Virus record (IMG/VR): IMGVR_UViG_3300033463_000041 | Coordinates: 53,147 to 117,146 of that record | Source: a virus | Lineage: Duplodnaviria > Caudoviricetes | Strand: one strand, 5' to 3' | Length of the DNA: 64,000 nucleotides | In this document: in pieces, positions 1-64,000 of the stretch | How the letters are laid out: every line of letters starts with the position of its first letter | Position numbering within the stretch: the stretch's first letter is position 1 | The notes under the pieces: model-generated | Databases searched by the model: none | What the model was told of the DNA's origin: nothing | The model's input: the letters and a program-made list of their open reading frames with translations, nothing else | Position numbers and translations under genes: made by a program

Positions 1-10
1 GGCGTAGTGT

Positions 11-352
11 ATGGACTGGATGGACGTTGCGGCAGTCGTGTTCTTCTCGACGACGGTAAACCACCTCGGACTGATAAGTGCCATAGAAAGCGCCATAAAG
101 TACAGACTATGGATACTTGACTGTCCAAAGTGCCTCTCGTTCTGGAGTGTGCTCGTCTACGGACTGAGCGGCGACGGCATGGCCGCCAACCCCTCATGTC
201 TGGCACGGCTGCTCGCAATATCCATCCTTTCTGCATACATCGCCATCTGGCTTGAACTATTGGAAAGTATCATCGACAGACTATACGATTACATCTATGG
301 GAAGATTTATTCAACAGCAGATTCCTCCGATGACGACGCGGCAGGTGCCTGA
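11..352 (+). CDS. Small membrane protein with CxxCxxxW motif (DUF1360-like)
   Basis: Hydrophobic segments, CPKCLSFW motif, acidic tail. Confidence 0.55.
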   Translation: MDWMDVAAVVFFSTTVNHLGLISAIESAIKYRLWILDCPKCLSFWSVLVYGLSGDGMAANPSCLARLLAISILSAYIAIWLELLESIIDRLYDYIYGKIYSTADSSDDDAAGA

Positions 353-446
353 AGCATGGTGCCCGTCGTGCGGCAGCAGCGTGATTGTCGGTTCTGCCGA
401 CAAGGGAAAGAAGCAAGTTAAACCCGTTAAAAAGAAGAAGAAATGA
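297..446 (+). CDS. Small hypothetical protein with CxxC and basic tail
   Basis: WCPSCG motif; stop overlaps next ATG (ATGA); start uncertain. Confidence 0.35.
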   Translation: MGRFIQQQIPPMTTRQVPEAWCPSCGSSVIVGSADKGKKQVKPVKKKKK

Positions 447-946
447 CAACAGCACAAGAACTCAAAGAACGCTATGACAGTCTCTATGACTACATGGCCA
501 ATTCAAAAGACCCGAAGAACATGAAAGCCTTCGGGTGCGTGATGACAGAGATAATGGACTGGCTCATCCAAAACAAGCCCGACGTGGCCGAGGAGATGAT
601 AGATCAGCTCGAAAGCATCAAGTGGAAGCAGTACCTCACACCCAAGGAGGCTCAGAAGATTATCGACGGCATGGATCCAAAGGCACCGTGGTTGCGCGAC
701 CAGTGGAAAGCTGCTATGGAATCCTTCGGCCTGCCTTTGGAGGATGCGCCGTACTATAACCGCTGTGCCCTCTGGGTGGAGATGAACAAGGTGTATTCAG
801 ATGCCGGCGACGTCATCGCTTCACTCATCGGCAAGCCACTCTTGCCCTCAGACAAGGATATTATCAGCGCCTGCTACAAACTGGCCCTGAAGAACCTCCT
901 CGACAAGGACGGTGTGTATGACATCCGCAAGTACTTTCTCTGGTAA
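443..946 (+). CDS. Hypothetical phage protein
   Basis: 167-aa ORF, coupled to neighbours, typical codon usage. Confidence 0.7.
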   Translation: MTTAQELKERYDSLYDYMANSKDPKNMKAFGCVMTEIMDWLIQNKPDVAEEMIDQLESIKWKQYLTPKEAQKIIDGMDPKAPWLRDQWKAAMESFGLPLEDAPYYNRCALWVEMNKVYSDAGDVIASLIGKPLLPSDKDIISACYKLALKNLLDKDGVYDIRKYFLW

Positions 947-949
947 GTT

Positions 950-1225
950 ATGGACTATGCCGACGCTGCTGAAGCACTCATGCGCCGTAAGTTGCTCGAA
1001 AGTATCTACGACCGCATGACCGACGATGAGAAGCGCCTCTTTATCCAGATGACGATGGAGAATCGCTCGCACACCGAGATTATGCAGGCACTCCAACAGC
1101 AGTCGGCACAAATCCAGGACCTACGCAAGCATCAGCAGACGTTTGCTGAAGACTTTGCCAGCAACATTGCCGGTAACGCCGCCTGGGATGGCCTTTTGTG
1201 GCTTACTCGAAAGTTATTCAGATAA
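950..1225 (+). CDS. Hypothetical protein
   Basis: 91-aa ORF starting 3 nt after the previous stop. Confidence 0.65.
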   Translation: MDYADAAEALMRRKLLESIYDRMTDDEKRLFIQMTMENRSHTEIMQALQQQSAQIQDLRKHQQTFAEDFASNIAGNAAWDGLLWLTRKLFR

Positions 1226-1280
1226 ACCATCATTCGCCGTGATTGGTAGGGCGGGCGCGCGTCAGTGCGTCTGCCCTTGT

Positions 1281-1349
1281 CTTTGCCGAGTGCAATCCTC
1301 GCCTCGGCATAGACATTAATCCCGCTTGTGCTTCTGCTCTCGGCTCGTC
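1281..1349 (-). repeat. REP-like palindromic intergenic element (related to copies at 55093 and 56705)
   Basis: Minus strand reads CGAGAGCAGA...CTATGCCGAG, the same end motifs as the 47-bp repeats in the early region. Confidence 0.45.
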
Positions 1350-1385
1350 TGCCCTTGATTTTTTTTCGGTATGTTGCTATATTGT
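1350..1385 (+). promoter_or_regulatory. Putative phage late promoter
   Basis: TGCCCTTGAT-N18-TATATTGT upstream of ORF 1397. Confidence 0.6.
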
Positions 1386-1396
1386 AGCAACAAAAC

Positions 1397-1891
1397 ATGA
1401 TCAATATGAACAACTGTAAAGAATTTGCCTTAGACGACCTGATGGCCATCACCGCCATACCTGTCGCAGACTATGCGCTCGGCACAAAAGCCTGGCAGCT
1501 GAAGCCGACGATAGTCACCACCAGCTTCTCCCCTACCCTTACCAACGCCATCGTCATCGGTTTGCAGCCTGCAACGGTAGGCGGCAAGCTCATACCTATC
1601 CGACGCCATACGGGGAAGGCAAAGGATGCAGAAAGCGACAACGTAGCCGGACGTCTGCATACGGTCACGGTGTCATGCGAGGTTGACGACCGCGACGGCG
1701 CTACGTGGAACGACCTGCTGAAACTGGAGCGCACACCGAGCCACCTCATGCTTTTGTTCCGTGGCGGACAGAAAGCATTTGCCGCCGCCACGCAGGACAC
1801 CTATATTTGCGAGGTGGAGCGTAGCGGCAGCAAAACCAGCGTGTCGTTCAAACTGTATAACCTGATGGGTATTCAGCTGATTACCGCTTAG
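1397..1891 (+). CDS. Hypothetical protein, probably virion-associated
   Basis: 164 aa, beta-rich; preceded by the late-promoter motif. Confidence 0.6.
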   Translation: MINMNNCKEFALDDLMAITAIPVADYALGTKAWQLKPTIVTTSFSPTLTNAIVIGLQPATVGGKLIPIRRHTGKAKDAESDNVAGRLHTVTVSCEVDDRDGATWNDLLKLERTPSHLMLLFRGGQKAFAAATQDTYICEVERSGSKTSVSFKLYNLMGIQLITA

Positions 1892-2480
1892 ACCTTACGG
1901 CAGAGGAAAATTTTCTCTTCCTTGCCGGACGCTTTACCGGCTCAACGTTCTGTTGGGTCGGTTTCTTCTTACTTTCCGACATGTACTGCTCCCACAGGTT
2001 GCGCACCTCTTCTGGTACGGTCGTCACAGTACATACGAAGTTCTGTCCATACCGCAAGTTCAGCGGGCCTGTAATGGCGATGTCTGGCAACAGGATAGCC
2101 GTATCTGCCTGCGGTCTGTCAACAAGCACCAGACGGCCTGTAAACGGATTGTCTTTCAACCAGTCCGACATGACGGGTGACTTGGCAGACGACAGGTCGG
2201 CGATGATAGTCAACTGCCTTACCACGTTCAGCTTATCCACGCCGTTGGCATGTGGCCACTGCTGGCGCATCCAGCGGGTGATAACCTCCGTAGCCTGGTC
2301 GGGCATCGCCGGGGCGACAATCATCAGTTCCGTTTCCGTATATCGTGCCAGCAAGGCAGGCAGCAATTCAGTAATCGAAAGGTCTCCATAGCCCTGAAAC
2401 TGCGTCCTGCCACCGTTTTCGATGGAGTCGCGCAGGTTGAGCAGTTGCCGCCGGATACAACAAGGTTCTAAGATGTGCAT
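1881..2480 (-). CDS. Hypothetical phage protein
   Basis: ORF downstream of tail tube; ATG at 2480. Confidence 0.65.
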   Translation of the reverse strand: MHILEPCCIRRQLLNLRDSIENGGRTQFQGYGDLSITELLPALLARYTETELMIVAPAMPDQATEVITRWMRQQWPHANGVDKLNVVRQLTIIADLSSAKSPVMSDWLKDNPFTGRLVLVDRPQADTAILLPDIAITGPLNLRYGQNFVCTVTTVPEEVRNLWEQYMSESKKKPTQQNVEPVKRPARKRKFSSAVRSKR

Positions 2481-2504
2481 AACTTTCAATTATCAGTTGT
2501 CAAT

Positions 2505-2542
2505 AAAAAAGGCCCAGGCCCGATGATATGGAGCCTGAGCCT
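2505..2542 (-). terminator. Intrinsic terminator after tail-tube gene
   Basis: AGGCTCAGGC..GCCTGGGCCT stem followed by a T-run on the minus strand. Confidence 0.7.
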
Positions 2543-2571
2543 CGTAATGCTGTTGTTACCAGAAACCCGGA

Positions 2572-3153
2572 TTAGTTGCTCGAATCAGATTCAACATCCT
2601 CGGCAATCTCACCGTAGTATTTCACAACGTCGTACACCTGGAAATTGCAGACGAAGTTGAAGGTTGTACCGTGCTCGTCGTTGCGGTTCTTACCGCTGTC
2701 GTTGGTACGGCTGAACACCACGTCGCCAGTAGGATTGCCGACGACCTTCCACTCCTTCTGTGAAGTGCCGTTCACCTTCTTGGTCTTGCCAGTGGGGAAG
2801 AACACCATGTAGCCACCGCCCATGTTGGAGAGACGGCGACCGAGAACAGCCATATCGTCTTCGTTCTTGTCAACGAGACCTGTACCGGTGACGGTGTTGG
2901 CACCGCCCTCGCCATTGTCCTCGCTGCTGACCTGACCAGACTGGTTCTTAAAGGCGATCTTGAAACCCTTCAGGGTAGAGCCTGAACCACCCTTGGGAGT
3001 GATGTTGTACTGGTTCTTCTCATCGTTGATCTCGATGTTGCCCTCGATGTGGTCGCTGTCAATAGGAACGACCATGCAGTAGTTACTGGTACCGCCCGGA
3101 TTCTCCGAGCAGTCGTTCGTCTGCTTAACGTGCTTTAAATTGCAAAGTCCCAT
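2572..3153 (-). CDS. Putative major tail (tube) protein
   Basis: 193 aa, Gly/Asn/Thr-rich, N-terminal C..ENPGG motif; directly after capsid; highly expressed codon bias. Confidence 0.55.
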   Translation of the reverse strand: MGLCNLKHVKQTNDCSENPGGTSNYCMVVPIDSDHIEGNIEINDEKNQYNITPKGGSGSTLKGFKIAFKNQSGQVSSEDNGEGGANTVTGTGLVDKNEDDMAVLGRRLSNMGGGYMVFFPTGKTKKVNGTSQKEWKVVGNPTGDVVFSRTNDSGKNRNDEHGTTFNFVCNFQVYDVVKYYGEIAEDVESDSSN

Positions 3154-3210
3154 AATCGTATGTCTTTTTTGTGTTTGTGTTGTTTACTATGATTACTTGT
3201 GAATAGAGAG

Positions 3211-3267
3211 TCGGAGGTCAGAGGGCGGCGCTTGCAGTGAAGGTCACTGGGCGCCGCTCACCTCCGA
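3211..3267 (-). other. GC-rich hairpin between capsid and tail-tube genes (mRNA stabiliser or attenuator)
   Basis: TCGGAGGT/ACCTCCGA and GCGGCGC/GCGCCGC inverted repeats. Confidence 0.5.
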
Positions 3268-3273
3268 TGGGGT

Positions 3274-4554
3274 TTAGATGCTGCTGTCAGAGTCACCACC
3301 GCCCTCTTCCTCGAACATAGCTACGAGAGTCACAACACCACCAGGGAAGGTGTAGTTGTAGGGGTTGGCAGTAGCGTTGTCGCTCCAGCCCTTGAACTTG
3401 TAGCCATCCTTCGGCGTAGCGGCAACAGTGATGATGTTGCCATCAGCATAGAGGTTCTTCTCACCAGAGGTGATCTCGGCAGTACCCTCATTCTCGTCGC
3501 TGGTGGCAACGGTGAAGATATCGGCGATGTAGTCGCCAGCGGGTACGTTGTTCGGGGTGTTCTCCTGGTCGTTGGTAGCGAATACCTTCGGGGAGTAGTC
3601 GCGGATACGAGAAGCCTGAGCGGTCTGCACCTGATAGTCGAACAGGTTGTGGTCGTCAGAGTTGCGCTCAACAGTGATGTCGGCCTGGCTCTCAGGACGA
3701 ACGTCGCAGATGTACTCCAGTGTTCCGGGCAGACAGAAGATGAGCTTGTCGCCCTTACCCATAGAGGTGTGGGTGGTCAGCTTCAGGTTCTTCATCTGAC
3801 TGAACTTCCAGCCATCCTCCAGAACGGTGACAGCCAGCTGCGGGTGCATCAGCATGTAACCCTCGACAATCTTGTCAGCGAGGTCAGAGCTGACGTAAGC
3901 CAGCAACTCCTCGGCACCGCGAAGGTCGTCGTTCAGTGAGTTGTAAGCGGCCTTGAACCACTTGTAGGCAGCCAGAGAGTCGCTGGGAGCAGCGCCGGTC
4001 TTAATCAGGTTGCCGATAGCCTCGCTGATAATACCCTTGGTGATACCCTGGGCGATCTTGGTGAAGATACCGTCGTACAGAGAGAGACCCAACTTCACCT
4101 GGTTCTCCGTGGTCTCGGGCAGGTTGGCGTTAGCCTCGTTGCCGAAGAAGAAGTTGGCGCGGACGTCCTGAGCGTGGCGATTGGCGATCTTCTCCAGCAG
4201 GAACTGCGTCTTCTCTGCGTTGTTGGTACCGTCGGGGTTCACGTGGAAGGGTTCCTTCTCACGATACTTCTGGACGTTGTCCTGGGGGTGAGTAACTGCG
4301 AGAATCACCTTTGCAGGGTTCTCGACAAACATACCGAGCTGTACCTTCTTGACGGCACCCTGCTTATACTGACGTGCAAGCAGACCCTTGTCATTGAAGA
4401 GGAACAGCTTGTCGATGTTCTCGACGTCGGTCGTGACAGTGATCTGGAGGTCATCCAGCATCTTGTCATTCAACATGGAAGCGCGAGCTACCAGGTCGAC
4501 ATGCAGCTGTTCGGTAACAGTCTGCACTTGTGAGACATTGATTGCGTAAGCCAT
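3274..4554 (-). CDS. Major capsid protein with C-terminal InlB B-repeat-like domain
   Basis: Position after protease/scaffold, strong codon bias, own late promoter; C-terminus ITVAATPKDGYKFKGWSD...VTLVAMF. Confidence 0.75.
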   Translation of the reverse strand: MAYAINVSQVQTVTEQLHVDLVARASMLNDKMLDDLQITVTTDVENIDKLFLFNDKGLLARQYKQGAVKKVQLGMFVENPAKVILAVTHPQDNVQKYREKEPFHVNPDGTNNAEKTQFLLEKIANRHAQDVRANFFFGNEANANLPETTENQVKLGLSLYDGIFTKIAQGITKGIISEAIGNLIKTGAAPSDSLAAYKWFKAAYNSLNDDLRGAEELLAYVSSDLADKIVEGYMLMHPQLAVTVLEDGWKFSQMKNLKLTTHTSMGKGDKLIFCLPGTLEYICDVRPESQADITVERNSDDHNLFDYQVQTAQASRIRDYSPKVFATNDQENTPNNVPAGDYIADIFTVATSDENEGTAEITSGEKNLYADGNIITVAATPKDGYKFKGWSDNATANPYNYTFPGGVVTLVAMFEEEGGGDSDSSI

Positions 4555-4611
4555 AATCCTTTTTTTAGTGTTGGTGAAAACTATTATGTTGTCTTTGTGT
4601 TGTTGTTATTG

Positions 4612-4647
4612 CAAATTTACTATGTAGAGAACTACAAGTCAAGGGCA
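4612..4647 (-). promoter_or_regulatory. Putative late promoter (capsid)
   Basis: TGCCCTTGAC-N18-TAAATTTG. Confidence 0.7.
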
Positions 4648-4664
4648 ATCTGAGCAGAGTCTGA

Positions 4665-5519
4665 CTAACGGCGCTTGCTACGTGCCTTTGTCTCCGCGTC
4701 GCGCTTGCGCAGGGCATCGCGAATCTCCTCTGGAGACATGTTGGCATTCACGGTGCTACGCACGGTGCCAGTAGCCTCTGGAGCATCACCCGTTCCGTTG
4801 TCGGCAGGGATGCCACTGTCAGCGTTGGCCATAGGAGCGGGCTTACCAGCCATCTCCTTGAGCTCAGCCTTCAGGTCGCTAACCTGCTTCGTCAACTTGT
4901 CGACGTCCTCCTTCAGACCAGTGATGGTAGCATCACGCTCGGCAATCGTACCGTTGGCAGTCTCGATGTCCTTACGGGCCTGGTCGATGTCGGCCTGCAG
5001 CTGCTCGGCGGTATTCTTCTGACCGTCCAGCGACTCCTTCAATTCGGCAATCTCCTTGTCCTTGTCGGCAATCATCTGCTCTGCGTTATGCAGGGTTTCC
5101 TGAATCTTGTTAATCTCCTCAGTAGCAGCCTGTACGGCTTCCTCAGTAGCGGGCGCATCGGTTGGCTTTTCCTCCTCTTCGGCAGGTTTCTCCTCTGCGG
5201 GTTTCTCTTCCTCTTCGGCAGGCTTCTGCTCTTCCTCGGTAGCGGGTGCTTCCTCGGTGGGCTTCTGCTCTTCCTCAGCAGGCTTCTCTTCTTCGACAGC
5301 GGGTGCTTCGGTCGCAGGTGCTTCCTCTGCTGGCTGTTCCGTTGCAGGAGTTTCCTCCTGTGCGGCTGCGGCGGCTGCTTTAGCCTCCTTGGCCTTCATC
5401 TCTGTCAGCTTCTCTGTGAGGGTGTCAAGCAGAGGCTTATTGAGGAATGTACCTTCCTCTGTCACCTGCAACTCTTCCACTCCGAGAACCTGAGCGACAA
5501 TCTGATACTTCTCGTCCAT
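4665..5519 (-). CDS. Putative nested scaffold protein (internal in-frame start)
   Basis: In-frame ATG (MDEKYQ) preceded by A-rich initiation region CACAAAAAAATAGCACGATT; analogous to lambda C/Nu3. Confidence 0.45.
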   Translation of the reverse strand: MDEKYQIVAQVLGVEELQVTEEGTFLNKPLLDTLTEKLTEMKAKEAKAAAAAAQEETPATEQPAEEAPATEAPAVEEEKPAEEEQKPTEEAPATEEEQKPAEEEEKPAEEKPAEEEEKPTDAPATEEAVQAATEEINKIQETLHNAEQMIADKDKEIAELKESLDGQKNTAEQLQADIDQARKDIETANGTIAERDATITGLKEDVDKLTKQVSDLKAELKEMAGKPAPMANADSGIPADNGTGDAPEATGTVRSTVNANMSPEEIRDALRKRDAETKARSKRR

Positions 5520-6590
5520 AATCGTGCTATTTTTTTGTGAAACATTGGTCTTGTTATCTGCAATATCGGCAATATGCTCAGCAGCGGCTTCTGCGCTTTT
5601 GAGTGCAGCTTCCATCGGATCTTCTTCATCGTCTGTCACGTCTGCAGGCTGTCCGATTTTACGGTTGGCGGTACGGGCGATAGGCTCTTCATCGCCGTTG
5701 GCCACGGCAAATGCGCGTGCCACCAGGTCGCCCAGCAGCATCTGTCCGTCACACAGGATATCCATCACTTCGGATGCGTCGAATATCTTTCCGTCCAGAT
5801 GCTCGTCGGTAGCATTAGGGAATGCTGCCTTCATATCGCTGCGGAACTCTGCCTCCAACTTGTCAAGTTCCTCAATCAGCAGCGTGGCATCGTCGTTCTC
5901 GGCAATGTCGCGATACTCCTTGTTCTTGTTGATACTCTTGGTAGCGTAGTACTCGCGGTAGGTCTCGCTGTCAAACTGATTCTTCTCACCGTTCTTGATA
6001 GTGAAGAACGCTGCCATAACGCCTACGCAACCCAACTGGTCCTTCAGGTTCACCACGTAAACCTCGTCGCCAAACGATGTGAGATACTCACCAGCCGATG
6101 CACAAAGTCCGTCGATAAGCATATACACGCGCTGTCCACAGTCGTGAGCATAGTCGATAGCCTGCTGAAAATCGTTCTTAGCCCAAGCCGAACCGCCAGG
6201 GGTGTTAATCACCATGATATGAGCACGGCAGTACTTATTGTCGGCAGCCTCCATCATCCAGTCGCGGATCTCCTTCGAGCCGTATGAGCAGGCATCGCCA
6301 TTGCGTGTGATAGGTCCGTCTATGGGAATCACGTTCACAAACGGCTCCTTCATCTGGGCAAGCAGGTTGGAACCGTCCCAGTTATAACGAGGCAGCACCT
6401 CGCCGTCCTCGGTCACCTGAGCGTCGCGTATAACCTCTCCGTTCATACCGGCTACCAGATATGGCTGCTTCTTCTCTACTGCACCGATGGCAATATGATT
6501 GTTGAAGTTGTGCATCAACGTAGGCAGCAAGCCGTGAACAAACTGCGGCATTACCATCCAGTGCTTTGTTGTGAAAAGTTCGTAAATCAT
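4665..6590 (-). CDS. S49 family prohead protease fused to scaffold domain
   Basis: IPIDGPI, INTPGGS, GLCASAG, LGCVGV motifs; acidic EEKPA repeats and coiled-coil C-terminus. Confidence 0.85.
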   Translation of the reverse strand: MIYELFTTKHWMVMPQFVHGLLPTLMHNFNNHIAIGAVEKKQPYLVAGMNGEVIRDAQVTEDGEVLPRYNWDGSNLLAQMKEPFVNVIPIDGPITRNGDACSYGSKEIRDWMMEAADNKYCRAHIMVINTPGGSAWAKNDFQQAIDYAHDCGQRVYMLIDGLCASAGEYLTSFGDEVYVVNLKDQLGCVGVMAAFFTIKNGEKNQFDSETYREYYATKSINKNKEYRDIAENDDATLLIEELDKLEAEFRSDMKAAFPNATDEHLDGKIFDASEVMDILCDGQMLLGDLVARAFAVANGDEEPIARTANRKIGQPADVTDDEEDPMEAALKSAEAAAEHIADIADNKTNVSQKNSTIMDEKYQIVAQVLGVEELQVTEEGTFLNKPLLDTLTEKLTEMKAKEAKAAAAAAQEETPATEQPAEEAPATEAPAVEEEKPAEEEQKPTEEAPATEEEQKPAEEEEKPAEEKPAEEEEKPTDAPATEEAVQAATEEINKIQETLHNAEQMIADKDKEIAELKESLDGQKNTAEQLQADIDQARKDIETANGTIAERDATITGLKEDVDKLTKQVSDLKAELKEMAGKPAPMANADSGIPADNGTGDAPEATGTVRSTVNANMSPEEIRDALRKRDAETKARSKRR

Positions 6591-6618
6591 ATTCTTTCGT
6601 TTTTATTCAACTTTTTCC

Positions 6619-6654
6619 GCAATTTACTATGTATCGCCGTGATTGTCAAGGGCA
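6619..6654 (-). promoter_or_regulatory. Putative late promoter (protease)
   Basis: TGCCCTTGAC-N18-TAAATTGC. Confidence 0.65.
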
Positions 6655-6683
6655 AACCAAGCAAGAAGCAATTTCTACACCTT

Positions 6684-7874
6684 TCACTTTAGTTCCGGCG
6701 TTCTGTGAGTGGCCGGGAAACCGGTAAACAATTTGCGTCTGTTCTGCTCGCAGACTGCCTTGCGCTGGCGCTCTGCTGCAGCTTCTGCGTTGGCTGCATC
6801 CTGTGCCTCCTTTGCCTCGCGGGCGCGTATCGCGTTATATATAGGTGTGTCTACGGCTGCGTCGCCAAGAGCATCAATGTGCTCTTCGATGAAGTTGCAA
6901 GCCGTTGCCATAGCCTGCTGTGCATCAGTCATGGAGTCACGTCTTGCCAGCTTCTCTTTTACAGGAGCCAACTCCGTTCTTCGGCTTTCCACATAGAGGG
7001 CCAGTGCAGTACGAAGCATCGACAACAGCTCATCGTAGACCTCTGCGTCAACCTCCTTCGTAGCAGCACCATTGTTGGCATACGCCACCACTGCCTTCAG
7101 CAGCTTGCCGCCGATGCGTGGCTTCAAATAAGTATTCTGGCAGAAGCGGATATCTCTTACCAGTGCTACATACGCCATACGCTCACCCTTGATATCCAGG
7201 TATTCGTTCAGTACACTGGCCGTCTGGAAAAGCAAGTCCTTATGCAGGTAGTAAGCGTCAGCCTCCTGCCACTTCTCGGTAAACACCTTATCGCATTTGG
7301 CGTCAGCCTCCAAGAACAGCAGCAGTGAGTCTATGGCGCGGCCTGCACTCATGTAGGCATCCTTCACCACGTGCTCTATCTTCTTCTGGTCTGCAGGATC
7401 GTAGCCCTCTGCACTCACCTGGTTCATGCCACCGCCCTCGTTGAACGAGACCGTCAGCAAGCCGGCCTTGTGCGACAACATCTTGTAGAACACAATCTGC
7501 TGACAGATGCGCAGCAGTCTGACAGTCACTTGATCCTGCTTCGGAACATCCTTTTCCTCCTTTGCCTGGGCAGTACATGTCGGCTCAACCAAACCTGCCT
7601 GCACGCGGTCCATGCGTTCCGTCGCGTCGGCATAAGGCACTTTGGGGTCTTTCTTCGCCTTGCCAGTCGGCTTGATGGTCGTCGATGTGATGTCGCCGTA
7701 TTCCTTGCGCAGTCGCTCATACTCGTTGCAGAGATGCTGATACAGCGTGGTGCCAAGCAACGGCTCCAGAGCCACCCGCTCTTCCTCTTCCACATAACCG
7801 TAGATTTGGTCGGGTCTGCTCCACCGTGCCGTAGGCATCAGCGATATGATTTCGTTTTCGCTTCGTATAAACAT
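6684..7874 (-). CDS. Putative head-tail adaptor / head completion protein (DUF6712-like)
   Basis: 396 aa with duplicated helical unit (LEPLLG..LY / YLKPRIG..L); location in head module. Confidence 0.5.
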   Translation of the reverse strand: MFIRSENEIISLMPTARWSRPDQIYGYVEEEERVALEPLLGTTLYQHLCNEYERLRKEYGDITSTTIKPTGKAKKDPKVPYADATERMDRVQAGLVEPTCTAQAKEEKDVPKQDQVTVRLLRICQQIVFYKMLSHKAGLLTVSFNEGGGMNQVSAEGYDPADQKKIEHVVKDAYMSAGRAIDSLLLFLEADAKCDKVFTEKWQEADAYYLHKDLLFQTASVLNEYLDIKGERMAYVALVRDIRFCQNTYLKPRIGGKLLKAVVAYANNGAATKEVDAEVYDELLSMLRTALALYVESRRTELAPVKEKLARRDSMTDAQQAMATACNFIEEHIDALGDAAVDTPIYNAIRAREAKEAQDAANAEAAAERQRKAVCEQNRRKLFTGFPATHRTPELK

Positions 7875-7891
7875 AGCTATATCGTTTTACC

Positions 7892-7927
7892 GCAATATCG
7901 TGATTTCTAAAGAAAAAGTCAAGGGCA
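7892..7927 (-). promoter_or_regulatory. Putative late promoter
   Basis: TGCCCTTGAC-N18-GATATTGC; overlaps the stop of the upstream gene. Confidence 0.55.
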
Positions 7928-8785
7928 TTTTAAATACATCTTCCCATCCCCATAGCAGAACACAGGTTTTCCGCTAAGTTCGCAGATTCTCGCCGCCTGC
8001 TCGCGGTCGCTCTCGACAAACAGGGTTGCCCAGTCCGACTTCTTATACTGATGCGCCTTATATCTGCCCGGGTACGACGTGGCATTACGCTCTTCACGAC
8101 TATCAGCCTGAAACATAATCAGGTCGTTATATTGTATGCCATGTCTTTTCAGCCATCGCTCGGTGACATCCCGGTACTTCTCCAGCCTGTATGTAACGAT
8201 GGCTCCAATCGGCGTGGTGGGCACCACCATCGGCACGGCATGTTCAAGGTAGTACTCGTAGGCTTTGGTGTCACGCTCCGACGGCGGGTCTTGGCACAGC
8301 ACGCCGTCAATGTCCCACATCATGGCCTGTGTCTTATGCGCATGATGGTGCATGATGTTCCACTCATAGAGATACCACCGCTCGCCTGGCACGTAGATAT
8401 CCTCCAGCCAGATGTTCACCAGTGCCTTGGCATCTCTGCCACGGGCAAAGACACAGCCGAACAGAATGTCATATGGCCCTGCCATCGTAACCAACAGATT
8501 GCGCGCCCTGACAATGGCAGCACCGGTGTTGACGGTATCGTCTATCACCAGTACTTTCCCCGGTCTTCCTCTGCCAAGCAACGTCTGTCTGTCACCGCAC
8601 GACATGATGTTGCCGTCAAGGAAATCATCCAACGAGGCACATCGCCTGCCCAGCAACTCGGCCACCATCAGTGCGGCTATCATGCCAGAGCGCGGTATGC
8701 CGACAATAATGTCTACATCCTGCGGTATCTTCCATAGATTCCTGCGGATAGCGTCCGACAGGTCTTGATAACTCTTGTATATCAT
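7919..8785 (-). CDS. Phosphoribosyltransferase (type I) - HAD phosphatase fusion
   Basis: VGIPRSG and PRPP-binding VLVIDDTVNTG; C-terminal WDIDGVLC (DxD HAD motif I) and FVESD; ATG at 8785. Confidence 0.8.
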   Translation of the reverse strand: MIYKSYQDLSDAIRRNLWKIPQDVDIIVGIPRSGMIAALMVAELLGRRCASLDDFLDGNIMSCGDRQTLLGRGRPGKVLVIDDTVNTGAAIVRARNLLVTMAGPYDILFGCVFARGRDAKALVNIWLEDIYVPGERWYLYEWNIMHHHAHKTQAMMWDIDGVLCQDPPSERDTKAYEYYLEHAVPMVVPTTPIGAIVTYRLEKYRDVTERWLKRHGIQYNDLIMFQADSREERNATSYPGRYKAHQYKKSDWATLFVESDREQAARICELSGKPVFCYGDGKMYLKCP

Positions 8786-8814
8786 AGCTTGAACCTGAAA
8801 CTTGAAACCTGCCA

Positions 8815-10314
8815 CTATGTCCACAGGGCTTTATGCTCCTCCAGCCACTCTTTCGGGTCCTTCCCTTTCCAACTGCCATGACCGAAATGCAGGGCATAAG
8901 GGTCTATGCTCAACTCACGGCGCGGCAGACCGTGGTGTCTCACATCCTCCAAGAACCAGCATCCCGTGTCATACGCCTTGTCAGGAGTCTTGTAAGTCAG
9001 CGCCCACATCTTCGGAAAGTTGAAGTAAGTCACACCCTCCTCCTTCATCATCGGCACGTTGACAAAGCAGAGGAACGGCAACACCCTCTCAACAGTAATC
9101 CTGAAAGCCGACATGTGAGGCTTCACCTGTCCGACGAACGCCTGCGTCTTATCCCAGAAACTGCTGATATCCTGCTTGATGAGCACGTCAGAGTCCATCA
9201 GGATAAACGGGTTGCGACGCTTGTTCACCAGCCACTGCACCGTCCAGCAGTGCTTGGCCGATGCCCATCCGTTGCCAACGTCCACCTTATCCGGGAACTC
9301 CTTCAGCCATTCGTCGAAGTTGATGATCTGCCCCTTGGTATTGTCGAGAACCTCTACACCGTCCATCGGCTCAAACGGTCGCTTGTCGCTGTTGTCGAAC
9401 ACGATGATGCCAACACCAGGCGTATGCTTCTGCAGCGAACGGATGCAGCAGCGCGTCATCTCAGGTGTGTTGTAGTGGACGATGCACACCGTAATACGCT
9501 GCTCCTTGTTGCGCTCGAAGGCTTCCATGTAAGCCTGCTTCTCAGGCGTTGCCTCGTTATACTTAAAGAATCTTCCCTTGTACTTCTTTCGGAAAGCATC
9601 CATGTCAGGCTTGTTGCCAGTACCCTTCGTCCACTTGTTCATCATCCACTCCTCAATGGTTTTCGTGGCGTAGTGGTGCAGTGTGGCCACGTTGAAATCG
9701 TATGGCTGGAATGGCGATGCCTCGCAAGGCTGCCACGTGGCTGTATAGCAGCAGCGCGCCGTATCTGGAATATGCGGATTGCGTCCGTAGGAAATCTCAC
9801 CAAGTCCACCCCTCACGATGCTCTTGATGTGGTTGTTGTTTGGGAAGTCATACTGCACAGCCTTATCCAGTGGCAACGGCTCCGTGAAACGCTCCTTCAC
9901 GCCACGTCCGTCATCATATACCAGTCCGCAGTCGCCATAGCATTTCCAGTTTACCAGCACCGTATCGGCACCAGTGCCCGTATAGAAAGCCAGCCACTGC
10001 TTCACAGTCATCACGCTGTTCACAGTCAAAAACTCGTCGAAGTCAAAAAACGCTATCCAGTCGTACTGCCCACCATACAGGCGATACATTTCGTTATAGG
10101 CCGTGACCTGCACGCCATGCCTGTTTCTGTAGTCATGGATGCTGACCTTGTGCTCAACGATTCTGTCGCCGAGGACATCCTCGAAGTATTCCTCCCCATC
10201 GTGGTTGTTGTCACAGATGTAGATATGGTCAAACCCCAGTTCAAGGTAATGCTCGACCCATTCTCGGGCATATCTGTTCTCGCGCCGCCCGATGGCTACC
10301 AATGCTATCTTCAT
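8815..10314 (-). CDS. Two-domain GT-A glycosyltransferase (GT2/GT92-like + GT2-like)
   Basis: EWVEHYLELGFDHIYICDN, WIAFFDFDEF, LHHY; second domain IVHYNTP...VFDNSD...ILMDSD. Confidence 0.85.
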   Translation of the reverse strand: MKIALVAIGRRENRYAREWVEHYLELGFDHIYICDNNHDGEEYFEDVLGDRIVEHKVSIHDYRNRHGVQVTAYNEMYRLYGGQYDWIAFFDFDEFLTVNSVMTVKQWLAFYTGTGADTVLVNWKCYGDCGLVYDDGRGVKERFTEPLPLDKAVQYDFPNNNHIKSIVRGGLGEISYGRNPHIPDTARCCYTATWQPCEASPFQPYDFNVATLHHYATKTIEEWMMNKWTKGTGNKPDMDAFRKKYKGRFFKYNEATPEKQAYMEAFERNKEQRITVCIVHYNTPEMTRCCIRSLQKHTPGVGIIVFDNSDKRPFEPMDGVEVLDNTKGQIINFDEWLKEFPDKVDVGNGWASAKHCWTVQWLVNKRRNPFILMDSDVLIKQDISSFWDKTQAFVGQVKPHMSAFRITVERVLPFLCFVNVPMMKEEGVTYFNFPKMWALTYKTPDKAYDTGCWFLEDVRHHGLPRRELSIDPYALHFGHGSWKGKDPKEWLEEHKALWT

Positions 10315-10326
10315 GTCGTTATTCTT

Positions 10327-11268
10327 TTATTTGTCGTGTATGCCCAACTTCCTCTCAATCTCCCTGTGAACCGTCTCAGCCCTTACCTTCCAGTCGTAGA
10401 TCTTCTCGTTGTCATTCAAGCAGACCATTCCCGCCTGCGGGTCACGGATAATCTCTGCCAGCCGCTGTGTCGGCGTTTCATGGTCGGTATAGTGCCTTGG
10501 TGGACGGTGCTCTACATACAAGCCCTCAAAGTGCTGGTACAGCATGTAGATATAGTGGTTGTAGCTTCGGTCGTTACGCTTCAGCGGCGACAGGTAATAG
10601 GTTATCTCGTCGCCATGCCTGCGCCATACCTCTTCACAGCTACTCTTCCTGATGGCAGCAAAGATATGCCCTGTGTCTGGCCACTTCGCCGTATAGTGCT
10701 TGCCGTAGCGCCCCGCTATCATGTTCAACTGATACATACACTTTCGTTGGAACACATTCGGATTCGGCGGATATACCCGCTCCTTTATCCTCTGGCACGG
10801 CAAGAGTGTGCCGTCCGGTTCTGCCTGACGGAAAAAATCCTCCGGCTGCAGCGGACTCAGCGGAAACATGTCGTCATTCCCGTAGATAAAGTATTCCGAC
10901 AGACCAGGTATCTTATGCAGGAACATCTCAATGCACGGACTCGCAAAGCATGGCAGCATGTTTGCCGGCATAAACTCCCGATGGAACGCCACCCTCACCT
11001 CCGGCTGTCCTGTGCCTTGCGGTTCTGCCGTAATGTTCTTCATCCACTCCTGCACCTGGCTTTCCTGTGCCAGCAGGATATAGATACGTCTGAGCCACGG
11101 CATAAACTTCATGCAGCACCTCACCAGCAGTTCCTCCGTACCCCACGAACGGAAACGCTCACTCATGGTTGCATCCCCTACATGGAAGCGTTGGTATTCC
11201 CGCCGCCACTCAGGGTCAGCGGGAAATACCATCGGTATAACGAGGTCTATATTAATATCTCTCTCCAT
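10327..11268 (-). CDS. Stealth family sugar-1-phosphate transferase
   Basis: CR1 IDLVIPMV..D..W, CR2 ELLVRC..FMPWLRRIYIL / IEMFLHKIPGLSEYFIYGNDDMF, CR3 H, CR4 MVCLND. Confidence 0.85.
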   Translation of the reverse strand: MERDINIDLVIPMVFPADPEWRREYQRFHVGDATMSERFRSWGTEELLVRCCMKFMPWLRRIYILLAQESQVQEWMKNITAEPQGTGQPEVRVAFHREFMPANMLPCFASPCIEMFLHKIPGLSEYFIYGNDDMFPLSPLQPEDFFRQAEPDGTLLPCQRIKERVYPPNPNVFQRKCMYQLNMIAGRYGKHYTAKWPDTGHIFAAIRKSSCEEVWRRHGDEITYYLSPLKRNDRSYNHYIYMLYQHFEGLYVEHRPPRHYTDHETPTQRLAEIIRDPQAGMVCLNDNEKIYDWKVRAETVHREIERKLGIHDK

Positions 11269-14200
11269 GTCTCGTCACGTTTTTCTTACCCGTATCGTAG
11301 CTGTCCACCAAGCCACCCTTGCCGTACACGTCGAAGGTTGCCTTGATGCCGTTTGTTCGCAGGTCTTCCAGCAAGTCGCTCTGGCGGTCGATGCTCTCTT
11401 TCAGTGATATTACCTGCTCCATGCTCATGCTGGTATCGCCACCGCCCAGTGTGCTCTCTACCTCCTCAAACTCATCCAGATTACCTTCGGCAAAGGCTCG
11501 TATGCCACCACGTCCGACGGTTCTACGACGGGCAGGAAGGCGACCGCCGTTGTATAGCGTCTGTATCGACTGCCAGATGCCGTTGTCGTCCATCTGCAGT
11601 TGTCGGGTAGTGTGCGCGTCGATGATGGCCTCCCTACCCTTCTCGCCTACCAAGTGGAACTCCGGCCCATTGGTAATGTGTGTCTTGGCGTTCTTACCCA
11701 TGTAGCGGGCGCGGTACGTCTTACCGTCGGCACTATCCACGTTATACTGTCTGCCAGGCGTCAGCGTCGATGGATCCGTAAACTCATTCACGTTACCCTC
11801 GCCATACGTCAGCATACCAGTTGCCATACGACCAGCACCGACACTGGCACCAGTCACCTGTGCAATCTGACTCTTCGATTTCGCAATCTTCGAGACGGCA
11901 AGACCAACCAATCCACCAAGTATGGCAGTGATGGCAGCAAAAGCTGCTGCACCACCGATAGGACCAAGTTGGGCAAAAGCCTTTGATGCTACGGCAGGTG
12001 TGTCGGCGGCAACCTGTCCCGTGTTCTGTGCTAACGAAGCCGTCAGCGCACTGATAGCTGCCTGTCCTGCAGCCTGCACGGCAATCATCTCAAACTTCTG
12101 AGCCGTTGAAAGATTGTCATTCGACATGGCCTGATAGGCAATACCGTACAGGTTAGCTGCTGCCGTCATCTTGGCAAAAGCCGACTGTGCGCCAGATGAT
12201 ATCTTTTTGTCGGTCTGGTTCTCGCCCTGCTGTATCTTGCTCTGGTTGGCAAGCACCTGACCAGTAGCCTTGTTGCTTGCATCAACCATACCCTGATAAG
12301 CATTCTGCATATTCTCCATACCGGCCTGCATGCTTTCCTCCGTCATCTGCCACGGTGGAGTAATGCCTGGTGTCTCTGCCAGGTTCTCTTGCATCTGCAT
12401 CATAGCCTCCGTACCCTGCTCAGTGTACGACTGCCACATCAGCCCCATGTTCTCCTGACCCTTGACAATATCCTCGTCGGTCATCTGCCACGGAGCCTTA
12501 TAGGTTGGTGCTTCACCACCGTTATTCTCTTCAGGTCGGCGTATGGAGTTTGGCACACCGTCTTCTCCTACGCCCATATCGCCCGAACCTTCTGTTGCAG
12601 GAACACCACCCATTGCCGATGTCAGCGCATTGATGGCGGCTGTGTTGGCTCCGAGTGCTGCCGTGTTCAGGTCTACGCTTTGGCTCTGAAGGAAAGCGTT
12701 CATCCAGTCGGTGATGCTCTCCGACATCTTCATGTTGATGTCATCCATAGCCTTGCTCCACGCCTCTGCCTGTGCGTTCTGCTGCTCAATCTCATGCTCA
12801 CGCTCCAAAGCCTGACGCTCATCAAGGTATTCATAGTGGGCCTGTGCATCGCTGGTACCCGCATTGTCAATGACAACGTAGGTGCCTGCACCGGGACCGC
12901 CCTTGCCCGTCAAGTCCATCTTGGCGCGCTCGTTATAGTAATCGGCATTGCCGGCGTTGGATGCCTCGAAGATGCTTTGCAGGCTCGAAGACAACAGATT
13001 GCCCCACTCCTTCAACTCGGTATAGAGTCGGTTCTGAGATTCCTCAACCTTTGCCGTCAGTTCCTCTTCCAGTTTCAACAGTTCAGTTTGCTCCTTAGTG
13101 GTAGCCAGATTGAGTGCCATCTGAACATGCTGTGCATCTTGGCTCTTGCGCTTGGCTTCCTCCAACTTGCCCTGCGCTTCCAGTTCTTTCGACTGCTGTT
13201 TCAGTATCTCTACCTGAGCCAGTCCGCGTTTACGCATCAGATCATAGTATGCCTTCTGCATCGACATCTGTACCTGCATCTGCTTGATGGCCAACTTGTC
13301 GACCACACGCTCCGATGCCTGTCCAGCACCGATGAGCGAGTTTGCACGGCTTACCCTACCCTGCTCAATGCCAAGCGTCGAGATGGTCTTGTCGAAAGCC
13401 TGCTTCATGGTGGTCTCGCCGTCAGGCATGAGGATATTGTTCCACATGATTTCGGCTTCCTTCTTCAACTGCGAGGCTTCCTTCTTGATAGCATCCTGAA
13501 TGGTGTCAAAAGTAGAGCGCAACTGTGCCATCAAGCCCTCCTGCATCTGCGGATTCTGCTTCATCTCCTCCACCCATGCCGTCAGTCCGGCTTCGGCGGC
13601 ACGCTGCATCACCTCCTCGGCAGTTGTCGAGTAGGCGTTTTCAGCCTCGCCCAACAGGAACGTCATTTCCTTAAACGCCTCTTGGGCTTGCTTCTCGTTG
13701 AACTTCGTCATGTCGGCATTCTTCGCCATCAACTCGTCGCGCTCCTTGCTCATGTGCGCCGTCAGGATACCCATAGTCGTGAGGTTTGTCTGCAGGTCCT
13801 TTGTGATGCCGTTGAACGGACGTTCCTTGTCGATGATATCCTGAATGGCCTTCATGTGCTGACCGATGGCGTTGCGCTGACGCAGGAAGTCCTGCTCAAT
13901 ATCCTTATCCAGATTACCATAGATGCGGTCCATAGCGGCCTTGCTCTTCTTGCCGACGTCCTCAATGAACTTCACCGTCTGGGCAATATCCTGCCTGATA
14001 AAGGATGTCGTTTCGCCAGTACGCTCCGATATGATGTTGAAGATAGCCTGTTGTTCAGTCTTTGTCACTTCTGCACCCTTCTTGGCATACAGCTGCTGCA
14101 ACTCGGCACGGCGCTGTCGCCACTCGGCCTCATTGGCAATGGTGCGGTTGCGTGCCTCTGCCTCGCTGATTTCCTCGTCGTTCTGAGCTTCCTGTATCTT

Positions 14201-17200
14201 CGCCTTACGCTCGGTATAGTAAGCATCCAACTCGTCCAGGTAATACTTCATCTCGTCTCTCACCACGCGGCTTGCTCTACGCTGTGCTTTTGGGTCGAGC
14301 CAGTCGCCGGTGTTCGTCAGGTGCTTGGCATGAAGTGCATCTTGTATTTTCAGTCGTTCTGAGTTATACCACTCAATGGCGTCATTGGTGGTCTTGATGT
14401 TCTTGCGCACGGCGTCGCTGATGAACTTCGCATCCTCCGACAATACCGCCTGTACGTCTGCACCGTTGGCCAGAGCCTTTACGCGCTCCAACATCTCCTT
14501 ACGACGCGCCACAAGGTCGTCACCGTTCCACTCAGAGTACGGAGAGGTCACTTTGTTATAATCGCCATAGGGGTTGGCATTTTTGCCACCGGGGCTGTAG
14601 TCAGCCTTTTGGATAATCTTACGATACTCCTTCAACTGCTCGTCACTCAGAAGCCATGACTCAGCCACTTTGCGCTGCGCCTCGTCCAACTGTTCTCCAC
14701 TGGCTTGCAGTGCGCTGCGTAGCGCATCCTGGTCGGCCACGAACTGACGGACCTGTTCTACATTCTTCTTGTCAATGTCAGGCTTCCATCCTGCAGGTGC
14801 CATCTGCTGTTCGGGCGTTGTCTCACGGGTCTGCTGCCAAGGAGCATTCCATCCTCCTTGCTGCTGACCGCCAAACAGGTTAGGAATGTTGACGCCACTA
14901 CCGCCGCCTTGCGGCTGAAGCATCGGCGGTGTGTTCTGTTGCTGCTGCTTGATGTTCCTCACAGCATTACCAACCGTGCTGGCAACCTTGCTGACAAGCG
15001 TGTTAATATTGTTGGCAAGGTCATACTTGATGGCTCCCTGAATACCGCGCAAGTCAGAGCGCATGTTTGCCGTCTGACTCATAATGTCGTTATGCTGGTC
15101 TTTGGCGTCGTTCATGTACGTGATGAGTGCAGAACGAACACCGCTGACACTCTTCTTTGACAGTTCACCGTCGGCAACCAGTCGCTCCAGGAAACCATTG
15201 AGTTTATTGTTGAATTCCGGTGCAAGAACGATGCCACCGCCCCAGCGTTTATCAATCTTCTCGATGTTCTGATCGACAAGGCTCTTCAAACTGTCAGCAA
15301 TCCTCTCGACGTCGGTACCGCTCTTTGCGCCAGAGCGTACACGGCTGACAATCTTTCCGTAGTCGGCACTCAGGTCTTCGTCGTATTCCTCTTGGATTTT
15401 CTTCTCCTTCTCGGCAATACGACGCTCGTAGGCTTCTTCCCTGATACGTTTGGCAATCAGGGAATGGGCATCTGCCAACTGGATAGCAGATGAAGTCTCG
15501 CTGAGCATATAACCCAGATACCTGCCGTACTTATCATTAATCTGCTTGATAAGGTCAAGGCGCTCCTTCTGTGCAAGGTTAGACTTATTCAACGGGTCAA
15601 ACAGACTGTCAAGCACCTTCTTCTCGTCGGCCATCTTCTGATGGAATCGTCCAACCTCTGCAGCAGCTTCCTTGGCGGCCTTGTGCCATTCCCACATTTT
15701 CATAGCCAGCATGGCGATAGCAGCGATGATTGCTCCGATGACGTTCTGCTTCATAGCCAGATCCATCTTCTTCCACTCCATTCTTGCCAGTCGTGTACGT
15801 GCTGTAACCAAGCCCAACTTCTCGCCTAAGACACCAAGCGACGTTCCGATGCCAGCCATACCAGCCATCAGTGCTGTTGTCAGCGTCTTAAAACCACCGC
15901 CAATACCCATAAAGGCTGCACCTATCTGCAACTTCATAGCAGCGGCGTAGGTCAGCATCAATTTGAAACCAACGGCCAATGGGCCATCAGAGGCAAACCA
16001 GTCGGCCAGTGTTCGCAGTCCGTCGATGATTCTACCGAGGAAACGCTGCGCTGAGTCACTGACAAACCATTCTTCTATGCTGTTCTTCAGTCGCTCCCAC
16101 TTGGCTGCCGTGGTTTCATTCATATTGTTATACTCGTTCAGCAGGGCCGTATTCTGGCGATAGGCATTATTGGCAATACCAAGTTGCTTCTCCAGTTCGT
16201 CCACGTTCTGCGACAGAAGACCAAACACGATACCGGCACGTGCGCCCTGCTGGTTCAGTTCCTTCATAACCTCCTGCATGGTGGCGTTCTTTCCCAGCAT
16301 CTCTTCCACGTGGTCGGCCATAGCGTTCATGCCTTTCTCCGTCGATGTGTCATACTGCTGAACACTCTCACGCATCTTTTGGAAGATAAGCACCATAGCA
16401 TCCATAGCACGCCCACTATTGAACATGTCTTTCAGAGACTTCTCTGTCACGCCTATAGCATTTGCTACTGCAAACGAGTTATTGCGGATTGCAGGAATCA
16501 TTCGTGACAATGCCGTTGCCGACATCTCAACGCGACCACCCAACGCATCGACGGTAGAACCCAGAGCAGCCACCTGGTCAATGGTGATGCCTGCCTGAGC
16601 ACCTACGGCACCGACACGCTTCACGAAGTCGGTAATGGCTGGCGCGGTAGATGCACTGTTGGCACGCAGTTCGATGATAGTAGAACCGACGCGCTCAAGT
16701 GTTTCTTGCACGTCGTCACCATTGCGCTTCAAGTCGCCAGTTGCCTTGGCAATCTTCATCAGCTCAGTAGCCGATTCCTCACCCATTTCAGGCAGGGCAA
16801 CCATCAACTGATTAGCGGCTTCTGTGAATCCTCGTATGTCCTCCTGTGCCTTCAAACCCAACTGACCGCCACGTGCCGATATGCTGAGCAGCTGTTCTAT
16901 CGGTGTGCGCGTATCAAGTTTCGTCAAGTTGTCTGACAGTCGCCCTACTTCATCAGCCGTAAAGTGGGTAGTCTTACGGACTTCACCCATCTTGTCCGAG
17001 AGCGTCATAAGATCACCCATCGTTGACGTAATCTTCTGCATGGCGACGGCTGCACCGACGTACAGACTGATATAGGTCTTCAGTCGGCCCCATGCCTTAT
17101 CGAAGGCAGACACCGTACCCTTGGCAGAATTTCCAAGGGTCTTCATCTCCAGGTCGCAGGCTTTTATCTTCTTAGCCAGTTCATCGAAAGCCTTCTGCCC

Positions 17201-20200
17201 TTCTTTGGTGGTGCGGTCCATGCTCTGCAGTTTCAGACGGCCCTGCTCTACGGCCTGCTTCAACTCGTTGTACGAACGGCCTTTAGGACGGTCAAGCACT
17301 TCCTGAACTTCCTTGCTGATGGTGTTGACGCGCTTTAACTCTATGTTGATACCGTCGATGTCGCGCTGCAATTTCTGCCACGACCTACCGCCCTTCTCCA
17401 CGCGCTGCTGCAGTTCTTCGAGCACTTTCTTAGCCTGTTTAAGCTCTTCGGTACTACCACTGAATGAACCGCCACGCACCTGCTTTCCGATGGTGACGGC
17501 CTGACGCAGCGACATAGCCTGCTGTGCGGCTTTCTCTGCCGACTGCCCAGCCTTTATCAGATATTCGTTGATCTTGGCGATGGTGTCGGCATTATCCTTC
17601 TGTGGCAGGGAGTCGCGATATTTCTTTAGCGCATCGGCCTGCTTTTTTATCTCGTTGGCACTGGCGTTCTCATCCTTGCCATCCTTAAAGAAATTGAAGG
17701 CTTCCTGCCCCTCAGTCTTAATAGCCTGCTCCTGTAACTGACGCACACGCTTCAGGTCTTTCTCATAGCGTGCCAGACTGGCTGCTGCCGTATTGGGGTC
17801 ATCAATCAGTCGCTGCCAGTATTGCTCCTGTGCTTTCAGTGCCGACGCCGACAAATCCTTTGTGTTGTACAGCTGCTTGCGCATCATCGTGTCATTCTCC
17901 TGACGCTTGCGGGCAGCATCGGCGATGGCTTGTGCCTCCTTGCGGGCTGCACGTTCGGCTTCTACTCCGTATTTCTTGATGTGCTCCTCAGCATCCACGA
18001 TGGCAGTTTTCAAGCGCTGATACTCCGGACTCGTAGCTGCCAACGTCTGCTGATACTGCTTGGCGGCTTCAATGGCGTTACGGATACTACCCTCACTCAT
18101 CAGCATCTTATTGCCGTATATCTTCTGAGCGTCGGTCTTCACCTGCTCTGCGGCCAACTTCTGCTGTTCGTGGACGATAGCCTCCATATTTGCCTTGGCA
18201 TCTATGTATGCCTGGCTGGTACGCTCGGCACCGTCCATCTGCGCCTGCCAGTAGCGGCGTGTTTCTTCCAGACCGGCATCCGACAGCTTACTGAGATCGA
18301 CCATGCGGTCTTTCATCATCTGCAACTGCGCAGCAGCTTGCTGTGCGCTACGGGCGGTTTCCAGTCCGTATTGCTTCATGTGCTCTTCGGCACGGATGAT
18401 GTTATTCTGCAAATCTGTATATGCTGCATTGGTGGGCTTCATGGTAGCCAACAGTTGCTTTGCAGCATTTACCGACTCCTGTAACTCAGCACCCGACAAC
18501 GTTCTCAGGTTCTTACGACCCAGACGGTTGGCACTTGCTTCAAGTTGTGCCTGAGTCTGTTTCTCCTGTTCGGCATTGATGCGTTTCAGGTTGCGTTCTG
18601 CTTCCTTGAAGGCACGGCTTCCACGGGTGGCACCGTCCATCTGTGCCTGCCAATAACGCTGTGTTTCAGTCAGCCCCTCCTTCGACAGACGGTTGAGTGC
18701 CGACATGCGGTCCTGCATCTGCTTATGCTTCTCGGCCAACAACTGCTGGGCTTCTGCCTGTTTTTGCGCTGTGCGCGCTGCCTCGATGCCTGTGTCCTTC
18801 AGGTGCTTCTCGGCCTTAACGATGCGCTCGGCCAGTTGGTTGGCTTCGTCGCTACCGCTCTTATAGGTCTGGATGAGTTGCTTGGCGGCTTCAATGCCCT
18901 GGCGTATCTCGGTCTCGCTCAGCGTACCCAAGTCGTCCACCTTCAGGCGGTCGGCGATGGGTTGCGACAGCTTGGCAACCTCGGCATTCATCTGCGTCAG
19001 TCGCTCGCTCAGTCGGTTAATGGCGTCGCCACGCTCCTGCATGGTCTTGGCATCGGTGGCCTCAGTCTCAATCTTCTTCTTCAACAGTTCGATGGCCTGC
19101 TTCACCTTCTCGATGCTGACGTTCTCCGACTGTGCCATCTCGATGGCGGCCTCGGTCTCCTTGCGGTTCAGGTTGGTGATGGCCTGTGCGTTCTGGTCGA
19201 AAGCCTGCGTCAGGTCGTTGATTTCCTTTTGCAGGTCCTCAGCCTTCTTGCGCATCTGCGTCATTTCTTCCTCCGACTTACGTTCAGGAAGAACCTCACG
19301 CATGGTGGTGTTGATGGTCTCGTCGCTGCGGTTGATGACGCGCTGGGCATTTCTGCGGTCTTTCGTGGCCTGGTCGCGGGCTTCCTTCATCGGGCCCATC
19401 TTCTGCAGTTCCTCGTTATACTCGGCCTGCTTCTGAGTGAGGCGTGCGGTCACGTCCGACTGCTCTTTCTCAGCAGCCGTCTCGCTCTTCGTCATCTTCT
19501 CCAGTTCCTCCTGGGCCTTTCTCAACTGCTCCTTCTTGGCAGCGAGTTTGCTATCCAGATCCTCTCGGCGTTTCAGCAGCTGCTCCATCGTCATCTCTGC
19601 ATCGGCAGACTCCTTCACGGCCTGCGTCTGCTCCTGAGTGGCTTCGGCATTCTTCTTGGCAGCCTTGGCACCCTTCTCCTGCAACTGTGTGAGGCGTTCG
19701 GTGTTGCCGGCCTTCTGCTGCTCCAGAGCGGCTATCTGTTCGTCGATTTGCTTTTTCTGCTGGTCAACGCTGACGTTATCTTTCTTCGCCTTGGTATTTG
19801 CCTCGGTAGCCTGAGTCCCGCTCTTCACGGCCTGGTATTCCTCCCATGCAGCCTTGGTGCGCTCCTCCTGCTTCACCACATAGCGCTGACGGTATGTCTC
19901 GGCATCGTCAAGTGCCTGACCTCTGGCAGTGCGCTTGCCGTCCTTCTCTTCAGGGCCGCCTATGGCGTTGGCCTTGTCGAGACGCTTCTGGTATTCCTCT
20001 TTACGCTTTCTGAGGGTTTCGTCTTCCTGACGGTATGCCTCACGCAGGCGTTTCACCTCTTCCTCCTGAGCCTGGTCGGCAGCAGTTTGCTCCTTGGTGG
20101 CAGCGGTAACACCCTTCGAGATGTTGGTAAGTTCCAGCATACGGGCACCGCGCTGCTTCAATGCCTCTGGATCAACGGTGACTTGCAGGGCACCGAACTC

Positions 20201-22621
20201 CTTGTCGTAAACGCCCCTCTGAATCAATCCACCGTTCTTGCCGGTAACGAGGCGGCTTACGATTTCGCGAGCCTCCTTATCGCTACCGATACCGTAGTCC
20301 TTCTTGAAGGCATCAATCAGGTCCTTAATCTGATTTTTGCCCTGCAGCGTAAAACGCCCGCCACCGACACCGCTTGGGTTGATGGCCTTGATTCTACCCA
20401 TCAGGTATTGCTGGGCCTGCTCTATGTTAGAAGCCTCCAGACCTGTGTCACCCTTCAGTTTGAGGGTTGACATCTTTCGCATTTCCTCCAATGCAGCCTT
20501 GGCTTCCTCTGCCGTCATCTTCATGGCCTGTGCCTCTTCCTTGGCGGCTTCGGCACCCTTCTTGGCGGCGTCGGCTCCCTTTTCATCAGAGGCGGTCAGG
20601 GCGTCGCGCTGTTTCTTCAGCGCCTCGATGGTGCTGGTCAGTGCGGCATTGTCTTGTGTGAGCTTCTCTACCTCCTGCTGTTCCTTCTTCGAGAGCTTCA
20701 CCTTTTTCTCGGTGGCCTCGTTCTGCTGCTCGGCAGCCTGTGCGGCTTTCTCAGAAGCGGCGGCAATCTTTTCTTTCTGTTCAGCCTCCTTCTGTTCCAG
20801 ATCGTTCAGTTCGCCCGTCAGCTTATTGATTCTCTCCGTCTGTCCGGCTTCGCGCTCACGGGCCTTTTCCAGATACGACTGAGCGGCCTCGATGCGTATC
20901 TGCTGGTCTTCCACGCCCTTCTTCTGTTCAACGGCCAGGAATCCCGTATGCTCGTCGAAACGCATGGTGGCGAATTTCTTCTGCACCACGTCGCTACGCT
21001 CCAGTGTGTGTATCAGCTTGCGGGCTTCCTCCTCCGTTATCTGGTAGTATTCGGCCAGCTGCTTGATAGGCTCTGCGGCCTGAGCGGGGATAAACTTATC
21101 CTCCGTCACGCCCTTTACCTTCTTGATAATCTCGTAGAATCGGTTGGCCACATCGAGCAGGTCATCCATCTGCTTCTTCTCGTCGCCAAGACCCATTGCA
21201 GTCAGACGGCCATCCTTGCTACCCTGCACACGCTTCAGGGTTTCTTCCCACTGGCTGATGCTGCCAGCACCCTTCTTGCTCTCGGCCTCTATCTGCTGAC
21301 GCTTCTCGGCAATGGCATCCTGAATGGCTTTCAGTCGGGCTTCCAGTGCCTTGACCTCCGAGTCATCCACCTTCGGTTTGATAGGCTCCTGGTTGATTTT
21401 CTTCTTGGCATCGTCCACACCGCTGGTATCAACCGTTGGCTTGACGGGCTGTTTGCTCAGGGTGTCAAGATCCTGCTCCAGTTTCTCGACCTCCTTCTCC
21501 AGACCGCTCACCTTTTCCTGCTGCTTACCAACCGCCTCGGCATGTTTCTCGGCTTTCTCAGCGGCTTTCTCAGCGGCTTTGGCTTCCTTGCCTTGCTCCT
21601 TCGTCAGCTCGTCAACCTGCTTTTTCAACTCGCCCACCTTGGCCTTCTGGTCGTCGTATGCCTTGATGGTGCGGTCTGCCTCGTCGCGTTTCTGCTCGGC
21701 ATCCTGCTTGGTGCTGCGGGCGTCGGCTATCTTCTGGTCGCGCTTCTTGATCACCTCGTCCAGATGCTCCTGCAGCTCTATCTCGTCGCGTATGTCGTCG
21801 AGTTCCTTGCTGCGCTGGGCCTTCTTGTCGCTGAGACCTTTCATGGTGCTCTCTATGCCCTCGCGCTCCTTCTTGGCAGCCTGCATGGCAGCCTCGCCGT
21901 CGGCATGGCGCAGATTGATGCTCTCCTGCGTCAGTGCGTTCGACAATCTGAGTGCGTCCTGCTCAGAAGCTATCTCGCCTTTTAGGCTACGCTCGGTAGC
22001 AGCTACCGTCTCCACGGCCTGTGCCACCTCGTTCATCTGTGCTTTCAGGTTGCGCCACTCCTCGCTATTGTAGACAGCCAGACGCGAAAGGTCTTCCAGC
22101 ACCTCCTTGGCACGGGTCAACTGTACGGTGCTGACGGAACTGCCGTCCTTCAGCGACTGCATCATCGTCACGATGTCCTCCTTGGCACGGGTCACGTTGC
22201 GGTCGGTGGCATCCATCAGGCGCTGCAACTGGTTCCAGTATTTGCTGCCTGTCTCCACGGTGCTCTGCACGAGCTTTGCAGCGTTATAGACAGACTTGTT
22301 GAACTTGGCCGACATCTGGTCAAGCGTACCTTGGTTGAACTCCTTAATACCCTTCGACAGCGTGTCGATACCCTTGGTATATTCGCGCATGCCTTTCTGC
22401 AAAGCCTCCCAGGTCTTGGTCTGCGCTTTCAGTCTGCCCTCGATGTCGGCAATGACTTTCGCAGGTGCTCCGGCAGCCTTGGCGTTAGCCAGCTCCTTGT
22501 CGAGCTTTTCCTTGGCTACGCGGGCGTCATCACACGCTACCTGCAGCGATTTCATTACTGGGTTCGCCTTGCCGGCGTTAGCCACAAAGTCAATGTGGAT
22601 AAGTTCGTGACGTGTTGCCAT
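11252..22621 (-). CDS. Tail tape measure protein (3789 aa)
   Basis: Long coiled-coil; TP901-type core (LSDKMGEVRKTT...DTRT..QLL..A..GQLG); hydrophobic Ala/Gly segments; internal ~100-aa repeats. Confidence 0.9.
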   Translation of the reverse strand: MATRHELIHIDFVANAGKANPVMKSLQVACDDARVAKEKLDKELANAKAAGAPAKVIADIEGRLKAQTKTWEALQKGMREYTKGIDTLSKGIKEFNQGTLDQMSAKFNKSVYNAAKLVQSTVETGSKYWNQLQRLMDATDRNVTRAKEDIVTMMQSLKDGSSVSTVQLTRAKEVLEDLSRLAVYNSEEWRNLKAQMNEVAQAVETVAATERSLKGEIASEQDALRLSNALTQESINLRHADGEAAMQAAKKEREGIESTMKGLSDKKAQRSKELDDIRDEIELQEHLDEVIKKRDQKIADARSTKQDAEQKRDEADRTIKAYDDQKAKVGELKKQVDELTKEQGKEAKAAEKAAEKAEKHAEAVGKQQEKVSGLEKEVEKLEQDLDTLSKQPVKPTVDTSGVDDAKKKINQEPIKPKVDDSEVKALEARLKAIQDAIAEKRQQIEAESKKGAGSISQWEETLKRVQGSKDGRLTAMGLGDEKKQMDDLLDVANRFYEIIKKVKGVTEDKFIPAQAAEPIKQLAEYYQITEEEARKLIHTLERSDVVQKKFATMRFDEHTGFLAVEQKKGVEDQQIRIEAAQSYLEKAREREAGQTERINKLTGELNDLEQKEAEQKEKIAAASEKAAQAAEQQNEATEKKVKLSKKEQQEVEKLTQDNAALTSTIEALKKQRDALTASDEKGADAAKKGAEAAKEEAQAMKMTAEEAKAALEEMRKMSTLKLKGDTGLEASNIEQAQQYLMGRIKAINPSGVGGGRFTLQGKNQIKDLIDAFKKDYGIGSDKEAREIVSRLVTGKNGGLIQRGVYDKEFGALQVTVDPEALKQRGARMLELTNISKGVTAATKEQTAADQAQEEEVKRLREAYRQEDETLRKRKEEYQKRLDKANAIGGPEEKDGKRTARGQALDDAETYRQRYVVKQEERTKAAWEEYQAVKSGTQATEANTKAKKDNVSVDQQKKQIDEQIAALEQQKAGNTERLTQLQEKGAKAAKKNAEATQEQTQAVKESADAEMTMEQLLKRREDLDSKLAAKKEQLRKAQEELEKMTKSETAAEKEQSDVTARLTQKQAEYNEELQKMGPMKEARDQATKDRRNAQRVINRSDETINTTMREVLPERKSEEEMTQMRKKAEDLQKEINDLTQAFDQNAQAITNLNRKETEAAIEMAQSENVSIEKVKQAIELLKKKIETEATDAKTMQERGDAINRLSERLTQMNAEVAKLSQPIADRLKVDDLGTLSETEIRQGIEAAKQLIQTYKSGSDEANQLAERIVKAEKHLKDTGIEAARTAQKQAEAQQLLAEKHKQMQDRMSALNRLSKEGLTETQRYWQAQMDGATRGSRAFKEAERNLKRINAEQEKQTQAQLEASANRLGRKNLRTLSGAELQESVNAAKQLLATMKPTNAAYTDLQNNIIRAEEHMKQYGLETARSAQQAAAQLQMMKDRMVDLSKLSDAGLEETRRYWQAQMDGAERTSQAYIDAKANMEAIVHEQQKLAAEQVKTDAQKIYGNKMLMSEGSIRNAIEAAKQYQQTLAATSPEYQRLKTAIVDAEEHIKKYGVEAERAARKEAQAIADAARKRQENDTMMRKQLYNTKDLSASALKAQEQYWQRLIDDPNTAAASLARYEKDLKRVRQLQEQAIKTEGQEAFNFFKDGKDENASANEIKKQADALKKYRDSLPQKDNADTIAKINEYLIKAGQSAEKAAQQAMSLRQAVTIGKQVRGGSFSGSTEELKQAKKVLEELQQRVEKGGRSWQKLQRDIDGINIELKRVNTISKEVQEVLDRPKGRSYNELKQAVEQGRLKLQSMDRTTKEGQKAFDELAKKIKACDLEMKTLGNSAKGTVSAFDKAWGRLKTYISLYVGAAVAMQKITSTMGDLMTLSDKMGEVRKTTHFTADEVGRLSDNLTKLDTRTPIEQLLSISARGGQLGLKAQEDIRGFTEAANQLMVALPEMGEESATELMKIAKATGDLKRNGDDVQETLERVGSTIIELRANSASTAPAITDFVKRVGAVGAQAGITIDQVAALGSTVDALGGRVEMSATALSRMIPAIRNNSFAVANAIGVTEKSLKDMFNSGRAMDAMVLIFQKMRESVQQYDTSTEKGMNAMADHVEEMLGKNATMQEVMKELNQQGARAGIVFGLLSQNVDELEKQLGIANNAYRQNTALLNEYNNMNETTAAKWERLKNSIEEWFVSDSAQRFLGRIIDGLRTLADWFASDGPLAVGFKLMLTYAAAMKLQIGAAFMGIGGGFKTLTTALMAGMAGIGTSLGVLGEKLGLVTARTRLARMEWKKMDLAMKQNVIGAIIAAIAMLAMKMWEWHKAAKEAAAEVGRFHQKMADEKKVLDSLFDPLNKSNLAQKERLDLIKQINDKYGRYLGYMLSETSSAIQLADAHSLIAKRIREEAYERRIAEKEKKIQEEYDEDLSADYGKIVSRVRSGAKSGTDVERIADSLKSLVDQNIEKIDKRWGGGIVLAPEFNNKLNGFLERLVADGELSKKSVSGVRSALITYMNDAKDQHNDIMSQTANMRSDLRGIQGAIKYDLANNINTLVSKVASTVGNAVRNIKQQQQNTPPMLQPQGGGSGVNIPNLFGGQQQGGWNAPWQQTRETTPEQQMAPAGWKPDIDKKNVEQVRQFVADQDALRSALQASGEQLDEAQRKVAESWLLSDEQLKEYRKIIQKADYSPGGKNANPYGDYNKVTSPYSEWNGDDLVARRKEMLERVKALANGADVQAVLSEDAKFISDAVRKNIKTTNDAIEWYNSERLKIQDALHAKHLTNTGDWLDPKAQRRASRVVRDEMKYYLDELDAYYTERKAKIQEAQNDEEISEAEARNRTIANEAEWRQRRAELQQLYAKKGAEVTKTEQQAIFNIISERTGETTSFIRQDIAQTVKFIEDVGKKSKAAMDRIYGNLDKDIEQDFLRQRNAIGQHMKAIQDIIDKERPFNGITKDLQTNLTTMGILTAHMSKERDELMAKNADMTKFNEKQAQEAFKEMTFLLGEAENAYSTTAEEVMQRAAEAGLTAWVEEMKQNPQMQEGLMAQLRSTFDTIQDAIKKEASQLKKEAEIMWNNILMPDGETTMKQAFDKTISTLGIEQGRVSRANSLIGAGQASERVVDKLAIKQMQVQMSMQKAYYDLMRKRGLAQVEILKQQSKELEAQGKLEEAKRKSQDAQHVQMALNLATTKEQTELLKLEEELTAKVEESQNRLYTELKEWGNLLSSSLQSIFEASNAGNADYYNERAKMDLTGKGGPGAGTYVVIDNAGTSDAQAHYEYLDERQALEREHEIEQQNAQAEAWSKAMDDINMKMSESITDWMNAFLQSQSVDLNTAALGANTAAINALTSAMGGVPATEGSGDMGVGEDGVPNSIRRPEENNGGEAPTYKAPWQMTDEDIVKGQENMGLMWQSYTEQGTEAMMQMQENLAETPGITPPWQMTEESMQAGMENMQNAYQGMVDASNKATGQVLANQSKIQQGENQTDKKISSGAQSAFAKMTAAANLYGIAYQAMSNDNLSTAQKFEMIAVQAAGQAAISALTASLAQNTGQVAADTPAVASKAFAQLGPIGGAAAFAAITAILGGLVGLAVSKIAKSKSQIAQVTGASVGAGRMATGMLTYGEGNVNEFTDPSTLTPGRQYNVDSADGKTYRARYMGKNAKTHITNGPEFHLVGEKGREAIIDAHTTRQLQMDDNGIWQSIQTLYNGGRLPARRRTVGRGGIRAFAEGNLDEFEEVESTLGGGDTSMSMEQVISLKESIDRQSDLLEDLRTNGIKATFDVYGKGGLVDSYDTGKKNVTRHGERY

Positions 22622-22655
22622 ATATCTTGTATTCTGTGTTGGTTTCTAATGATGG

Positions 22656-23219
22656 TTATCTGTCAAATCTGCCGCGACGCTGCCGTCTGAAGAGGGCGCG
22701 GTTCACGGCATCGTGGGCATCCTGATTGTCGCCCATAGCGTAAACCATGAACATGGTTCCGGCAAAGGAGAACTCCCTGCGGGCCACCGATGCAAACTTA
22801 GCGGCCTGCGTGCGCATCTCCGTCACCACGAAGGGCTTACCCCTGCGTTTACGTGTCGGCACGGGAATAGGCTGCCAATACGGTTGTGGGATGTTGGGCA
22901 CCGGACTGTCGTAGGGCTCATTCTTGCCTACGGCCAGTTCTACGAACCTCGAATAGTACAGGTACTTGGCAGCAAACACCTGTGTGTCGCCACCGCTCGT
23001 CGCCCATGTCTTCCACCACAGCGAGCGCTTCATGGCACCGGTACGCACGGCATTCAGTCGCTCCACGTTCTCCTCGGTGTTCTCGCGGCTGATGCGCTCG
23101 AAGTTGTTGATCCACGCCATGATGCGTTCGTCGCGCCAGTCCCATTCCCAGCGTTTCACCTTGTCGCCATACTTGTCGCTGGCCCAGCCCTTCTCCTGTA
23201 CTTCCGAAATCAGTGCCAT
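22656..23219 (-). CDS. Putative tail completion protein (HK97 gp10-like position and motifs)
   Basis: RTGAMKRSL, YSRFVELAVG, RRGKPF; immediately upstream of the tape measure. Confidence 0.45.
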   Translation of the reverse strand: MALISEVQEKGWASDKYGDKVKRWEWDWRDERIMAWINNFERISRENTEENVERLNAVRTGAMKRSLWWKTWATSGGDTQVFAAKYLYYSRFVELAVGKNEPYDSPVPNIPQPYWQPIPVPTRKRRGKPFVVTEMRTQAAKFASVARREFSFAGTMFMVYAMGDNQDAHDAVNRALFRRQRRGRFDR

Positions 23220-23223
23220 AGTC

Positions 23224-23733
23224 TTACTCGTCTTCGTCTGTGCTGACTTGTGGCATCTTGTCCATCAGCCTTACCGTCACCGTTGCCAGGCAGTGTTGCC
23301 AGCGACGTTTCAGTTCCCCGCCGTGACGTTCTATCACGTCGAGTCGCTTATACAGTTCAGCTTCCAGAAGTCCTAAAGACCCGGGGCCTTCCTTGGGCAG
23401 GTCGTGCTTCTTCAACTCCTGTTCGCAGAAGGCGAGGAAACGCTGTGTGCGCAGGTTGGCTGATTCACGCGCCTTGCGGATGCGCTCCGCCAGCTGCTTG
23501 TAGTAAGCGGCATCGTGGGGGGCATCCTTCTTGTTGCCGTTATCCACCGATTCCGTGGTACCGTTGTTTCTACTCACACCCTTTATTTCTGCCATCTTCT
23601 CCAGCAGCGCCATTGCTGCCAGCTCTGCATCGTCAGGCTCCTGTGTCATGGGTGCAGGGGCAACGTCCTCTACTCTCAGCGGCTTCGGCTCCTGCTTCTG
23701 CTTCTTGTGGAATATGTTCTTTAATGATTTCAT
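23224..23733 (-). CDS. Hypothetical protein
   Basis: 169 aa, overlaps portal stop. Confidence 0.6.
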   Translation of the reverse strand: MKSLKNIFHKKQKQEPKPLRVEDVAPAPMTQEPDDAELAAMALLEKMAEIKGVSRNNGTTESVDNGNKKDAPHDAAYYKQLAERIRKARESANLRTQRFLAFCEQELKKHDLPKEGPGSLGLLEAELYKRLDVIERHGGELKRRWQHCLATVTVRLMDKMPQVSTDEDE

Positions 23734-25496
23734 GATTCTCCTCCTGCTATGGTTTCTACTGTACCAGTCTTACTGTTATCAAGTGTTGTCAGAGTTTGCT
23801 GCTTAATAATCCACTCTGCGTTATACCATGAGTTGAAGGTGCTGATAGCCTGCAGGAACGACAGGTAGCCGCGCTGCTTTACGTTCAGCTGCTGCTGCTT
23901 CAACAGGTGCATCTCACGCAGGGCTGTACCACCGTTGGAACTATGCACCATTGGCACACCAACGAGACGTGGATCAACACCCAGAGCAAGGAATATCGGG
24001 CTGGTAGCCAGTTCCAACTCTTCCTTTCCGGCGGTGGTGACATCTTTGGACGTCTCGGCCACGTCAACGATTTCGACATTATGGTGATCCTTGCCGTCCT
24101 GACCCTGCCACATCCACTGACGCATCATCTTTCCGTGATTCTCGCGGTGCTTCAGGAAGTCCTCCATCGACGCTTCCAAATCGTCGATAAATTTCTGCTG
24201 CTTTTCGGGGTTTCCTTGGTAGCCTTCGTCGGCAAAGACGGACTCCAAGTAGTCAAGACTTATATATAGGATTTTTCCCCACGACGTGATATTCTCACGC
24301 TGTTTGGCCTTGTCGTAGGCAATGGTGCTGGCAAAATCGTAGAACTTGGCAAGGAATATACTCCACCATGCAGGCTGCTGGTAGTAGAATTTGTTGCCAT
24401 AGAACGTCGGGCATACTATCCACGTCGGGCGATCCTTGATGCGTCCGCGCTGATGCGACTCCACTTGATAGCGCAGTTCGCCGACACGTCCTTGCGGCAT
24501 AGCGACGGGGTACATCACAATCTTCTGGTCAGAGGCTTTAACAGTCTTCAGGCCGGTCATGCCCTTTGTTCTCCAACGGTCGCTGAAATAAATATTCTGG
24601 ATGTATCTGTATTCATTGGCTGCCTCGTAACGGACACCGCTTATGATAGGCAAGATACCAAGACGCACAATCTTCGGATTCCACGGACCGCGACGTCCGC
24701 GCTCCAGTCCGACGGTCGGGAAGTAGAGGTCGAACATTACGTCATCCTGCATACACTGCGAACAGTGCAGCGACAGGTCGTTGTTCTCCAGAAACTCACG
24801 GGCGCCGGGAATGTGTTTCTTGTCGCCCATTGCGTCATCTTCGTCGTAACCCTCCCACGTGCGTTTCCATTGCTCGTAGGCTTCACGGGCACGCTTCAGC
24901 TTGGCATTCTCCTTGGGCGCACCAGTCTTGATGCCGATATTGCCAAGTAGCTCATCGGCTTCTTCAAGTGGCGTCTTCCCCTGTTCTTCCAGTGCTTCCA
25001 ATTCATCCAGCAGACGTGCCCCTGCATCGCGGTACTCCACCAGCTCACCGTTTGGGAAACGGTACATCAGTCGTGGACCGAGGCCAGTAGCGAGGTCGGC
25101 CAGATAGCGCAGAGGTGACGCAGTATAAGGCAAAGCCTTTGCAAGGCTGTATATTTGCGCAGGTATATTGTCGCCAGGTCCCCAGGGTATAAATCCGCGA
25201 CCAAGCGATTCTCCATCTTCGCCGGCAACGGGTGTCGGCTTAGTGTTACGGCTGTCGAAACTCCATGCCAAATTTGAAATAGGGCCGTTGCTTAGCGCAC
25301 CGGAACCCATGCCTATAGCCATGTTCTTTGCTTCCTTGTCAGACGGATCCTTGTCGCCCAGCGAGAAATTATGCACGCCGCCCAACTTAATGGCATCAAG
25401 CGACATAAACCCTTTCTTTCGCATTTCACGGTCTACACGCTCATAATCGGCCTTTGTCTTCGGGCGATGAACTTTGATAGAAGATTTATTTCCCAT
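23730..25496 (-). CDS. Portal protein
   Basis: IPWGPGDNIP, YYQQPAW, ALGVDPRLVG..SNGGTALRE, TLTTLD motifs; follows terminase. Confidence 0.8.
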   Translation of the reverse strand: MGNKSSIKVHRPKTKADYERVDREMRKKGFMSLDAIKLGGVHNFSLGDKDPSDKEAKNMAIGMGSGALSNGPISNLAWSFDSRNTKPTPVAGEDGESLGRGFIPWGPGDNIPAQIYSLAKALPYTASPLRYLADLATGLGPRLMYRFPNGELVEYRDAGARLLDELEALEEQGKTPLEEADELLGNIGIKTGAPKENAKLKRAREAYEQWKRTWEGYDEDDAMGDKKHIPGAREFLENNDLSLHCSQCMQDDVMFDLYFPTVGLERGRRGPWNPKIVRLGILPIISGVRYEAANEYRYIQNIYFSDRWRTKGMTGLKTVKASDQKIVMYPVAMPQGRVGELRYQVESHQRGRIKDRPTWIVCPTFYGNKFYYQQPAWWSIFLAKFYDFASTIAYDKAKQRENITSWGKILYISLDYLESVFADEGYQGNPEKQQKFIDDLEASMEDFLKHRENHGKMMRQWMWQGQDGKDHHNVEIVDVAETSKDVTTAGKEELELATSPIFLALGVDPRLVGVPMVHSSNGGTALREMHLLKQQQLNVKQRGYLSFLQAISTFNSWYNAEWIIKQQTLTTLDNSKTGTVETIAGGES

Positions 25497-25520
25497 AAAA
25501 TCAAACGTTTAATTTTACGG

Positions 25521-25556
25521 GAAAGATACTATGTATCAATCTCGAAGTCAAGGGCA
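25521..25556 (-). promoter_or_regulatory. Putative late promoter (portal-tape measure-glycosyltransferase operon)
   Basis: TGCCCTTGAC-N18-TATCTTTC. Confidence 0.65.
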
Positions 25557-25595
25557 TTTAAAAGTACACAAAAGGGACGGTTCTTTTTGTGTACT

Positions 25596-27515
25596 TTAAT
25601 GCGGGATAATCAGGTTATGATACCTGCCTCTCAGTCTGCCACCAATCGTTTTGTTGCCGTTGGTAAAGAAGCGGCAGCCTATGAGCAGCGTATCAAAAGC
25701 GTCCGTTACGTCCGTTCTGGTTCTGGGGTCAATGCTACCCTCCGTACCTTCGCCTTTTGCATGTAGCTTTTCACCACCCTTATACTTGCGTATGCCGTTC
25801 GGCCCCTGTTCGCAAGCACAGTTCTCAATGGCTGTTATCAAGTATTCGTTACGGTCTTCATCGGCGTTGATGCGAACGGCAGGGCCTTGCTGGAAACTGA
25901 ATACATCACAGATAAACTGGAACTTCTGGTTATGCTTCATGGGAGATCCGATATCAACGGGTGTTACGCTGGCACGGGCGCGCCTCAGTTCCTCGATAAC
26001 TACATCATTGAAGTTTTGCGCCTTGGCTCCCTCTACAGCGTATGCCAGTGAGGCGCCTTGCTTTGCCGTACTGTCATAGTAGTAAATGAAGTCGCCGCCA
26101 CGATCAATGAACGGACGGTAGTAGCGGCACATATTGCGTATCAGAGCACGTATCTTCTGCTCGTTCATGGTGAACATACTTTTGAGCACCATCAGAGTCT
26201 CACGGCCTTCAAACTTACGAAGCTGTCCGATAACCACGCAATTCAGGTTGGCATTGTAGTCTAAAGCTATCCTGATGGGAAGATCATAGTCGATGTCTAA
26301 ATCCAGGCTGCAATCGTTCACCAGCGACGTGCGTGTCAGGTCGATGGCGTCATACTCCACGGCGGTGGGGTTGTTGGCCTGGTCTAAAGCTGTGCGGCTG
26401 TAGCGGGTCGTATAGTCAGACAGCAGTTTATCCATCACGGCGAGGTCGCTCTGATGGTAAGTATGCAGTTCCGAATCGTAGTTGCAGTAATATCCATCAC
26501 GTGCCAATCCTTTGCGTTGGCCAAGAATCTGAATATTGTACATCAATGGGGGTAAGGTTCGACGCATAGTTCTGAACCATTCTTCTCCCAATATCTCAAT
26601 ATTGCTCAAACTGCTGAAACGGAAAAAAATCTTGCTCTTGCAGCGCAATTCATTGATACGTTTCAAGAATCCGTCTACGTGCCACAATTCAGGCATCTCG
26701 TCGGCTTCGGCCAGCATCAGGTCTATCTCGTGGTTGATGTCGTCGGTCTGCGTCTGCTCCTCCTGCTCCCAGAGCGCCTGCTTCTGCGTGATGGACGGGT
26801 CGCTGACAAAGAACTTCGAGAGGTATAGCGGGTTATAGTCCACGTTGTAGCCGAAGGTATATTTGGCGGTATTGCGAAAACCGTCGCCCATCAGTCCGCT
26901 GCCCTTGGAGATCAGTTCGGGTCGGATAGCAGGAAACAACTCTTCCTTCATCTTCAGGAACGGCAGGTAGCGCGTCTCGTCGGCAGCTGCGCTGGAGAGT
27001 GTCATACCATTAACACTGGCGCGTACTGCCATTGATATGGAGTACCAGCACGCACCTGTGTTAAAGATGGTTACGTTTTCCCAAGAGCGGGGCTTGCTCA
27101 GAGGCAACGGCCAGTGGAGCTTGGCAGGCGGTCGCTGTCGCATGAAGTCACGACCTTCTACGAGACCCATCATCTCCAGTCCCTTCACCACGGCAGGCCA
27201 TGTCTTGATGTAGAGCTGCTTGATGCTGCAGCCCAGGAATACGTTACTGCTACGTGGAATGCGCAGAGAGGTTTCTTTTACGTGCTCGGCAATGTCGGTG
27301 GTCTTACCCGTACCGCGCCCTGCCACCTCGTAAGTCTCACGGCAACGGTAGCGACGGCGCTTTGACTGTGCCTCGTTCTCGTAGATATACCGCTGGTTAG
27401 GCAACTCCTTCTCTTCTCGCTCTTCCTCGTCGGCATCGCCTGTCGGTTCTGCCAATGGGAGCATACGACCCAGAGCCGCGTCGCTGTCGTTGTCTGAAAA
27501 GCCTACCCTACTCAT
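25596..27515 (-). CDS. terL: Terminase large subunit
   Basis: Walker A VAGRGTGKT, Walker B AAADE, nuclease IALDYNANLN, YYDST, TDVTDAFD. Confidence 0.85.
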   Translation of the reverse strand: MSRVGFSDNDSDAALGRMLPLAEPTGDADEEEREEKELPNQRYIYENEAQSKRRRYRCRETYEVAGRGTGKTTDIAEHVKETSLRIPRSSNVFLGCSIKQLYIKTWPAVVKGLEMMGLVEGRDFMRQRPPAKLHWPLPLSKPRSWENVTIFNTGACWYSISMAVRASVNGMTLSSAAADETRYLPFLKMKEELFPAIRPELISKGSGLMGDGFRNTAKYTFGYNVDYNPLYLSKFFVSDPSITQKQALWEQEEQTQTDDINHEIDLMLAEADEMPELWHVDGFLKRINELRCKSKIFFRFSSLSNIEILGEEWFRTMRRTLPPLMYNIQILGQRKGLARDGYYCNYDSELHTYHQSDLAVMDKLLSDYTTRYSRTALDQANNPTAVEYDAIDLTRTSLVNDCSLDLDIDYDLPIRIALDYNANLNCVVIGQLRKFEGRETLMVLKSMFTMNEQKIRALIRNMCRYYRPFIDRGGDFIYYYDSTAKQGASLAYAVEGAKAQNFNDVVIEELRRARASVTPVDIGSPMKHNQKFQFICDVFSFQQGPAVRINADEDRNEYLITAIENCACEQGPNGIRKYKGGEKLHAKGEGTEGSIDPRTRTDVTDAFDTLLIGCRFFTNGNKTIGGRLRGRYHNLIIPH

Positions 27516-28183
27516 TATTCTTCCTCCTCTTTCATTTCCTGTGCTGCAGGTTGCTGTGATTCTCCGATGGCCTTTCCGTCCTTGTCAACAACAAGTCCGT
27601 GCTCGTCAATATGTGCGCCCCACTTTGTAGCCAGTTCCAAACGGCGTTCTGCACTGACGCGCTTTCTGGTCGGGTCTACCTTCGTCACGTCGGTAGTCGG
27701 AATCAATTCGGTATAGGAAGCCTCGCTGATGCGGTTCGGGTCTTCCTCCTCGCGGTCAAGTCCACCGTATTTGTACTGTTGTTTAAGGCCCATGTCAACA
27801 ATGGTCATATTGCCCGTGTCAAAGCCAGTGGAGATCATACGCTCTGCGGTACGGATGCCACGATACTGTAGCGTCTTGCGCGACGGCAGTTTCAAGAAGT
27901 GTTCCTGAATCCATTCAAACCACTCAGCATCCTTCTTTGCAGCCGTCAGCAGGTCGCCTCTATCCTTGTATTTCTTGTCATCAGCCTTTAGCATCGAACG
28001 TGCCAACTCCAATGGATTGACGTATGGGTTCTGTAGCCATGCCATGTAGATGGCCTTCACCCGCGTCAGCCTTGCCTTCTGAGGTTTGGTAATGTCAAGG
28101 TCAACAATAGGCACGTCGGCCTCGAAGTGGAGCGTAATACCCCGCTTCACCTCGTCTGGTATGTTGTACACGAAGTTTGCCAT
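27515..28183 (-). CDS. Putative terminase small subunit
   Basis: 222-aa helical ORF translationally coupled to the start of TerL. Confidence 0.5.
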   Translation of the reverse strand: MANFVYNIPDEVKRGITLHFEADVPIVDLDITKPQKARLTRVKAIYMAWLQNPYVNPLELARSMLKADDKKYKDRGDLLTAAKKDAEWFEWIQEHFLKLPSRKTLQYRGIRTAERMISTGFDTGNMTIVDMGLKQQYKYGGLDREEEDPNRISEASYTELIPTTDVTKVDPTRKRVSAERRLELATKWGAHIDEHGLVVDKDGKAIGESQQPAAQEMKEEEE

Positions 28184-28186
28184 AGT

Positions 28187-28879
28187 CTAAATTCTTGAAT
28201 ACTCCTTCTTCGCATCAAAGCTCGGACAGCTCTTGATCCACTCCTGCGGCTCGACAATACCATTGTGGTTCTTGTCGGGCGAAAAGTCGCGGTGGCCACT
28301 GATCTTTGCCTTTGGGTATAGCTTGCGCAGCTCTACCAACAACGAGAGCAAAGACGCCTTCTGGGCCTCCGTTCGCGTGTCCTTTGCCTTCAGCTTATTG
28401 TATGGCACACCTGGCTTGTTCTCCAGACCGCCCACGTATGATATGCCGATGCTGTGTGCGTTATAGCCGTTGACGTGCGCCCCTATCAGGTCAACATCAC
28501 GTCCGTTCCATTTCTCGCCATTCAGCCCAATCACATAGTGGTAGCCGATGTCGCTCCAGCCGTTCTTCTTGTGTTCTGCACGAATCTGGTCAACAGTCAT
28601 TGCCTGTCCCTCTCTCGATGCCGTACAATGGATGACGATATCCGTTATCACCCTGCGTGACTTCTTCAGATGGAAAGCCTGTTTGACTACCGCCGGCAGG
28701 AGTTTTGCCAAAGTGGCCGGACCCGCTATGCCGTCTGGCGTCAGGTTATGTTCGCGCTGCCATGTCATCAGCGCCTCACGGGTGAGCGGGCCAAACTGCC
28801 CGTCTTGCACCAAGTGCAGCGCACCCTGTATCTGTTTCACTACAGGGCCGCTGCTTCCAAGTTTATAAAGTGTAGCCAT
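28187..28879 (-). CDS. Endolysin: peptidoglycan-binding domain + N-acetylmuramoyl-L-alanine amidase (Amidase_2)
   Basis: DGQFGPLT..DGIAGPAT; IVIHCTA, WSDIGYHYVI, GAHV, GHRDFS, KSCPSF. Confidence 0.92.
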   Translation of the reverse strand: MATLYKLGSSGPVVKQIQGALHLVQDGQFGPLTREALMTWQREHNLTPDGIAGPATLAKLLPAVVKQAFHLKKSRRVITDIVIHCTASREGQAMTVDQIRAEHKKNGWSDIGYHYVIGLNGEKWNGRDVDLIGAHVNGYNAHSIGISYVGGLENKPGVPYNKLKAKDTRTEAQKASLLSLLVELRKLYPKAKISGHRDFSPDKNHNGIVEPQEWIKSCPSFDAKKEYSRI

Positions 28880-28900
28880 GATTCTTCACTCTTTACTCTA

Positions 28901-29566
28901 TTAGGGCCATTCGCCTAAAGGACCGTTTACGTTTGGGATGGGGAACGATGGGCACCACTCCGTAATGTTACCAGTCACCGCATCAATGAAGATAGGATCA
29001 CCGATGGTTCCCAACACCCACTGAGCGTTACAGTTCCTCGGACCTACAGGCATTCGCAGCACCATACCCTTAGCAGGTGGGATGACACCGTTCCACTCCT
29101 TCAAGCGTTTCAGCACGTCCATAGGCCACAGCTTAATCTCGCAGTTATCCAGCTCGTCGTCTTCAATCCACACGTCGATGATAGGATGCGGAATAATCGT
29201 ACCCTTATTAACGTTAGAACTGATGTACTGAACGTGAGGCCCCTCGTCATTCCAGTAGAAGAATACGTCAGTAATGTCAGTGATGTGCAGGTCGTCGATG
29301 TTCTCAGCCTTGATGGTATCGTTGAACACCACTTGCAGGTTGCGCCACTCGTAGGTCTTACCACCAATCAGGTTGAACATCGTCTGACGATGCAGGGCGA
29401 CGATGTTAGCCACACCAGCCGTAAAGTCCTGTACCACGCCGTCATAGTCGCTGCCAGCCACCACTACGGCCTTCTCCTGCGGTTTCTCACTCTTGCCGCA
29501 TCCGTTGCAGGATGCCATCATGCCTACGACTATCGCCATCAGCATGCAGAAAAGAATCTTTTTCAT
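28901..29566 (-). CDS. Lipoprotein of unknown function
   Basis: MKKILF..VVGMMASC lipobox; ATG at 29566. Confidence 0.7.
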   Translation of the reverse strand: MKKILFCMLMAIVVGMMASCNGCGKSEKPQEKAVVVAGSDYDGVVQDFTAGVANIVALHRQTMFNLIGGKTYEWRNLQVVFNDTIKAENIDDLHITDITDVFFYWNDEGPHVQYISSNVNKGTIIPHPIIDVWIEDDELDNCEIKLWPMDVLKRLKEWNGVIPPAKGMVLRMPVGPRNCNAQWVLGTIGDPIFIDAVTGNITEWCPSFPIPNVNGPLGEWP

Positions 29567-29624
29567 CTTTCGTTTTTGTGTTTTGTTAATAATGTTTTGT
29601 TTATTGTGTCGCGATAATCGCGCC

Positions 29625-29993
29625 TCAATCAATATACTCTTCCGCTTCCTCCCAGCCCGTATCGGGTTTGAAGTCGTCGCGCTCCTTCAGGTACATCACC
29701 CTCATGCCCGACAGCGACTGCCAGCGGAAGCCCAGGTCATGCAGCTGCTTCTCAGCCGACGGCCACGGGTCTCCCCAGTCGATGCTTGCACGCAGTCCCA
29801 TCGCGTCGCGCAACTGTCCCACGTCCATGACCTCCACGCCGATGTCAAACCTCGGCCACGGCATCCAGCGCTCGTTGAACGCCTCGACCGCCTTCGTCAC
29901 GTTGTCATCCACCGCGTCGATGTCCGTCACCTTCTTCGGCGCCTTCTCTTCGTCGTTCTGTGCCATATCTGGAAACTTACTCGGAATCGTCAC
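29625..29993 (-). CDS. Hypothetical protein
   Basis: 122-aa ORF in operon. Confidence 0.6.
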   Translation of the reverse strand: MTIPSKFPDMAQNDEEKAPKKVTDIDAVDDNVTKAVEAFNERWMPWPRFDIGVEVMDVGQLRDAMGLRASIDWGDPWPSAEKQLHDLGFRWQSLSGMRVMYLKERDDFKPDTGWEEAEEYID

Positions 29994-30540
29994 ATTCTTT
30001 ATCGTCGGCGAACTGCGCTCTCTGAGCCTCCAGTTCCTCGTCCGTCAGATACAGGTTCCAGTCGATGCAGAGGTTCAGCGGCTCGTCACGCTGGAACTGC
30101 AACATCACCGCAAACCAGCCGTTCTGCAGCGGACCGACACTCAGGATGTCGATGTACGCACCGTCAAGGTTGATGCGTGCGAAGTCGCCTTTGATGTCGT
30201 TGTCAATCTCCTCATCGTGCTTCTTCTTCAGCCACGACAGGAAGTTCCTTGCATGAAACATAGCCGTCTCATACGCCACAGCCGCCTCGTCGCCGTCGGC
30301 CATCTTCTCGGCCCTGACAAAGAAGTAAATCGGATAGTTCAGTACTGGACATTCAATAGGTCCGCTACCGTCCACCCCACTCTCCATTACCACGCATGGC
30401 GAAAAGGCGTTGCTGATGTCCTTGGCCATATCCACCACGCCCATCTGCGAGTCAGTCAGGTAGAAGCGTTTGTTCTCCTTCGTGTGCTTCATGTACTTAT
30501 ACCGCTCGCACCACTGTTTAACAATCGAATGAAAAGTCAT
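29977..30540 (-). CDS. Hypothetical virion protein (possible tail terminator)
   Basis: 187 aa, acidic, SPCVVME..NYPIYFF pattern; in late operon. Confidence 0.45.
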   Translation of the reverse strand: MTFHSIVKQWCERYKYMKHTKENKRFYLTDSQMGVVDMAKDISNAFSPCVVMESGVDGSGPIECPVLNYPIYFFVRAEKMADGDEAAVAYETAMFHARNFLSWLKKKHDEEIDNDIKGDFARINLDGAYIDILSVGPLQNGWFAVMLQFQRDEPLNLCIDWNLYLTDEELEAQRAQFADDKECDDSE

Positions 30541-30561
30541 AGTCGTTTTGTGTTTGTGTTG

Positions 30562-31617
30562 TTACACCTTTATCTGGTCGAGGTCGATGCCATAGACCTT
30601 GGCGCTGTTGACCACCGCCTCCGTCACCGTCTCTTTACCTCCGATCTTCACCATCTCGCGGTACTTATCCACCCACTTCTTCACGTAGGCATCGTGCTTC
30701 TCGCCTGGTTCCTTCGGGCCTCGCGTGTCGCGCAGCGCATTACGCAACTGCTTTACACGCGCCTTCTGCTCTTTCGTCAGCTCACCTGAATCTTGAACCT
30801 TGGAACTTGAAACGACATGCGCATGTCCCAGGTCATCGACAGTAACACGTCCTGCCTTTACAGCCTTCGCCCACTCAGCGTCCAGCTCCTTACGGATGCT
30901 CTTTACCTGACTGTCAATCCTCGTGGCGGTCTTTGCCCACTTCTCGCGGTCAGCATTCTTGGCGTTCGGGTCGTTTATCAGCAGGCTCATATTCTTACGG
31001 GCTTCCTCCAGACCGCGCATCAGCTCGCCATACTTAGCCGCACGCTCCTGCGTCTTCTTCGGCAGGATATGCACGTACTGGGAAATATGTTCTGGACGCG
31101 GAATAATGCCAGGTTCTTGTGGCTTGACGCCTGCGCCAACGGTCTGCGTTGCCTTGGAGGTTCCCGCCGCAGACTCCTCTTTTGCCGCTTTCTTGGCGCC
31201 AGCCTTACCTGAATCCTGAATCTTGGCACCTGAAACCACAATGTTCTCTCCCTGCAGAGCCACAGGCTTTGCCCCGTCTGGCTCACCCATCGTCTTCAGG
31301 CATTTCACCATTCTTCGGATGCTTCTGTAGGCAGCCTTGCCATACAGTCTGTCAGGCAGCCACGTGTCGGCCATGTTCGAGAACGATGACAGTAGCCGTG
31401 CGCCCTCTTCCCAGGCGCGGCATTCCTCGTCGTTCCATCGGCCACTCACCTGCATCACGTTCTGCAGCTGTGCCTCCGGTTCCTCGGCACGTCTCAGCAA
31501 CATCTTGGCAGCGGAGCGCAACCACTCCCCTACCCGCTTTGCTATTGTCAGCCGCTCACCGGCATCCATGTTATCGTACCTCTTGAGGTACTCGCTCAAT
31601 GTTATCTTCTTGATCAT
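30562..31617 (-). CDS. Hypothetical protein
   Basis: ATG at 31617 (MIKKIT); helical; RPEHISQYVHILP motif. Confidence 0.65.
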   Translation of the reverse strand: MIKKITLSEYLKRYDNMDAGERLTIAKRVGEWLRSAAKMLLRRAEEPEAQLQNVMQVSGRWNDEECRAWEEGARLLSSFSNMADTWLPDRLYGKAAYRSIRRMVKCLKTMGEPDGAKPVALQGENIVVSGAKIQDSGKAGAKKAAKEESAAGTSKATQTVGAGVKPQEPGIIPRPEHISQYVHILPKKTQERAAKYGELMRGLEEARKNMSLLINDPNAKNADREKWAKTATRIDSQVKSIRKELDAEWAKAVKAGRVTVDDLGHAHVVSSSKVQDSGELTKEQKARVKQLRNALRDTRGPKEPGEKHDAYVKKWVDKYREMVKIGGKETVTEAVVNSAKVYGIDLDQIKV

Positions 31618-31622
31618 AGTCG

Positions 31623-32045
31623 TTACTCTTTTGGTTTCTGCTCTTTCTTCATCTCCTGTTGTTCCTTCATCCACATCATGTAGCAATAGCGGAAAGCATT
31701 TTCGCCCAGCTGCTTGATAACCTTACGGATGACCGACGGCTGCTGTGACTGTCGCGCACGAATCAGGTCGAACTCCTTCAGGATCGCCTCTGCGTCGTTC
31801 GTGCCGAAGCGTCTGAGGAACACCTCGTAATCATTCTTCGTGTTGTAGTGGATGCCGTATTTTGCCTTGGCATCGCGCATCATTTTCAGCATCTGCTTCA
31901 CGGCCTCCTTGATACCTTCCAGCACACGCTCTCTCGGCACATCCACCATCTTCATGCCCTGCTGCTGCAACTCCTTTTCGATTTGCTGCTTCTGTTGGGA
32001 CTGCTCTTGTTCTGGGGCTTTCGCCTCTTGTTTCTTCTTTGCCAT
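31623..32045 (-). CDS. Hypothetical protein
   Basis: 140-aa ORF. Confidence 0.65.
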   Translation of the reverse strand: MAKKKQEAKAPEQEQSQQKQQIEKELQQQGMKMVDVPRERVLEGIKEAVKQMLKMMRDAKAKYGIHYNTKNDYEVFLRRFGTNDAEAILKEFDLIRARQSQQPSVIRKVIKQLGENAFRYCYMMWMKEQQEMKKEQKPKE

Positions 32046-32082
32046 ATCTCAAAAATTAAAATTAGATATTTTCAGTCTCTCG

Positions 32083-32643
32083 TTAGAAGAATATCGCTTT
32101 TGCGAAATAGATAACGGCTGATGCGATAGATATCATTTTCAACCAGAAGAAAGCCCATGCACCACAGCCTACCCATGCAGGATAGTCTTTGGGTGTCAAC
32201 TGATGGCGGTTAATCTGACGCATGAAAAGCCACGACGTAAACGTCTGCCAAACGGCTTGCAATACGGATAGCAGCATGTAAATAACTGCAAGTGCAGTAC
32301 AAATAGAAAATGTATGAAACGCATGGCCTGATATCAAACCGCCAGTCATCATAACAGTAAACATCCATGCTACCATGTCGGCACGTTCGCCAGCCTTCAC
32401 ACTGCGCTCCTGATAATAGTCGTAGACTTCCTTTTCCGTCAACACGTCTTCGTCAGGTATTTCCTCAAACACCTTACCACGGGCATTATCTACACCATAT
32501 ACGTCCTGGCATAAACCAGACTCACACTCTTCGTGGCAATAATCCTTCAAAGCACAACGGTCACATTCGCTCCCGTCACCGATGGTGTCAGGTACAAGAG
32601 CGTATGTTTTTCCGTTAATTTTAATTTCATTGTCTTTATTCAT
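32083..32643 (-). CDS. Membrane protein with N-terminal Cys cluster
   Basis: CDRCALKDYC..C..C followed by about 3 hydrophobic helices; lower GC. Confidence 0.6.
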   Translation of the reverse strand: MNKDNEIKINGKTYALVPDTIGDGSECDRCALKDYCHEECESGLCQDVYGVDNARGKVFEEIPDEDVLTEKEVYDYYQERSVKAGERADMVAWMFTVMMTGGLISGHAFHTFSICTALAVIYMLLSVLQAVWQTFTSWLFMRQINRHQLTPKDYPAWVGCGAWAFFWLKMISIASAVIYFAKAIFF

Positions 32644-32667
32644 AATTCGCCGAATTTGTCTTTTGCA

Positions 32668-32703
32668 CTAAGATACATATATGTGATTCCTACGTCAAGG
32701 GCA
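32668..32703 (-). promoter_or_regulatory. Putative late promoter (lysis-terminase operon)
   Basis: TGCCCTTGAC-N18-TATCTTAG. Confidence 0.6.
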
Positions 32704-32752
32704 AATGAGTTAAGAACGTTTGCCGCCTTATTTAGTTAATAATACTTAAAAC

Positions 32753-32806
32753 TGTGTGACTTTGCGGTTGCAAAGTTGTGCGGTTGCAAAACTTTTCCTA
32801 TCTTTG
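32753..32806 (+). promoter_or_regulatory. Host-type promoter for par operon overlapped by 8-bp repeats
   Basis: TATCTTTG -7 box at 32799-32806; TTTGCGGTTGCAAAGTTGTGCGGTTGCAAA upstream. Confidence 0.55.
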
Positions 32807-32941
32807 CACCAACTGATAGCTCTAATGCTTAAAGGATTCCGCTACAACAGTCCTGAGCAAGCGGGCAAGATGTCGGCCACAAAGCTACACATTATGAACA
32901 CTTTATCGACAAGCCTTTCTAAGGCTCCTGGTGCATCTTTA

Positions 32942-33233
32942 TTGCATAGTTGCATAGTTGCACAACCACACAATTACAAAACCGCATATCCACACAACTA
33001 TGCGGCTAAATACCTATTATATATAATTATGCAGTTGTGCGGTCGTGTAATTGCAGTGTTTTGTAACCGCATAACCACACAAATACAACACTGCACAATT
33101 ATGTATATTTGCAACTACACAACCGCACATTTGCACAATAATACATTCAAGTGGCCGCACAATCGCACAAATACAATACCGCACACGTATGCACATTTGC
33201 AGTTGTGCAACCGCGCATTTACACAATCGCAAA
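32942..33233. repeat. Degenerate 8-bp repeat array (YYRCAYAA-like), putative centromere (parS)
   Basis: TTGCATAG TTGCATAG TTGCACAA CCACACAA TTACAAAA CCGCATAT... in both orientations, immediately upstream of parA. Confidence 0.7.
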
Positions 33234-33270
33234 ATTTTAAGCTACAACAAATATTATAAGGAGTAAAACT

Positions 33271-34137
33271 ATGAGTAAGAACAAAGCTACACATCTGCGT
33301 CACATCGTGACCGTAAGCAACAACAAGGGTGGGGCAGGAAAGACCACCACAGTATTGAACTTGGCAGTGGCCATTATGAAACGAGGCTACCGCGTTCTTG
33401 TCATCGACATGGATCCTCAGTGCAACCTCTCCACCAGTATCGGGTGGGACATGAAGCGCCAGGGAACGAAGAAAGAACCCGGGGAGCCTACGATGTTCAC
33501 AGCACTTTGTGAGGGAGCAAACATTCCCGTGTATCGTAACAGCATTGGACTATACTACACGCCATCGTCACGATGGATGGAGGATGCCGACGTCTATCTG
33601 AACAGCAACAAGGTGACAGACCCTGTAAGAGCCTTACGTGCCTTGTTAGCCGAACCCATCGACGACCACACTGGCGAAGGACTCACAGAATGGGAGAGCA
33701 GTTTTGATTTCATCTTCATCGACACCCAACCCGCCATGAGCCGTGTCACGGTCAATGCCGTATGCGCTGCCGACGGCATTATCATTCCCGTTGAGCTGGA
33801 GCAGTTTGCCGTTGACGGCTATGTCGAAACTATCGGTAAGATCATCAAGATCAAGAAAGTCTCAAACCCGACGCTGCAGATTCACGGCATATTACTCACG
33901 AAGGTAAACAACCGCTTGAAGAACGCTAAGAACTGGGAGGCCGACATGCGCGACCAGGGCGACGTGTTCAATGCCGTCATCCGTCGCTCTAACGACATCA
34001 CCAACTCGCAAGACCGCAGCTACGACACCACACCCGATGCCTGTCACGACATCTTCAGCTATCGTGGTGCCAGGAGCAATGTCAGCGAAGACTTCATCCT
34101 GCTTGCAGACGAATACCTGAAGAAATGGGGAAAGTAG
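33271..34137 (+). CDS. parA: ParA/Soj family partition ATPase
   Basis: Deviant Walker A NNKGGAGKTT, VLVIDMDPQCN, FIFIDTQP. Confidence 0.93.
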   Translation: MSKNKATHLRHIVTVSNNKGGAGKTTTVLNLAVAIMKRGYRVLVIDMDPQCNLSTSIGWDMKRQGTKKEPGEPTMFTALCEGANIPVYRNSIGLYYTPSSRWMEDADVYLNSNKVTDPVRALRALLAEPIDDHTGEGLTEWESSFDFIFIDTQPAMSRVTVNAVCAADGIIIPVELEQFAVDGYVETIGKIIKIKKVSNPTLQIHGILLTKVNNRLKNAKNWEADMRDQGDVFNAVIRRSNDITNSQDRSYDTTPDACHDIFSYRGARSNVSEDFILLADEYLKKWGK

Positions 34138-34175
34138 CATAACTGCACAGCCGCATAGTTGTGCGGTTGCATAAC
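34137..34175. repeat. Short copy of the 8-bp parS-like repeats between parA and partner gene
   Basis: GCATAACTGCACAGCCGCATAGTTGTGCGGTTGCATAAC. Confidence 0.6.
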
Positions 34176-34212
34176 AAGTTTTCAAATGTCAAACAAATAA
34201 AGTTATCACATT

Positions 34213-34587
34213 ATGGGAAAGAAAGAAGAACCCCGCCGCCGTTCGCTCAACGCACTGATAGAAGCGGCAGCAAGTGAAGACATCGACGTGGCAGGCATCG
34301 GCACAGAGCCACAAAACCAGCAGGCGCAAGAGAGTGTGTCATCCTCTTCGTCATCCAGTAGCAGCAGTAGTGAATCATTCCCTACCAAGAAGGCAACAAC
34401 CATCATGCCAAAGGAGGTGTTCAATGCCCTGCAGATGTACTGTACGCAGACCGACACCCCGAAGCATCGTGCCCTCTATCTCTTTATTCTTGACGGCCTA
34501 CATGCCGCAGGCCAGATATCCGACGACGACTACCAACGCTTCCGCGACATGGCCGCATTGCTTACTACCACCTACGAAAAGAAGTAA
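34213..34587 (+). CDS. Small ParA partner (ParG/ribbon-helix-helix-like centromere-binding protein)
   Basis: Disordered N-terminus followed by KKATTIMPKEVFNALQMYC (beta-alpha-alpha pattern); directly after parA. Confidence 0.6.
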   Translation: MGKKEEPRRRSLNALIEAAASEDIDVAGIGTEPQNQQAQESVSSSSSSSSSSSESFPTKKATTIMPKEVFNALQMYCTQTDTPKHRALYLFILDGLHAAGQISDDDYQRFRDMAALLTTTYEKK

Positions 34588-34591
34588 GGCT

Positions 34592-34816
34592 ATGACACCA
34601 GAAGAATATATTGAGAAACTGAAAGAAGCCCAGCGCACGCTTATCCTCGTGAAGGAAGATCTTGACAGAGCTATTCACAGGATGGAAAAGCGTTTAGAAA
34701 CGGGTTATGAATATTATGAGAAGGATAGCCGTCTGGCAGCTTTGGCAGGACGTGAATATATCAAGTTAGTTGATAAAAGTATTTATGAATTAGCAACGAA
34801 TAAAATTGAGTATTGA
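34592..34816 (+). CDS. Hypothetical protein
   Basis: ATG at 34592 (MTPEEY), 74 aa. Confidence 0.55.
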   Translation: MTPEEYIEKLKEAQRTLILVKEDLDRAIHRMEKRLETGYEYYEKDSRLAALAGREYIKLVDKSIYELATNKIEY

Positions 34817-34818
34817 TT

Positions 34819-34983
34819 ATGAAGCATACAGAAAGTGAAGCATACGAATTGATAGATGCTTGTAATGAGAACATCAACAGCGGAGATGTGAATAGTGCTG
34901 GCAGTTATGACGAAGGTGTCAGAGACGCCTTGCTTTGGCTCCTCGATGGGACTGCAAAACCATTTATAGGTAGAGAACTTTAA
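34819..34983 (+). CDS. Small hypothetical protein (54 aa, not in ORF track)
   Basis: MKHTESEAYELIDAC...SYDEGVRDALLWLL; fills the gap in the operon. Confidence 0.5.
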   Translation: MKHTESEAYELIDACNENINSGDVNSAGSYDEGVRDALLWLLDGTAKPFIGREL

Positions 34984-34995
34984 AGCGATACGTCT

Positions 34996-35241
34996 ATGCA
35001 ACAGTACACGCATGATTATACGCTGGTGTCAGAGGCCGAAAGCCATCTGTACGCAGCACAACAGTTAGAGGCGCATGAGCAGCCCGAAGAGGCATGGAAG
35101 CATATTGCGGATGCTCGTCGCATATTACAGCAGTTTCTCTCGCAGAACAACATGGTTCCAGACGATGAAGTCTATGACGGCTGGGTGAAGTCCAACGACG
35201 TGAAAGAAGAAATCGAACGACTAAAACAGCAGCAGCTATGA
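34996..35241 (+). CDS. Hypothetical protein
   Basis: 81 aa, overlaps next start. Confidence 0.55.
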   Translation: MQQYTHDYTLVSEAESHLYAAQQLEAHEQPEEAWKHIADARRILQQFLSQNNMVPDDEVYDGWVKSNDVKEEIERLKQQQL

Positions 35242-35642
35242 AAACAATTATTTCCGCAGGCCGCATCATGATCCTGGTGCTTGCAAGTCTCTTGGCTTTT
35301 ACGTCCTGCAGCAAGGACGAAGACCCAGGCATCAGGGATTACGATCTGATTGGCCAATGGATTTCTGACGTCAGGAATAATACACGGATATATACGTTTG
35401 GTGGTGATCTCAGAGGATACTATAACGATTCATCTGGCAGATGGTCCGACTTAACATACACGATTTCTGAACTCGGACATATCCATATCAAATTCTTCAA
35501 TAGTAAGACCAAGGAATTTGAAGAAGAGCATGACTGGACTTACAGCGTCTCCGGCAATACGCTGTGGCTGAATGGAACATCGTTCACCAGAAAGAAGGAC
35601 AGCACACCTGTAGATTCCGTTGTGTCAGCGCGCCGACAATAG
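35238..35642 (+). CDS. Lipoprotein (lipocalin-like beta fold), possible superinfection exclusion
   Basis: LLAFTSC lipobox followed by SKDED; LIGQW motif; exclusion role is inference only. Confidence 0.65.
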   Translation: MKTIISAGRIMILVLASLLAFTSCSKDEDPGIRDYDLIGQWISDVRNNTRIYTFGGDLRGYYNDSSGRWSDLTYTISELGHIHIKFFNSKTKEFEEEHDWTYSVSGNTLWLNGTSFTRKKDSTPVDSVVSARRQ

Positions 35643-35662
35643 GGTAGGGCTGGAAAACATGG

Positions 35663-35710
35663 CAACGACCGCACCGAGGATAACAAGGCGATGCGGTCGT
35701 TGTTGTATTA
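35663..35710. terminator. Hairpin terminator between convergent genes
   Basis: CAACGACCGCA / TGCGGTCGTTG 11-bp stem. Confidence 0.6.
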
Positions 35711-35787
35711 TAATCGTAAAGATTTGGCGCGGACAGATTTAAAGTCTGTGTGCCTTATCGGTTGATAGCCCGAAAGCGATTTACAAC

Positions 35788-36192
35788 TTAGCTGAAGTCT
35801 GCCCGCGATGACGTAAAAGAGTATGCGTCGCCATCAGGAGCGTAATTGCCTGTGTAGTCGTTTCTGAGGTTCATCGTTTCGGTTTCACTATTAGGCCATC
35901 GGTAACATACAAGCGTCATGCTAACCTCTCCTGTGGGTGTAAGGAGTGAATAAGCATCGACGACTTGTGCAGACGTTGTGCTGGCCTCCTGGTTCAGCAT
36001 TACTGGAGTCTGCAAGTCCACGATGTTCAACTGTGAATCGAACGAAACGACGGCATTACCGTCCAACGAGAGGGTAGCTACCATTACGCAGCCAATGTCC
36101 TGCTCAGGTGGGCCATAAGCCTGCATCTGAGCCGTAGCGTGTGCCATCAGCGTAATCATCATCAGGCACATCATGCAAACGAATTTCTTCAT
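35788..36192 (-). CDS. Secreted hypothetical protein
   Basis: Signal peptide MKKFVC..MAHA; preceded by the late-promoter motif. Confidence 0.55.
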   Translation of the reverse strand: MKKFVCMMCLMMITLMAHATAQMQAYGPPEQDIGCVMVATLSLDGNAVVSFDSQLNIVDLQTPVMLNQEASTTSAQVVDAYSLLTPTGEVSMTLVCYRWPNSETETMNLRNDYTGNYAPDGDAYSFTSSRADFS

Positions 36193-36250
36193 TGCCTTTC
36201 GTTTTTAGAATTTGACATAGCCGAGTTCCACGGCGTTACTATTCCACATA

Positions 36251-36285
36251 CAAAGATACAAAATACCCGGCCCAAGTCAAGGGCA
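36251..36285 (-). promoter_or_regulatory. Putative late promoter
   Basis: TGCCCTTGAC-N17-TATCTTTG. Confidence 0.6.
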
Positions 36286-36309
36286 CTTGCAAATAGAGTA
36301 GGGCAGTCG

Positions 36310-36845
36310 GTCGAAGATTCCCAACTTGCGGTCGGAAAAACCCAACTCGCAAGAAAGCGTTTATTAAATTTTAATCTGTTCTTGGTACCGAAATAACAAA
36401 TCTCTCCAGGCTTGATACGAATCTTCGACCAGAAAATGGCTGATATCCTACTGCCTATGGGCGTTCCCGACATATATACACCCTAACTTCTTCTTTATCA
36501 GTCGGAAAAAACCAACTCACAAAGATTATTTGTTTGTTGGTTTTTCTCATTTACAATAACCAATTAAATAGAGTGTTTATATATTTACGGATGGCGAAAC
36601 CGCCTAACACACAAGTAGTTACGTTTTATATCGGTCGAACAATACCAACAACCAGTCGAAGAAACCCAACTTAGTGGTCGAACATTCCCAACTTGCAGTC
36701 GGAGATATCCAACCGAAAGTCGGACAAAACCAACTTTTAGTCGAAGAAATACAACTCGGTCGGAGATTTACAACTCGCAGTCGGAAAAATACAACTTCCT
36801 AACTTTGGTCGGAAAAACCCAACTTGCGGTCGAAGAAACCCAACA
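36310..36845 (+). repeat. Iteron array / plasmid-type replication origin
   Basis: 13 copies of a 17-bp GTCGRA...CAAC(T) unit; ten at mostly ~21-bp spacing (36634-36845), plus 36310, 36331 and 36501; AT-rich stretch at 36520-36630; upstream of rep. Confidence 0.85.
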
Positions 36846-36879
36846 TTACGCATTTTTAACGCATATTTTTCCGAAAACA

Positions 36880-36911
36880 TTTGGAACTTTCAGAAATAAT
36901 TCTTACCTTTG
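36880..36911 (+). promoter_or_regulatory. Bacteroidetes sigma-type promoter for rep
   Basis: TTTG (36880) ... TACCTTTG (36904-36911). Confidence 0.65.
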
Positions 36912-37106
36912 CCCTCGCTACAAACATAATGTTAAACCTCTCTGTGTGACGTGGACGGACTGTAACTCCATCGTATCATACATCGAATAAAGATAGGCGG
37001 CAGCCTGTTTCCCCACTGTCAGCAGAGGTCGAAGTGTTTGTAGCAGAACGCATAGGGCTGCCGCCTTTGTTCTGCTGCGACCTCCGACATAAAAGATTGC
37101 AAGACA

Positions 37107-38039
37107 ATGGAAGAAAAGAAACAAACCACCCAGAGTCAGCCGACGGCACAGCCCGCCGACGAGAAGAACCTGCCCATGCGCTACATCAGGCAGCCGTACC
37201 CCATCTCGGCTATTCAGGCCGACCTCTCCACTCAGCAGATACGTATTCTCGTCGGCATGATGCAGAGCGTGCAGGATGGCGTGCAAGCCATGTTTGAGCG
37301 CGGGCCCGTAGACGGTCAGCTGCAACTGTTTCCAGAAATGCAGGACGACCGTGTGAACATCGACTTCAAGTTCAGCGACGTCGTTGATCGTCCTGATGCC
37401 TATCGCGACGTGGAGCGCGTGGCCAAGAAGTTCATGGAGATGGTTTTCCGCTACGAAGACAAGCAAAAGGGCGAAGTAAGCCTGTCGCACTTTGTCGATG
37501 AGATTACCTATCCCTCCCGTGGCAGCAAGCGCGACAAGATCCGCTTCACCTTCACCAAGAAGCAGGCCCAGGCCGTCTTCAACTTCACCATGTACAGCCG
37601 CTATCTCCTGCCCGTAGTCACTTCTTCAAAGAGCAAGCACACCGCCCGTCTCTACATGCTTATTACATCCGCACGTGGGTTCGAGCGCGACGACTCCGGC
37701 ATCTTCCACTGGTACGTCACCTACGAAGAGCTGCGCCGTATTCTCGGCTGTGACGACAAGGACGAGCACGACCGCTGGTATCGCAAGTCGCAGAAGCTCT
37801 ACAAGCATTTCAAGTCCGATGTGCTGCGTACCGCCCAGCGCGAGTTGAAAGCCCTTGCCGACGAAGGGAAGAGCGACTGTTGGTTCGACTTCACCGAACT
37901 GCCGGAAGGTTTCGACGGTGAACCTCTTCGCTTCGACTTCCTCGTACATCTGAACGATGTCAAGAAGCCCATCGACAAGAAGGAGCCTGAGCAGACTGAA
38001 CAGCCTGAGCAGGAAACAATGCCAATGTGGGGAGAGTAG
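37107..38039 (+). CDS. Plasmid replication initiator (Rep_3/RepB family)
   Basis: YIRQP..IS..DLSTQQIRIL, KSKHTARLYMLI, YEELRRILG, YKHFKSDVLRTAQREL; adjacent iterons. Confidence 0.8.
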   Translation: MEEKKQTTQSQPTAQPADEKNLPMRYIRQPYPISAIQADLSTQQIRILVGMMQSVQDGVQAMFERGPVDGQLQLFPEMQDDRVNIDFKFSDVVDRPDAYRDVERVAKKFMEMVFRYEDKQKGEVSLSHFVDEITYPSRGSKRDKIRFTFTKKQAQAVFNFTMYSRYLLPVVTSSKSKHTARLYMLITSARGFERDDSGIFHWYVTYEELRRILGCDDKDEHDRWYRKSQKLYKHFKSDVLRTAQRELKALADEGKSDCWFDFTELPEGFDGEPLRFDFLVHLNDVKKPIDKKEPEQTEQPEQETMPMWGE

Positions 38040-38042
38040 GTT

Positions 38043-38948
38043 ATGGAAAACGATTACAGCAAACTTTGGGAAGACAGCCTCGCGATGATCCGCGAGAAGT
38101 ACGGCGACAAGTTCCGGCACTGGTACGACGTGTGGTATGGCGAAGTGCGCTTCGAGAGCTACGACCCCGACACGCATGTGCTGCTTATTCAGGTGCCGTC
38201 AAAGTACGTCTATGAGTATCTGGAGATGAACGGTGCCAAGGATATCCGCTGGGCCACGAAGGAGGTCTTTAAGACAGACATCATACTGAAGTACCGTATT
38301 CTGGAGCCACGACGCGAGCCTGACTTTGCTCAGGTGGCCGACTATCTGCGCCAGCAGGGATGCACCGTTGGTACCGAACGTCCACACTTCAGAATTGCCG
38401 ATGCTGAGAAGCGAATGCGCGACGGCCTGCGCTATTTCCTTGGTCACGACGGCCAATGGTTGCCAGCTTACGACAAGGTGGCCACCTGGCTCTCCGACAA
38501 CAAGGGTAGGGGACTGGTCTGCATCGGCTATAGCGGAACGGGTAAGACACTGCTGTGTACCAAGGTGCTGCCTGTCATCCTCGGCTATAAGAGCATCGTT
38601 CAATGTACCGCCAAAGAAATGACGTTACGCAATGGCAATGTAGAGCGCATCGACGAGCTGCTGAAGGCGAAGTGTATCATCATCGACGGACTGGGCACTG
38701 AGTCTGTCGATACCAACTACTACGGTCGCCGCCGCCGACCTTTCGAGGAATTGTGCGACGCAGCAGAGAGCGATGGCAAGCTGCTTATCATCACCACCAA
38801 CTGCCTCTCTACGAAACCCATGCCCGACACGTGGGCTGGTAAGTCGCAGTTCCCCACATCCTTTGAGGAATACTATGGCCAGAACGTCATCAACCGCTTG
38901 AAGTCCATCACCACCACCGTCCTCTTCTCAGGACCCAATCTCTGGTAA
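38043..38948 (+). CDS. DnaA N-terminal-like domain fused to DnaC/IstB-like AAA+ ATPase (helicase loader)
   Basis: W..L..IRE..YDVWY..LLIQVPSKYVYEYLE; Walker A GYSGTGKT; IIIDGLGTE; LIITTN; YG.NVINRL. Confidence 0.7.
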   Translation: MENDYSKLWEDSLAMIREKYGDKFRHWYDVWYGEVRFESYDPDTHVLLIQVPSKYVYEYLEMNGAKDIRWATKEVFKTDIILKYRILEPRREPDFAQVADYLRQQGCTVGTERPHFRIADAEKRMRDGLRYFLGHDGQWLPAYDKVATWLSDNKGRGLVCIGYSGTGKTLLCTKVLPVILGYKSIVQCTAKEMTLRNGNVERIDELLKAKCIIIDGLGTESVDTNYYGRRRRPFEELCDAAESDGKLLIITTNCLSTKPMPDTWAGKSQFPTSFEEYYGQNVINRLKSITTTVLFSGPNLW

Positions 38949-39548
38949 TCACTGCTCCCGCTTGCAGCGACGCTGCCACTCACGGCGCATGGGCTCTGCA
39001 TAGACGTCGGGCGTGTCGGTGTCACGGCAGAACGCCTCTATCATGTCTATCTGGGCGTACTTCTCGTCACGGTGCTCTCTGGCATATCTGTCGGCATAGT
39101 CGCTGACGGCCTGCCAGAACGCCTCTCTCAGGATGCGCTGTATGACCTTCGCCTGCTTCATGCCGAAGTTCACGTCCAGCGTCCACGGACGCAGCACGCC
39201 GCTCCTTGTCATGCACAGCCTGGGACACTCGATGGGCAAGTACTGCAGCAGACTTTCCTTTGTCGCTCCGTAACTCTCCTCTATCGCCGTTGGATCAATC
39301 CTCATGCCGGCATCCAGCGCATTGCGGAACGTGGCCGAGATGGAGTTGCCAATAGGTCCGTTCCCCATCGGCTCATTGGCAGTCTCAAGGCGCAGCGCAC
39401 GTCTGGCTCCTGGCAGGTGCTGAATGCTCACCACCTTCCAGTCCTTCACCATTGCGCCACCGCCGAGTTCGTGCTGAACCCAGCCTTGGATAAAGTCCGT
39501 TACTTTCAGCCAGCAGATAGCTGGTGCCCTGTATTGCCGTTCGCTCAT
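38949..39548 (-). CDS. Hypothetical protein, candidate transcription regulator
   Basis: ATG at 39548, just downstream of a TAACTTTG box (39558-39565); C-terminal helical basic end. Confidence 0.55.
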   Translation of the reverse strand: MSERQYRAPAICWLKVTDFIQGWVQHELGGGAMVKDWKVVSIQHLPGARRALRLETANEPMGNGPIGNSISATFRNALDAGMRIDPTAIEESYGATKESLLQYLPIECPRLCMTRSGVLRPWTLDVNFGMKQAKVIQRILREAFWQAVSDYADRYAREHRDEKYAQIDMIEAFCRDTDTPDVYAEPMRREWQRRCKREQ

Positions 39549-39599
39549 TGATGCCTGCAAAGTTACGAAGATTTTTCGAGCAAAAAGAAACTTTCGCCA

Positions 39600-40210
39600 T
39601 TTATCAGAAATCGCCCGAATTTCCCTATTTTCACCTCAAAAAAATAACTGTTCTGATAAATTTATGAAAATGGTGAGTATCAGCAAGTTAGCAGCCGAAA
39701 CACCCCGAAAAACTACCCTCCGAGTTATTTTCTTTCTGATAACTTGCAACCGCCTGACATTCAAGCCGTTGTGAAGTCGAAAAAGTGTATTTATCAAAAA
39801 ATCGCGTTTTTCGGCGAAACTCAGAAATTTTTCTAAACTCTCTGAAATTCCTGTATTCTTTCTCATTCATCAAGCAACGCGCACGTCTCTCCCTTACACC
39901 CACAATAAGTAAAACAAACACATACAAATAAAATAAATGACTGATAATCAATAAATTATATAGTATATATAGCTCGTTATTTTTGTTTTTTGGAACACTT
40001 ATCCCACCAAGGAAATCAAAAATAACCCCGATTTTTTCTGATAAATAATTGATAATCAGCGTGTTAGAAGTTTATAAATGATTTTACAACTATCTGATAA
40101 CCTGATAACTCCTTAAAAAATTTTTTGCCGTCGCGCAGATAACTCCCTCAAAATTTGCACGTTACGCGAAAATCACCTAACTTTGCGCCCGGATTAGTGG
40201 TCTGATAACT
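39600..40210. repeat. AT-rich non-coding region with dispersed CTGATAA repeats
   Basis: CTGATAA near 39653, 39736, 39941, 40038, 40094, 40102 and 40202, and inverted at 39602; no credible ORF. Confidence 0.55.
40154..40185 (+). promoter_or_regulatory. Host-type promoter
   Basis: TTTG (40154) ... TAACTTTG (40178-40185). Confidence 0.5.
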
Positions 40211-40458
40211 AAAAAACTTCTTTTCATACGTCGTCGCGATGACGAAGGTACGAGCCGCCGCGAGGCGAGAATTCAATTTTTTGATTTGTTTTAGTAGATT
40301 AGTTTTTAAGTAGTTTGTTTTTAAAACAGAAGAAGCACGGCCAGTTATACTCTGGCTCCGAGCGTTCTGAGTAAGGTAGACAATTCAGATCGCGTGTTTA
40401 CTTACTCACTCGCACCGTTGCCCCGTTGTAGCTTTGTGGGGTGACGGTGTTTTTTGTC

Positions 40459-40494
40459 TGCCCTTGACTGACTATTGGTTGGAACGTATCTTTG
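40459..40494 (+). promoter_or_regulatory. Putative late promoter (spanin-like operon)
   Basis: TGCCCTTGAC-N18-TATCTTTG. Confidence 0.7.
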
Positions 40495-40512
40495 TATCAA
40501 AACCCAATAGTT

Positions 40513-41256
40513 ATGATGAGACCATTCTACTTTGATCCTCTCGACCCAACGGGCCAGTATTATTACGACCCGCTGCCTGAGCACCCGACGAAAGAAGAGC
40601 TGGAGGAGTACCAGCGCGTGACGATGAAGATGCTACGCAACACCATCATCGGCTTCTTCGTTCTGCTTGCGGCCTTTGCCGTGTGCTCTGTGCTCACCTC
40701 CTGCGTCACGCAGAAGCAGGAGCATCAGGAGCAGACCCATGTTGTCGTGACCGATTCTGCCGCTACCGAGCATAGCCAGGCCGTACAGGTCAGCAATCAG
40801 ACTGTCAACATCGACTCCATCATTACTGCCGTGATGCAGCGCACACGCGAGGAGTTCGCCCGTCAGGAACAGGAGCATGAGATCGTTACCGAGACGCTGA
40901 CGGAGACCGTCGATTCGCTGGGCCGTGTGGTGCGCCAGCAGCAGAAGACCACCGACCGCACCCTCTCGCGCCAGGAGCAGCAGCGCATCGAGCGTCTGGA
41001 GCAGACCTTCGAGCAGCAGATCCACCTTGCCATCTCTGAGCACGACTCCCTGTGGCAGGAGCGCTTTGCCCAGTATCAGGCCACGATGACCGACTCCCTG
41101 CAGTCCGTCCGCGACATGCAGCGTCAGACCAGTGCCACGAACCCCCTCACTTGGTGGCAGCAGTTCCGGCTGCATCTGGCCAACATCGCCCTCTATGCCC
41201 TCCTTATCATTGGCGCCATCTGGCTCATCCGCAAAAAGAAATGGTTAAACAGTTAG
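40513..41256 (+). CDS. Putative unimolecular spanin-like protein
   Basis: Hydrophobic segment ending VLTSC (lipobox), coiled periplasmic region, C-terminal TM helix followed by RKKK. Confidence 0.55.
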   Translation: MMRPFYFDPLDPTGQYYYDPLPEHPTKEELEEYQRVTMKMLRNTIIGFFVLLAAFAVCSVLTSCVTQKQEHQEQTHVVVTDSAATEHSQAVQVSNQTVNIDSIITAVMQRTREEFARQEQEHEIVTETLTETVDSLGRVVRQQQKTTDRTLSRQEQQRIERLEQTFEQQIHLAISEHDSLWQERFAQYQATMTDSLQSVRDMQRQTSATNPLTWWQQFRLHLANIALYALLIIGAIWLIRKKKWLNS

Positions 41257-41555
41257 CATTATCAGAGCTCCGACGTGTCGCCGAGAAGACACGGCTTGTC
41301 AAGGTCAAGGTGCCCGACGGCAAAGGCGGCTTCACGCTGAAGGAAGTGCTGGAGCGCGTCCCTTGGCGCGTGTGGTATGTCTCTGCATCCAATGGCGACG
41401 TCATCCGTGGGCTGGAGTGTGTCACCCTGGCTGTCGATGTCGATGGCCCCGGAGCCTATCCCTCGCGCCTGGTGCAGTTCATCGCCAGCGGTCAGACACG
41501 TCGTCTGCGCGACTGCTGCATCCTACAGGCAAATGACTTCAAGTTAGTGATATAA
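41241..41555 (+). CDS. Hypothetical phage protein
   Basis: ATG at 41241 (MVKQLA); SGQTRRLRDCCI motif. Confidence 0.6.
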   Translation: MVKQLALSELRRVAEKTRLVKVKVPDGKGGFTLKEVLERVPWRVWYVSASNGDVIRGLECVTLAVDVDGPGAYPSRLVQFIASGQTRRLRDCCILQANDFKLVI

Positions 41556-41565
41556 AGTTTCAGGT

Positions 41566-42045
41566 ATGTTTCCACAACAGTATCTCAAGAAAATAGCTTC
41601 TGCCGTATCCAAGCGTTCCGGCATCTGTCAGGCCACCGTAGAGCAGGTGCTGCCTGCCTTCATCGACGAGGTGCGCTTCCAGCTCACCGAAGGCAAGCTC
41701 AGTGTACCCATCGACAGTTTCGGCACCTTTGCCCTCATCGACATTCCCGAGCGTCAGCACCTTTATACGTATAAGGGTGCCAACGAGTTGCGCACCCTGC
41801 CGCCCAAGAAGAAGTTGAAGTTTGCCCCAGCCCGCAGCTTCCGTCGTGAACTGGAGGCCGGTGTCTTCGATGCCAGTCGCAAGTCGTTCTGTCGCCACCC
41901 CAAAGACCCCATCCTGCGCAACCGCGCACAGATGGCCTACCGTGCCGACCGCAGAGACCAAATAAATAAGGGCGCCACCAAATTTTTGAAGCCCACCACG
42001 GATGACACAGATGACACAGATGATGAGGAGAAACATGAATCATGA
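41566..42045 (+). CDS. HU/IHF family DNA-binding protein
   Basis: IASAVSKRSGICQATVEQVL..IDSFGTF..PER..KKKLKFAPARSF. Confidence 0.75.
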   Translation: MFPQQYLKKIASAVSKRSGICQATVEQVLPAFIDEVRFQLTEGKLSVPIDSFGTFALIDIPERQHLYTYKGANELRTLPPKKKLKFAPARSFRRELEAGVFDASRKSFCRHPKDPILRNRAQMAYRADRRDQINKGATKFLKPTTDDTDDTDDEEKHES

Positions 42046-42230
42046 ACCCTGAAACCGCCCGTTAGGGCAAATGTCGCTTATTTGTCCCAAAGTTTTAGCA
42101 AACATTAACAATAATGGATTTTATGTTTCTCATACCCGATAAACACCACCATCAACCTCAGTGTCGTTTCCGTTGACAACAAGCACATAAACTAAACCCA
42201 TTCCATATATTAAGTCTTATGCCATTTGTT

Positions 42231-42270
42231 ACAGCCCGACAGTCACACGAACTGCCGGGCTGTTTCTTTT
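42231..42270 (+). terminator. Intrinsic terminator
   Basis: ACAGCCCG.CAG...CTG.CGGGCTGT followed by TTCTTTT. Confidence 0.65.
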
Positions 42271-42275
42271 GCGAG

Positions 42276-42339
42276 GTAACAAAGAAAGTATAATAAATCT
42301 TAAAACATTTGGCGGTAACAAAAATAATAATTACCTTTG
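42276..42339 (+). promoter_or_regulatory. Promoter with two GTAACAAA(N)A(N)A(N)TA operator-like boxes
   Basis: TTTG 42308, TACCTTTG 42332-42339; boxes at about 42276 and 42315. Confidence 0.55.
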
Positions 42340-42368
42340 CGTCAGATTTCAAAACAAAGCTACACGTT

Positions 42369-42881
42369 ATGAACATGGAAAAAGTAAAAGTCACTCAGGA
42401 CGTTGTTTATCAGTTTATCACCGATCACAATGTCAATCTCTCGGGTATCGCCCGCGAGATGCAGGCCAACCCTACGCTTGTTGCCGGATGCTTCAAGCGC
42501 AATGCCGACCGCAACGGTCGTCCTCGCCACTTCACCGCTCAGACCCTGCCACGTCTGAACGAAGCCCTCGACAAGTTTGCTGCCAACATGCGCCAGAGTG
42601 TTGTGTCCTTTGGTAGCGAGCAGACCTACACCAACAATCGTGGTGTGACATACGACCCTGGCACCATCCCTGCCATCAAGCAGTTGTCGCAGTACTTCAA
42701 CCTCACCCAGTTCATTGTGCGCATCCTTGGCTGGACTGAGAACAAGAAGAACCTGACGTTCTCGTCGCCAACGGCTAAGATGTTCGGCTGCATCAGTCAG
42801 GATGACATCAACCGTATCAATGCCGAACTGCTTGCCGTGTCTGGAGTGCTCTCCAGCTATGAGGTAGTTGAAGACAGGTAA
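42369..42881 (+). CDS. Putative HTH DNA-binding protein (candidate repressor)
   Basis: VNLSGIAREMQANPTLVAGCF HTH-like segment, with a second FNLTQFIVRILGW unit; ATG at 42369. Confidence 0.55.
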   Translation: MNMEKVKVTQDVVYQFITDHNVNLSGIAREMQANPTLVAGCFKRNADRNGRPRHFTAQTLPRLNEALDKFAANMRQSVVSFGSEQTYTNNRGVTYDPGTIPAIKQLSQYFNLTQFIVRILGWTENKKNLTFSSPTAKMFGCISQDDINRINAELLAVSGVLSSYEVVEDR

Positions 42882-42949
42882 TATTTCGCTTCACGTTTGA
42901 TGTTGTAAAGCAATCAGCAATAACCTTGTGCGGGATTATTTGCTGATTG

Positions 42950-43132
42950 TTTTTTTTTGATTTCTCTACGGAAAACACACATTCCAACAAATATTTTTTT
43001 TTTGATTCGCGCACCTATCGCGACGCAGAACCCGCGCCTCGCTGGGCGGCGGAGCCTGCGGATCCGCCGTTCGGACTGGCTGCAAATATGCTGCAAAGGT
43101 GCAAAGGTGCAAAGGTTGCAAAGGTGCAAAAA
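42950..43132. other. Candidate packaging (pac/cos) or genome-end site
   Basis: T-tracts, GC-rich block with CGGCGGA/TCCGCCG hairpin, then tandem TGCAAAGG repeats; lies at the boundary with the early region. Confidence 0.35.
43081..43132 (+). repeat. Tandem 8-bp repeat TGCAAAGG (4 exact, 2 degenerate copies)
   Basis: Seen directly in the sequence. Confidence 0.85.
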
Positions 43133-43202
43133 TAGGAAAGCCCACCAACACCCGCACGATTATGAATAAGGTACGCGATGGAAAGCAAAAAAAATGCTGT
43201 TT

Positions 43203-43258
43203 GCAACAAAAAAAGTAGTTCTAAAATTTGGAAAGTAACAAAAAAAGTAGTATCTTTG
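43203..43258 (+). promoter_or_regulatory. Early-region promoter with two operator-like boxes
   Basis: TTTG 43227, TATCTTTG 43251-43258; GCAACAAAAAAAGTA 43203 and GTAACAAAAAAAGTA 43235. Confidence 0.7.
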
Positions 43259-43264
43259 CCAATG

Positions 43265-43895
43265 TCAGAACGACACAAGAACGGAAACACTGACAAAGAG
43301 TTCTCAAACATATTGATACATCGTACCGCACAAGCCGCAAATATCTTTGCAAGTTAGTGTGAAGAGCACGGAAATTCTACCACTTAGTAGTGGGCACGTG
43401 TGCCCAAATCAGAAAAGCAAGAGGCCGTGTTGATATAGAACTTTGCCTACATTGGTATGGCTTGTAAGGTAGTCCCACATTGGTGGGTAGGTGTATTAAT
43501 TGGACAACGGCTGCAACCTATGGATGTAGTGTATAGGTACGCAAATGCCCGTAAAACGGCATAAGCGGTAAAACGCTATCGTGTACCCAGTGCTATATCT
43601 GGCGGACTAATAATGTGGTCGGTTACAAACGAAAGGGAAATGCTATATAGCCGTATGCTATACAGCCCTGCGCCTGATGGGGCATAACGGAACGTATTGG
43701 ATAGTTCCGGAGTGGGCATACGTACAAAGTGGATAGGCCCGGGTAGGAACTATAGACGCCAGTCTATAGGTAGGTATGAATGAACGACTACCGGATTTAT
43801 CCGGCGGAAACTATAGGCCTATAGAGAAAGTGAGCACTATGTGCAGGGAGTTCGGCACTCCCCTATGGGCGCAATGATAGCAATGTCGCTATCAG
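43265..43895 (+). ncRNA. Putative large structured non-coding RNA or leader
   Basis: ~650 nt with no sense-strand ORF of 60 aa or more between a consensus promoter and the first early ATG; many perfect hairpins; tRNA-like minihelix at 43818-43870. Confidence 0.5.
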
Positions 43896-43911
43896 GTAAA
43901 ATCTTACAATT

Positions 43912-44538
43912 ATGGCAAACAAGAAGAACGTTCCCGCACAGAACACAAACAGTGCAGTATCCGTGAGTATCGAACTTTCCCGTACCGCTATGAAGAAAGC
44001 CCTGGGAGCAGTGTTTAACGAGACTTGCAAGTTCAAGCAGGCTTGTCGTGTATTCGACGGCATGGGTGCTTTCCCCGTACCTACCGGTAAGAACTCCACT
44101 ATGCGCTTTGACGAGCTGCTCAAGCCCCTTGCTATCAACTTTAAGGGCGGTCGCCTTGACCCCGAGAGTGTGAAGAGTGCATGGAAAGTCATGACCGCTG
44201 ACGGCTATATGGCTCTCTATAAGGATGTGCAGGGCTATGAGGCAGTAGAGGGCGACGAGGAGAAGTCACGCAAGGTGTACACCTGGAACTCGGAGAAGTC
44301 GCAGTATGACGGCGTATCGGTCAAGCGTATCGTGGCCGTGGAGAAGTGGAACGCAGGTCTTATCCTTGAGGGTATCTTGCAGGCAGCGTTTACCGCCTAC
44401 TATATCGACGAGGCAGCTAAGAGTCAGAAAGCATGGGACGAGTACGAGGGCGAGCTCTATGTCTTCGACAAGGTGCAGGACAAGGACGGCATCACTAACA
44501 AGCGCCACATCATCCGCAAGACACAGGTGGAGTTCTAA
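43912..44538 (+). CDS. Hypothetical early protein
   Basis: 208 aa, strong codon bias, A-rich initiation region. Confidence 0.75.
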   Translation: MANKKNVPAQNTNSAVSVSIELSRTAMKKALGAVFNETCKFKQACRVFDGMGAFPVPTGKNSTMRFDELLKPLAINFKGGRLDPESVKSAWKVMTADGYMALYKDVQGYEAVEGDEEKSRKVYTWNSEKSQYDGVSVKRIVAVEKWNAGLILEGILQAAFTAYYIDEAAKSQKAWDEYEGELYVFDKVQDKDGITNKRHIIRKTQVEF

Positions 44539-44653
44539 GGAACTCCCACCTATCCCCATCGGAGCCTGACATAGAGTGGAAACATGGCTATGGCGGTGGA
44601 CTTGTCGGTGTCCACCCAGGCACAAAGTATAACATCATAACATCGTGAAGACT

Positions 44654-45076
44654 ATGAGCGAAAGAACGACGAAGCAGATCTGCGCCCGCATGAGAGAAAT
44701 CAGCGCAAGCAGAACGTTCCACCATCAGCGCAAGCAAAGGGTGGAGAAGTGTGAAACTATCTATGAGCAGACTATGGTGGTCAAGGGTGGGCGCAAACCC
44801 AAGCACTTTATGACCTCCAAGCAGCTTATCGAAGCCTATGAGCAGGTGGAGTGGGAGACAGAGAACCGCCACCAGATGTTCGAGGCTGGCAAGGGTACGC
44901 GCTTCACTAAGCGCACTCATGTGAACAACGGAGCCCACTATACGAAGAGTGGTGGAGTAACTACGACCAAGCGACCTACCGCTCATGGCGAAGTGTGCTC
45001 TATCGGCAGACAGATTGTAGTCAAGCGGTTCAGCAACAGTCGCCTGACGTGTGTATGCAAGAGCATCGTGTATTAA
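44654..45076 (+). CDS. Basic hypothetical early protein
   Basis: ATG at 44654. Confidence 0.55.
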   Translation: MSERTTKQICARMREISASRTFHHQRKQRVEKCETIYEQTMVVKGGRKPKHFMTSKQLIEAYEQVEWETENRHQMFEAGKGTRFTKRTHVNNGAHYTKSGGVTTTKRPTAHGEVCSIGRQIVVKRFSNSRLTCVCKSIVY

Positions 45077-45249
45077 CAAGCAACAACTAACCGGCACCCA
45101 GCGACGGCTGAGAGCGTAGATATAGCCAGACACTTGAAAGCCCACCTCTATAGGACTATGGTGAGGTGGTGAGCGGAACGTGCAGCGCGAGGATCGAGAC
45201 GCTATCAGCAAGAAGCAGTGTGCCTAAAACAATATCGGAGGACAATCGT

Positions 45250-45618
45250 ATGAAGACTATCATCAAGATTATCGTGGCCGCTATGGTCGGCCTGTTCCTG
45301 GCAGCGTGGTCAGATGAGCACCACGTAGGCTATCGCTACGGATTCGTGGCTGTGTATTTCTTCGGCTCTATCGTGGTGTACTACGCCATCGAGTGCGCCA
45401 TCTCTGCAATGACGAAGCGCAAGCAGAACCGCTTCGACACTATCAAGCATCGTATGGGTAGCCGTAGCTATGGTCAGGCCGCCGTGTTCATCGGCACGGC
45501 TTGCCTCTATATGTGTACTCCCCAGCAGTGTGAAGAAATGTGCGATGACCTATGGCATCATGGTCAGCAGGCACACATGCAGATGCTGGAAGGTAATGAG
45601 ACATTCGACATTCTATAA
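45250..45618 (+). CDS. Membrane hypothetical protein
   Basis: Two hydrophobic helices; ATG at 45250. Confidence 0.6.
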   Translation: MKTIIKIIVAAMVGLFLAAWSDEHHVGYRYGFVAVYFFGSIVVYYAIECAISAMTKRKQNRFDTIKHRMGSRSYGQAAVFIGTACLYMCTPQQCEEMCDDLWHHGQQAHMQMLEGNETFDIL

Positions 45619-45640
45619 CATCAAATCAAATCTTACAATT

Positions 45641-45844
45641 ATGGCAACAAAGAGACAACAGGCGATGATTATCGCTATGGCCGCTATGGTCGGCACAAGT
45701 ACGGACATCATCGACCGCAACGCAGCAGCCGCTGCCCTGCGCGACATGAGAAGTGACATCGGTCACGACCAGACCTGCAGCATACAGGAAGACCCCTTCG
45801 ACTTTTCCTACACGTGGGATCCTACGGACGGAGATGTGGCATAA
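45641..45844 (+). CDS. Small hypothetical protein
   Basis: ATG at 45641 with the same 20-nt start context as gene 43912. Confidence 0.6.
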   Translation: MATKRQQAMIIAMAAMVGTSTDIIDRNAAAAALRDMRSDIGHDQTCSIQEDPFDFSYTWDPTDGDVA

Positions 45845-45863
45845 ACTATCGGGAGGAACGGCT

Positions 45864-46187
45864 ATGAAGAAGATTGAAGTATTGGAGTGGGGCTTGCAGC
45901 ATATTGCAGTCAACTATAAGATGGGTGCAAGTACCGAGGATTTGCAGAGCGAGGCCGAGGGTTGCATCTATGTGACCGAAGAGCATCCAGACGTATCGCC
46001 CGCACCTGTGAACGATGTGCAGATGCTATGCGACGACCTGGGCATAGATCGTGCCTATATGAAGACTTCGGAGTTCGGCATCGAGGTTACGCTGGATTGG
46101 CAGTGGCCTGAGACTATCGGACAGGAAGAGTACACCCCTACTGGGCATGAGATGTGGAAGCGCTTCGGCGTGGAGATTGGTTCTTAA
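45864..46187 (+). CDS. Acidic hypothetical protein
   Basis: ATG at 45864. Confidence 0.6.
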   Translation: MKKIEVLEWGLQHIAVNYKMGASTEDLQSEAEGCIYVTEEHPDVSPAPVNDVQMLCDDLGIDRAYMKTSEFGIEVTLDWQWPETIGQEEYTPTGHEMWKRFGVEIGS

Positions 46188-46193
46188 TCGGCT

Positions 46194-46742
46194 ATGACTA
46201 TGGCAACGAAGAAGCAGGCGGGGACTGAGCGCCCCTATACGTGGTACGAGTTCCTGAGCATCATCAGGAACATCGTGGAAGAACAGAAGATTGTGATGCA
46301 CGACGAGTTGGACTACTTTAATGCTAATTGGGAGCAGCAGGATAAGCCTATCGACATAGGTGTGTGGGACTGGCACCTTACCACGAAGACGGACTTCGGT
46401 GGCTGTGAGGGTGTCTATACGGACTTCTATGCTCATGTGGACTACAACGACGTGCGCCATGTGTTTACAGCTAAAACGCTGGACGGCAGCCGTGAGGCAT
46501 ACGTGAAGATGCACGAGTTTGCAGCCCGTGTGTGCCTGGTGGTATGTGACTATGTGAAAGAGCATGAGGACGAGTTCAACTGGACTGGCTTTGATGTGGG
46601 CTATTACAAGGACGGGGAACGTGTGACCTATATGCTGGCCCACAAGCACGAGAACGCTATGAAGTATGCCTTGGAACTGAAGCAGAAAGGCGAAAGGGCA
46701 TGGATACGTGACAATGCAGAACGAAAGTATGAGGAGGTATGA
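46194..46742 (+). CDS. Hypothetical protein
   Basis: 182 aa, DFGGCEGVYTD motif. Confidence 0.7.
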   Translation: MTMATKKQAGTERPYTWYEFLSIIRNIVEEQKIVMHDELDYFNANWEQQDKPIDIGVWDWHLTTKTDFGGCEGVYTDFYAHVDYNDVRHVFTAKTLDGSREAYVKMHEFAARVCLVVCDYVKEHEDEFNWTGFDVGYYKDGERVTYMLAHKHENAMKYALELKQKGERAWIRDNAERKYEEV

Positions 46743-47005
46743 AAAAAAGAATTTATCCCTACATGGCGGCTATGATGCTGGCTATGGCGAGCGACCCGTA
46801 TTTCTCTCTTGGACGCTCTAAGCGAACTATGAGCGAGGCAGAGCGCAAGCGTTACGAAGAGTATAAGCGCGAACGTGCTCACCGACTGAATCCTGTGGAT
46901 ATGTCGGAGCATGAGTTTATTATCAAGGGTGAGCGAATCATGGCGCATGACAAGAAGACCGCCAAGAAAATCTATGCTCGCCGACATCCAAAGAAAGGGA
47001 AGTGA
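46739..47005 (+). CDS. Hypothetical protein
   Basis: 88 aa; ATGA overlap with previous gene. Confidence 0.6.
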   Translation: MKKRIYPYMAAMMLAMASDPYFSLGRSKRTMSEAERKRYEEYKRERAHRLNPVDMSEHEFIIKGERIMAHDKKTAKKIYARRHPKKGK

Positions 47006-47007
47006 CT

Positions 47008-47211
47008 ATGAGCAATAGGGCAAGAATCAAGGTCAGGAGACCTAAGAAGTCAGTGCGCTACAAGGAGGAGGTTACGCTCACCAAGAAGTACACGAGCTTT
47101 AACATCTTTACCCGTGACGGGGATAACCGCACCGTCACAAGCGAGAAACCTATGACGCTGAACGAAGCGCTTTACCACTATCACGCGCTATCTATCAGTG
47201 GAAACGAATAA
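47008..47211 (+). CDS. Small hypothetical protein
   Basis: ATG at 47008. Confidence 0.5.
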   Translation: MSNRARIKVRRPKKSVRYKEEVTLTKKYTSFNIFTRDGDNRTVTSEKPMTLNEALYHYHALSISGNE

Positions 47212-47236
47212 CAACAATTTAAAACGTAAACGAATT

Positions 47237-47353
47237 ATGAAAGCAAGAACTATCAGAATGAACAAGGTGCGCAAAGCTATCGCATCAGTATATCACGTAA
47301 GTAACGCAGAGGCACAGGAAATGGTGCCCATGTTTATACGTAAAGCAGCATAA
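47237..47353 (+). CDS. 38-aa peptide (not in ORF track)
   Basis: MKARTIRMNKVRKAIASVYHVSNAEAQEMVPMFIRKAA; A-rich initiation region. Confidence 0.45.
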   Translation: MKARTIRMNKVRKAIASVYHVSNAEAQEMVPMFIRKAA

Positions 47354-47386
47354 GTTATTAACAGTCAAAATTCGGAGGACGAAAGT

Positions 47387-48307
47387 ATGACACAGAATTT
47401 GCAGGGTGCCGACCTTATCGGCAAAGTGATTGTAGTAAACGGCAGTAATGTCAAGTATGTAATCAAGTCAGTGGACGGCGACAAGCTGATGACGGACTTC
47501 ATCATGGGCGACCGCACTATGCCCTGCCCCGTGCCTATGAGCCAGGTGGAGAGCATGGTGGCAGCAGGTAAGTGGACTATCGAGGGCGAGACCGCCAGCG
47601 AGAACAAGGCAGAGGACGTAAAGCCTGAAGCTACCGCTACCGAGGAAGCTACCGCCGAGGAGCCTACCGCAACTGAGGAGGTGGAAGAGGTTATCGACGA
47701 ACCAGAGCCTGCGCCTGCTCAGACCGTCAAGATGAAGACGGAGATGCCGAAGGACAAGGCTGAGGAGAAGGCTACACCTAAGCCACAGAAGCCACAGACT
47801 AAGGCTAAGAAGAAGGAGCAGGAAGCGCCTGCCGCTGGTCGTCTGCGCTACGAGACCTACACCACGAAGAAGGGTAAGACGGGTGCGAAGATCGTTGGCT
47901 TCAACGAGACGGATGCTGCCTATTTGGCTGGTCCCGAGCTGCACGGCTCTAAGGCGTGGGAAAATGACAAGCAGGGCAACAAGACGTTCTGTCTGCTGTT
48001 CAGTCATCGCTATGCCAAGGCTGCAGAGGACGTATGCAAGGCACTGAACGCTGGCAAGAGCGTGGCAGACTGCCAGGCTATCATTGACGGATGCACCGAG
48101 GAGCGTGCCCAGCGTCGTGAGGAATGGCGAGCAAGACGTGACGCACGCGACAATGCCGCTACCAACGAGGGCGAGGCTACCGCCACCACCGAGAAGCTCT
48201 ATACCGAGGCAGAGGTGCGCAAGGCGTTCGCTACACTGGCCGAGGCAAGCGGTGTGGACGTTAAGGAGTTTGAGCCTATCATCGAGGCTATGCGGGCAGC
48301 TGCATAG
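47387..48307 (+). CDS. Hypothetical early protein with E/A/T/P-rich linker
   Basis: 306 aa, strong codon bias, ends RAAA. Confidence 0.75.
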   Translation: MTQNLQGADLIGKVIVVNGSNVKYVIKSVDGDKLMTDFIMGDRTMPCPVPMSQVESMVAAGKWTIEGETASENKAEDVKPEATATEEATAEEPTATEEVEEVIDEPEPAPAQTVKMKTEMPKDKAEEKATPKPQKPQTKAKKKEQEAPAAGRLRYETYTTKKGKTGAKIVGFNETDAAYLAGPELHGSKAWENDKQGNKTFCLLFSHRYAKAAEDVCKALNAGKSVADCQAIIDGCTEERAQRREEWRARRDARDNAATNEGEATATTEKLYTEAEVRKAFATLAEASGVDVKEFEPIIEAMRAAA

Positions 48308-48317
48308 CTATAACGAC

Positions 48318-48373
48318 CACGGATTGCACGGATGACACGGATTGATATCTGTGTTGTCTGTGCTATCTGTGTG
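48318..48373. repeat. 9-bp CACGGAT / ATCTGTG inverted repeat element
   Basis: (CACGGAT)x3 followed by (TCTGTG)x3; related run at 41997-42020. Confidence 0.55.
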
Positions 48374-48413
48374 ACAACTAAGCAGAATTACAAACATCAA
48401 AAATCTTACGATT

Positions 48414-48860
48414 ATGGGACTGGATTTAAGTGCAATCAGAGCAGCTGCTGCAAAGATGAAGCAGGAGCAGGAACAGCCAAAGACGAACACGAATAGCACG
48501 AATAGTGCTAAAACAAAGGCTGAGCCTAAAGCTAAGACGCAAACTAAGAGTGCGCCTAAGACTGACACGCCCAAGACCAAGGGCGGTGCGAAGTACGTCA
48601 TCCCTGCCGAGTTCAAGCAGGCTATCGAAGACCACTTGAAGGGTAGGGCAGACATGAAGGAGAAACTATCGAAGAAAGGCAAGTCGATTGACGGCTGCTG
48701 TGATTATATATTCGACGTGATGCGCAAGCGGGCTGAAAAGGAGCGCGGAGGCAAGAGCGCCGTGGGCCTCTATGCCAACCCTGACGAAATATTCGGTCTG
48801 GCTTGTCACTACTATGACGAAAGCGAAGAGGCCTTGAAAGAGGAACTGAAAAAGAAATAA
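48414..48860 (+). CDS. PcfK-like protein (AcrIIA9-related family)
   Basis: FKQAIEDHL..RA..KSIDGCCDYI..DEIFGLACHYYDE; paired with PcfJ. Confidence 0.7.
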   Translation: MGLDLSAIRAAAAKMKQEQEQPKTNTNSTNSAKTKAEPKAKTQTKSAPKTDTPKTKGGAKYVIPAEFKQAIEDHLKGRADMKEKLSKKGKSIDGCCDYIFDVMRKRAEKERGGKSAVGLYANPDEIFGLACHYYDESEEALKEELKKK

Positions 48861-48863
48861 GCT

Positions 48864-50195
48864 ATGGCAAGGAAACTGACAGCATTTGAGAAACAATGCA
48901 CGACTATCAATAACCGACTGAGCGGGTATCCAAAGGGTGACAAGGAGCGCAAGATATACGGCAGCGTATATCAGCCTGGTATTATTACCCGTATGTATCG
49001 TCGTCGCAGGGTGTGGTATTGCAGCGAGTGTGGCAGCGAGATTGGGGTGCTGACACAGGAGGAGTGCCCAGTATGTCACAAGAAATGGACGGCGGCGTGT
49101 TGTGATGAGAAAGGTCGTGAGGTTGGCTATCACATGACGCTGGAAGCCAAGGGCGATATTCAGTTGACACGCATCTATCGTGTGGAACGTACTACGCACT
49201 ATGGCAAGCAGGCCACAAGGTTTGTGTGGGAGGTGGAGCGTATCATGTATAGTCCGACTGGTGAGCGCAAGGTGTTTGCCCGTAACATTCAGGCGATGTC
49301 GTGGTACTACGATGCTTTCAGCTGTGGCTCGCCTATCAAGATGAAGCGTGAGTGCAACCACTCGCAGTATTCTGCATCGAAGTCGCAGTTGCGCTATAAC
49401 CTGAACGTGTGGAGCTACGACATTCAGAGTTTGACGGAGCAATGGCGCTATAAAGATATCTCTGGACTGATGGAAGACTTCAAGGGCGATACCAGTGCGC
49501 TGCGAGTGATTGCCTATCCGTGGGCTGAGACCATGCGCAAGACGGGGCAGGAAAAGTTGTTCCGCTATCTGGTAAATGAAATGGAGTCGCTGCCTACTGG
49601 TTGTCACCATGCGCTGAACATCTGTGCTCGTAACAAGTACACGATAAAAGATCCGTCGCTATGGCTCGACCACTTGTGGCTGCTGAAGTATCTCAGACTT
49701 GACACGCACAATGCCCACTATGTATGCCCCAAGGATTTGAGGACACAGCATAATGAGCTGCTGGAGCGTAAGCGTCATGAGGACGAACGCAGGGCGGCTA
49801 TTCGCCGTGAGCGTGAGACGCAACGGAAGTTGGAGCGTATGGAGAAAGAGAAGACGGCCTATCGGAAACGGTGGGCAAAGGTGCTACCGCTGACGCTATC
49901 AGGTCAGAACCTGAATATCCGTCCGCTGCAATCGGTGGAAGAGTTTGCGGAAGAGGGCAACGCCATGCACCACTGCGTATTCTCTATGGACTACTACAAG
50001 AAGTCCACCAGTCTGATATTATCGGCAAAGGACAACGACGGCAACCGACTGGCTACTATCGAGTACAACACGAAGAACAAGGAGATTGTGCAGTGCCGTG
50101 CGGCATGTAACAAGGTACCTGAGCGCGACGCTGAGATACGTCAGTTGATAACCTCTCACAGGGCAGACTTCCAGCGATTGCTGAAAGCTGCCTAA
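48864..50195 (+). CDS. PcfJ domain protein
   Basis: N-terminal CSECG/CPVC; C-terminal PLQSVEEFAEEGNAMHHCVF..YY..ATIE..IVQCRAACN. Confidence 0.8.
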   Translation: MARKLTAFEKQCTTINNRLSGYPKGDKERKIYGSVYQPGIITRMYRRRRVWYCSECGSEIGVLTQEECPVCHKKWTAACCDEKGREVGYHMTLEAKGDIQLTRIYRVERTTHYGKQATRFVWEVERIMYSPTGERKVFARNIQAMSWYYDAFSCGSPIKMKRECNHSQYSASKSQLRYNLNVWSYDIQSLTEQWRYKDISGLMEDFKGDTSALRVIAYPWAETMRKTGQEKLFRYLVNEMESLPTGCHHALNICARNKYTIKDPSLWLDHLWLLKYLRLDTHNAHYVCPKDLRTQHNELLERKRHEDERRAAIRRERETQRKLERMEKEKTAYRKRWAKVLPLTLSGQNLNIRPLQSVEEFAEEGNAMHHCVFSMDYYKKSTSLILSAKDNDGNRLATIEYNTKNKEIVQCRAACNKVPERDAEIRQLITSHRADFQRLLKAA

Positions 50196-50231
50196 TACCT
50201 ATATCGAAGTTGAATTTTAAACTTTACGACA

Positions 50232-51278
50232 ATGGCAAAGAAAAAATTTACGATGAACGACTCGCAGAAGGAGAAGTATGCGGAGTTGTTCGAGGCTGAA
50301 CTGAACGCAATGGAGCGTAGCGACTGGACGCAACCGTGGGTGTCGCCCAATATGGGTGCGCCGTGTAACCTCTACCGCCGTCGGCATCCCTACCGCAAGA
50401 GCAATGCCTTCTGGCTGGCTATGCTGATGCAGGTGAAGGGCTGGAGCACGCCCTACTTCCTGACGAAGACGGACTTGGTGAACGAGGACGGCAGTCGCAA
50501 GTATGACGGTCTGCAGGCTAACTGCACGATGGTGACTGACGAGCAGGGTATGCCGAAGTTCGACGACAACGGCTGTCCTGTGATGGAGTACGAACGGAGA
50601 TTCCCCGTATTCTTCTACAAGCCTATCTACAAGGACAAGGACGGCAACACCGTGAGCGAAGAGGACTATCGGGCCATGAGCGACGAGGAACGTCAGGAGT
50701 TGAAGGTGTTCTTCTACCGCACTCACTATCTGGTGTACAACCTGGACCAGACGAACTTCAAGGAACTCTATGCCGACGACTACGAGGCGATGGTGGCGGT
50801 TCCTGAGCACGACTACCAGACAGGCCAGCGTGACGAGGTGCTGGAGCGGATGATCGCTGGCGAATGGATTTGTCCTATTCACTTCGGCGGTCACTCGGCT
50901 CACTACAGCCCTATGGAGCACCATATCCGACTGCCGGAGCGTTCACAGTTCCTGGGCGATGCGAAGTTCTATGCGGTAGCTCTGCATGAGATGGCGCACT
51001 CTACGAAGAAAGACCTGCGCCGCGAGTTGGACGAGCCCTACGAGGAATTTGTGGCAGAGCTGACGGCAGCGTGTGTATGCAGCCGTCTTGGTGTCGGCAA
51101 GTTGCTGGACGAGCAGCATATTGCCTATGTGGCCTCGTGGCGCAAGGCTCTCCGCGACGACAAGGACTTCATCCCTCGCGTCATCGACCATGTGCAAATG
51201 GCCTCTAACTTCATCTTCAACCGCTACGATGCCGTGGCGAAGAAGATGGAAGGTCCGAAGCTGCTGCAAGCAGCGTAA
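50232..51278 (+). CDS. ardC: ArdC-like antirestriction protein (ssDNA-binding domain + zincin-like domain)
   Basis: WTQPW..PCN..Y..N..L, YLVYNLDQT, AHYSP..HHIRLP..F, LHEMAHST, YEEFVAEL, YVASW. Confidence 0.85.
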   Translation: MAKKKFTMNDSQKEKYAELFEAELNAMERSDWTQPWVSPNMGAPCNLYRRRHPYRKSNAFWLAMLMQVKGWSTPYFLTKTDLVNEDGSRKYDGLQANCTMVTDEQGMPKFDDNGCPVMEYERRFPVFFYKPIYKDKDGNTVSEEDYRAMSDEERQELKVFFYRTHYLVYNLDQTNFKELYADDYEAMVAVPEHDYQTGQRDEVLERMIAGEWICPIHFGGHSAHYSPMEHHIRLPERSQFLGDAKFYAVALHEMAHSTKKDLRRELDEPYEEFVAELTAACVCSRLGVGKLLDEQHIAYVASWRKALRDDKDFIPRVIDHVQMASNFIFNRYDAVAKKMEGPKLLQAA

Positions 51279-51286
51279 CACTATCG

Positions 51287-51311
51287 AGGGGTCGTCGCCT
51301 GACGGCTCCTC
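51287..51311 (+). other. Intergenic hairpin after ardC
   Basis: GAGGGGTCGTC GCCT GACGGCTCCTC (stem with G-U pairs). Confidence 0.45.
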
Positions 51312-51346
51312 AAAATCTATCAAAATCTTACAAAAAATTATCCAAA

Positions 51347-51598
51347 ATGGAGACTATCAAGTATGACGTAACGGCGGCGCATCTATGTAAGACAGACTGC
51401 CCGTTTTGTGTAGGCGACCAGTGGAAGAAGGTTGGTGCCTATGAGTGTACCGAACGTTGCCCTGCCTTTGTCAGTCATGACATGGAGCAGCAGATCGTAG
51501 TATGCAACCCCGAAAAGGTTCCCTATGCCCGCTTCGTATGGAGCGATAAGATGCGAAAGAAATACCCCAATCTGGGAAAAGATAAAATCAAAAAGTAA
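51347..51598 (+). CDS. Cys-rich small protein
   Basis: CKTDCPFC..KVGAYECTERCPAF..VVC. Confidence 0.6.
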   Translation: METIKYDVTAAHLCKTDCPFCVGDQWKKVGAYECTERCPAFVSHDMEQQIVVCNPEKVPYARFVWSDKMRKKYPNLGKDKIKK

Positions 51599-51605
51599 AA
51601 CGACT

Positions 51606-52247
51606 ATGAACTATTACGTGATTGACGATGTGAAGACCAAGGTGTATAGCATATTCGGATCTTCGTATAAAAAGATGCCTAATGCTCCTGCTATTGTAGC
51701 TGTGAGCGACTACAACAAGAAGAACGTTGAGAATGGCCGTGAGTTTACAACCGACGGCATTGTCTATGCAGACGGCACTTTCTGCTTCGGGCCGAGCAAG
51801 AGGATTGTTTCCTACGGCTCATGTAGAGAGGCAACACCTGAAGAGGTGCAACGGCTGGCCGACTGTGCGGCAAGTGTGAACCTGGCCTATATGACGCTGG
51901 AGCAGGAGCACAAGAATATCTGGACTAAGAAGACGTGGACTACGACCTACGAGGCTCTGGCCTATATTTCGACGGACGCTATGCGCTTCCGCTTGAATGG
52001 TGAGATTGTGGGCTGGAAAGAGGTTGAAGCCTACGAGCCTGCCGAGGGTATGCACTTCGCCTGGTACCACGACAACGGCTATAGCTATTTGGGCGTGGAT
52101 CCTGCGAAGAAAGAAGACTGGATAGCTGCTGTACGCAAAATCAAGAAAGTGTGGTATGGCAATCTGTACGGCATCGTGTATCTGGAGAATGGCGTTATCG
52201 ACGTTCGCCAGTGCAGCAAGAGATATAGTGAAGTGAGTAACACATAA
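51606..52247 (+). CDS. Hypothetical protein
   Basis: ATG at 51606. Confidence 0.65.
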   Translation: MNYYVIDDVKTKVYSIFGSSYKKMPNAPAIVAVSDYNKKNVENGREFTTDGIVYADGTFCFGPSKRIVSYGSCREATPEEVQRLADCAASVNLAYMTLEQEHKNIWTKKTWTTTYEALAYISTDAMRFRLNGEIVGWKEVEAYEPAEGMHFAWYHDNGYSYLGVDPAKKEDWIAAVRKIKKVWYGNLYGIVYLENGVIDVRQCSKRYSEVSNT

Positions 52248-52260
52248 ACGAGTTACGACT

Positions 52261-52752
52261 ATGAATACAGTAGAAATCATCATGCAGCAGAAGAAGATTG
52301 CTGCCGAGAAGGAAAAGGCCGAGCGTAAATTGGCCTATGACACAATCAAGGAGTGGGTGGAGAAGCATGTAGACAAGTTCGCCCACGAGTTACTGAACAA
52401 TATAGCCAGACGCTTTTCGGCTGGTTCGTCTATGGCGCGCTATCGCTGCGTCTCAGGTTTCTGTAACCACCATCTGGGCGAGGACTATCCAGAGAACGTG
52501 GGAAGATGGTGGAAGGTGGAGTACTGGAACAACTTCAAGCAGAAAGAGTATGGATTCGACTTCGTGGAGCGGTTCTTCAATCAGGCTCCTATCGAAAAGA
52601 GCGAATACGCTGAGAATATCTGTTGTGCTTTCGTATCGCAGTTGGTGTTCCATACTGCGCTGCCTGAACTGCTCAGGAGCGAGGGCTTTGTGGTAAAGCA
52701 CGACGGCTGCGGATGCTGTGAAATGATTGAGGTGAGACTACCTGAAGCATAG
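52261..52752 (+). CDS. Hypothetical protein
   Basis: 163-aa ORF. Confidence 0.65.
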   Translation: MNTVEIIMQQKKIAAEKEKAERKLAYDTIKEWVEKHVDKFAHELLNNIARRFSAGSSMARYRCVSGFCNHHLGEDYPENVGRWWKVEYWNNFKQKEYGFDFVERFFNQAPIEKSEYAENICCAFVSQLVFHTALPELLRSEGFVVKHDGCGCCEMIEVRLPEA

Positions 52753-52764
52753 GAGGATAAGACT

Positions 52765-53154
52765 ATGGGACAATGTTATTCTATAGAAATCAAGGCGAGG
52801 TTCAAGGACGAAAACGGCGCAAAGAAAGCGCTGCAGGCGAAGCTCGACAGGCATGAAGAGGAGCACGTAAACTACAACCTCGACCACTTCACAGGTGAGC
52901 TTGGTCTGTCTACCGACAACCTGCACGACCTGATGGGCATATTCTTCGGCGGCTGGAAGGGAAAGTTGGAACCTTCGATCACCGACGACTGGGAGTATGC
53001 CGACTTCGATGCCTCCTATGGCTGGGAGAGTATTATGATGGAAGCCTTCGAGGTGATCGCGCCCTACCTGGCCGACGGCTCCGTGATTAAAATCTATCCC
53101 GACTCCGGCTGCGACCACGGAACGGTCAGGAACGGGAAATGCAAATGGGCATAA
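52765..53154 (+). CDS. Hypothetical protein
   Basis: 129 aa, FDASYGWE motif. Confidence 0.65.
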   Translation: MGQCYSIEIKARFKDENGAKKALQAKLDRHEEEHVNYNLDHFTGELGLSTDNLHDLMGIFFGGWKGKLEPSITDDWEYADFDASYGWESIMMEAFEVIAPYLADGSVIKIYPDSGCDHGTVRNGKCKWA

Positions 53155-53171
53155 CTAAAACGAGTGAGACT

Positions 53172-53561
53172 ATGGAGAAGAAAGATTTCTATGGCGACAT
53201 CAGGAATCTGCACAAGGAAATTGTGGCGGAGATTGTAAAGTTGATGGTGGAGCATGACGTGAAGGAGGTTGACCTACTCGGTAGTAGTGCCGACCACGCT
53301 TACGTTATCGGCGCACCATTCGACTGGGATGTGGACTACATGGAGGCCGAGGTCTCTAAGGTGTACTACGAGGACGGGCAGTTGGTGCTTGACGTTTGCT
53401 GGAACATCGACACGTTCGAGTTGGCTGAGCAGAACGAGAATGGTGACATTGGCGATGCCTATACAGATGTAAAGGCCAATGACTTCACCTGCATCAAGCC
53501 CTGTGCTGGCATTGATTCGGTGTATGAGAGTGTATGGCAAGTGTTGGAACAAAACAAGTAA
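53172..53561 (+). CDS. Acidic hypothetical protein
   Basis: ATG at 53172; very D/E-rich. Confidence 0.65.
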   Translation: MEKKDFYGDIRNLHKEIVAEIVKLMVEHDVKEVDLLGSSADHAYVIGAPFDWDVDYMEAEVSKVYYEDGQLVLDVCWNIDTFELAEQNENGDIGDAYTDVKANDFTCIKPCAGIDSVYESVWQVLEQNK

Positions 53562-53566
53562 CCACT

Positions 53567-54688
53567 ATGACACAGAAAGAGTATATCCAGATGGTGAACG
53601 AAGCGAAGCAACGGAGCTTTGAGTATTATGTGCTGTCGAAGCCGACTATCAGCGACGCGACGTTCGATGCGATGGTGGACTGCATAGAGTTGGCGGAGTT
53701 GGAGCATCCTGAATGGACGCTACCTGACTCGCCGACGCAGTGTGTAGGCAGTGACCTGTCGGGTAACGGCAAGCGACTGGTGCGTCACCGCACACCGATG
53801 CTATCGTGCCAAAAGGCACAGACAACAGAGGCGGTTGAGAAATGGATTGCCGCTACGGAGAAGAAGTTGAAGAAGCAGGACGCCGGTATCTACTACGAAC
53901 TGGAATGGAAGTTGGACGGCATCAGTTGTTCGCTGGTGTATCAGGACGGCACGCTGATCAGCGCCGCTACCCGTGGCGACGGCAAGCAGGGCAGCGACCT
54001 GATGGAGCACGTGAAGATGATACCGACGGTGCCTATGACGATTACCGAAATGGGTAGGGTAGAGGTGCGCGGCGAGATTGTATGTCCCAAGTCTCACCTG
54101 CCGTTTATGTCAGAGAGCTATGCCGACTGCAGAAGTGCAGCAAGTGGCATCTGTGGCAAGAACTATGTGACCGCCGACACGACGCTGCTGGAGTTCGTGG
54201 TGTGGCAGTTGGAAGGCGACGAAATCGGCACAGAGGCTTGTGCTATCGACATTGCCGAGGATTTGGGCTTCAAGACCTGTGGCTATAAGGGTTGCTGGAC
54301 GCCAAATGTTATCAAGCGTCTGGGTGAGTTCGCTATCGAGCGTGACGCACTGGACTGGCCTACTGACGGTGTGGTGGTGAAGATAAACACCAAGCCGCTG
54401 GCTGAGAGGATGGGTTATACCGACCATCATCCGAAAGGCTGCATCGCCTACAAGTTCCCACCGCAGAAGACGACGACCACGGTAAGGCGCATAGAGATAA
54501 CCGTTGGTGCTACGGGCCGTCGTACCCCTGTCTGCTGGTTTGATCCTGTGACTATCGGGGCACGTACTATGGAGAAAGCCAGTCTTGGCAGTGAGGACAC
54601 GATGGAGAAGCTCGGCGTCTATGAGGGCTGCACCGTAGAAGTGGGCCTGAGTAACGATGTGACGCCGAAAGTGTACAGAGTAATCTAA
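53567..54688 (+). CDS. Minimal NAD+-dependent DNA ligase (Ia, adenylation and OB domains only)
   Basis: YYVLSKPTISDATFD, PDSPTQCVG, H..PMLS, EWKLDG, ATRGDG..G, EVRGE, DGVVVK, IAYKF, VGATGR.TP, NDVTPKV; ends right after motif VI. Confidence 0.88.
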   Translation: MTQKEYIQMVNEAKQRSFEYYVLSKPTISDATFDAMVDCIELAELEHPEWTLPDSPTQCVGSDLSGNGKRLVRHRTPMLSCQKAQTTEAVEKWIAATEKKLKKQDAGIYYELEWKLDGISCSLVYQDGTLISAATRGDGKQGSDLMEHVKMIPTVPMTITEMGRVEVRGEIVCPKSHLPFMSESYADCRSAASGICGKNYVTADTTLLEFVVWQLEGDEIGTEACAIDIAEDLGFKTCGYKGCWTPNVIKRLGEFAIERDALDWPTDGVVVKINTKPLAERMGYTDHHPKGCIAYKFPPQKTTTTVRRIEITVGATGRRTPVCWFDPVTIGARTMEKASLGSEDTMEKLGVYEGCTVEVGLSNDVTPKVYRVI

Positions 54689-54700
54689 AACGATACGACT

Positions 54701-55099
54701 ATGGAAAAGATTGATGCACCCATTGACAACAAAAACTTGATGGAAGACCCGTTCGAGGATGAGGTCTTCGGAGATTTCTATGCAGGGTCTGACCATCGTA
54801 AGAATGGTGTACGGCATCTGATTGGTTTGGCGGAAGTTTACGACGAGGAATTTCCTAAGTGCGTGAATTATTCGGCATACGTCGATGTGACTTGGACTTA
54901 TGGTGCAAGTCATATCACTATCAAGGTGATTGGCGTTTCTGCCAGTGAGGACTTTGAGGAAACGAAAAACGAAGTCTTAGAGCACTATAAGAAGGTGTTC
55001 AAGGCTTGGGAGTGTGAAGACAATCCCGACCTAAAGGTAGAGTTCTATCAGCTGAACAATCAGCTGAACGTGATATTCTATTTTGAAGTCTGCGATTAA
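54701..55099 (+). CDS. Acidic hypothetical protein
   Basis: 132-aa ORF. Confidence 0.6.
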   Translation: MEKIDAPIDNKNLMEDPFEDEVFGDFYAGSDHRKNGVRHLIGLAEVYDEEFPKCVNYSAYVDVTWTYGASHITIKVIGVSASEDFEETKNEVLEHYKKVFKAWECEDNPDLKVEFYQLNNQLNVIFYFEVCD

Positions 55100-55139
55100 G
55101 CGAGAGCAGAGCCATGCTTGCATGAGCTATGCCGAGCGT
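55093..55139 (+). repeat. 47-bp direct repeat copy 1 (REP-like)
   Basis: CGATTAAGCGAGAGCAGAGCCATGCTTGCATGAGCTATGCCGAGCGT. Confidence 0.85.
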
Positions 55140-55203
55140 GAGCAGACTCGACGAAAGTCAAAGTGAATGATAAACTTTGCACATATTGTAAGATTTTTGT
55201 TTC

Positions 55204-55240
55204 GGACTGGCCTGCTGTGACAGCACGCCGGTCCTCTTTT
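55204..55240 (+). terminator. Terminator-like hairpin
   Basis: GGACTGGC.TGCTG TGA CAGCA.GCCGGTCC followed by TCTTTT. Confidence 0.5.
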
Positions 55241-55275
55241 GGTGAGAAAATAATGTTTTAAAACACGATATAGCT

Positions 55276-56691
55276 ATGGAGTATTTTAAGAATTGCATGA
55301 CCCAAGAGCAGTTGGAACAGGAGCACCGCAAGCTGGTAATCAAGATGCACCCCGACCGCAACCCCGACAACCCTAACGCTACGGCTGAGTTTCAGGAGAT
55401 GCAAAGCCAGTATGAGGAACGCAAGGCTGAACTGAACGGCGACTATAGCAAGGCCCGAAAGGGTAGGGAGCGTCGCGAACGTGAGGACAGGGAGCGACGG
55501 GAGCGTGAACGCCGTGAGCAGGAGCGCCGCAAAAAGGAGATGGCTATCGACCAGGCTCGAAAGAACAAGCAGCGCAGCCACTTGGAATGGAAGCAGGGCG
55601 AGTATGTCTATGCCCGTATGGTGAACTTCACCCGCAGTATGTTCGAGTGGGATAACCTAAGTGGTGACGAGTTGCTGCATGTGGTAATCAAGATGGGCGT
55701 AAAGGAAGAGACGGTGGTAAGGATTGAGCACATCGTGGAGTGCCAGTCGTTCGATATCCTGAACGCCAGTCTGAGCAAGCTGCTGAACAGCATGGAGACC
55801 GGCTGCATCTATGGTGGCCGTGAGACGTTGCAGGATGCCGACCCCGCCAATGGCATCTATAAGAAGCAGACGGTGGGCAAGGTGGTGATGTTCCGTAGCG
55901 AACAGTACTGCGTGTTCGGCAATCCGATGGGCGACCAGACGATATCCGACTACTATATGCCTGTAGGCTATGAGACGCTGTTTGGCAGTCAGATAGACCG
56001 CATCAAGGCGCACATTGCCTATGAGGAACAGGAGAAAGCACGATTGGAGGCTGAGCGTATGGCCCGTATCGAGGCCGAGCAGCGTCCGATGATAGCGGAG
56101 TGGGAGCCGAAGCTGATAGCACTGAGTCGAGGACTGACGGCCAAGGAGCAGAAAGAGGTGGCTATGAGCAACCTGAAGACGATGCTCAAGGCGAAGTTCC
56201 CCGGTGCGAAGTTCACTGTGAAGAGTGACAAGTATGGCGACGTGGTGGTGCGCTGGGAGGATGGCCCGACATGGCAGGCCGTGCGTGAGGTGACGAAGCT
56301 GTTTGATGCCTGGGAGGCTATCGACGCCAAGACGGGCAACCAGACGCTGACGCCGTGGATGGAGCACTACGGACGGATGTGTTTCTCAGTGACCGAGACG
56401 GAGCGCAAGATGTCGGTACTGACTAAGGCCCGCATCCTGCAGCAGCTTGGTAGCGTGACCGAGGCTTTCACCACATCGGCTATCGACGACGAGGTGACGG
56501 TATCTGATTTCGACTGGCTGATGCTCCACCTGCTTGTCGGCATCGAGATAGGCAAGGGCAATCAGGAGTGTATGAGTACGATACATGCCGACGGCAGGCG
56601 CACAGTAGCCATCAATGCGGCTGTGAACTTCATATTCAGCCACTCTGACTATTGCAAGCAGACCAAGGCCAAAAAGGCTAAGGCTGCTTGA
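55276..56691 (+). CDS. J-domain + LPD29 (polyvalent-protein domain) protein
   Basis: KLVIKMHPDRNP..AEFQEMQSQYE (HPD motif); NLKTMLKAKFPGAKFTVKS..VRWEDGPT. Confidence 0.75.
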   Translation: MEYFKNCMTQEQLEQEHRKLVIKMHPDRNPDNPNATAEFQEMQSQYEERKAELNGDYSKARKGRERREREDRERRERERREQERRKKEMAIDQARKNKQRSHLEWKQGEYVYARMVNFTRSMFEWDNLSGDELLHVVIKMGVKEETVVRIEHIVECQSFDILNASLSKLLNSMETGCIYGGRETLQDADPANGIYKKQTVGKVVMFRSEQYCVFGNPMGDQTISDYYMPVGYETLFGSQIDRIKAHIAYEEQEKARLEAERMARIEAEQRPMIAEWEPKLIALSRGLTAKEQKEVAMSNLKTMLKAKFPGAKFTVKSDKYGDVVVRWEDGPTWQAVREVTKLFDAWEAIDAKTGNQTLTPWMEHYGRMCFSVTETERKMSVLTKARILQQLGSVTEAFTTSAIDDEVTVSDFDWLMLHLLVGIEIGKGNQECMSTIHADGRRTVAINAAVNFIFSHSDYCKQTKAKKAKAA

Positions 56692-56704
56692 TACTTGAAC
56701 TTTC

Positions 56705-56751
56705 CGATTAAGCGAGAGCAGAGCCATGCTTGCATGAGCTTTGCCGAGCGT
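56705..56751 (+). repeat. 47-bp direct repeat copy 2 (1 mismatch)
   Basis: Identical to 55093-55139 except one base. Confidence 0.85.
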
Positions 56752-56803
56752 AAGGAAAGTCAACGTAGTTAAACATGAAACTTGAAACAAAAGATAAGAC
56801 AAT

Positions 56804-59800
56804 ATGAGTAAGTTATCGAGACTGCGCGACAACATCGCGGCATTGCAGGAGGCTTTCGAGCCTAAGAATGGTGAGTACGACTACGAGGTGCTGGAGAAGT
56901 ACAGCGGCTTCGGTGGTCTGGGGTTTGTGCTGAATGACGTGGACATCGACCAAATCGACCATCGTGACATTGAGTCGTGGAACAAGAGCGACCGCCAGTA
57001 CTACGATGATACGGTGCGCCTGTATCAGCTGCTGCACAAGTACAGCAACAGCGAGCAGGAGTATCAGAAGTGGATGCAGTCGTTGAAGGCATCGGTGCTG
57101 ACGGCCTTCTATACCCCTAATGAACTGGTAAAGGCCATCTTCAATCCTATCTACCATGTGAAGTACGGTCGCAATCAGATGAGCATTGCACCGAGCACGA
57201 TCCTTGACCCTGCTGCCGGCAACGGTGTGTTTGCCTTCAATGCAGTGGGCTATGCGTCACTGGCTTGTCAGCGCTATAGCGTGACGGCAGTTGAGAAGGA
57301 CTTGCTGACGGGTCTGATGTTAGGCGCACAGAAAGGCCATGCCAAGATGCAGGTGTATGTGGATGGCTTCGAGCACTTCCCGAAAGACGAGTTGGGAATG
57401 TATGACCTGGTGGCCACCAACGTGCCGTTTGGCGACATCAACGTATTTGATGCTGCCTATAGCAAGAGCGACAATAAGGTGCGCAGGGATGCAGCGAAGA
57501 TGATTCACAAGTATTACGTGCTGAAAGGTCTGGACTGTCTGAGGGATGGCGGTATCGAGGCTTACATCATCACCTCGAACTATCTGAACCGCGACGGCGA
57601 GCAGTTGGCAGAGGTGCTGAAGCAAGCACGTCTGATTGGTGCCTACAGACTGGCCAACAACCTGTTTAAGGATGCCGGCACTGAGGTAGGTACTGACCTG
57701 CTGGTGTTGCAGAAAGACAGCCACAAGCAAGGACTGACGGCTGACGAGACATTCCTGATGACGCAGTATGCGGACTCAGGATGCCCCACCAACATGTACT
57801 TCCAGATGTATGAGGACCATGTGATTGCAACGTCGTGGACGGTTGACACCGATGCCTATGGCAAGCGTGGTTTTGTCTATATGCACAAGGATGGCGTGAA
57901 GGGTATTGCCAGCGACATGCAGAAGGCATTGGCAAAAGATATGGCTGCTAATCTGGATGTGGAGTTGTTTGAGAGTGGCGAGACCCGTCGGAAAACCGAC
58001 GGGAACAGTGACGCCGAGAAAAAGGTGCAGCTGACGGCACAGCAGCTGACGATGCTGGCTATACACAAGACCTACGAGGAACTGTATGTGTACGAGGCTA
58101 CGAAGTTCGAGGAGAATACGGCATTGCGCCGCGACCTGAACGAGTTGTACGACACGTTCGTGGAGTCGTTCGGTGCGCTGAATAAGAGCGACAACGTAAA
58201 GGCGCTGAAGGCTATCAAGAATCACGGAAACCTGACGGAGTTGCTATCGCTGGAGGTGAGAGACGAGCGTGGCCGTTGGGAGAAAGCCGACATCTTCACG
58301 AAGCCGGTGGCTTTCGCTACCGACGATGTGCATGGTGCCGACACACCGCAGGAGGCACTGGCTCAGTCGTTGAACGACTACGGTAAGGCTGATATGAAGT
58401 ATATGAGTGCGCTTACTGGCATGAGCGAGGACGAACTGCTGGATGCCCTGCATGGCGAGGTGTTCTATAACCCCCTGCCTGTAGGCAAGCAGTACGAGAT
58501 TAAGGCGCAGTTTATCTGTGGCAACGTCGTTGAGAAGCTGGAGCAGATCAAGCAGTTGTGGCCGAAGGTGGCAGAGTTGCTGGATGCAGGTTCCAAGGAG
58601 CAATATGCAAGCCACCTGCCTGAGACCATCAAGGACCAAGAGGAACTGAGGGTGTATCAGAGTGCCAAGGCATTGCAGGAAGCTATCCCCGAGCCTATCC
58701 CCTTTGAGGAATTGGACTTCAATCTGGGTGAGCGCTGGATTAACGAGCGGGTGTATAGTGCTTTTGCTACGGAGTTCTTCAATGTGCCTGGTGAGCGTCC
58801 GTCGTGGCAGAGTGAGCCGTTTGCGGTAGAGGTGAAGTATGACGCTATCATCGACCAGTTCACGGCATCGGCCAACTACGGCTGGAACGAGAAGATAGGC
58901 ACGCAGTATGCCGTGAAGAGTGAGACCAAGCAGCGGTATGACGGAATGGAGCTTTTCATCCATGCCCTGCATAATACCTGTCCGAAGCTCTACAAGTATA
59001 AGCGTGACGAGAACGGCGACTACGTGTATAACGACAAGTACGAGAAGGAGAAGGAGGAAGACCCCGAGAAGACGCAGCTTGCCAACACGAAGATTGAGGA
59101 GATTCGTCAGGGTTTCGTTGACTGGCTGTTGCGTCAGCCCAAGCCGTTCCGCGATGAGTTGGCAGCTATCTATAACCGCCGCTTCAACTGTTTTGTGAAG
59201 CCGAAGTATGACGGCAGTCACCAGACATTCCCTGGTATTGACCTGAAGGGACTTGAAAAGAAGTACGGCATCAAGCATATCTACGGCAGTCAGAAGGACT
59301 GTGTGTGGATGCTGGTTTGCAATGGTGGTGGTATTTGTGACCATGAGGTAGGCTCAGGCAAGACGCTGATCATGTGTATGGCAGCGCATGAAATGAAACG
59401 CCTCGGACTGGTTCACAAGCCGATGATCATCGGCTTAAAGGCAAACGTGAGTGCCATTGCCGAGACGTATCGCACCGCCTATCCGCAGGCTAAGGTGCTG
59501 TATGCCGGTGCCAAGGACTATTCGGCCAAGGAGCGTGTGGATTTCTTCAACAAGATGAAGAACAACGACTGGGACTGTGTGATTATGAGTCACGACCAGT
59601 TCAGTCGTATTCCTCAGAGTCAGGACATCGAACTGGAAGTGATGCAGGACGAAGTGCAGCAGCTGGAAGATGCGATGAACGCTATGGAAGGATGGGACTG
59701 GGGCAACCGTAGCCGCATACAGAAGGGTTTGGAGCGCAGAAAGCGTAACCTGGAGGCGAGGATTGACGGACTGATGGACGATATCAGTAAGACGAAGGAC

Positions 59801-61888
59801 GACGTGGTGGACTTCAATCTGATGGGTATCGACCATATCTTTGTGGACGAAAGCCACATGTTCAAGAACCTGCAGTTCTCTACCCGTCACGACCGTGTGG
59901 CAGGTCTGGGTAACTCGGAGGGCTCGAAGCGTGCCTTTAACCTGCTGATGGCTATCCGCACGATACAGAAGCGTACAGGTAAGGACCTCGGTGCCACGTT
60001 CCTCTCAGGTACTACCGTCACAAATAGCTTGACGGAATTGTATTCGCTGTTCAAGTATCTGCGTCCGAAGGCAATGGCCAAGCAGAATATCACTTGCTTT
60101 GATGCCTGGGCGGCTATCTTCACGAAGAAGAGTCAGGAATTTGAGTTCTCGATTACCAACCAGATTGTGTTGAAGGAACGTTTCCGTTACTTCATCAAAG
60201 TACCTGAGTTGGCCATGTTCTATAACGAGATAACCGACTTCCGCACGGCAGAGGATGTAGGCATTGAGCGTCCGGAGAAGCACGCCCGACTGCTGAACAT
60301 CAAGCCGACGCCCGACCAAGAGGACTTCATCAAGACGCTGATGGAGTTTGCGAAGACCGGTGACTTCTCGCTGATTGGTATTGACGGAGCCACGGAGAAG
60401 CAGCAGATGGCGAAGATGCTGTATGCGACGGACATGGCCCGCAAAATGTCTCTGGATATGCGACTGATTGACCCAGGCTATCAGGACCACCCACGGAGCA
60501 AGGCTTCACGATGTGCTTATCTGGTGAGTGAGTACTACAAGAAGTTCAACGACGTGAAGGGTACGCAACTCGTGTTCTCTGACCTCTCTGCCTACGACCC
60601 GAAGAAGTGGAATGTGTATGAAGAGATCAAGCGTAAGCTGGTTGAGGAGTACGGCATCCCTGCCGACGAGATTCGCTTTATTCAGGAAGCGAAGTGTGAG
60701 TCGAAGAAGCAGAAGCTGATTGACGAGGTGAACGAAGGCAAGGTGAGAGTGCTGTTTGGTTCTACCCAGATGTTAGGCACGGGAGTCAATGCCCAGCAGC
60801 GTGTGGTAGCTGTGCATCATCTGGATACACCGTGGCGACCCTCTGACCTGGAGCAGCGCGACGGCAGAGCTATCCGCAAGGGTAACGAGATTGCCAAGCT
60901 GTACAACGACAACAAGGTAGAGGTTATCATCTATGCCGTTGAGCGCAGTCTGGATAGCTATAAGTTCAACCTCCTTCACTGCAAGCAGACGTTTATCAAT
61001 CAGCTGAAGCGCGGACAGTTGGCCAAGCGTACCCTTGACGAGGGCTCTATGGAAGAGAAGGGCATGAACTTCTCGGAGTATATGGCTATCCTCTCTGGTA
61101 ACACAGACCTGTTGGAGCGTGCCAAACTGGAGAAGAAGATTGCCGGATTGGAGAGCGAGCGCAAGAACTTCTTGCGTGACCAGCGCGACCAGCAGGAGAA
61201 GATGAAGAGCCTGGAGGAAGACAACGAGCGCCACGAGCGCCACATCCGTTCGGCACAGGGCGACTATGACAAGTTCCTGCAGCGCAAGCGTCCCGACGAG
61301 AATGGCTTCGTGGTGAACGACCTGACGATTGACGGTTGGACGATGCCGGAACTGACAAAGGACGGCAAGCCTATGACCGCCGACGACAAGGCGAAGGCTC
61401 TGGGTGAGCGACTGTTGCAGATTGCCGCTACGGCCAAGACCTGCGACATCCACCTGCGCATCGGTGAAATCTACGGCTTCCCCGTTGTGGTGAAGTCTAT
61501 CGAGAGAGGCTTTAACCTGATGGGTCAGATGGAGTACGACAACCTGTTCTTTGTAGAGGGCACGACGTTGAAGTATAGCCATAACGGTGGCCGTCTGACA
61601 AAGGTGTCGGCACGCCAGTCGGCAGAGAATCCTCTGCAGGCTCTGATGTATATCCCCACACTCATTGAGCAGTGGCAGACGAAGATGGACGAGAACAATG
61701 CCCGTCTGGAGCAGTTGAAGTCTATCAAGTGTGAGGCGTGGCCCAAAGAAGACGAGTTGCGCAAGCTAAAGGCAGAACTCGGAAAGTTGGACCGCAAGAT
61801 CAACGAGGAACTGAACGGCGGTAGCAAGAAGTCTGACAAGTCCGAGGGTAAAACCTCGGATGCGTCGGAACTTAGAAAGGCCGCATAA
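56804..61888 (+). CDS. DarB-like N6-adenine methyltransferase - SNF2 helicase fusion
   Basis: YSGFGGL, AFYTP, LDPAAGNG, TNVPF; DHEVGSGKT, VDESH.FKN, FLSGT, GTGVNAQ, WRPSDLEQRDGRAIRKGN. Confidence 0.88.
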   Translation: MSKLSRLRDNIAALQEAFEPKNGEYDYEVLEKYSGFGGLGFVLNDVDIDQIDHRDIESWNKSDRQYYDDTVRLYQLLHKYSNSEQEYQKWMQSLKASVLTAFYTPNELVKAIFNPIYHVKYGRNQMSIAPSTILDPAAGNGVFAFNAVGYASLACQRYSVTAVEKDLLTGLMLGAQKGHAKMQVYVDGFEHFPKDELGMYDLVATNVPFGDINVFDAAYSKSDNKVRRDAAKMIHKYYVLKGLDCLRDGGIEAYIITSNYLNRDGEQLAEVLKQARLIGAYRLANNLFKDAGTEVGTDLLVLQKDSHKQGLTADETFLMTQYADSGCPTNMYFQMYEDHVIATSWTVDTDAYGKRGFVYMHKDGVKGIASDMQKALAKDMAANLDVELFESGETRRKTDGNSDAEKKVQLTAQQLTMLAIHKTYEELYVYEATKFEENTALRRDLNELYDTFVESFGALNKSDNVKALKAIKNHGNLTELLSLEVRDERGRWEKADIFTKPVAFATDDVHGADTPQEALAQSLNDYGKADMKYMSALTGMSEDELLDALHGEVFYNPLPVGKQYEIKAQFICGNVVEKLEQIKQLWPKVAELLDAGSKEQYASHLPETIKDQEELRVYQSAKALQEAIPEPIPFEELDFNLGERWINERVYSAFATEFFNVPGERPSWQSEPFAVEVKYDAIIDQFTASANYGWNEKIGTQYAVKSETKQRYDGMELFIHALHNTCPKLYKYKRDENGDYVYNDKYEKEKEEDPEKTQLANTKIEEIRQGFVDWLLRQPKPFRDELAAIYNRRFNCFVKPKYDGSHQTFPGIDLKGLEKKYGIKHIYGSQKDCVWMLVCNGGGICDHEVGSGKTLIMCMAAHEMKRLGLVHKPMIIGLKANVSAIAETYRTAYPQAKVLYAGAKDYSAKERVDFFNKMKNNDWDCVIMSHDQFSRIPQSQDIELEVMQDEVQQLEDAMNAMEGWDWGNRSRIQKGLERRKRNLEARIDGLMDDISKTKDDVVDFNLMGIDHIFVDESHMFKNLQFSTRHDRVAGLGNSEGSKRAFNLLMAIRTIQKRTGKDLGATFLSGTTVTNSLTELYSLFKYLRPKAMAKQNITCFDAWAAIFTKKSQEFEFSITNQIVLKERFRYFIKVPELAMFYNEITDFRTAEDVGIERPEKHARLLNIKPTPDQEDFIKTLMEFAKTGDFSLIGIDGATEKQQMAKMLYATDMARKMSLDMRLIDPGYQDHPRSKASRCAYLVSEYYKKFNDVKGTQLVFSDLSAYDPKKWNVYEEIKRKLVEEYGIPADEIRFIQEAKCESKKQKLIDEVNEGKVRVLFGSTQMLGTGVNAQQRVVAVHHLDTPWRPSDLEQRDGRAIRKGNEIAKLYNDNKVEVIIYAVERSLDSYKFNLLHCKQTFINQLKRGQLAKRTLDEGSMEEKGMNFSEYMAILSGNTDLLERAKLEKKIAGLESERKNFLRDQRDQQEKMKSLEEDNERHERHIRSAQGDYDKFLQRKRPDENGFVVNDLTIDGWTMPELTKDGKPMTADDKAKALGERLLQIAATAKTCDIHLRIGEIYGFPVVVKSIERGFNLMGQMEYDNLFFVEGTTLKYSHNGGRLTKVSARQSAENPLQALMYIPTLIEQWQTKMDENNARLEQLKSIKCEAWPKEDELRKLKAELGKLDRKINEELNGGSKKSDKSEGKTSDASELRKAA

Positions 61889-61901
61889 AACGTAAGACAC
61901 A

Positions 61902-62138
61902 ATGAAACAGGAATTGAAGAAAGCGCTCGACTATGTTCGTGAGCAGATGGACGAAGACGATCTGGCTATTCTCCATGCGGAGATTAACAAGTGCTATAAA
62001 CAGCACCTTGTGCCTACCTTTACACTCGTGGATGCTGACCAGGTTCTCAGACTGCTGGGTGAGTATGGCGAGGAAAACGACCTGCCGGAAGACTGGTGGG
62101 AAGACTATGACGATGACGATATTTTGTTGAACATCTAA
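61902..62138 (+). CDS. Small acidic hypothetical protein
   Basis: LGEYGEENDLPEDWWE motif. Confidence 0.65.
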   Translation: MKQELKKALDYVREQMDEDDLAILHAEINKCYKQHLVPTFTLVDADQVLRLLGEYGEENDLPEDWWEDYDDDDILLNI

Positions 62139-62150
62139 AACGATACGACT

Positions 62151-62447
62151 ATGATTACAACAGCGTATGATGTAAAGCAGACAACCGACATGATGGACCG
62201 CTGGGCAGGTTTCTGCTACAATCACCCGCCATACGACGAGGTGATACTCTGGATGGTTGGTGGCTCGAAGACCCACTACCTCTACCAGCACTTCTGCTCG
62301 AAGTTTCTGCACCTCTGCGAGGACGTATGCGGCAACGACACCATGTCTGCATGGATGAAGTTCTACCGTACACTTGATCGCAAATGGGCTGAGCGCCTGA
62401 TGCAGTACGTCTATTGTGAGTGGAGAAAAGATAAGGCCAAGAACTAA
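62151..62447 (+). CDS. Hypothetical protein
   Basis: 98-aa ORF. Confidence 0.65.
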   Translation: MITTAYDVKQTTDMMDRWAGFCYNHPPYDEVILWMVGGSKTHYLYQHFCSKFLHLCEDVCGNDTMSAWMKFYRTLDRKWAERLMQYVYCEWRKDKAKN

Positions 62448-62459
62448 AACAACGAGATT

Positions 62460-63305
62460 ATGAGTTACACAATTCTTTATCGCAGTATGTTCGTCAAAAT
62501 GAGTGATGGACGGTATATCCCACTTATTGAGAGCGGAAGTAATAATTGCACAGAAATTACTTGGAAAGGACGTGAGCGCCGTGAGCGCAGTTGGCACCAG
62601 TGTATGTTTGGCAATGGTAGTAAGTCTCTGGCTCGTACTCGTGATGAAATCATGCGTGATGTAGAGAGCGTCATCGACAAGGAAAAAGAGCGTGTCGGTA
62701 AACCTTATGCCTCCTATGAGAACAAAGAGGGTGTATATACTGAGCAGGAGATAGAAAAGCATTTCGGCTATTACTCTGGCATCGCCATCAGCGGCAATGG
62801 TCATTGCAATAACACGTCGGCACAACAGTTCCGCAACTTCTTCCTGAAAGGTTTTGAACAGGCTGTTACCTTCGACGAGTGTGAGGAACTGAAACTGACA
62901 TGGTGTACTGGCTATCCCAACTACGAACGCTGCAACGTGAAGAGCGAAGAGGAGTTGATGACGGTGTACGAGGGGTTGACAATCCCTGGTTGTCATGTGA
63001 CAGTGAGTTTCTGCAGATGGACGGAATATCTGTGGGATAAGCACCGAAAGCGGGCAGAGAAGAAACCGCAGGAGCCTAAGACTGTTGGCTTTGTGGTGCA
63101 GTTTGGTAGTCAGTATATCCACAAGTTATCTTCGCGCCACATGTGGCGAACCAGCTACCTCGACTCTGCCAAGAAATACGCATCGAGAGTATCGGCAGAT
63201 AGAGCAGCCGAATGTCTGAACAAGAATTACGATAGCGTAACCCAAACAGCCTATACCGTTCCCGTCCGCATCAATAACGAGGGACACTGGGAACAAGCAG
63301 CATAA
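62460..63305 (+). CDS. Hypothetical protein
   Basis: MSY.ILY..FVK..YIP.IESGSNNC motif; ends EQAA. Confidence 0.7.
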   Translation: MSYTILYRSMFVKMSDGRYIPLIESGSNNCTEITWKGRERRERSWHQCMFGNGSKSLARTRDEIMRDVESVIDKEKERVGKPYASYENKEGVYTEQEIEKHFGYYSGIAISGNGHCNNTSAQQFRNFFLKGFEQAVTFDECEELKLTWCTGYPNYERCNVKSEEELMTVYEGLTIPGCHVTVSFCRWTEYLWDKHRKRAEKKPQEPKTVGFVVQFGSQYIHKLSSRHMWRTSYLDSAKKYASRVSADRAAECLNKNYDSVTQTAYTVPVRINNEGHWEQAA

Positions 63306-63329
63306 GTGTAACCCTATAACTTTTCGACT

Positions 63330-64000
63330 ATGACGAAGAAATTCTGGTGCCACTATATTGGCAGCGACGGCAATACGCCAAAGAGACGCAACATCGAACT
63401 AACAGACATCAGCGAACTATTGCCCAATGTGAGTAACGAGGGAGTGAAAACGCCCTTGTGGTTTGAGCGAGAAGAGGAAGATTACGGCTATCGTATCTAT
63501 ACGCATTACCACCTCTACGTGCAACTGAGCGACAAGGTGGCGACAATGGTTGACAGTATAAGCGACCAACTGGTAGAGCGTATGGTGAAGACTGACGAAG
63601 ATATCAAGGCTCAAGGCGAGAAATGGATGAAGGACTTTCTGGAGCGCAATCCTAACGCCAGTGAGGAATATCGCAACCGAGAAGCAAAATGGAACGAAGA
63701 GAGCATGGAGGGCGCGAAGAAGGATCGAGACAATCTTCTGCAAAGACTCGCTTTGTTCCTGGACTATGATACGGTGCTGCTTTCAGGTGATGCGTGGATT
63801 ATGGCCTCTGTTATCAAAGCCTACGAGGAAGTGCAGTCGCCATACTTACCCGTCATACAAGAGCTACGCCGTCAAGCTATGGCCGAGCGTGAACGCCGTG
63901 AGCAGGAGCGCAAGGAGGAACGCCGCAAGGCTGCTGAGGAAGAAGCCCGTAAGAAGGCTGAAGCCGAGCAGAAAGAGCAAGAGCGACTGACGAAGGAGTC
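63330..64000 (+). CDS. Hypothetical protein, truncated by window end
   Basis: ATG at 63330 (MTKKFWCHY), open to 64000. Confidence 0.65.
   Translation, partial: MTKKFWCHYIGSDGNTPKRRNIELTDISELLPNVSNEGVKTPLWFEREEEDYGYRIYTHYHLYVQLSDKVATMVDSISDQLVERMVKTDEDIKAQGEKWMKDFLERNPNASEEYRNREAKWNEESMEGAKKDRDNLLQRLALFLDYDTVLLSGDAWIMASVIKAYEEVQSPYLPVIQELRRQAMAERERREQERKEERRKAAEEEARKKAEAEQKEQERLTKE

Follow-up and report, generated by a model that had tools for sequence, protein, structure and literature searches.

A segment of about 620 nt at the head of a long operon in a phage of the rumen very probably encodes a real, conserved and structured RNA of an undescribed family. The leader, as we call this segment, is non-coding, conserved and covarying, lies behind a conserved promoter, matches no Rfam family and is present in contigs from RNA libraries; the original prediction of a possibly new large non-coding RNA is thereby upheld. 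The prediction's further proposals, an antitermination leader or an anti-defence decoy made first on infection, are conjectural. In the following sections we discuss the genome setting and transcription of the leader, its fold, and the explanations that compete to account for it.

Genome setting and transcription of the leader

The window, by which we mean the whole 64,000-nucleotide stretch of DNA that was analysed, comprises bases 53147–117146 of an IMG/VR virus record of 117,146 bases that is rated 98% complete. A tape-measure-like protein of 3789 amino acids and a head protease are encoded in the record, together with a ParA-like protein, a Rep_3-type initiator, a DnaC-like loader and an HU-like protein; no tyrosine integrase was found across the whole 117 kb. 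From the Rep_3 initiator, the ParA protein and the failure to find a tyrosine integrase, we read this tailed dsDNA phage as one that probably persists in plasmid form, a probable phage-plasmid of rumen Prevotellaceae. The sole cellular genome with a relative is a Prevotellaceae MAG, and the sequencing runs that contain the stretch are labelled as bovine or sheep gut or rumen metagenomes. The features of the surroundings, in window coordinates, are as follows.

33271–34137: ParA-like protein
37107–38039: Rep_3-type initiator
43092–43130, strand not given: tandem TGCAAAGG array of 4–5 copies with a period of 8–9, about 100 nt upstream of the promoter
43227–43258, plus strand: promoter of the Bacteroidetes type, with TTTG at 43227–43230, a gap of 20 nt and TATCTTTG at 43251–43258, read from the sequence
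43262–43895, plus strand: structured RNA (operon leader), with its 5′ end predicted at about 43262–43274 and conservation running on to the ATG at 43912
43912–44538, plus strand: first gene of the operon, encoding a 208-aa protein with no Pfam or PHROG match

The gene upstream of the leader ends at 42881, from where about 1 kb is free of genes up to the ATG at 43912. A hairpin with a T-run is found at 42907–42962, 3′ of the upstream gene, and transcription of the leader should therefore begin anew at the leader promoter. The TTTG, the 20-nt gap and TATCTTTG agree with what we take to be the Bacteroides −33/−7 consensus. Both TATCTTTG and the upstream TTTG are kept in all three lineages in which the leader is known (described below), and the promoter segment of the window is 100% identical to that of its lineage mates L003 and L064; the consensus promoter claimed for 43227–43258 is thus present and conserved in three lineages. 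The 8-mer core of the TGCAAAGG array also recurs 5′ of the promoter, with a period of 13 in lineage B and 11 in lineage C (L184). An unchanged 8-mer at a period that varies between lineages (8–9, 13 and 11) suggests an operator-like site, and the array is probably an operator or another protein-binding array that lies outside the RNA.

Over the 117-kb record, cumulative GC skew reaches its global minimum at window position 43040, which is intergenic and just upstream of the leader promoter, and two complete relatives have theirs 1.9 and 1.3 kb 5′ of the RNA core. Across these three elements the minima thus lie 0.2–1.9 kb upstream of the RNA, away from its 3′ end. The intergenic region with the minimum contains T-runs, a GC-rich segment and tandem 8-mers. 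The RNA thus adjoins a probable origin or control region, with the proviso that GC skew in phages also tracks gene blocks.

That the RNA is the first part of the operon transcript, running rightward from the conserved promoter, is directly supported. It stands upstream of the same gene family, that of the 208-aa protein, in all five distinct loci with visible downstream DNA. Twenty relatives of this protein occur in a large protein collection, none of them with a domain or a name beyond “hypothetical,” and a tblastn search against phages gave no match. Neither PDB nor BFVD yielded a fold match at E ≤ 0.001 for its AlphaFold2 model (pLDDT 81.9), a search of the ESM Atlas gave no lead, and no recognisable RNA-binding fold emerged from the PDB and BFVD fold searches. 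The operon also encodes PcfK-like and PcfJ-like proteins, an ArdC-like anti-restriction protein, a NAD ligase, an LPD29/DnaJ protein and a 1694-aa DarB-like polyvalent protein, a gene set characteristic of establishment or leading regions in mobile elements. From the ArdC-, DarB-, PcfJ- and PcfK-like genes, an establishment or anti-defence setting of the RNA is plausible.

Evidence of transcription comes from rumen RNA libraries. Seventeen RNA-library runs from 10 studies contain part of 42900–44600, and the contigs of four of these runs, one per study, were placed on the stretch; 11 RNA runs with small word shares (X8–X18) stand outside the transcript evidence. In all four libraries the leader is covered by contigs, extending over 43274–43680 in one, 43285–43639 and 43610–43759 in another, and 43274–43856 and 43276–43837 in the remaining two. 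The longest placed contig of each run (355–583 nt on the stretch) sits on the leader. Three of the four begin at 43274–43276, without a loose end and about 10 nt past the predicted start, and the fourth begins at an AAAC indel variant; these starts weakly hint that the 5′ end of the RNA lies just after the promoter. The contigs are Logan assemblies, in which strand, true ends and levels are not readable, and RNA libraries may contain carried-over DNA. Contig depths of 4.9, 8.4–17.8, 37 and 13.4 on the leader, and of 2.0–2.7, 6.7, 2.1–7.9 and 5.3 on pieces of the ORF, are not an expression ranking, and two of the runs, X2 and X4, have leader and ORF contigs that derive from different strains, so that their depths are not comparable. 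No contig lies over 42906–43208 in any of the four runs and cover is thinner past 44620, neither of which is evidence of silence or attenuation.

Coding potential, relatives and fold

The leader is non-coding. A total of 78 ORFs of at least 25 aa were listed over 41000–46500; the longest of these on the sense strand inside 43265–43911 measure 28, 25, 35, 28, 33 and 41 aa, the last entering the downstream gene out of frame. A 59-aa sense frame (43178–43357) begins 5′ of the promoter, and antisense frames of 98 aa (43015–43311) and 109 aa (43863–44192) merely clip the ends of the leader. Each sense frame of the leader contains 8–15 stops. Between the window and lineage B, mismatches at the three codon positions number 35/31/38 in the core of the leader and 57/46/96 in the adjacent ORF, and the indels of the leader have lengths of 1, 2, 6, 7, 25 and 29, not confined to multiples of three. 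Stops in every frame, even codon-position mismatches and non-triplet indels rule out a protein-coding leader.

Several statements of the original prediction can be set beside these data. The ORF listing bears out that no sense ORF of 60 aa or more is present in 43262–43911. The GC content, said to be like that of coding DNA, is 0.44–0.50 across the leader, compared with 0.50–0.56 in the neighbouring genes and 0.35–0.40 in AT-rich spacers; it is near the coding level as stated, but slightly lower than that of the neighbouring genes. All six hairpins that had been quoted were located, at 43380–43393, 43391–43406, 43474–43487, 43750–43769, 43791–43804 and 43876–43893, and the leader is indeed dense in hairpins.

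At least six distinct leader sequences in three lineages are known, from rumen-type phage and metagenome contigs and one Prevotellaceae MAG. Lineage A consists of the window, L003 and L064, lineage B of L004 and L006, and lineage C of L184, the 3′ part of which is lost at the contig end. The leader DNA was taken from four viral contigs, one MAG and one metagenome contig (L184, obtained through a loop-motif scan), with duplicates removed. Over the leader, identity between the lineages is 54–62%. Loop-motif scans of metagenomes returned at least 119 and at least 120 stretches, and nhmmer on 326 loci gave one new lineage (L184) among the matches listed; pattern scans for further homologues yielded known contigs and chance matches only. 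A covariance model of the 5′ core (R1) matched one of 151 Prevotellaceae-family genomes, namely the known MAG. An extra R1 match was marginal (E 0.0053) and was rejected, as it is without both hairpins and resembles coding sequence. By blastn of deposited records, no match was found in 50,697 phage records or 72,556 plasmids. The RNA family is rare and its distribution very narrow, being known from three lineages.

Conservation along the whole leader was followed in lineages A and B with nhmmer and MAFFT. In lineage A no segment of the neighbourhood is better conserved than the RNA core, in which the window and L003 are 98.4% identical, compared with 87.9% for the adjacent ORF and 93–97% for the flanks. 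In lineage B the core (94.9%) and the neighbouring genes (95.5%) are similarly conserved. The core remains alignable where the product of the adjacent ORF is only 61–62% identical. The RNA is made up of a lineage-specific 5′ domain, a conserved core of about 380 nt and lineage-variable peripheral insertions. Within the core, a capped two-part helix leads on to single-stranded blocks that are invariant, and these to a multi-helix junction on the 3′ side. The parts are listed here.

43264–43294, plus strand: 5′ hairpin P1, pairing GTCAG (43264–43268) with CTGAC (43290–43294), from RNAalifold
43300–43497, plus strand: lineage-specific 5′ domain with hairpins at 43380–43393, 43391–43406 and 43474–43487, not alignable across lineages
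43498–43640, plus strand: 5′ core, from the lineage pair table and covariance model R1
Within the 5′ core, plus strand: conserved ACAACGGC
43523–43531 with 43591–43599, plus strand: outer helix of the 5′ core, 9 bp, from the lineage pair table
43536–43540 with 43583–43587, plus strand: inner helix of the 5′ core, from the lineage pair table
43546–43561 and 43564–43577, plus strand: two invariant hairpins with GTAAAAC (GUAAAAC) loops, which cap the two-part helix
43605–43608 with 43617–43620, plus strand: small hairpin of the 5′ core, GACT with GGTC
43627–43636, plus strand: invariant AAACGAAAGG, after the small hairpin
43641–43735, plus strand: insertion domain of about 95 nt in lineages A and C; its replacement in lineage B is about 55 nt shorter
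43740–43875, plus strand: 3′ core, from MAFFT alignment A9
43740–43747, plus strand: invariant CGGGTAGG, start of the 3′ core
43750–43769, plus strand: H1, with four covarying forms, all paired
43791–43804, plus strand: H2, a variable hairpin
43817–43824 with 43863–43870, plus strand: H3, a long-range helix enclosing H4 and H5
43834–43837 with 43841–43844, plus strand: H4, inside H3
43846–43850 with 43858–43862, plus strand: H5, inside H3
43876–43893, plus strand: last hairpin, GATAGC-AATGTC-GCTATC, 18 nt 5′ of the start codon and without a T-run

The loop of P1 is A/C-rich and conserved (AACGA.AC.AGAACGGAAAC), while its stem differs between lineages; in RNAalifold the pairs 3–41, 4–40 and 7–37 are changed on both sides in two of five rows. 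In the 5′ domain, which is 95.8% identical within lineage A, single-sequence folds differ in shape, and nhmmer aligned L184 from profile position 256 onward only. The helices vary, whereas the blocks in loops and junctions (two copies of GTAAAAC, AAACGAAAG, CGGGTAGG and ACAACGGC) do not, an architecture which, together with the lineage-specific insertions, is typical of RNAs with tertiary structure. For several invariant blocks (ACAACGGC, AAACGAAAGG and GGCCCGGGTAGG) no pairing partner was found, and pseudoknots are likely.

The folding energy of the whole leader gave z −3.70 on the plus strand (0 of 20 shuffles as good) and z −2.40 on the minus strand (1 of 20). For the 5′ core z was −1.18 (25 of 200 shuffles as good), and for the 3′ core −2.84 on the plus strand (1 of 200) and −3.36 on the minus strand (0 of 200). 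Folding energy is modest evidence that does not tell the strands apart, and the comparative evidence for structure is stronger. The outer helix pairs at 8–9 of its nine positions in each of the six sequences, with letters that differ between lineages at seven of the nine. Since MAFFT misplaces the 5′ strands of the 5′-core helices, R1 was built from lineages B and C with a structure of our own; it matches the window, a member of lineage A, with 95.9 bits (E 1.7e-21). After realignment of all six sequences by R1 (alignment A8, which was shaped by the very structure used to score it and is hence flattered), 92.2% of 180 cells in the 5′ core are paired, as against 80.2% in shuffles, none of 500 of which reach this value. 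On the same structure-fitted alignment both partners have changed in 10 of 30 pairs; the slid controls reach 26–38% pairing. The 3′ core was scored on a plain MAFFT alignment (A9) fitted to no structure, where 99.3% of 137 cells are paired and four of 26 pairs are changed on both sides, compared with none in six slid controls.

Within the named helices there are 37 G-U against five A-C cells, a count biased by the picking of helices on the plus strand; because G-U cells exceed A-C cells, folding of the plus strand as RNA fits. Two further observations bear on the strand: an A-U pair of H4 in L003 is G-U in L064, and the promoter and the genes are both oriented rightward. Covariation among homologues, a check named at the outset, was found in the form of compensatory changes in both cores, resting on six distinct sequences in three lineages, which are too few for proper significance. 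The leader is conserved and non-coding and has helices with compensatory change, which are the generic marks of a large structured non-coding RNA, with transcription indicated by the RNA-library contigs.

Comparison with known RNA families

Comparison with Rfam, the other check that had been named, matched no described family in the window or in four relatives. At the gathering score, Rfam 15 gave no matches in the 64-kb window; at loose E values there was no ROOL row at E ≤ 10 over 43000–44100, and no match at E ≤ 1 in L003, L004, L006 or L184. The weak rows are noise: TCV_Pr (18.9 bits, cut-off 40) and Pedo-repair (12.1 bits, cut-off 150) lie 5′ of the RNA or across its start. Considered as identities for the leader, ROOL, GOLLD, HEARO, a known riboswitch, an intron, a ribozyme and a C4-type RNA were all rejected for want of an Rfam model match, as far as these models can show. 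The C4 family is included in Rfam; presumably the ROOL and GOLLD models are included in Rfam 15, and the motifs in the supplement to PMC5737381, which might bear on novelty, are, we assume, present in Rfam as well. No description of this RNA was found in the literature searched.

According to PMC5737381, ROOL RNAs average 581 nt and were first seen in cow rumen metagenomes, and both ROOL and GOLLD are often located near tRNAs. The present RNA resembles them in size class, in its tie to phages or prophages, in its many helices and junctions, in having a few highly conserved unpaired nucleotides and in the lack of a known function. It lies in a phage context, and ARAGORN found no tRNA genes and no tRNA-like elements in the 64-kb window. 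The RNA differs in that its membership of either family, when tested, gave no Rfam match, and in being the 5′ leader of a protein-coding operon with a very narrow distribution.

The omega-RNA of HEARO/IscB is a large structured RNA directly upstream of a co-oriented, co-inherited ORF, with a variable 5′ part and a conserved scaffold. The present RNA likewise adjoins one co-inherited and co-oriented ORF and has a variable 5′ part before a conserved scaffold. It differs in that the ORF is without HNH, RuvC or any Pfam domain and has no fold match, in that no Rfam match was obtained, and in that the variable 5′ part, of about 230 nt, is structured and not a short guide.

Competing explanations and significance

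The reading that we tentatively prefer, while holding it to be far from settled, is that the RNA works as a folded particle in its own right, self-standing and possibly together with the co-inherited 208-aa protein; the function, the processing and the partner are what we infer here. This would place it with ROOL, GOLLD and other large ornate RNAs of phages, and the obvious candidate for a partner would be the product of the co-inherited adjacent gene. We judge a self-standing RNA more likely than a simple on/off leader: the molecule is large, its loops and junctions are invariant, its insertions are modular, and nothing like a switch was seen as an alternative. A more specific proposal is doubtful but possible: a new ornate RNA class of ROOL/GOLLD rank, cut from the mRNA or ending before it, which would act as a particle alone or with the 208-aa protein during establishment of a Prevotellaceae phage-plasmid. 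Such a particle might, for instance, counter host defence or help to maintain the plasmid, given that the RNA heads an ArdC/DarB-like operon beside a probable origin region.

The leader might instead act in cis, as a 5′ UTR that affects its own transcript, most likely by processive antitermination or stabilisation, or else through gating by a host or phage factor; we regard this as possible, though it is not what we would expect. In its favour, leader and ORF are joined without a break: no terminator lies between them, only 18 nt separate the last hairpin from the ATG, and the same gene family always comes next, so that, with no separation between RNA and ORF, the whole resembles a cis-acting 5′ UTR. 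The last hairpin has a counterpart of different sequence at the same location in lineage B (TGAC-GCTTTT-GTCA); as an intrinsic terminator it was rejected, since it has no T-run and fails the usual rule, and a terminator scan of 42000–45000 gave no plus-strand site. That the leader immediately follows the promoter of a long operon read in the same direction, and that an operator-like repeat array lies upstream, also speaks for action in cis. The leader shares this position with the processive antitermination leaders HK022 put, lambda nut and Bacillus EAR, of which put or nut makes RNA polymerase resistant to termination and would be a model for action over an operon of more than 20 kb. Those elements are 70–120 nt long, however, whereas the present RNA has about 620 nt and a conserved multi-junction core of about 380 nt, far above the size of the leaders of this type known to us. 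No conserved terminator/antiterminator alternative was seen, and lineage A lacks an equivalent of the competing hairpin found in B and C. Sequestration of the ribosome-binding site appears unlikely, as the start region is predicted to be more open than the RNA average in four of four sequences (unpaired probability 0.50–0.63 versus 0.42–0.44) and the longest complementarity between leader and initiation region, 9 nt, is at chance level, with 55 of 60 shuffles attaining it in each of the two lineages. A pairing of 8–9 nt between the end of the variable domain and the −11 to +2 region is present in both lineages and is not favoured in ensembles. Simple attenuation, masking of the ribosome-binding site and c4-like antisense control find no support in the sequence. 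The last of these leads to an immunity RNA derived from the leader, a processed piece of which would pair with downstream sites and halt the distal genes in the carrier state. Such RNAs, of 70–80 nt, are embedded in leaders of the phage-plasmids P1/P7 (c4), P4 (CI) and N15 (CA) and work as antisense RNAs that pair with sites further along their own transcript. The present element is phage-plasmid-like too, the RNA lies in an operon leader just after the promoter, the operon is one that should be needed mainly on entry, and contigs were found on the leader in each of the four RNA-library runs; yet the known examples are about one-tenth the size (about 600 nt here), there is no Rfam match and no tRNA-like element, 42000–47000 contains no complement of the invariant GTAAAAC loops, and the complementarity to the initiation region does not exceed chance. 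We consider this reading very improbable.

Two further explanations were considered. The RNA could be linked to replication: transcribed from the edge of the origin region, it might give rise to a primer, activate the origin or control the copy number of the phage-plasmid. The skew minima upstream of the RNA, the T-runs, GC-rich segment and tandem 8-mers of the intergenic region, and the genes for a Rep_3 initiator, DnaC-like loader and ParA 5–10 kb upstream are consistent with this view. The skew minimum nevertheless coincides with the start of a long operon, as would be expected where GC skew follows gene blocks; the Rep_3 gene is 5 kb off, whereas iterons are usually beside the Rep gene; the RNA continues straight into protein-coding genes; and an R-loop primer needs no invariant loops or covarying junctions. 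The analogue for this reading, ColE1 RNA II, a primer-type RNA of about 550 nt, has its 3′ end at the origin and is opposed by the antisense RNA I at its 5′ end. A replication-linked RNA appears improbable. The conserved segment could also function as DNA, for instance as a single-strand promoter of the Frpo/ssi type or as a recombination or packaging site, or could be a conserved spacer without function. The operon does resemble a plasmid leading region (ArdC, PcfJ/K and the polyvalent protein), and the minus strand has as good a folding energy as the plus strand. Frpo/ssi elements, however, are single long imperfect ssDNA hairpins that rebuild a promoter on DNA entering single-stranded, while the fold of the leader is multi-branched, its plus-strand G-U pairing is kept (the 37 versus five cells given above), and the tape-measure protein marks the element as a tailed dsDNA phage. 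The leader follows an ordinary double-strand promoter, RNA-library contigs start right behind that promoter, and the RNA core is conserved beyond the adjacent gene; we therefore hold an element acting at the level of DNA, or a mere spacer, to be quite improbable.

To our knowledge, there are very few bacterial or phage RNAs of more than 500 nt with a conserved complex fold, and each is worth biochemical study. If it proved to act in cis, the leader would stand out by its size among regulatory RNAs, and in a phylum with non-textbook translation and transcription signals. As an RNA from Bacteroidota rumen phages that is located at an anti-restriction and establishment operon and is present in several independent ruminant RNA studies, it provides a natural setting in which to study such RNAs. 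The system offers a defined promoter, a co-inherited gene whose product has no fold match, and a compact core of about 380 nt suited to structure work.

GC skew and a possible origin region

The cumulative GC skew of the whole 117-kb record (G000) reaches its global minimum at window position 43040 (G000 96186), an intergenic site just upstream of the promoter of the structured leader RNA. Here the skew changes sign from negative to positive, despite the presence of plus-strand genes on either side. In two complete relatives, G002 and G003, the global minima of the cumulative GC skew are located at 39821 and 84905, which is 1.9 and 1.3 kb, respectively, upstream of the conserved RNA core. The region of the minimum at window 43040 may be the replication origin region. 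A short segment of approximately 79% GC with inverted repeats (window 43010-43070) interrupts the AT-rich spacer, and is also retained in the distant contig L184.

Repeats upstream of the RNA

Tandem copies of TGCAAAGG are found upstream of the promoter in each of the following:

Window 43092-43130: tandem TGCAAAGG array (first lineage of the RNA)
L004, about 2165-2215: tandem TGCAAAGG array (second lineage)
L184, about 865-830, minus strand: tandem TGCAAAGG array (third lineage)

Sequence comparison reveals an 8-mer core common to all three lineages, the repeat period being 8-9, 13 and 11 nt across them. This looks like an operator or centromere-like protein-binding array, independent of helical phase. 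An exact 15-nt direct repeat, AACAAAAAAAGTAGT, occurs at window 43205-43219 and 43237-43251 with a spacing of 32 nt. Because the second copy (43237-43251) extends into the -7 box, the promoter region appears to be partly duplicated.

Genes flanking the RNA

Upstream and downstream of the RNA lie:

Window 42309-42881: upstream gene (190 aa), with only a weak, below cut-off match to DUF5053
Window 43912-44538: gene for the 208-aa protein behind the RNA
Window 48414-61888: operon behind the RNA, with PcfK-like, PcfJ-like, ArdC-like, NAD-dependent ligase, LPD29/DnaJ and DarB-like genes

The 190-aa gene is covered by assembled contigs in two of the four rumen RNA libraries analysed, and a hairpin with a T-run (42907-42962) lies on its 3′ side. 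The AlphaFold2 model of the 208-aa protein is confident (pLDDT 81.9, pTM 0.76); fold searches of PDB and BFVD returned no match at E ≤ 0.001, and neither a Pfam nor a PHROG family was matched. The protein may have a new fold.

Operon content and traits of a probable phage-plasmid

The ArdC-like protein of the operon comprises ArdcN and a zincin peptidase, and the polyvalent protein (1694 aa) is a DarB-like methyltransferase/helicase. Together the operon genes form an establishment/anti-restriction set such as conjugative elements also carry. A further set of genes (window 33271-34137 and 37107-38948) includes:

ParA-like partition gene
Rep_3-type initiator (WH1/WH2)
DnaC-like loader

No tyrosine integrase was found in the whole 117-kb record, and the phage looks like a Prevotellaceae phage-plasmid.

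Follow-up and report, generated by a model that had tools for sequence, protein, structure and literature searches.

Why does a single four-letter word crowd one strand of the early region of a rumen phage, and what would read it? In the 64,000-nt window analysed here, the original prediction had placed a strand-specific enrichment of CTAT at positions 43500–56800 of the + strand, decaying away from its start, and had taken it as a selected polar signal in first-entering or first-transcribed DNA, with four candidate readings: a protein-binding site, a primase site, a Chi-like site or a CUAU tag for mRNA decay.

Strength, strand and shape of the word

Exact counting on the + strand of 43500–56800 gave 173 CTAT vs 34 ATAG. 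The two words number 11 and 8 in 43570–43895, 22 and 2 in 44580–45700, 28 and 3 in 45700–47300, 16 and 3 in 47300–48900, and 16 and 1 in 48900–50200. The earlier hand counts of CTAT match these values, with a sole gap in the last stretch, for which about 17 had been claimed, and the rarity of ATAG in the coding part was also correctly seen (1–3 per counted stretch, 44580–50200). The rate quoted for + strand genes elsewhere (one CTAT per 150–190 nt) is close to what we measured, that is one per 133 nt (1–1200), 173 nt (parA) and 233 nt (rep). Per kb of + strand, CTAT occurs 10–18 times at 43–56 kb, 5–9 times at 56–64 kb and 0–6 times at 1–43 kb, and the sense strand of the late genes carries 3.7. 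The enriched range thus stands, with the exception of its end at 56,800, beyond which the tract continues up to position 64,000, where window and contig end (Table 1).

Selection on CTAT acts at the nucleotide, not the codon, level. The early set (23 ORFs, as called by us) contains 185 CTAT vs 95.9±7.3 in 500 within-gene synonymous permutations that keep amino acids and codons (z 12.2; shuffle maximum 116; 0/500 reach the observed value) and vs 68.0±6.9 when codons are resampled from late-gene usage (z 16.9), so that under codon control the excess is real and stronger than originally supposed. In 21 late genes, 112 CTAT were found vs 85.0±7.6 in shuffles. CTAT ranks first among tetramers in the early set and not in the late one. 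Capable sites are used at 36/65 NNC|TAT, 34/48 NCT|ATN and 8/28 CTA|T in the first 10 genes of the tract, vs 49/237, 57/212 and 6/162 in late genes; TAT is favoured over TAC solely where C precedes. Every one of the three reading frames shows the excess, as do spacers (14 CTAT vs 3 ATAG in 759 nt of spacer within the first part of the tract in this phage, G0), in agreement with the claim that genes and spacers both carry the word.

The share of CTAT-capable dipeptide positions bearing the word falls from 78/141 in the first 5 kb to 16/92 at 25–30 kb, the baseline outside the tract being 292/1574. The decay with distance is monotonic, with a Spearman rho of -0.79, which upholds the predicted gradient, and the related genomes show the same fall (-0.74 and -0.71). 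Pooling 58 genes of three genomes gave 364 CTAT vs 183 expected (z 18.9), with ratios that depend on the 3' flank (C 2.82x, G 2.06x, A 1.46x, T 1.03x) and no preference at the 5' flank. In full, the word reads CTAT plus one of C>G>A, but not T. Near-words are depleted in the tract (CCAT 0.47x, CGAT 0.68x, CTGT 0.79x). From gene 1 of G0 onward, the sense strand carries the word without its complement, once per 60–100 nt. Gaps below 20 nt are depleted relative to a capable-site null (P 0.027, <0.0005 and 0.007), and this scarcity of close pairs suggests that sites act individually.

Single CTAT sites turn over neutrally: between genomes of 93–96% identity, 146/170 are kept (0.859 vs 0.864 for all tetramers; rank 124/232), while 24 are lost and 15 gained. 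Moreover, silent sites on the + strand of the tract favour G over C and T over A, a G/T richness confined to the tract. Both observations, as well as a mild host bias of the same sign, would agree with there being no reader, and with CTAT piling up through a mutation or repair bias that depends on strand and context and accompanies heavy transcription of the block. We find this quite improbable, since the word is reached by chemically distinct routes (the three depleted near-words, and TAC to TAT after C only), the C/T codon pairs of the early block that are not CTAT-linked move in the opposite direction (GAC 77% vs 69%, TTC 72% vs 65%), the 3' flank effect and the avoidance of close pairs are unexpected from mutation alone, and single sites would also turn over neutrally under weak selection on density.

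Promoter, structured leader and genes of the tract

The onset of the one-strand tract is sharp and falls at the promoter and leader, the 381 nt upstream holding 1 CTAT. The TATCTTTG box, which matches the Bacteroidota -7 consensus TAnnTTTG, is invariant across a 6-genome alignment and has a further copy at 43342–43349. The array upstream recurs in G1 and G2, where the core TGCAAAGG forms 4 repeats with a 13-nt period; it may bind a protein such as a regulator, an origin factor or a packaging factor.

Table 1. Features of the CTAT-rich region and its surroundings in the window.
Feature	Positions	Strand	Evidence and remarks
Tandem array, core TGCAAAGG	43087..43128		Repeat family D1; 4–5 copies, 8–9-nt period; ~125 nt upstream of early promoter
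Promoter box TATCTTTG	43251..43258	+	Fits Bacteroidota -7 box TAnnTTTG
Conserved structured leader	43263..43911	+	Promoter to gene 1; ~600 nt; 12 CTAT and 10 ATAG, mostly paired together in helices
Hairpin CTATAGAC-GCCA-GTCTATAG	43750..43769	+	Word and complement; compensatory changes (helix 21)
CTAT(V)-rich tract	43912..64000	+	All genes on + strand; ~16 per kb falling to ~6 per kb; reaches end of window and contig
Gene 1, family marker	43912..44538	+	208 aa; 8 CTAT vs 2.5 expected in shuffles
PcfK-like gene	48414..48860	+	Pfam PF14058, 1.2e-07
PcfJ-like gene	48864..50195	+	Pfam PF14284, 5.6e-32
ArdC-like anti-restriction protein (ssDNA-binding N-domain and zincin peptidase)	50232..51278	+	Pfam PF08401, PF18818; PHROG 7245, 2.4e-34
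NAD-dependent DNA ligase-like protein	53534..54688	+	Adenylation and OB domains only; Pfam PF01653, 1.1e-44; PF03120, 3.3e-15
~45-nt hairpin element, two copies	55098..55138, 56711..56750		Flanks DnaJ + LPD29 gene
DnaJ + LPD29 (polyvalent-protein domain) protein	55276..56691	+	Domain search
DarB-like N6-methyltransferase and SNF2 helicase	56804..61888	+	1694 aa; PHROG 10089, 3.7e-250; Pfam N6_Mtase, SNF2-rel_dom, Helicase_C

In the leader, the word and its complement are similarly frequent and lie in helices, CTAT being alone downstream of it. Both sides changed in 29 of the 114 predicted pairs, vs 0–4 in slid controls and 0/500 shuffles, and a search of Rfam returned no match to the leader, even at E<=10. 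The hairpin at 43750–43769 reads CTATAGGC..GCCTATAG in two related loci (L011, L012) and CTACAGAC..GTCTGTAG in a third (L013). Assembled RNA contigs from 4 metatranscriptome runs (3 studies) cover the leader, with starts at 43276–43285 in three runs and at 43383 in the fourth (X24), and ends at 43639–43863; such contigs show neither transcript levels nor ends, and their cover of the leader is a weak hint in support of an RNA reading. The Bacteroidota-type -7 box, these contigs and the gene content lead us to infer that the block is transcribed first.

By its predicted gene content (PcfJ/K, ArdC, NAD-ligase, DarB-like), the tract covers a putative early anti-defence operon. Its first gene has 20 homologues, and its AlphaFold2 model (pLDDT 83.8) has no match among PDB folds (best Foldseek E 0.22, best VIA Z 3.4). 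The DarB-like gene holds 33 CTAT vs 16.8±3.5 in shuffles. The phage also carries genes of plasmid type, ParA and Rep3, the Rep3 initiator lying 5 kb upstream of the tract.

The leader contains palindromes made of the word (CTATAGGCCTATAG at 43811–43824 and GCTATATAGC at 43642–43651), and a repressor or silencer might nucleate on these CTATAG sequences and spread over one-way half-sites in duplex DNA, keeping the early lytic operon shut in a plasmid-prophage state. The stoperators of mycobacteriophage L5 and cluster A are likewise numerous, asymmetric and all oriented with transcription, and the uniform orientation of CTAT relative to transcription, its falling density away from the nucleation region and the plasmid-maintenance genes would all suit such a system. 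However, stoperators are 13 bp long, occur ~30 times per genome, are located in spacers and are recognised by a known repressor, whereas CTAT is a word of 4–5 nt found mostly within genes. Sites of 4–5 bp are too short for duplex recognition, close pairs are avoided rather than favoured, and the covariation of the palindromes as helices indicates a single-strand structure, not operators. A repressor is, for these reasons, a rather remote prospect.

Related phages and the host

The phages carrying the tract are a family of large rumen phages. The one-strand CTAT excess was found in 5/5 related loci examined, two of which are complete genomes of 130–140 kb (gene 1 identity 61–62%) with exactly one tract each, of 23–30 kb. 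A CTAT tract is absent from both loci (L008, L009) of phages whose DarB-like proteins share 40–50% identity, CTAT being the only word examined there. This absence bears on the possibility that the sites load or guide a co-injected DNA motor or the DarB-like methyltransferase, or mark strand-specific nicks or modifications of the virion DNA, to be repaired by the early NAD-ligase. The DarB-like methyltransferase-helicase encoded in the tract is of the Eco57I/N6_Mtase type, whose members recognise asymmetric sites, an NAD-ligase-like protein is encoded in the tract of G0 and G1 (with a BRCT protein too in G1), and phage T5 offers a precedent of one-strand nicks at a short word. The phages with a DarB-like protein and no tract, and the promoter-anchored onset, which is left unexplained, make this reading very improbable.

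In a 240-kb host bin, CTAT shows a mild excess, 1148 vs 891 in shuffles (1.29x). It occurs at 5.96 per kb in leading-strand genes vs 4.73 in lagging-strand ones, the strands being presumed from a weak GC skew, and ATAG occurs at 1.9 per kb on sense strands. Host rpoB, rpoC and ribosomal-protein genes carry 2.3–7.8 CTAT per kb, devoid of a tract-like excess. Since the excess is absent from late genes and from highly expressed host genes, the word is specific to the early block and does not reflect general expression tuning.

These host data also weigh on a Chi-like signal for a host nuclease of the AddAB/RecBCD type, through which a DNA end within the tract or next to it would be protected or recombined, such as packaging ends or the terminal redundancy of a P1-like phage-plasmid. 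Polar Chi clusters near one genome end have a precedent in phages, 20/23 sites of LLS and 32/32 of MD8 being in the active orientation, and P1 needs RecBCD to join its terminal repeats (Zheng et al. 2025, PMC12315714). AddAB enzymes use short sites (that of B. subtilis has 5 bp), and in 2010 the Chi of Bacteroides was unknown (PMC2887965). As in LLS, MD8 and P1, where Chi is read by the host, CTAT is a short word, nearly all on one strand, concentrated in one part of the genome and blind to frame within genes; a gradient would be natural for a signal needed soon after entry, and ParA and Rep3 fit a phage-plasmid. In contrast to Chi, which has 8 nt and RecBCD as reader, the 4–5-nt word has no assigned reader, its tract is anchored at a promoter and not at a known DNA end, its density is ~100 times higher, and its strand skew in the host is close to nil. 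A word that occurs at 4–5 per kb in any DNA could hardly mark self vs foreign, a nuclease entering at the leader end would read ATAG, which is scarce on host sense strands, and the contig breaks close to the leader lie within strain-variable cassettes. This option, weakly supported by the host genome and not confirmed, appears to us unlikely.

A proposed RNA tag or a possible priming signal

A one-strand word that thins over ~25 kb implies a reader of that strand or of its RNA copy. We tentatively propose that CTAT(C/G/A) is a polar word of the early transcription unit that is read single-stranded, most likely as CUAU(S) in RNA, where a reader would bind or cleave it, and that it serves as a timing or decay tag. 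The core of the original prediction, a selected polar nucleic-acid signal in the early block, survives the shuffles, the three frames and spacers, the gradient and the 5/5 loci; none of its four candidate readers is confirmed, and the CUAU tag fits best, judged by anatomy alone.

Words of 4–5 nt are typical of single-strand readers. In the scheme proposed here, transcription would start at the host-type promoter TATCTTTG, and the first ~600 nt would fold into the conserved leader, holding the word in helices with its complement. From gene 1 onward, the lone sense-strand word, present every 60–100 nt in any frame and in spacers, and seldom less than 20 nt apart, would be engaged by a small RNA-binding domain or a sequence-specific endoribonuclease with 4–5-nt specificity, thereby setting the lifetime or use of early messages. 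The payoff may scale with the earliness and level of gene expression, or with the length of operon downstream, so that selection would fade along the 23–30 kb. The model is T4 RegB, an endoribonuclease that targets GGAG in early mRNAs, as in both cases a tetranucleotide sets early transcripts apart from late ones. RegB sites lie mainly in translation-initiation regions and, to our knowledge, have not been reported to saturate coding sequence, whereas CTAT fills it, and a RegB-like gene was not found in the phage genome. Pfam and PHROGs name no RNA-binding protein or ribonuclease in the genome. A lead to the T4 RegA family from a language model (score 0.76, weak) gained no support on follow-up.

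Other observations also count against the RNA reading. In the tail of the G1 tract, three reverse-oriented genes keep the word on the tract strand (8 vs 2.7 expected, P 0.007, one locus), a result that a DNA-strand signal would explain no less well than read-through transcription. Primase sites share the format of the word, selective at the 3' flank and indifferent at the 5' flank, the G and T richness of silent sites is equally expected from exposure of single-stranded DNA, and a saturation of ~50% is far above one cleavage site per message.

The first three of these points would also suit primase start sites on a strand that becomes single-stranded in replication or R-loop formation, a reading that we regard as possible, though doubtful. 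The 5'-CTAT|S-3' site would template a short pppAUAG primer, with the 3' base recognised and uncopied, and the + strand would be the lagging-strand template of a fork, or the strand displaced by an R-loop, that moves rightward from the leader region. The pentanucleotide sites of T7 gp4 are given as 5'-(G/T)2GTC-3' (PMC12839067), with a T at the start and an uncopied 3' base, and a trinucleotide specificity is reported for DnaG (PMC2978363); CTAT likewise is a one-strand word of 4–5 nt in which the 3' base matters and the 5' side is unconstrained. The spacing of sites, the array with A/T tracts immediately upstream and the Rep3 initiator 5 kb upstream would also suit priming, as would the cumulative GC-skew minimum at the tract start in 3/3 genomes. 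However, this minimum coincides with the switch of gene orientation and so does not count separately as a sign of an origin. Priming is required round the whole replicon on a lagging-strand template, whereas the excess is limited to 23–30 kb and fades, and none is seen on the late-gene sense strand, which a leftward fork would use as template. Okazaki spacing is much wider than 60–100 nt. A DnaG-type zinc-ribbon protein adjoins the tract in G1, with a weak match (E 2.9e-4), but has no counterpart beside it in G0 and lies far from it in G2. No primase is linked to the word. The primase option thus keeps its word format and fails on the restriction of the tract.

The tract resembles the leading regions of conjugative plasmids, which are expressed first, are rich in anti-defence genes and show a codon adaptation that declines with distance from oriT (Shaw et al. 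2026, PMC13478746). The plasmid signal is adaptation to host codons, whereas that of the phage is one strand-specific word, present in spacers and absent from highly expressed host genes. ArdC and methyltransferases are gene families common to both.

The early block and its CTAT excess

The CTAT feature of the early block is real, selected, polar, graded and conserved across this phage family. A single virus contig of 117,146 bp has the window as its final 64 kb. The genome carries phage genes (a tape-measure protein of 3,789 aa, a head-maturation protease, an endolysin and tail proteins) together with plasmid-type genes (ParA, a Rep3 initiator and an HU-like protein), several DNA methyltransferases and a reverse transcriptase. 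Gene calls were ORF-based and made in the present analysis; from 43,912 to the window end all ORFs with positive coding potential lie on the + strand, and antisense ORFs there score negative. The products of this block include PcfK-like, PcfJ-like, ArdC-like anti-restriction, NAD-ligase-like and DnaJ-LPD29 proteins and a 1,694-aa DarB-like methyltransferase-helicase, a gene set such as mobile elements typically carry in their establishment or leading regions. It is from this gene content that we infer the early status of the CTAT block.

Features of the source genome and of its relatives (window coordinates unless prefixed with a fetched locus)
Feature	Position	Remarks
TGCAAAGG tandem array	43087-43128	4-5 copies, upstream of early promoter; 8-9-nt period in window
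TATCTTTG boxes	43,251 and 43,342	
Leader	43263-43911	~600-nt structured region between promoter and gene 1
Helix in leader	43,750-43,769	
Gene 1	43912-44538	208 aa
Replaced cassettes	45237-45435, 45866-47342, 51324-51606, 52263-52755	without counterpart in a 93-96% identical relative
Hairpin element, core GCAGAGCCATGCTTGCATGA	55098-55138, 56711-56750	~45 nt, flanking the DnaJ-LPD29 gene
Phosphoribosyltransferase/kinase-like, family-2 glycosyltransferase and Stealth-CR2 genes	7919-11268	late operon, beside the tape-measure gene
Reverse transcriptase gene	L003:8079-9266	genome 48079-49266, outside window; PHROG 1423, 1.1e-78
Dam-like methyltransferase gene	L001:10236-10727	
MutS-domain-I protein gene, G1 tract	L017:5617-6990	
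Stand-alone BRCT protein gene, G1 tract	L017:14579-14845	
HNH gene and TnpB (IS605 OrfB) gene, G2 tract	L028:4432-5961	

The hand counts of the original prediction, which had described a CTAT enrichment specific to this strand, proved correct: exact counting gives 173 CTAT against 34 ATAG in 43,500-56,800. CTAT stands at 10-18 per kb in that interval, drops to 5-9 between there and 64 kb and is at 0-6 over the initial 43 kb; sense strands carry 9.75 per kb in early and 3.71 in late genes. The word lies mostly across codon borders (95 NNC-TAT, 72 NCT-ATN and 12 CTA-T). The excess also survives the codon-preserving shuffles that had been proposed as its check, since within-gene synonymous permutation predicts 95.9±7.3 CTAT against 185 observed, a number reached in 0 of 500 shuffles (z 12.2), and codons drawn from late-gene usage would give 68.0±6.9. 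Codon usage and amino-acid composition are thus ruled out as its cause, as is a tRNA-driven codon shift, the whole contig containing 0 tRNA genes. Late genes hold 112 CTAT against 85.0±7.6 in shuffles (z 3.6). CTAT heads the ranking of all tetramers in the early genes and does not stand out in the late ones.

The same preference appears at capable sites, that is, at dipeptide positions able to carry the word. In the first ten genes it is used at 36 of 65 NNC-TAT, 34 of 48 NCT-ATN and 8 of 28 CTA-T positions, against 49 of 237, 57 of 212 and 6 of 162 in late genes. TAT is favoured over TAC in these first genes solely after C (36:14, versus 7:8 otherwise), the corresponding late-gene ratios being 49:75 and 49:64. 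Spacers among the first genes are as rich as the genes themselves, with 14 CTAT and 3 ATAG in 759 nt of the source genome. Selection acts on nucleotides. CTATG start contexts had been expected to account for just part of the enrichment, and do: 21 of 50 early genes start with CTATG, yet the word is spread evenly over gene deciles. Among these starts (window and the G1 and G2 loci L017 and L027), 11 of the 21 read GACTATG, and CTATG/GACTATG may be a separate start-context signal.

Other context biases are common to early and late sets (TGCC high; GATC, GGCC and CTAG low), and host bin and phage are alike in high TGCC and low GATC and CTAG. Avoidance of the last two is strong in both phage and host: observed and expected GATC numbers are 22 and 74 for early genes, 40 and 124 for late genes and 297 and 900 for the host (L031-L042), and CTAG, with 18 copies expected, is absent (0) from early genes. 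The phage encodes a Dam-like methyltransferase despite its GATC avoidance. Host sense strands carry 5.1 CTAT per kb, 1.29x the shuffle expectation, a ratio shared by the phage late genes. No imitation of strongly expressed host genes was seen: rpoB, rpoC, NusG and four ribosomal-protein genes range from 2.3 to 7.8 CTAT per kb (rpoB 4.7, rpoC 4.1; L11, L1 and L7/L12 2.3-3.1) versus 10-22 in the first early genes, and since strongly expressed host genes are low in CTAT, the tract is not a tuning to high expression.

Conservation, gradient and turnover in related phages

Relatives of the gene-1 protein were found on long contigs. As the original prediction had proposed, related phages were compared, and the pattern recurs in 5 of 5 related loci fetched (two with 87% and three with 61-62% identity in gene 1). 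In all five, the 10 kb upstream show background counts, the last kb ahead of gene 1 is enriched in CTAT as well as in ATAG, and downstream there are 10-18 CTAT versus 0-5 ATAG per kb. Exactly one tract is present in each of the two complete relatives (140,421 and 129,669 bp), referred to here as G1 and G2. Per 2 kb, CTAT numbers 24, 31, 18, 25, 16, 12, 13, 7, 11, 12, 8, 14, 13, 10 and then 2, 5, 0 in G1, and 24, 33, 29, 15, 26, 18, 16, 14, 11, 12, 15, 5, 12, 12, 10, 7, 5, 3 in G2. Median densities of genes of at least 150 aa inside and outside the tract are 10.3/4.3, 6.4/3.0 and 7.6/2.2 per kb in the three genomes. The predicted decay away from the start of the early region is borne out by capable-site use, which falls with distance (Spearman rho -0.79, -0.74 and -0.71): a share of 0.49-0.55 is in use over the first 5 kb, and this declines to the baseline level of 0.13-0.19. 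The tract of the source genome extends to the contig end, and the first 2 kb of the contig still hold 13 CTAT, consistent with a circularly permuted assembly.

Site turnover was followed between the window and a contig of a Prevotellaceae genome bin with 93-96% nucleotide identity. CTAT is kept at 146 of 170 sites (0.859, versus 0.864 for all tetramers; rank 124 of 232), with 24 lost and 15 gained, so that site-level conservation was rejected and it is the density that is maintained, not single sites. This is the pattern expected of many weakly selected sites. Gaps shorter than 20 nt are rarer than in random draws from capable positions (P 0.027, <0.0005 and 0.007), and neighbouring sites are therefore redundant, not cooperative. 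The replaced cassettes are CTAT-rich like their surroundings, and several assemblies break there.

A CTAT tract does not go with the PcfJ or DarB-like gene families as such, being absent from 6 of 6 distant loci that carry them (L004-L009). Pfam scans of the G1 and G2 tracts add MutS-domain-I, BRCT, aspartyl protease, HNH and TnpB proteins to the early products. A metagenome scan for further diversity of the family returned the same two lineages only. No match was obtained with a DarB-like query among viral contigs or with blastn of 43500-51400 against phage records.

Promoter, leader and extent of the tract

The 1-kb spacer before gene 1 has one layout across all lineages: a terminator-like hairpin with T runs, a GC-rich piece, the TGCAAAGG tandem array, A tracts, two TATCTTTG boxes and the leader. 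In the distant lineage the TGCAAAGG core is present as 4 copies with a period of 13 nt; conservation thus extends to the core and not to its spacing. The TATCTTTG boxes fit the -7 promoter element of Bacteroidota. One CTAT lies in the 381 nt preceding the first box. The leader contains 12 CTAT and 10 ATAG, mostly as opposing helix arms, and in several helices, one of them listed in the table, both sides change between lineages. Two-sided changes affect 29 of 114 predicted pairs, against 0-4 with slid partners and with 0 of 500 shuffles reaching that number, in an alignment of just four sequences from two deep lineages from which the structure itself was predicted. At E<=10 neither the leader nor 55050-56800 matches Rfam, and the window gave 0 Rfam matches at the gathering score. 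A search with the leader pattern retrieved the same 4 viral contigs and 0 genome contigs.

Contigs of four metatranscriptome runs from three studies cover the leader, starting at 43,276-43,285 (three runs) or 43,383 (X24) and finishing at 43,639-43,863. They hint weakly at transcription of the leader and carry no information on ends or levels; neither the uncovered stretches nor the greater contig depth over the leader counts as evidence of levels. The leader may itself constitute a new, large non-coding RNA. Further downstream, each copy of the hairpin element with core GCAGAGCCATGCTTGCATGA is closed by a different outer stem, and the element has no Rfam match. Matches to it, one of them at depth 295, occur in many RNA contigs whose flanks are unrelated, and the element is therefore widespread in rumen RNA.

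In G1 and G2 the tract stops close to where the co-directional gene array does. Onset at the promoter, sequestration of the word in the leader and this end point suggest that the tract is defined by the transcription unit. In the tail of the G1 tract, three reverse genes whose coding scores are positive carry 8 CTAT on the tract strand versus 2.7 expected (P 0.007, one locus). This result fits a DNA-strand signal or a read-through transcript; it does not fit a signal that belongs to the message of each gene. Inside the tract only (43912-59000, L017 and L027-L028), the sense strand has its silent four-fold sites shifted to G and T, and their GC skew is 0.00 to +0.25 in the first 15 kb of the tract versus -0.13 to -0.23 in other + strand genes. 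In all three genomes the cumulative GC-skew minimum falls at the tract start, where gene orientation changes too. Heavy transcription and exposure as lagging-strand template would each fit these skews. Mutation bias as the source of the word itself is very unlikely. Anti-Rho composition was also considered, and tract silent sites are G-rich; this idea was dropped because + strand gene regions elsewhere show comparable whole-sequence GC skew.

Shape of the word and its candidate readers

The word was delimited on 58 genes pooled from the first 12 kb of the three genomes, in which CTAT occurs 364 times against 183 expected (z 18.9) and neighbouring words are drained (CCAT 0.47x, CGAT 0.68x, CTGT 0.79x). 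Enrichment depends on the 3' base (C 2.82x, G 2.06x, A 1.46x, T 1.03x) and is flat with respect to the 5' base (1.7-2.2x), the preceding base being immaterial; the word is therefore CTAT followed by any base except T. RegB with its GGAG word, the 13-bp stoperators of L5 and the nicks of T5 are among the systems with which such a signal can be compared. Polar repressor sites of the stoperator type would have to be asymmetric spacer sites long enough for duplex recognition (13 bp), whereas this word is of 4-5 nt and even over gene deciles, and we regard them as very improbable. Motor, modification or nick sites, the last as in T5, appear slightly less probable still.

That CTAT marks primase start sites would account for a word of 3-5 nt with a recognised, uncopied 3' base, and in this format alone the graded 3' flank and the flat 5' flank agree. 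T7-type primase sites have a similar word format, and CTAT differs from them by its confinement to one tract. Primase sites would be expected over the whole lagging-strand template, whereas there is one 23-30-kb tract per 117-140-kb genome, and late genes on the other arm (112 against 85 expected) do not differ in this ratio from host genes. The one lead to a primase is a weak match to a DnaG zinc ribbon in G1 (E 2.9e-4), without counterpart beside the tract of the source genome, and this gene was rejected as a conserved tract neighbour. We consider the primase reading unlikely.

A Chi-like signal is distinctly less likely. The closest pattern described is that of phages LLS and MD8, which have oriented Chi clusters near one end, and of P1, which depends on RecBCD (PMC12315714). 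AddAB enzymes use short Chi sites, and the Chi of Bacteroides was not known in 2010 (PMC2887965). Chi sites face the double-strand end at which the nuclease comes in, and their recognition alters its activity. IMG/VR classes the phage records as linear without end repeats. The 240 kb covered of a Prevotellaceae bin, which holds a 97%-identical phage contig, have 1148 CTAT versus 891 in shuffles (1.29x), with 5.96 versus 4.73 per kb in genes on the presumed leading and lagging strands, the strands being assigned from weak GC skew over 6 contig pieces. These host data give the word little strand skew; a Chi would be expected to be over-represented in the host chromosome and heavily biased to the leading strand.

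A tag read on the transcript is the most probable of these readings, if still doubtful. As in a RegB-type system, the tetranucleotide is enriched in early and not in late genes (9.75 versus 3.71 per kb; z 12.2 versus 3.6). Pfam and PHROGs scans of the submitted ORFs found no ribonuclease family, most early proteins matching nothing, and the Pfam scan of the G1 and G2 tracts found no RNA-binding or ribonuclease family. The gene 1 product was modelled with a pLDDT of 83.8, and its fold has no match among solved PDB structures. It was rejected as a reader after a PDB profile search with 0 matches and Pfam searches on 20 members that gave scattered chance matches only; a second atlas query yielded no result. 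A relation to the T4 RegA family ('Translat_reg') was likewise not supported, the language-model score of 0.76 being at chance level and Pfam and PDB profiles lending no support.

The nearest analogue to the gradient is the codon-adaptation gradient from oriT that PMC13478746 describes in plasmid leading regions; there the signal is codon adaptation, here it is a word. The tract does not consist of host optimal codons, as CTAT is low in expressed host genes and also fills spacers. Our literature search for a strand-specific tetranucleotide or CUAU in phage early genes gave nothing relevant, which does not show its absence from print. More broadly, and as a somewhat speculative proposal that we hold to be rather doubtful, tailed phages may possess an undescribed information layer: a family-specific short word, near-saturating and graded, in all frames and spacers of the first-expressed operon, anchored at a promoter with a large structured leader RNA sequestering the word. 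Its reader, acting on the nascent transcript or on the displaced DNA strand, would time, protect or prime establishment, and CTAT in these Prevotellaceae phages would be one instance. Beyond the tag, primase, Chi, repressor, motor, modification or nick, and mutation-bias readings, the remaining probability goes to something else.

The tract is a large, clean and conserved signal of about 300 weakly selected sites per genome, which reshape synonymous codon choice across 20% of the phage genome, in anti-defence and establishment genes only. Identification of its reader would uncover a step by which infection in its first minutes, or the establishment of a plasmid-prophage, is controlled in Bacteroidota, a phylum in which little is known of phage gene regulation and of Chi and primase specificity; were the word a Chi or primase site, it would define that specificity for Prevotellaceae. 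The signal is also a simple computational marker of early regions and leader RNA in metagenomic phages.

Two observations concern other parts of the genome. The three genes beside the tape-measure gene may modify the virion, the host surface or DNA. The reverse transcriptase possibly derives from a diversity-generating retroelement, and the two genes that follow it have 8.6-9.2 CTAT per kb.
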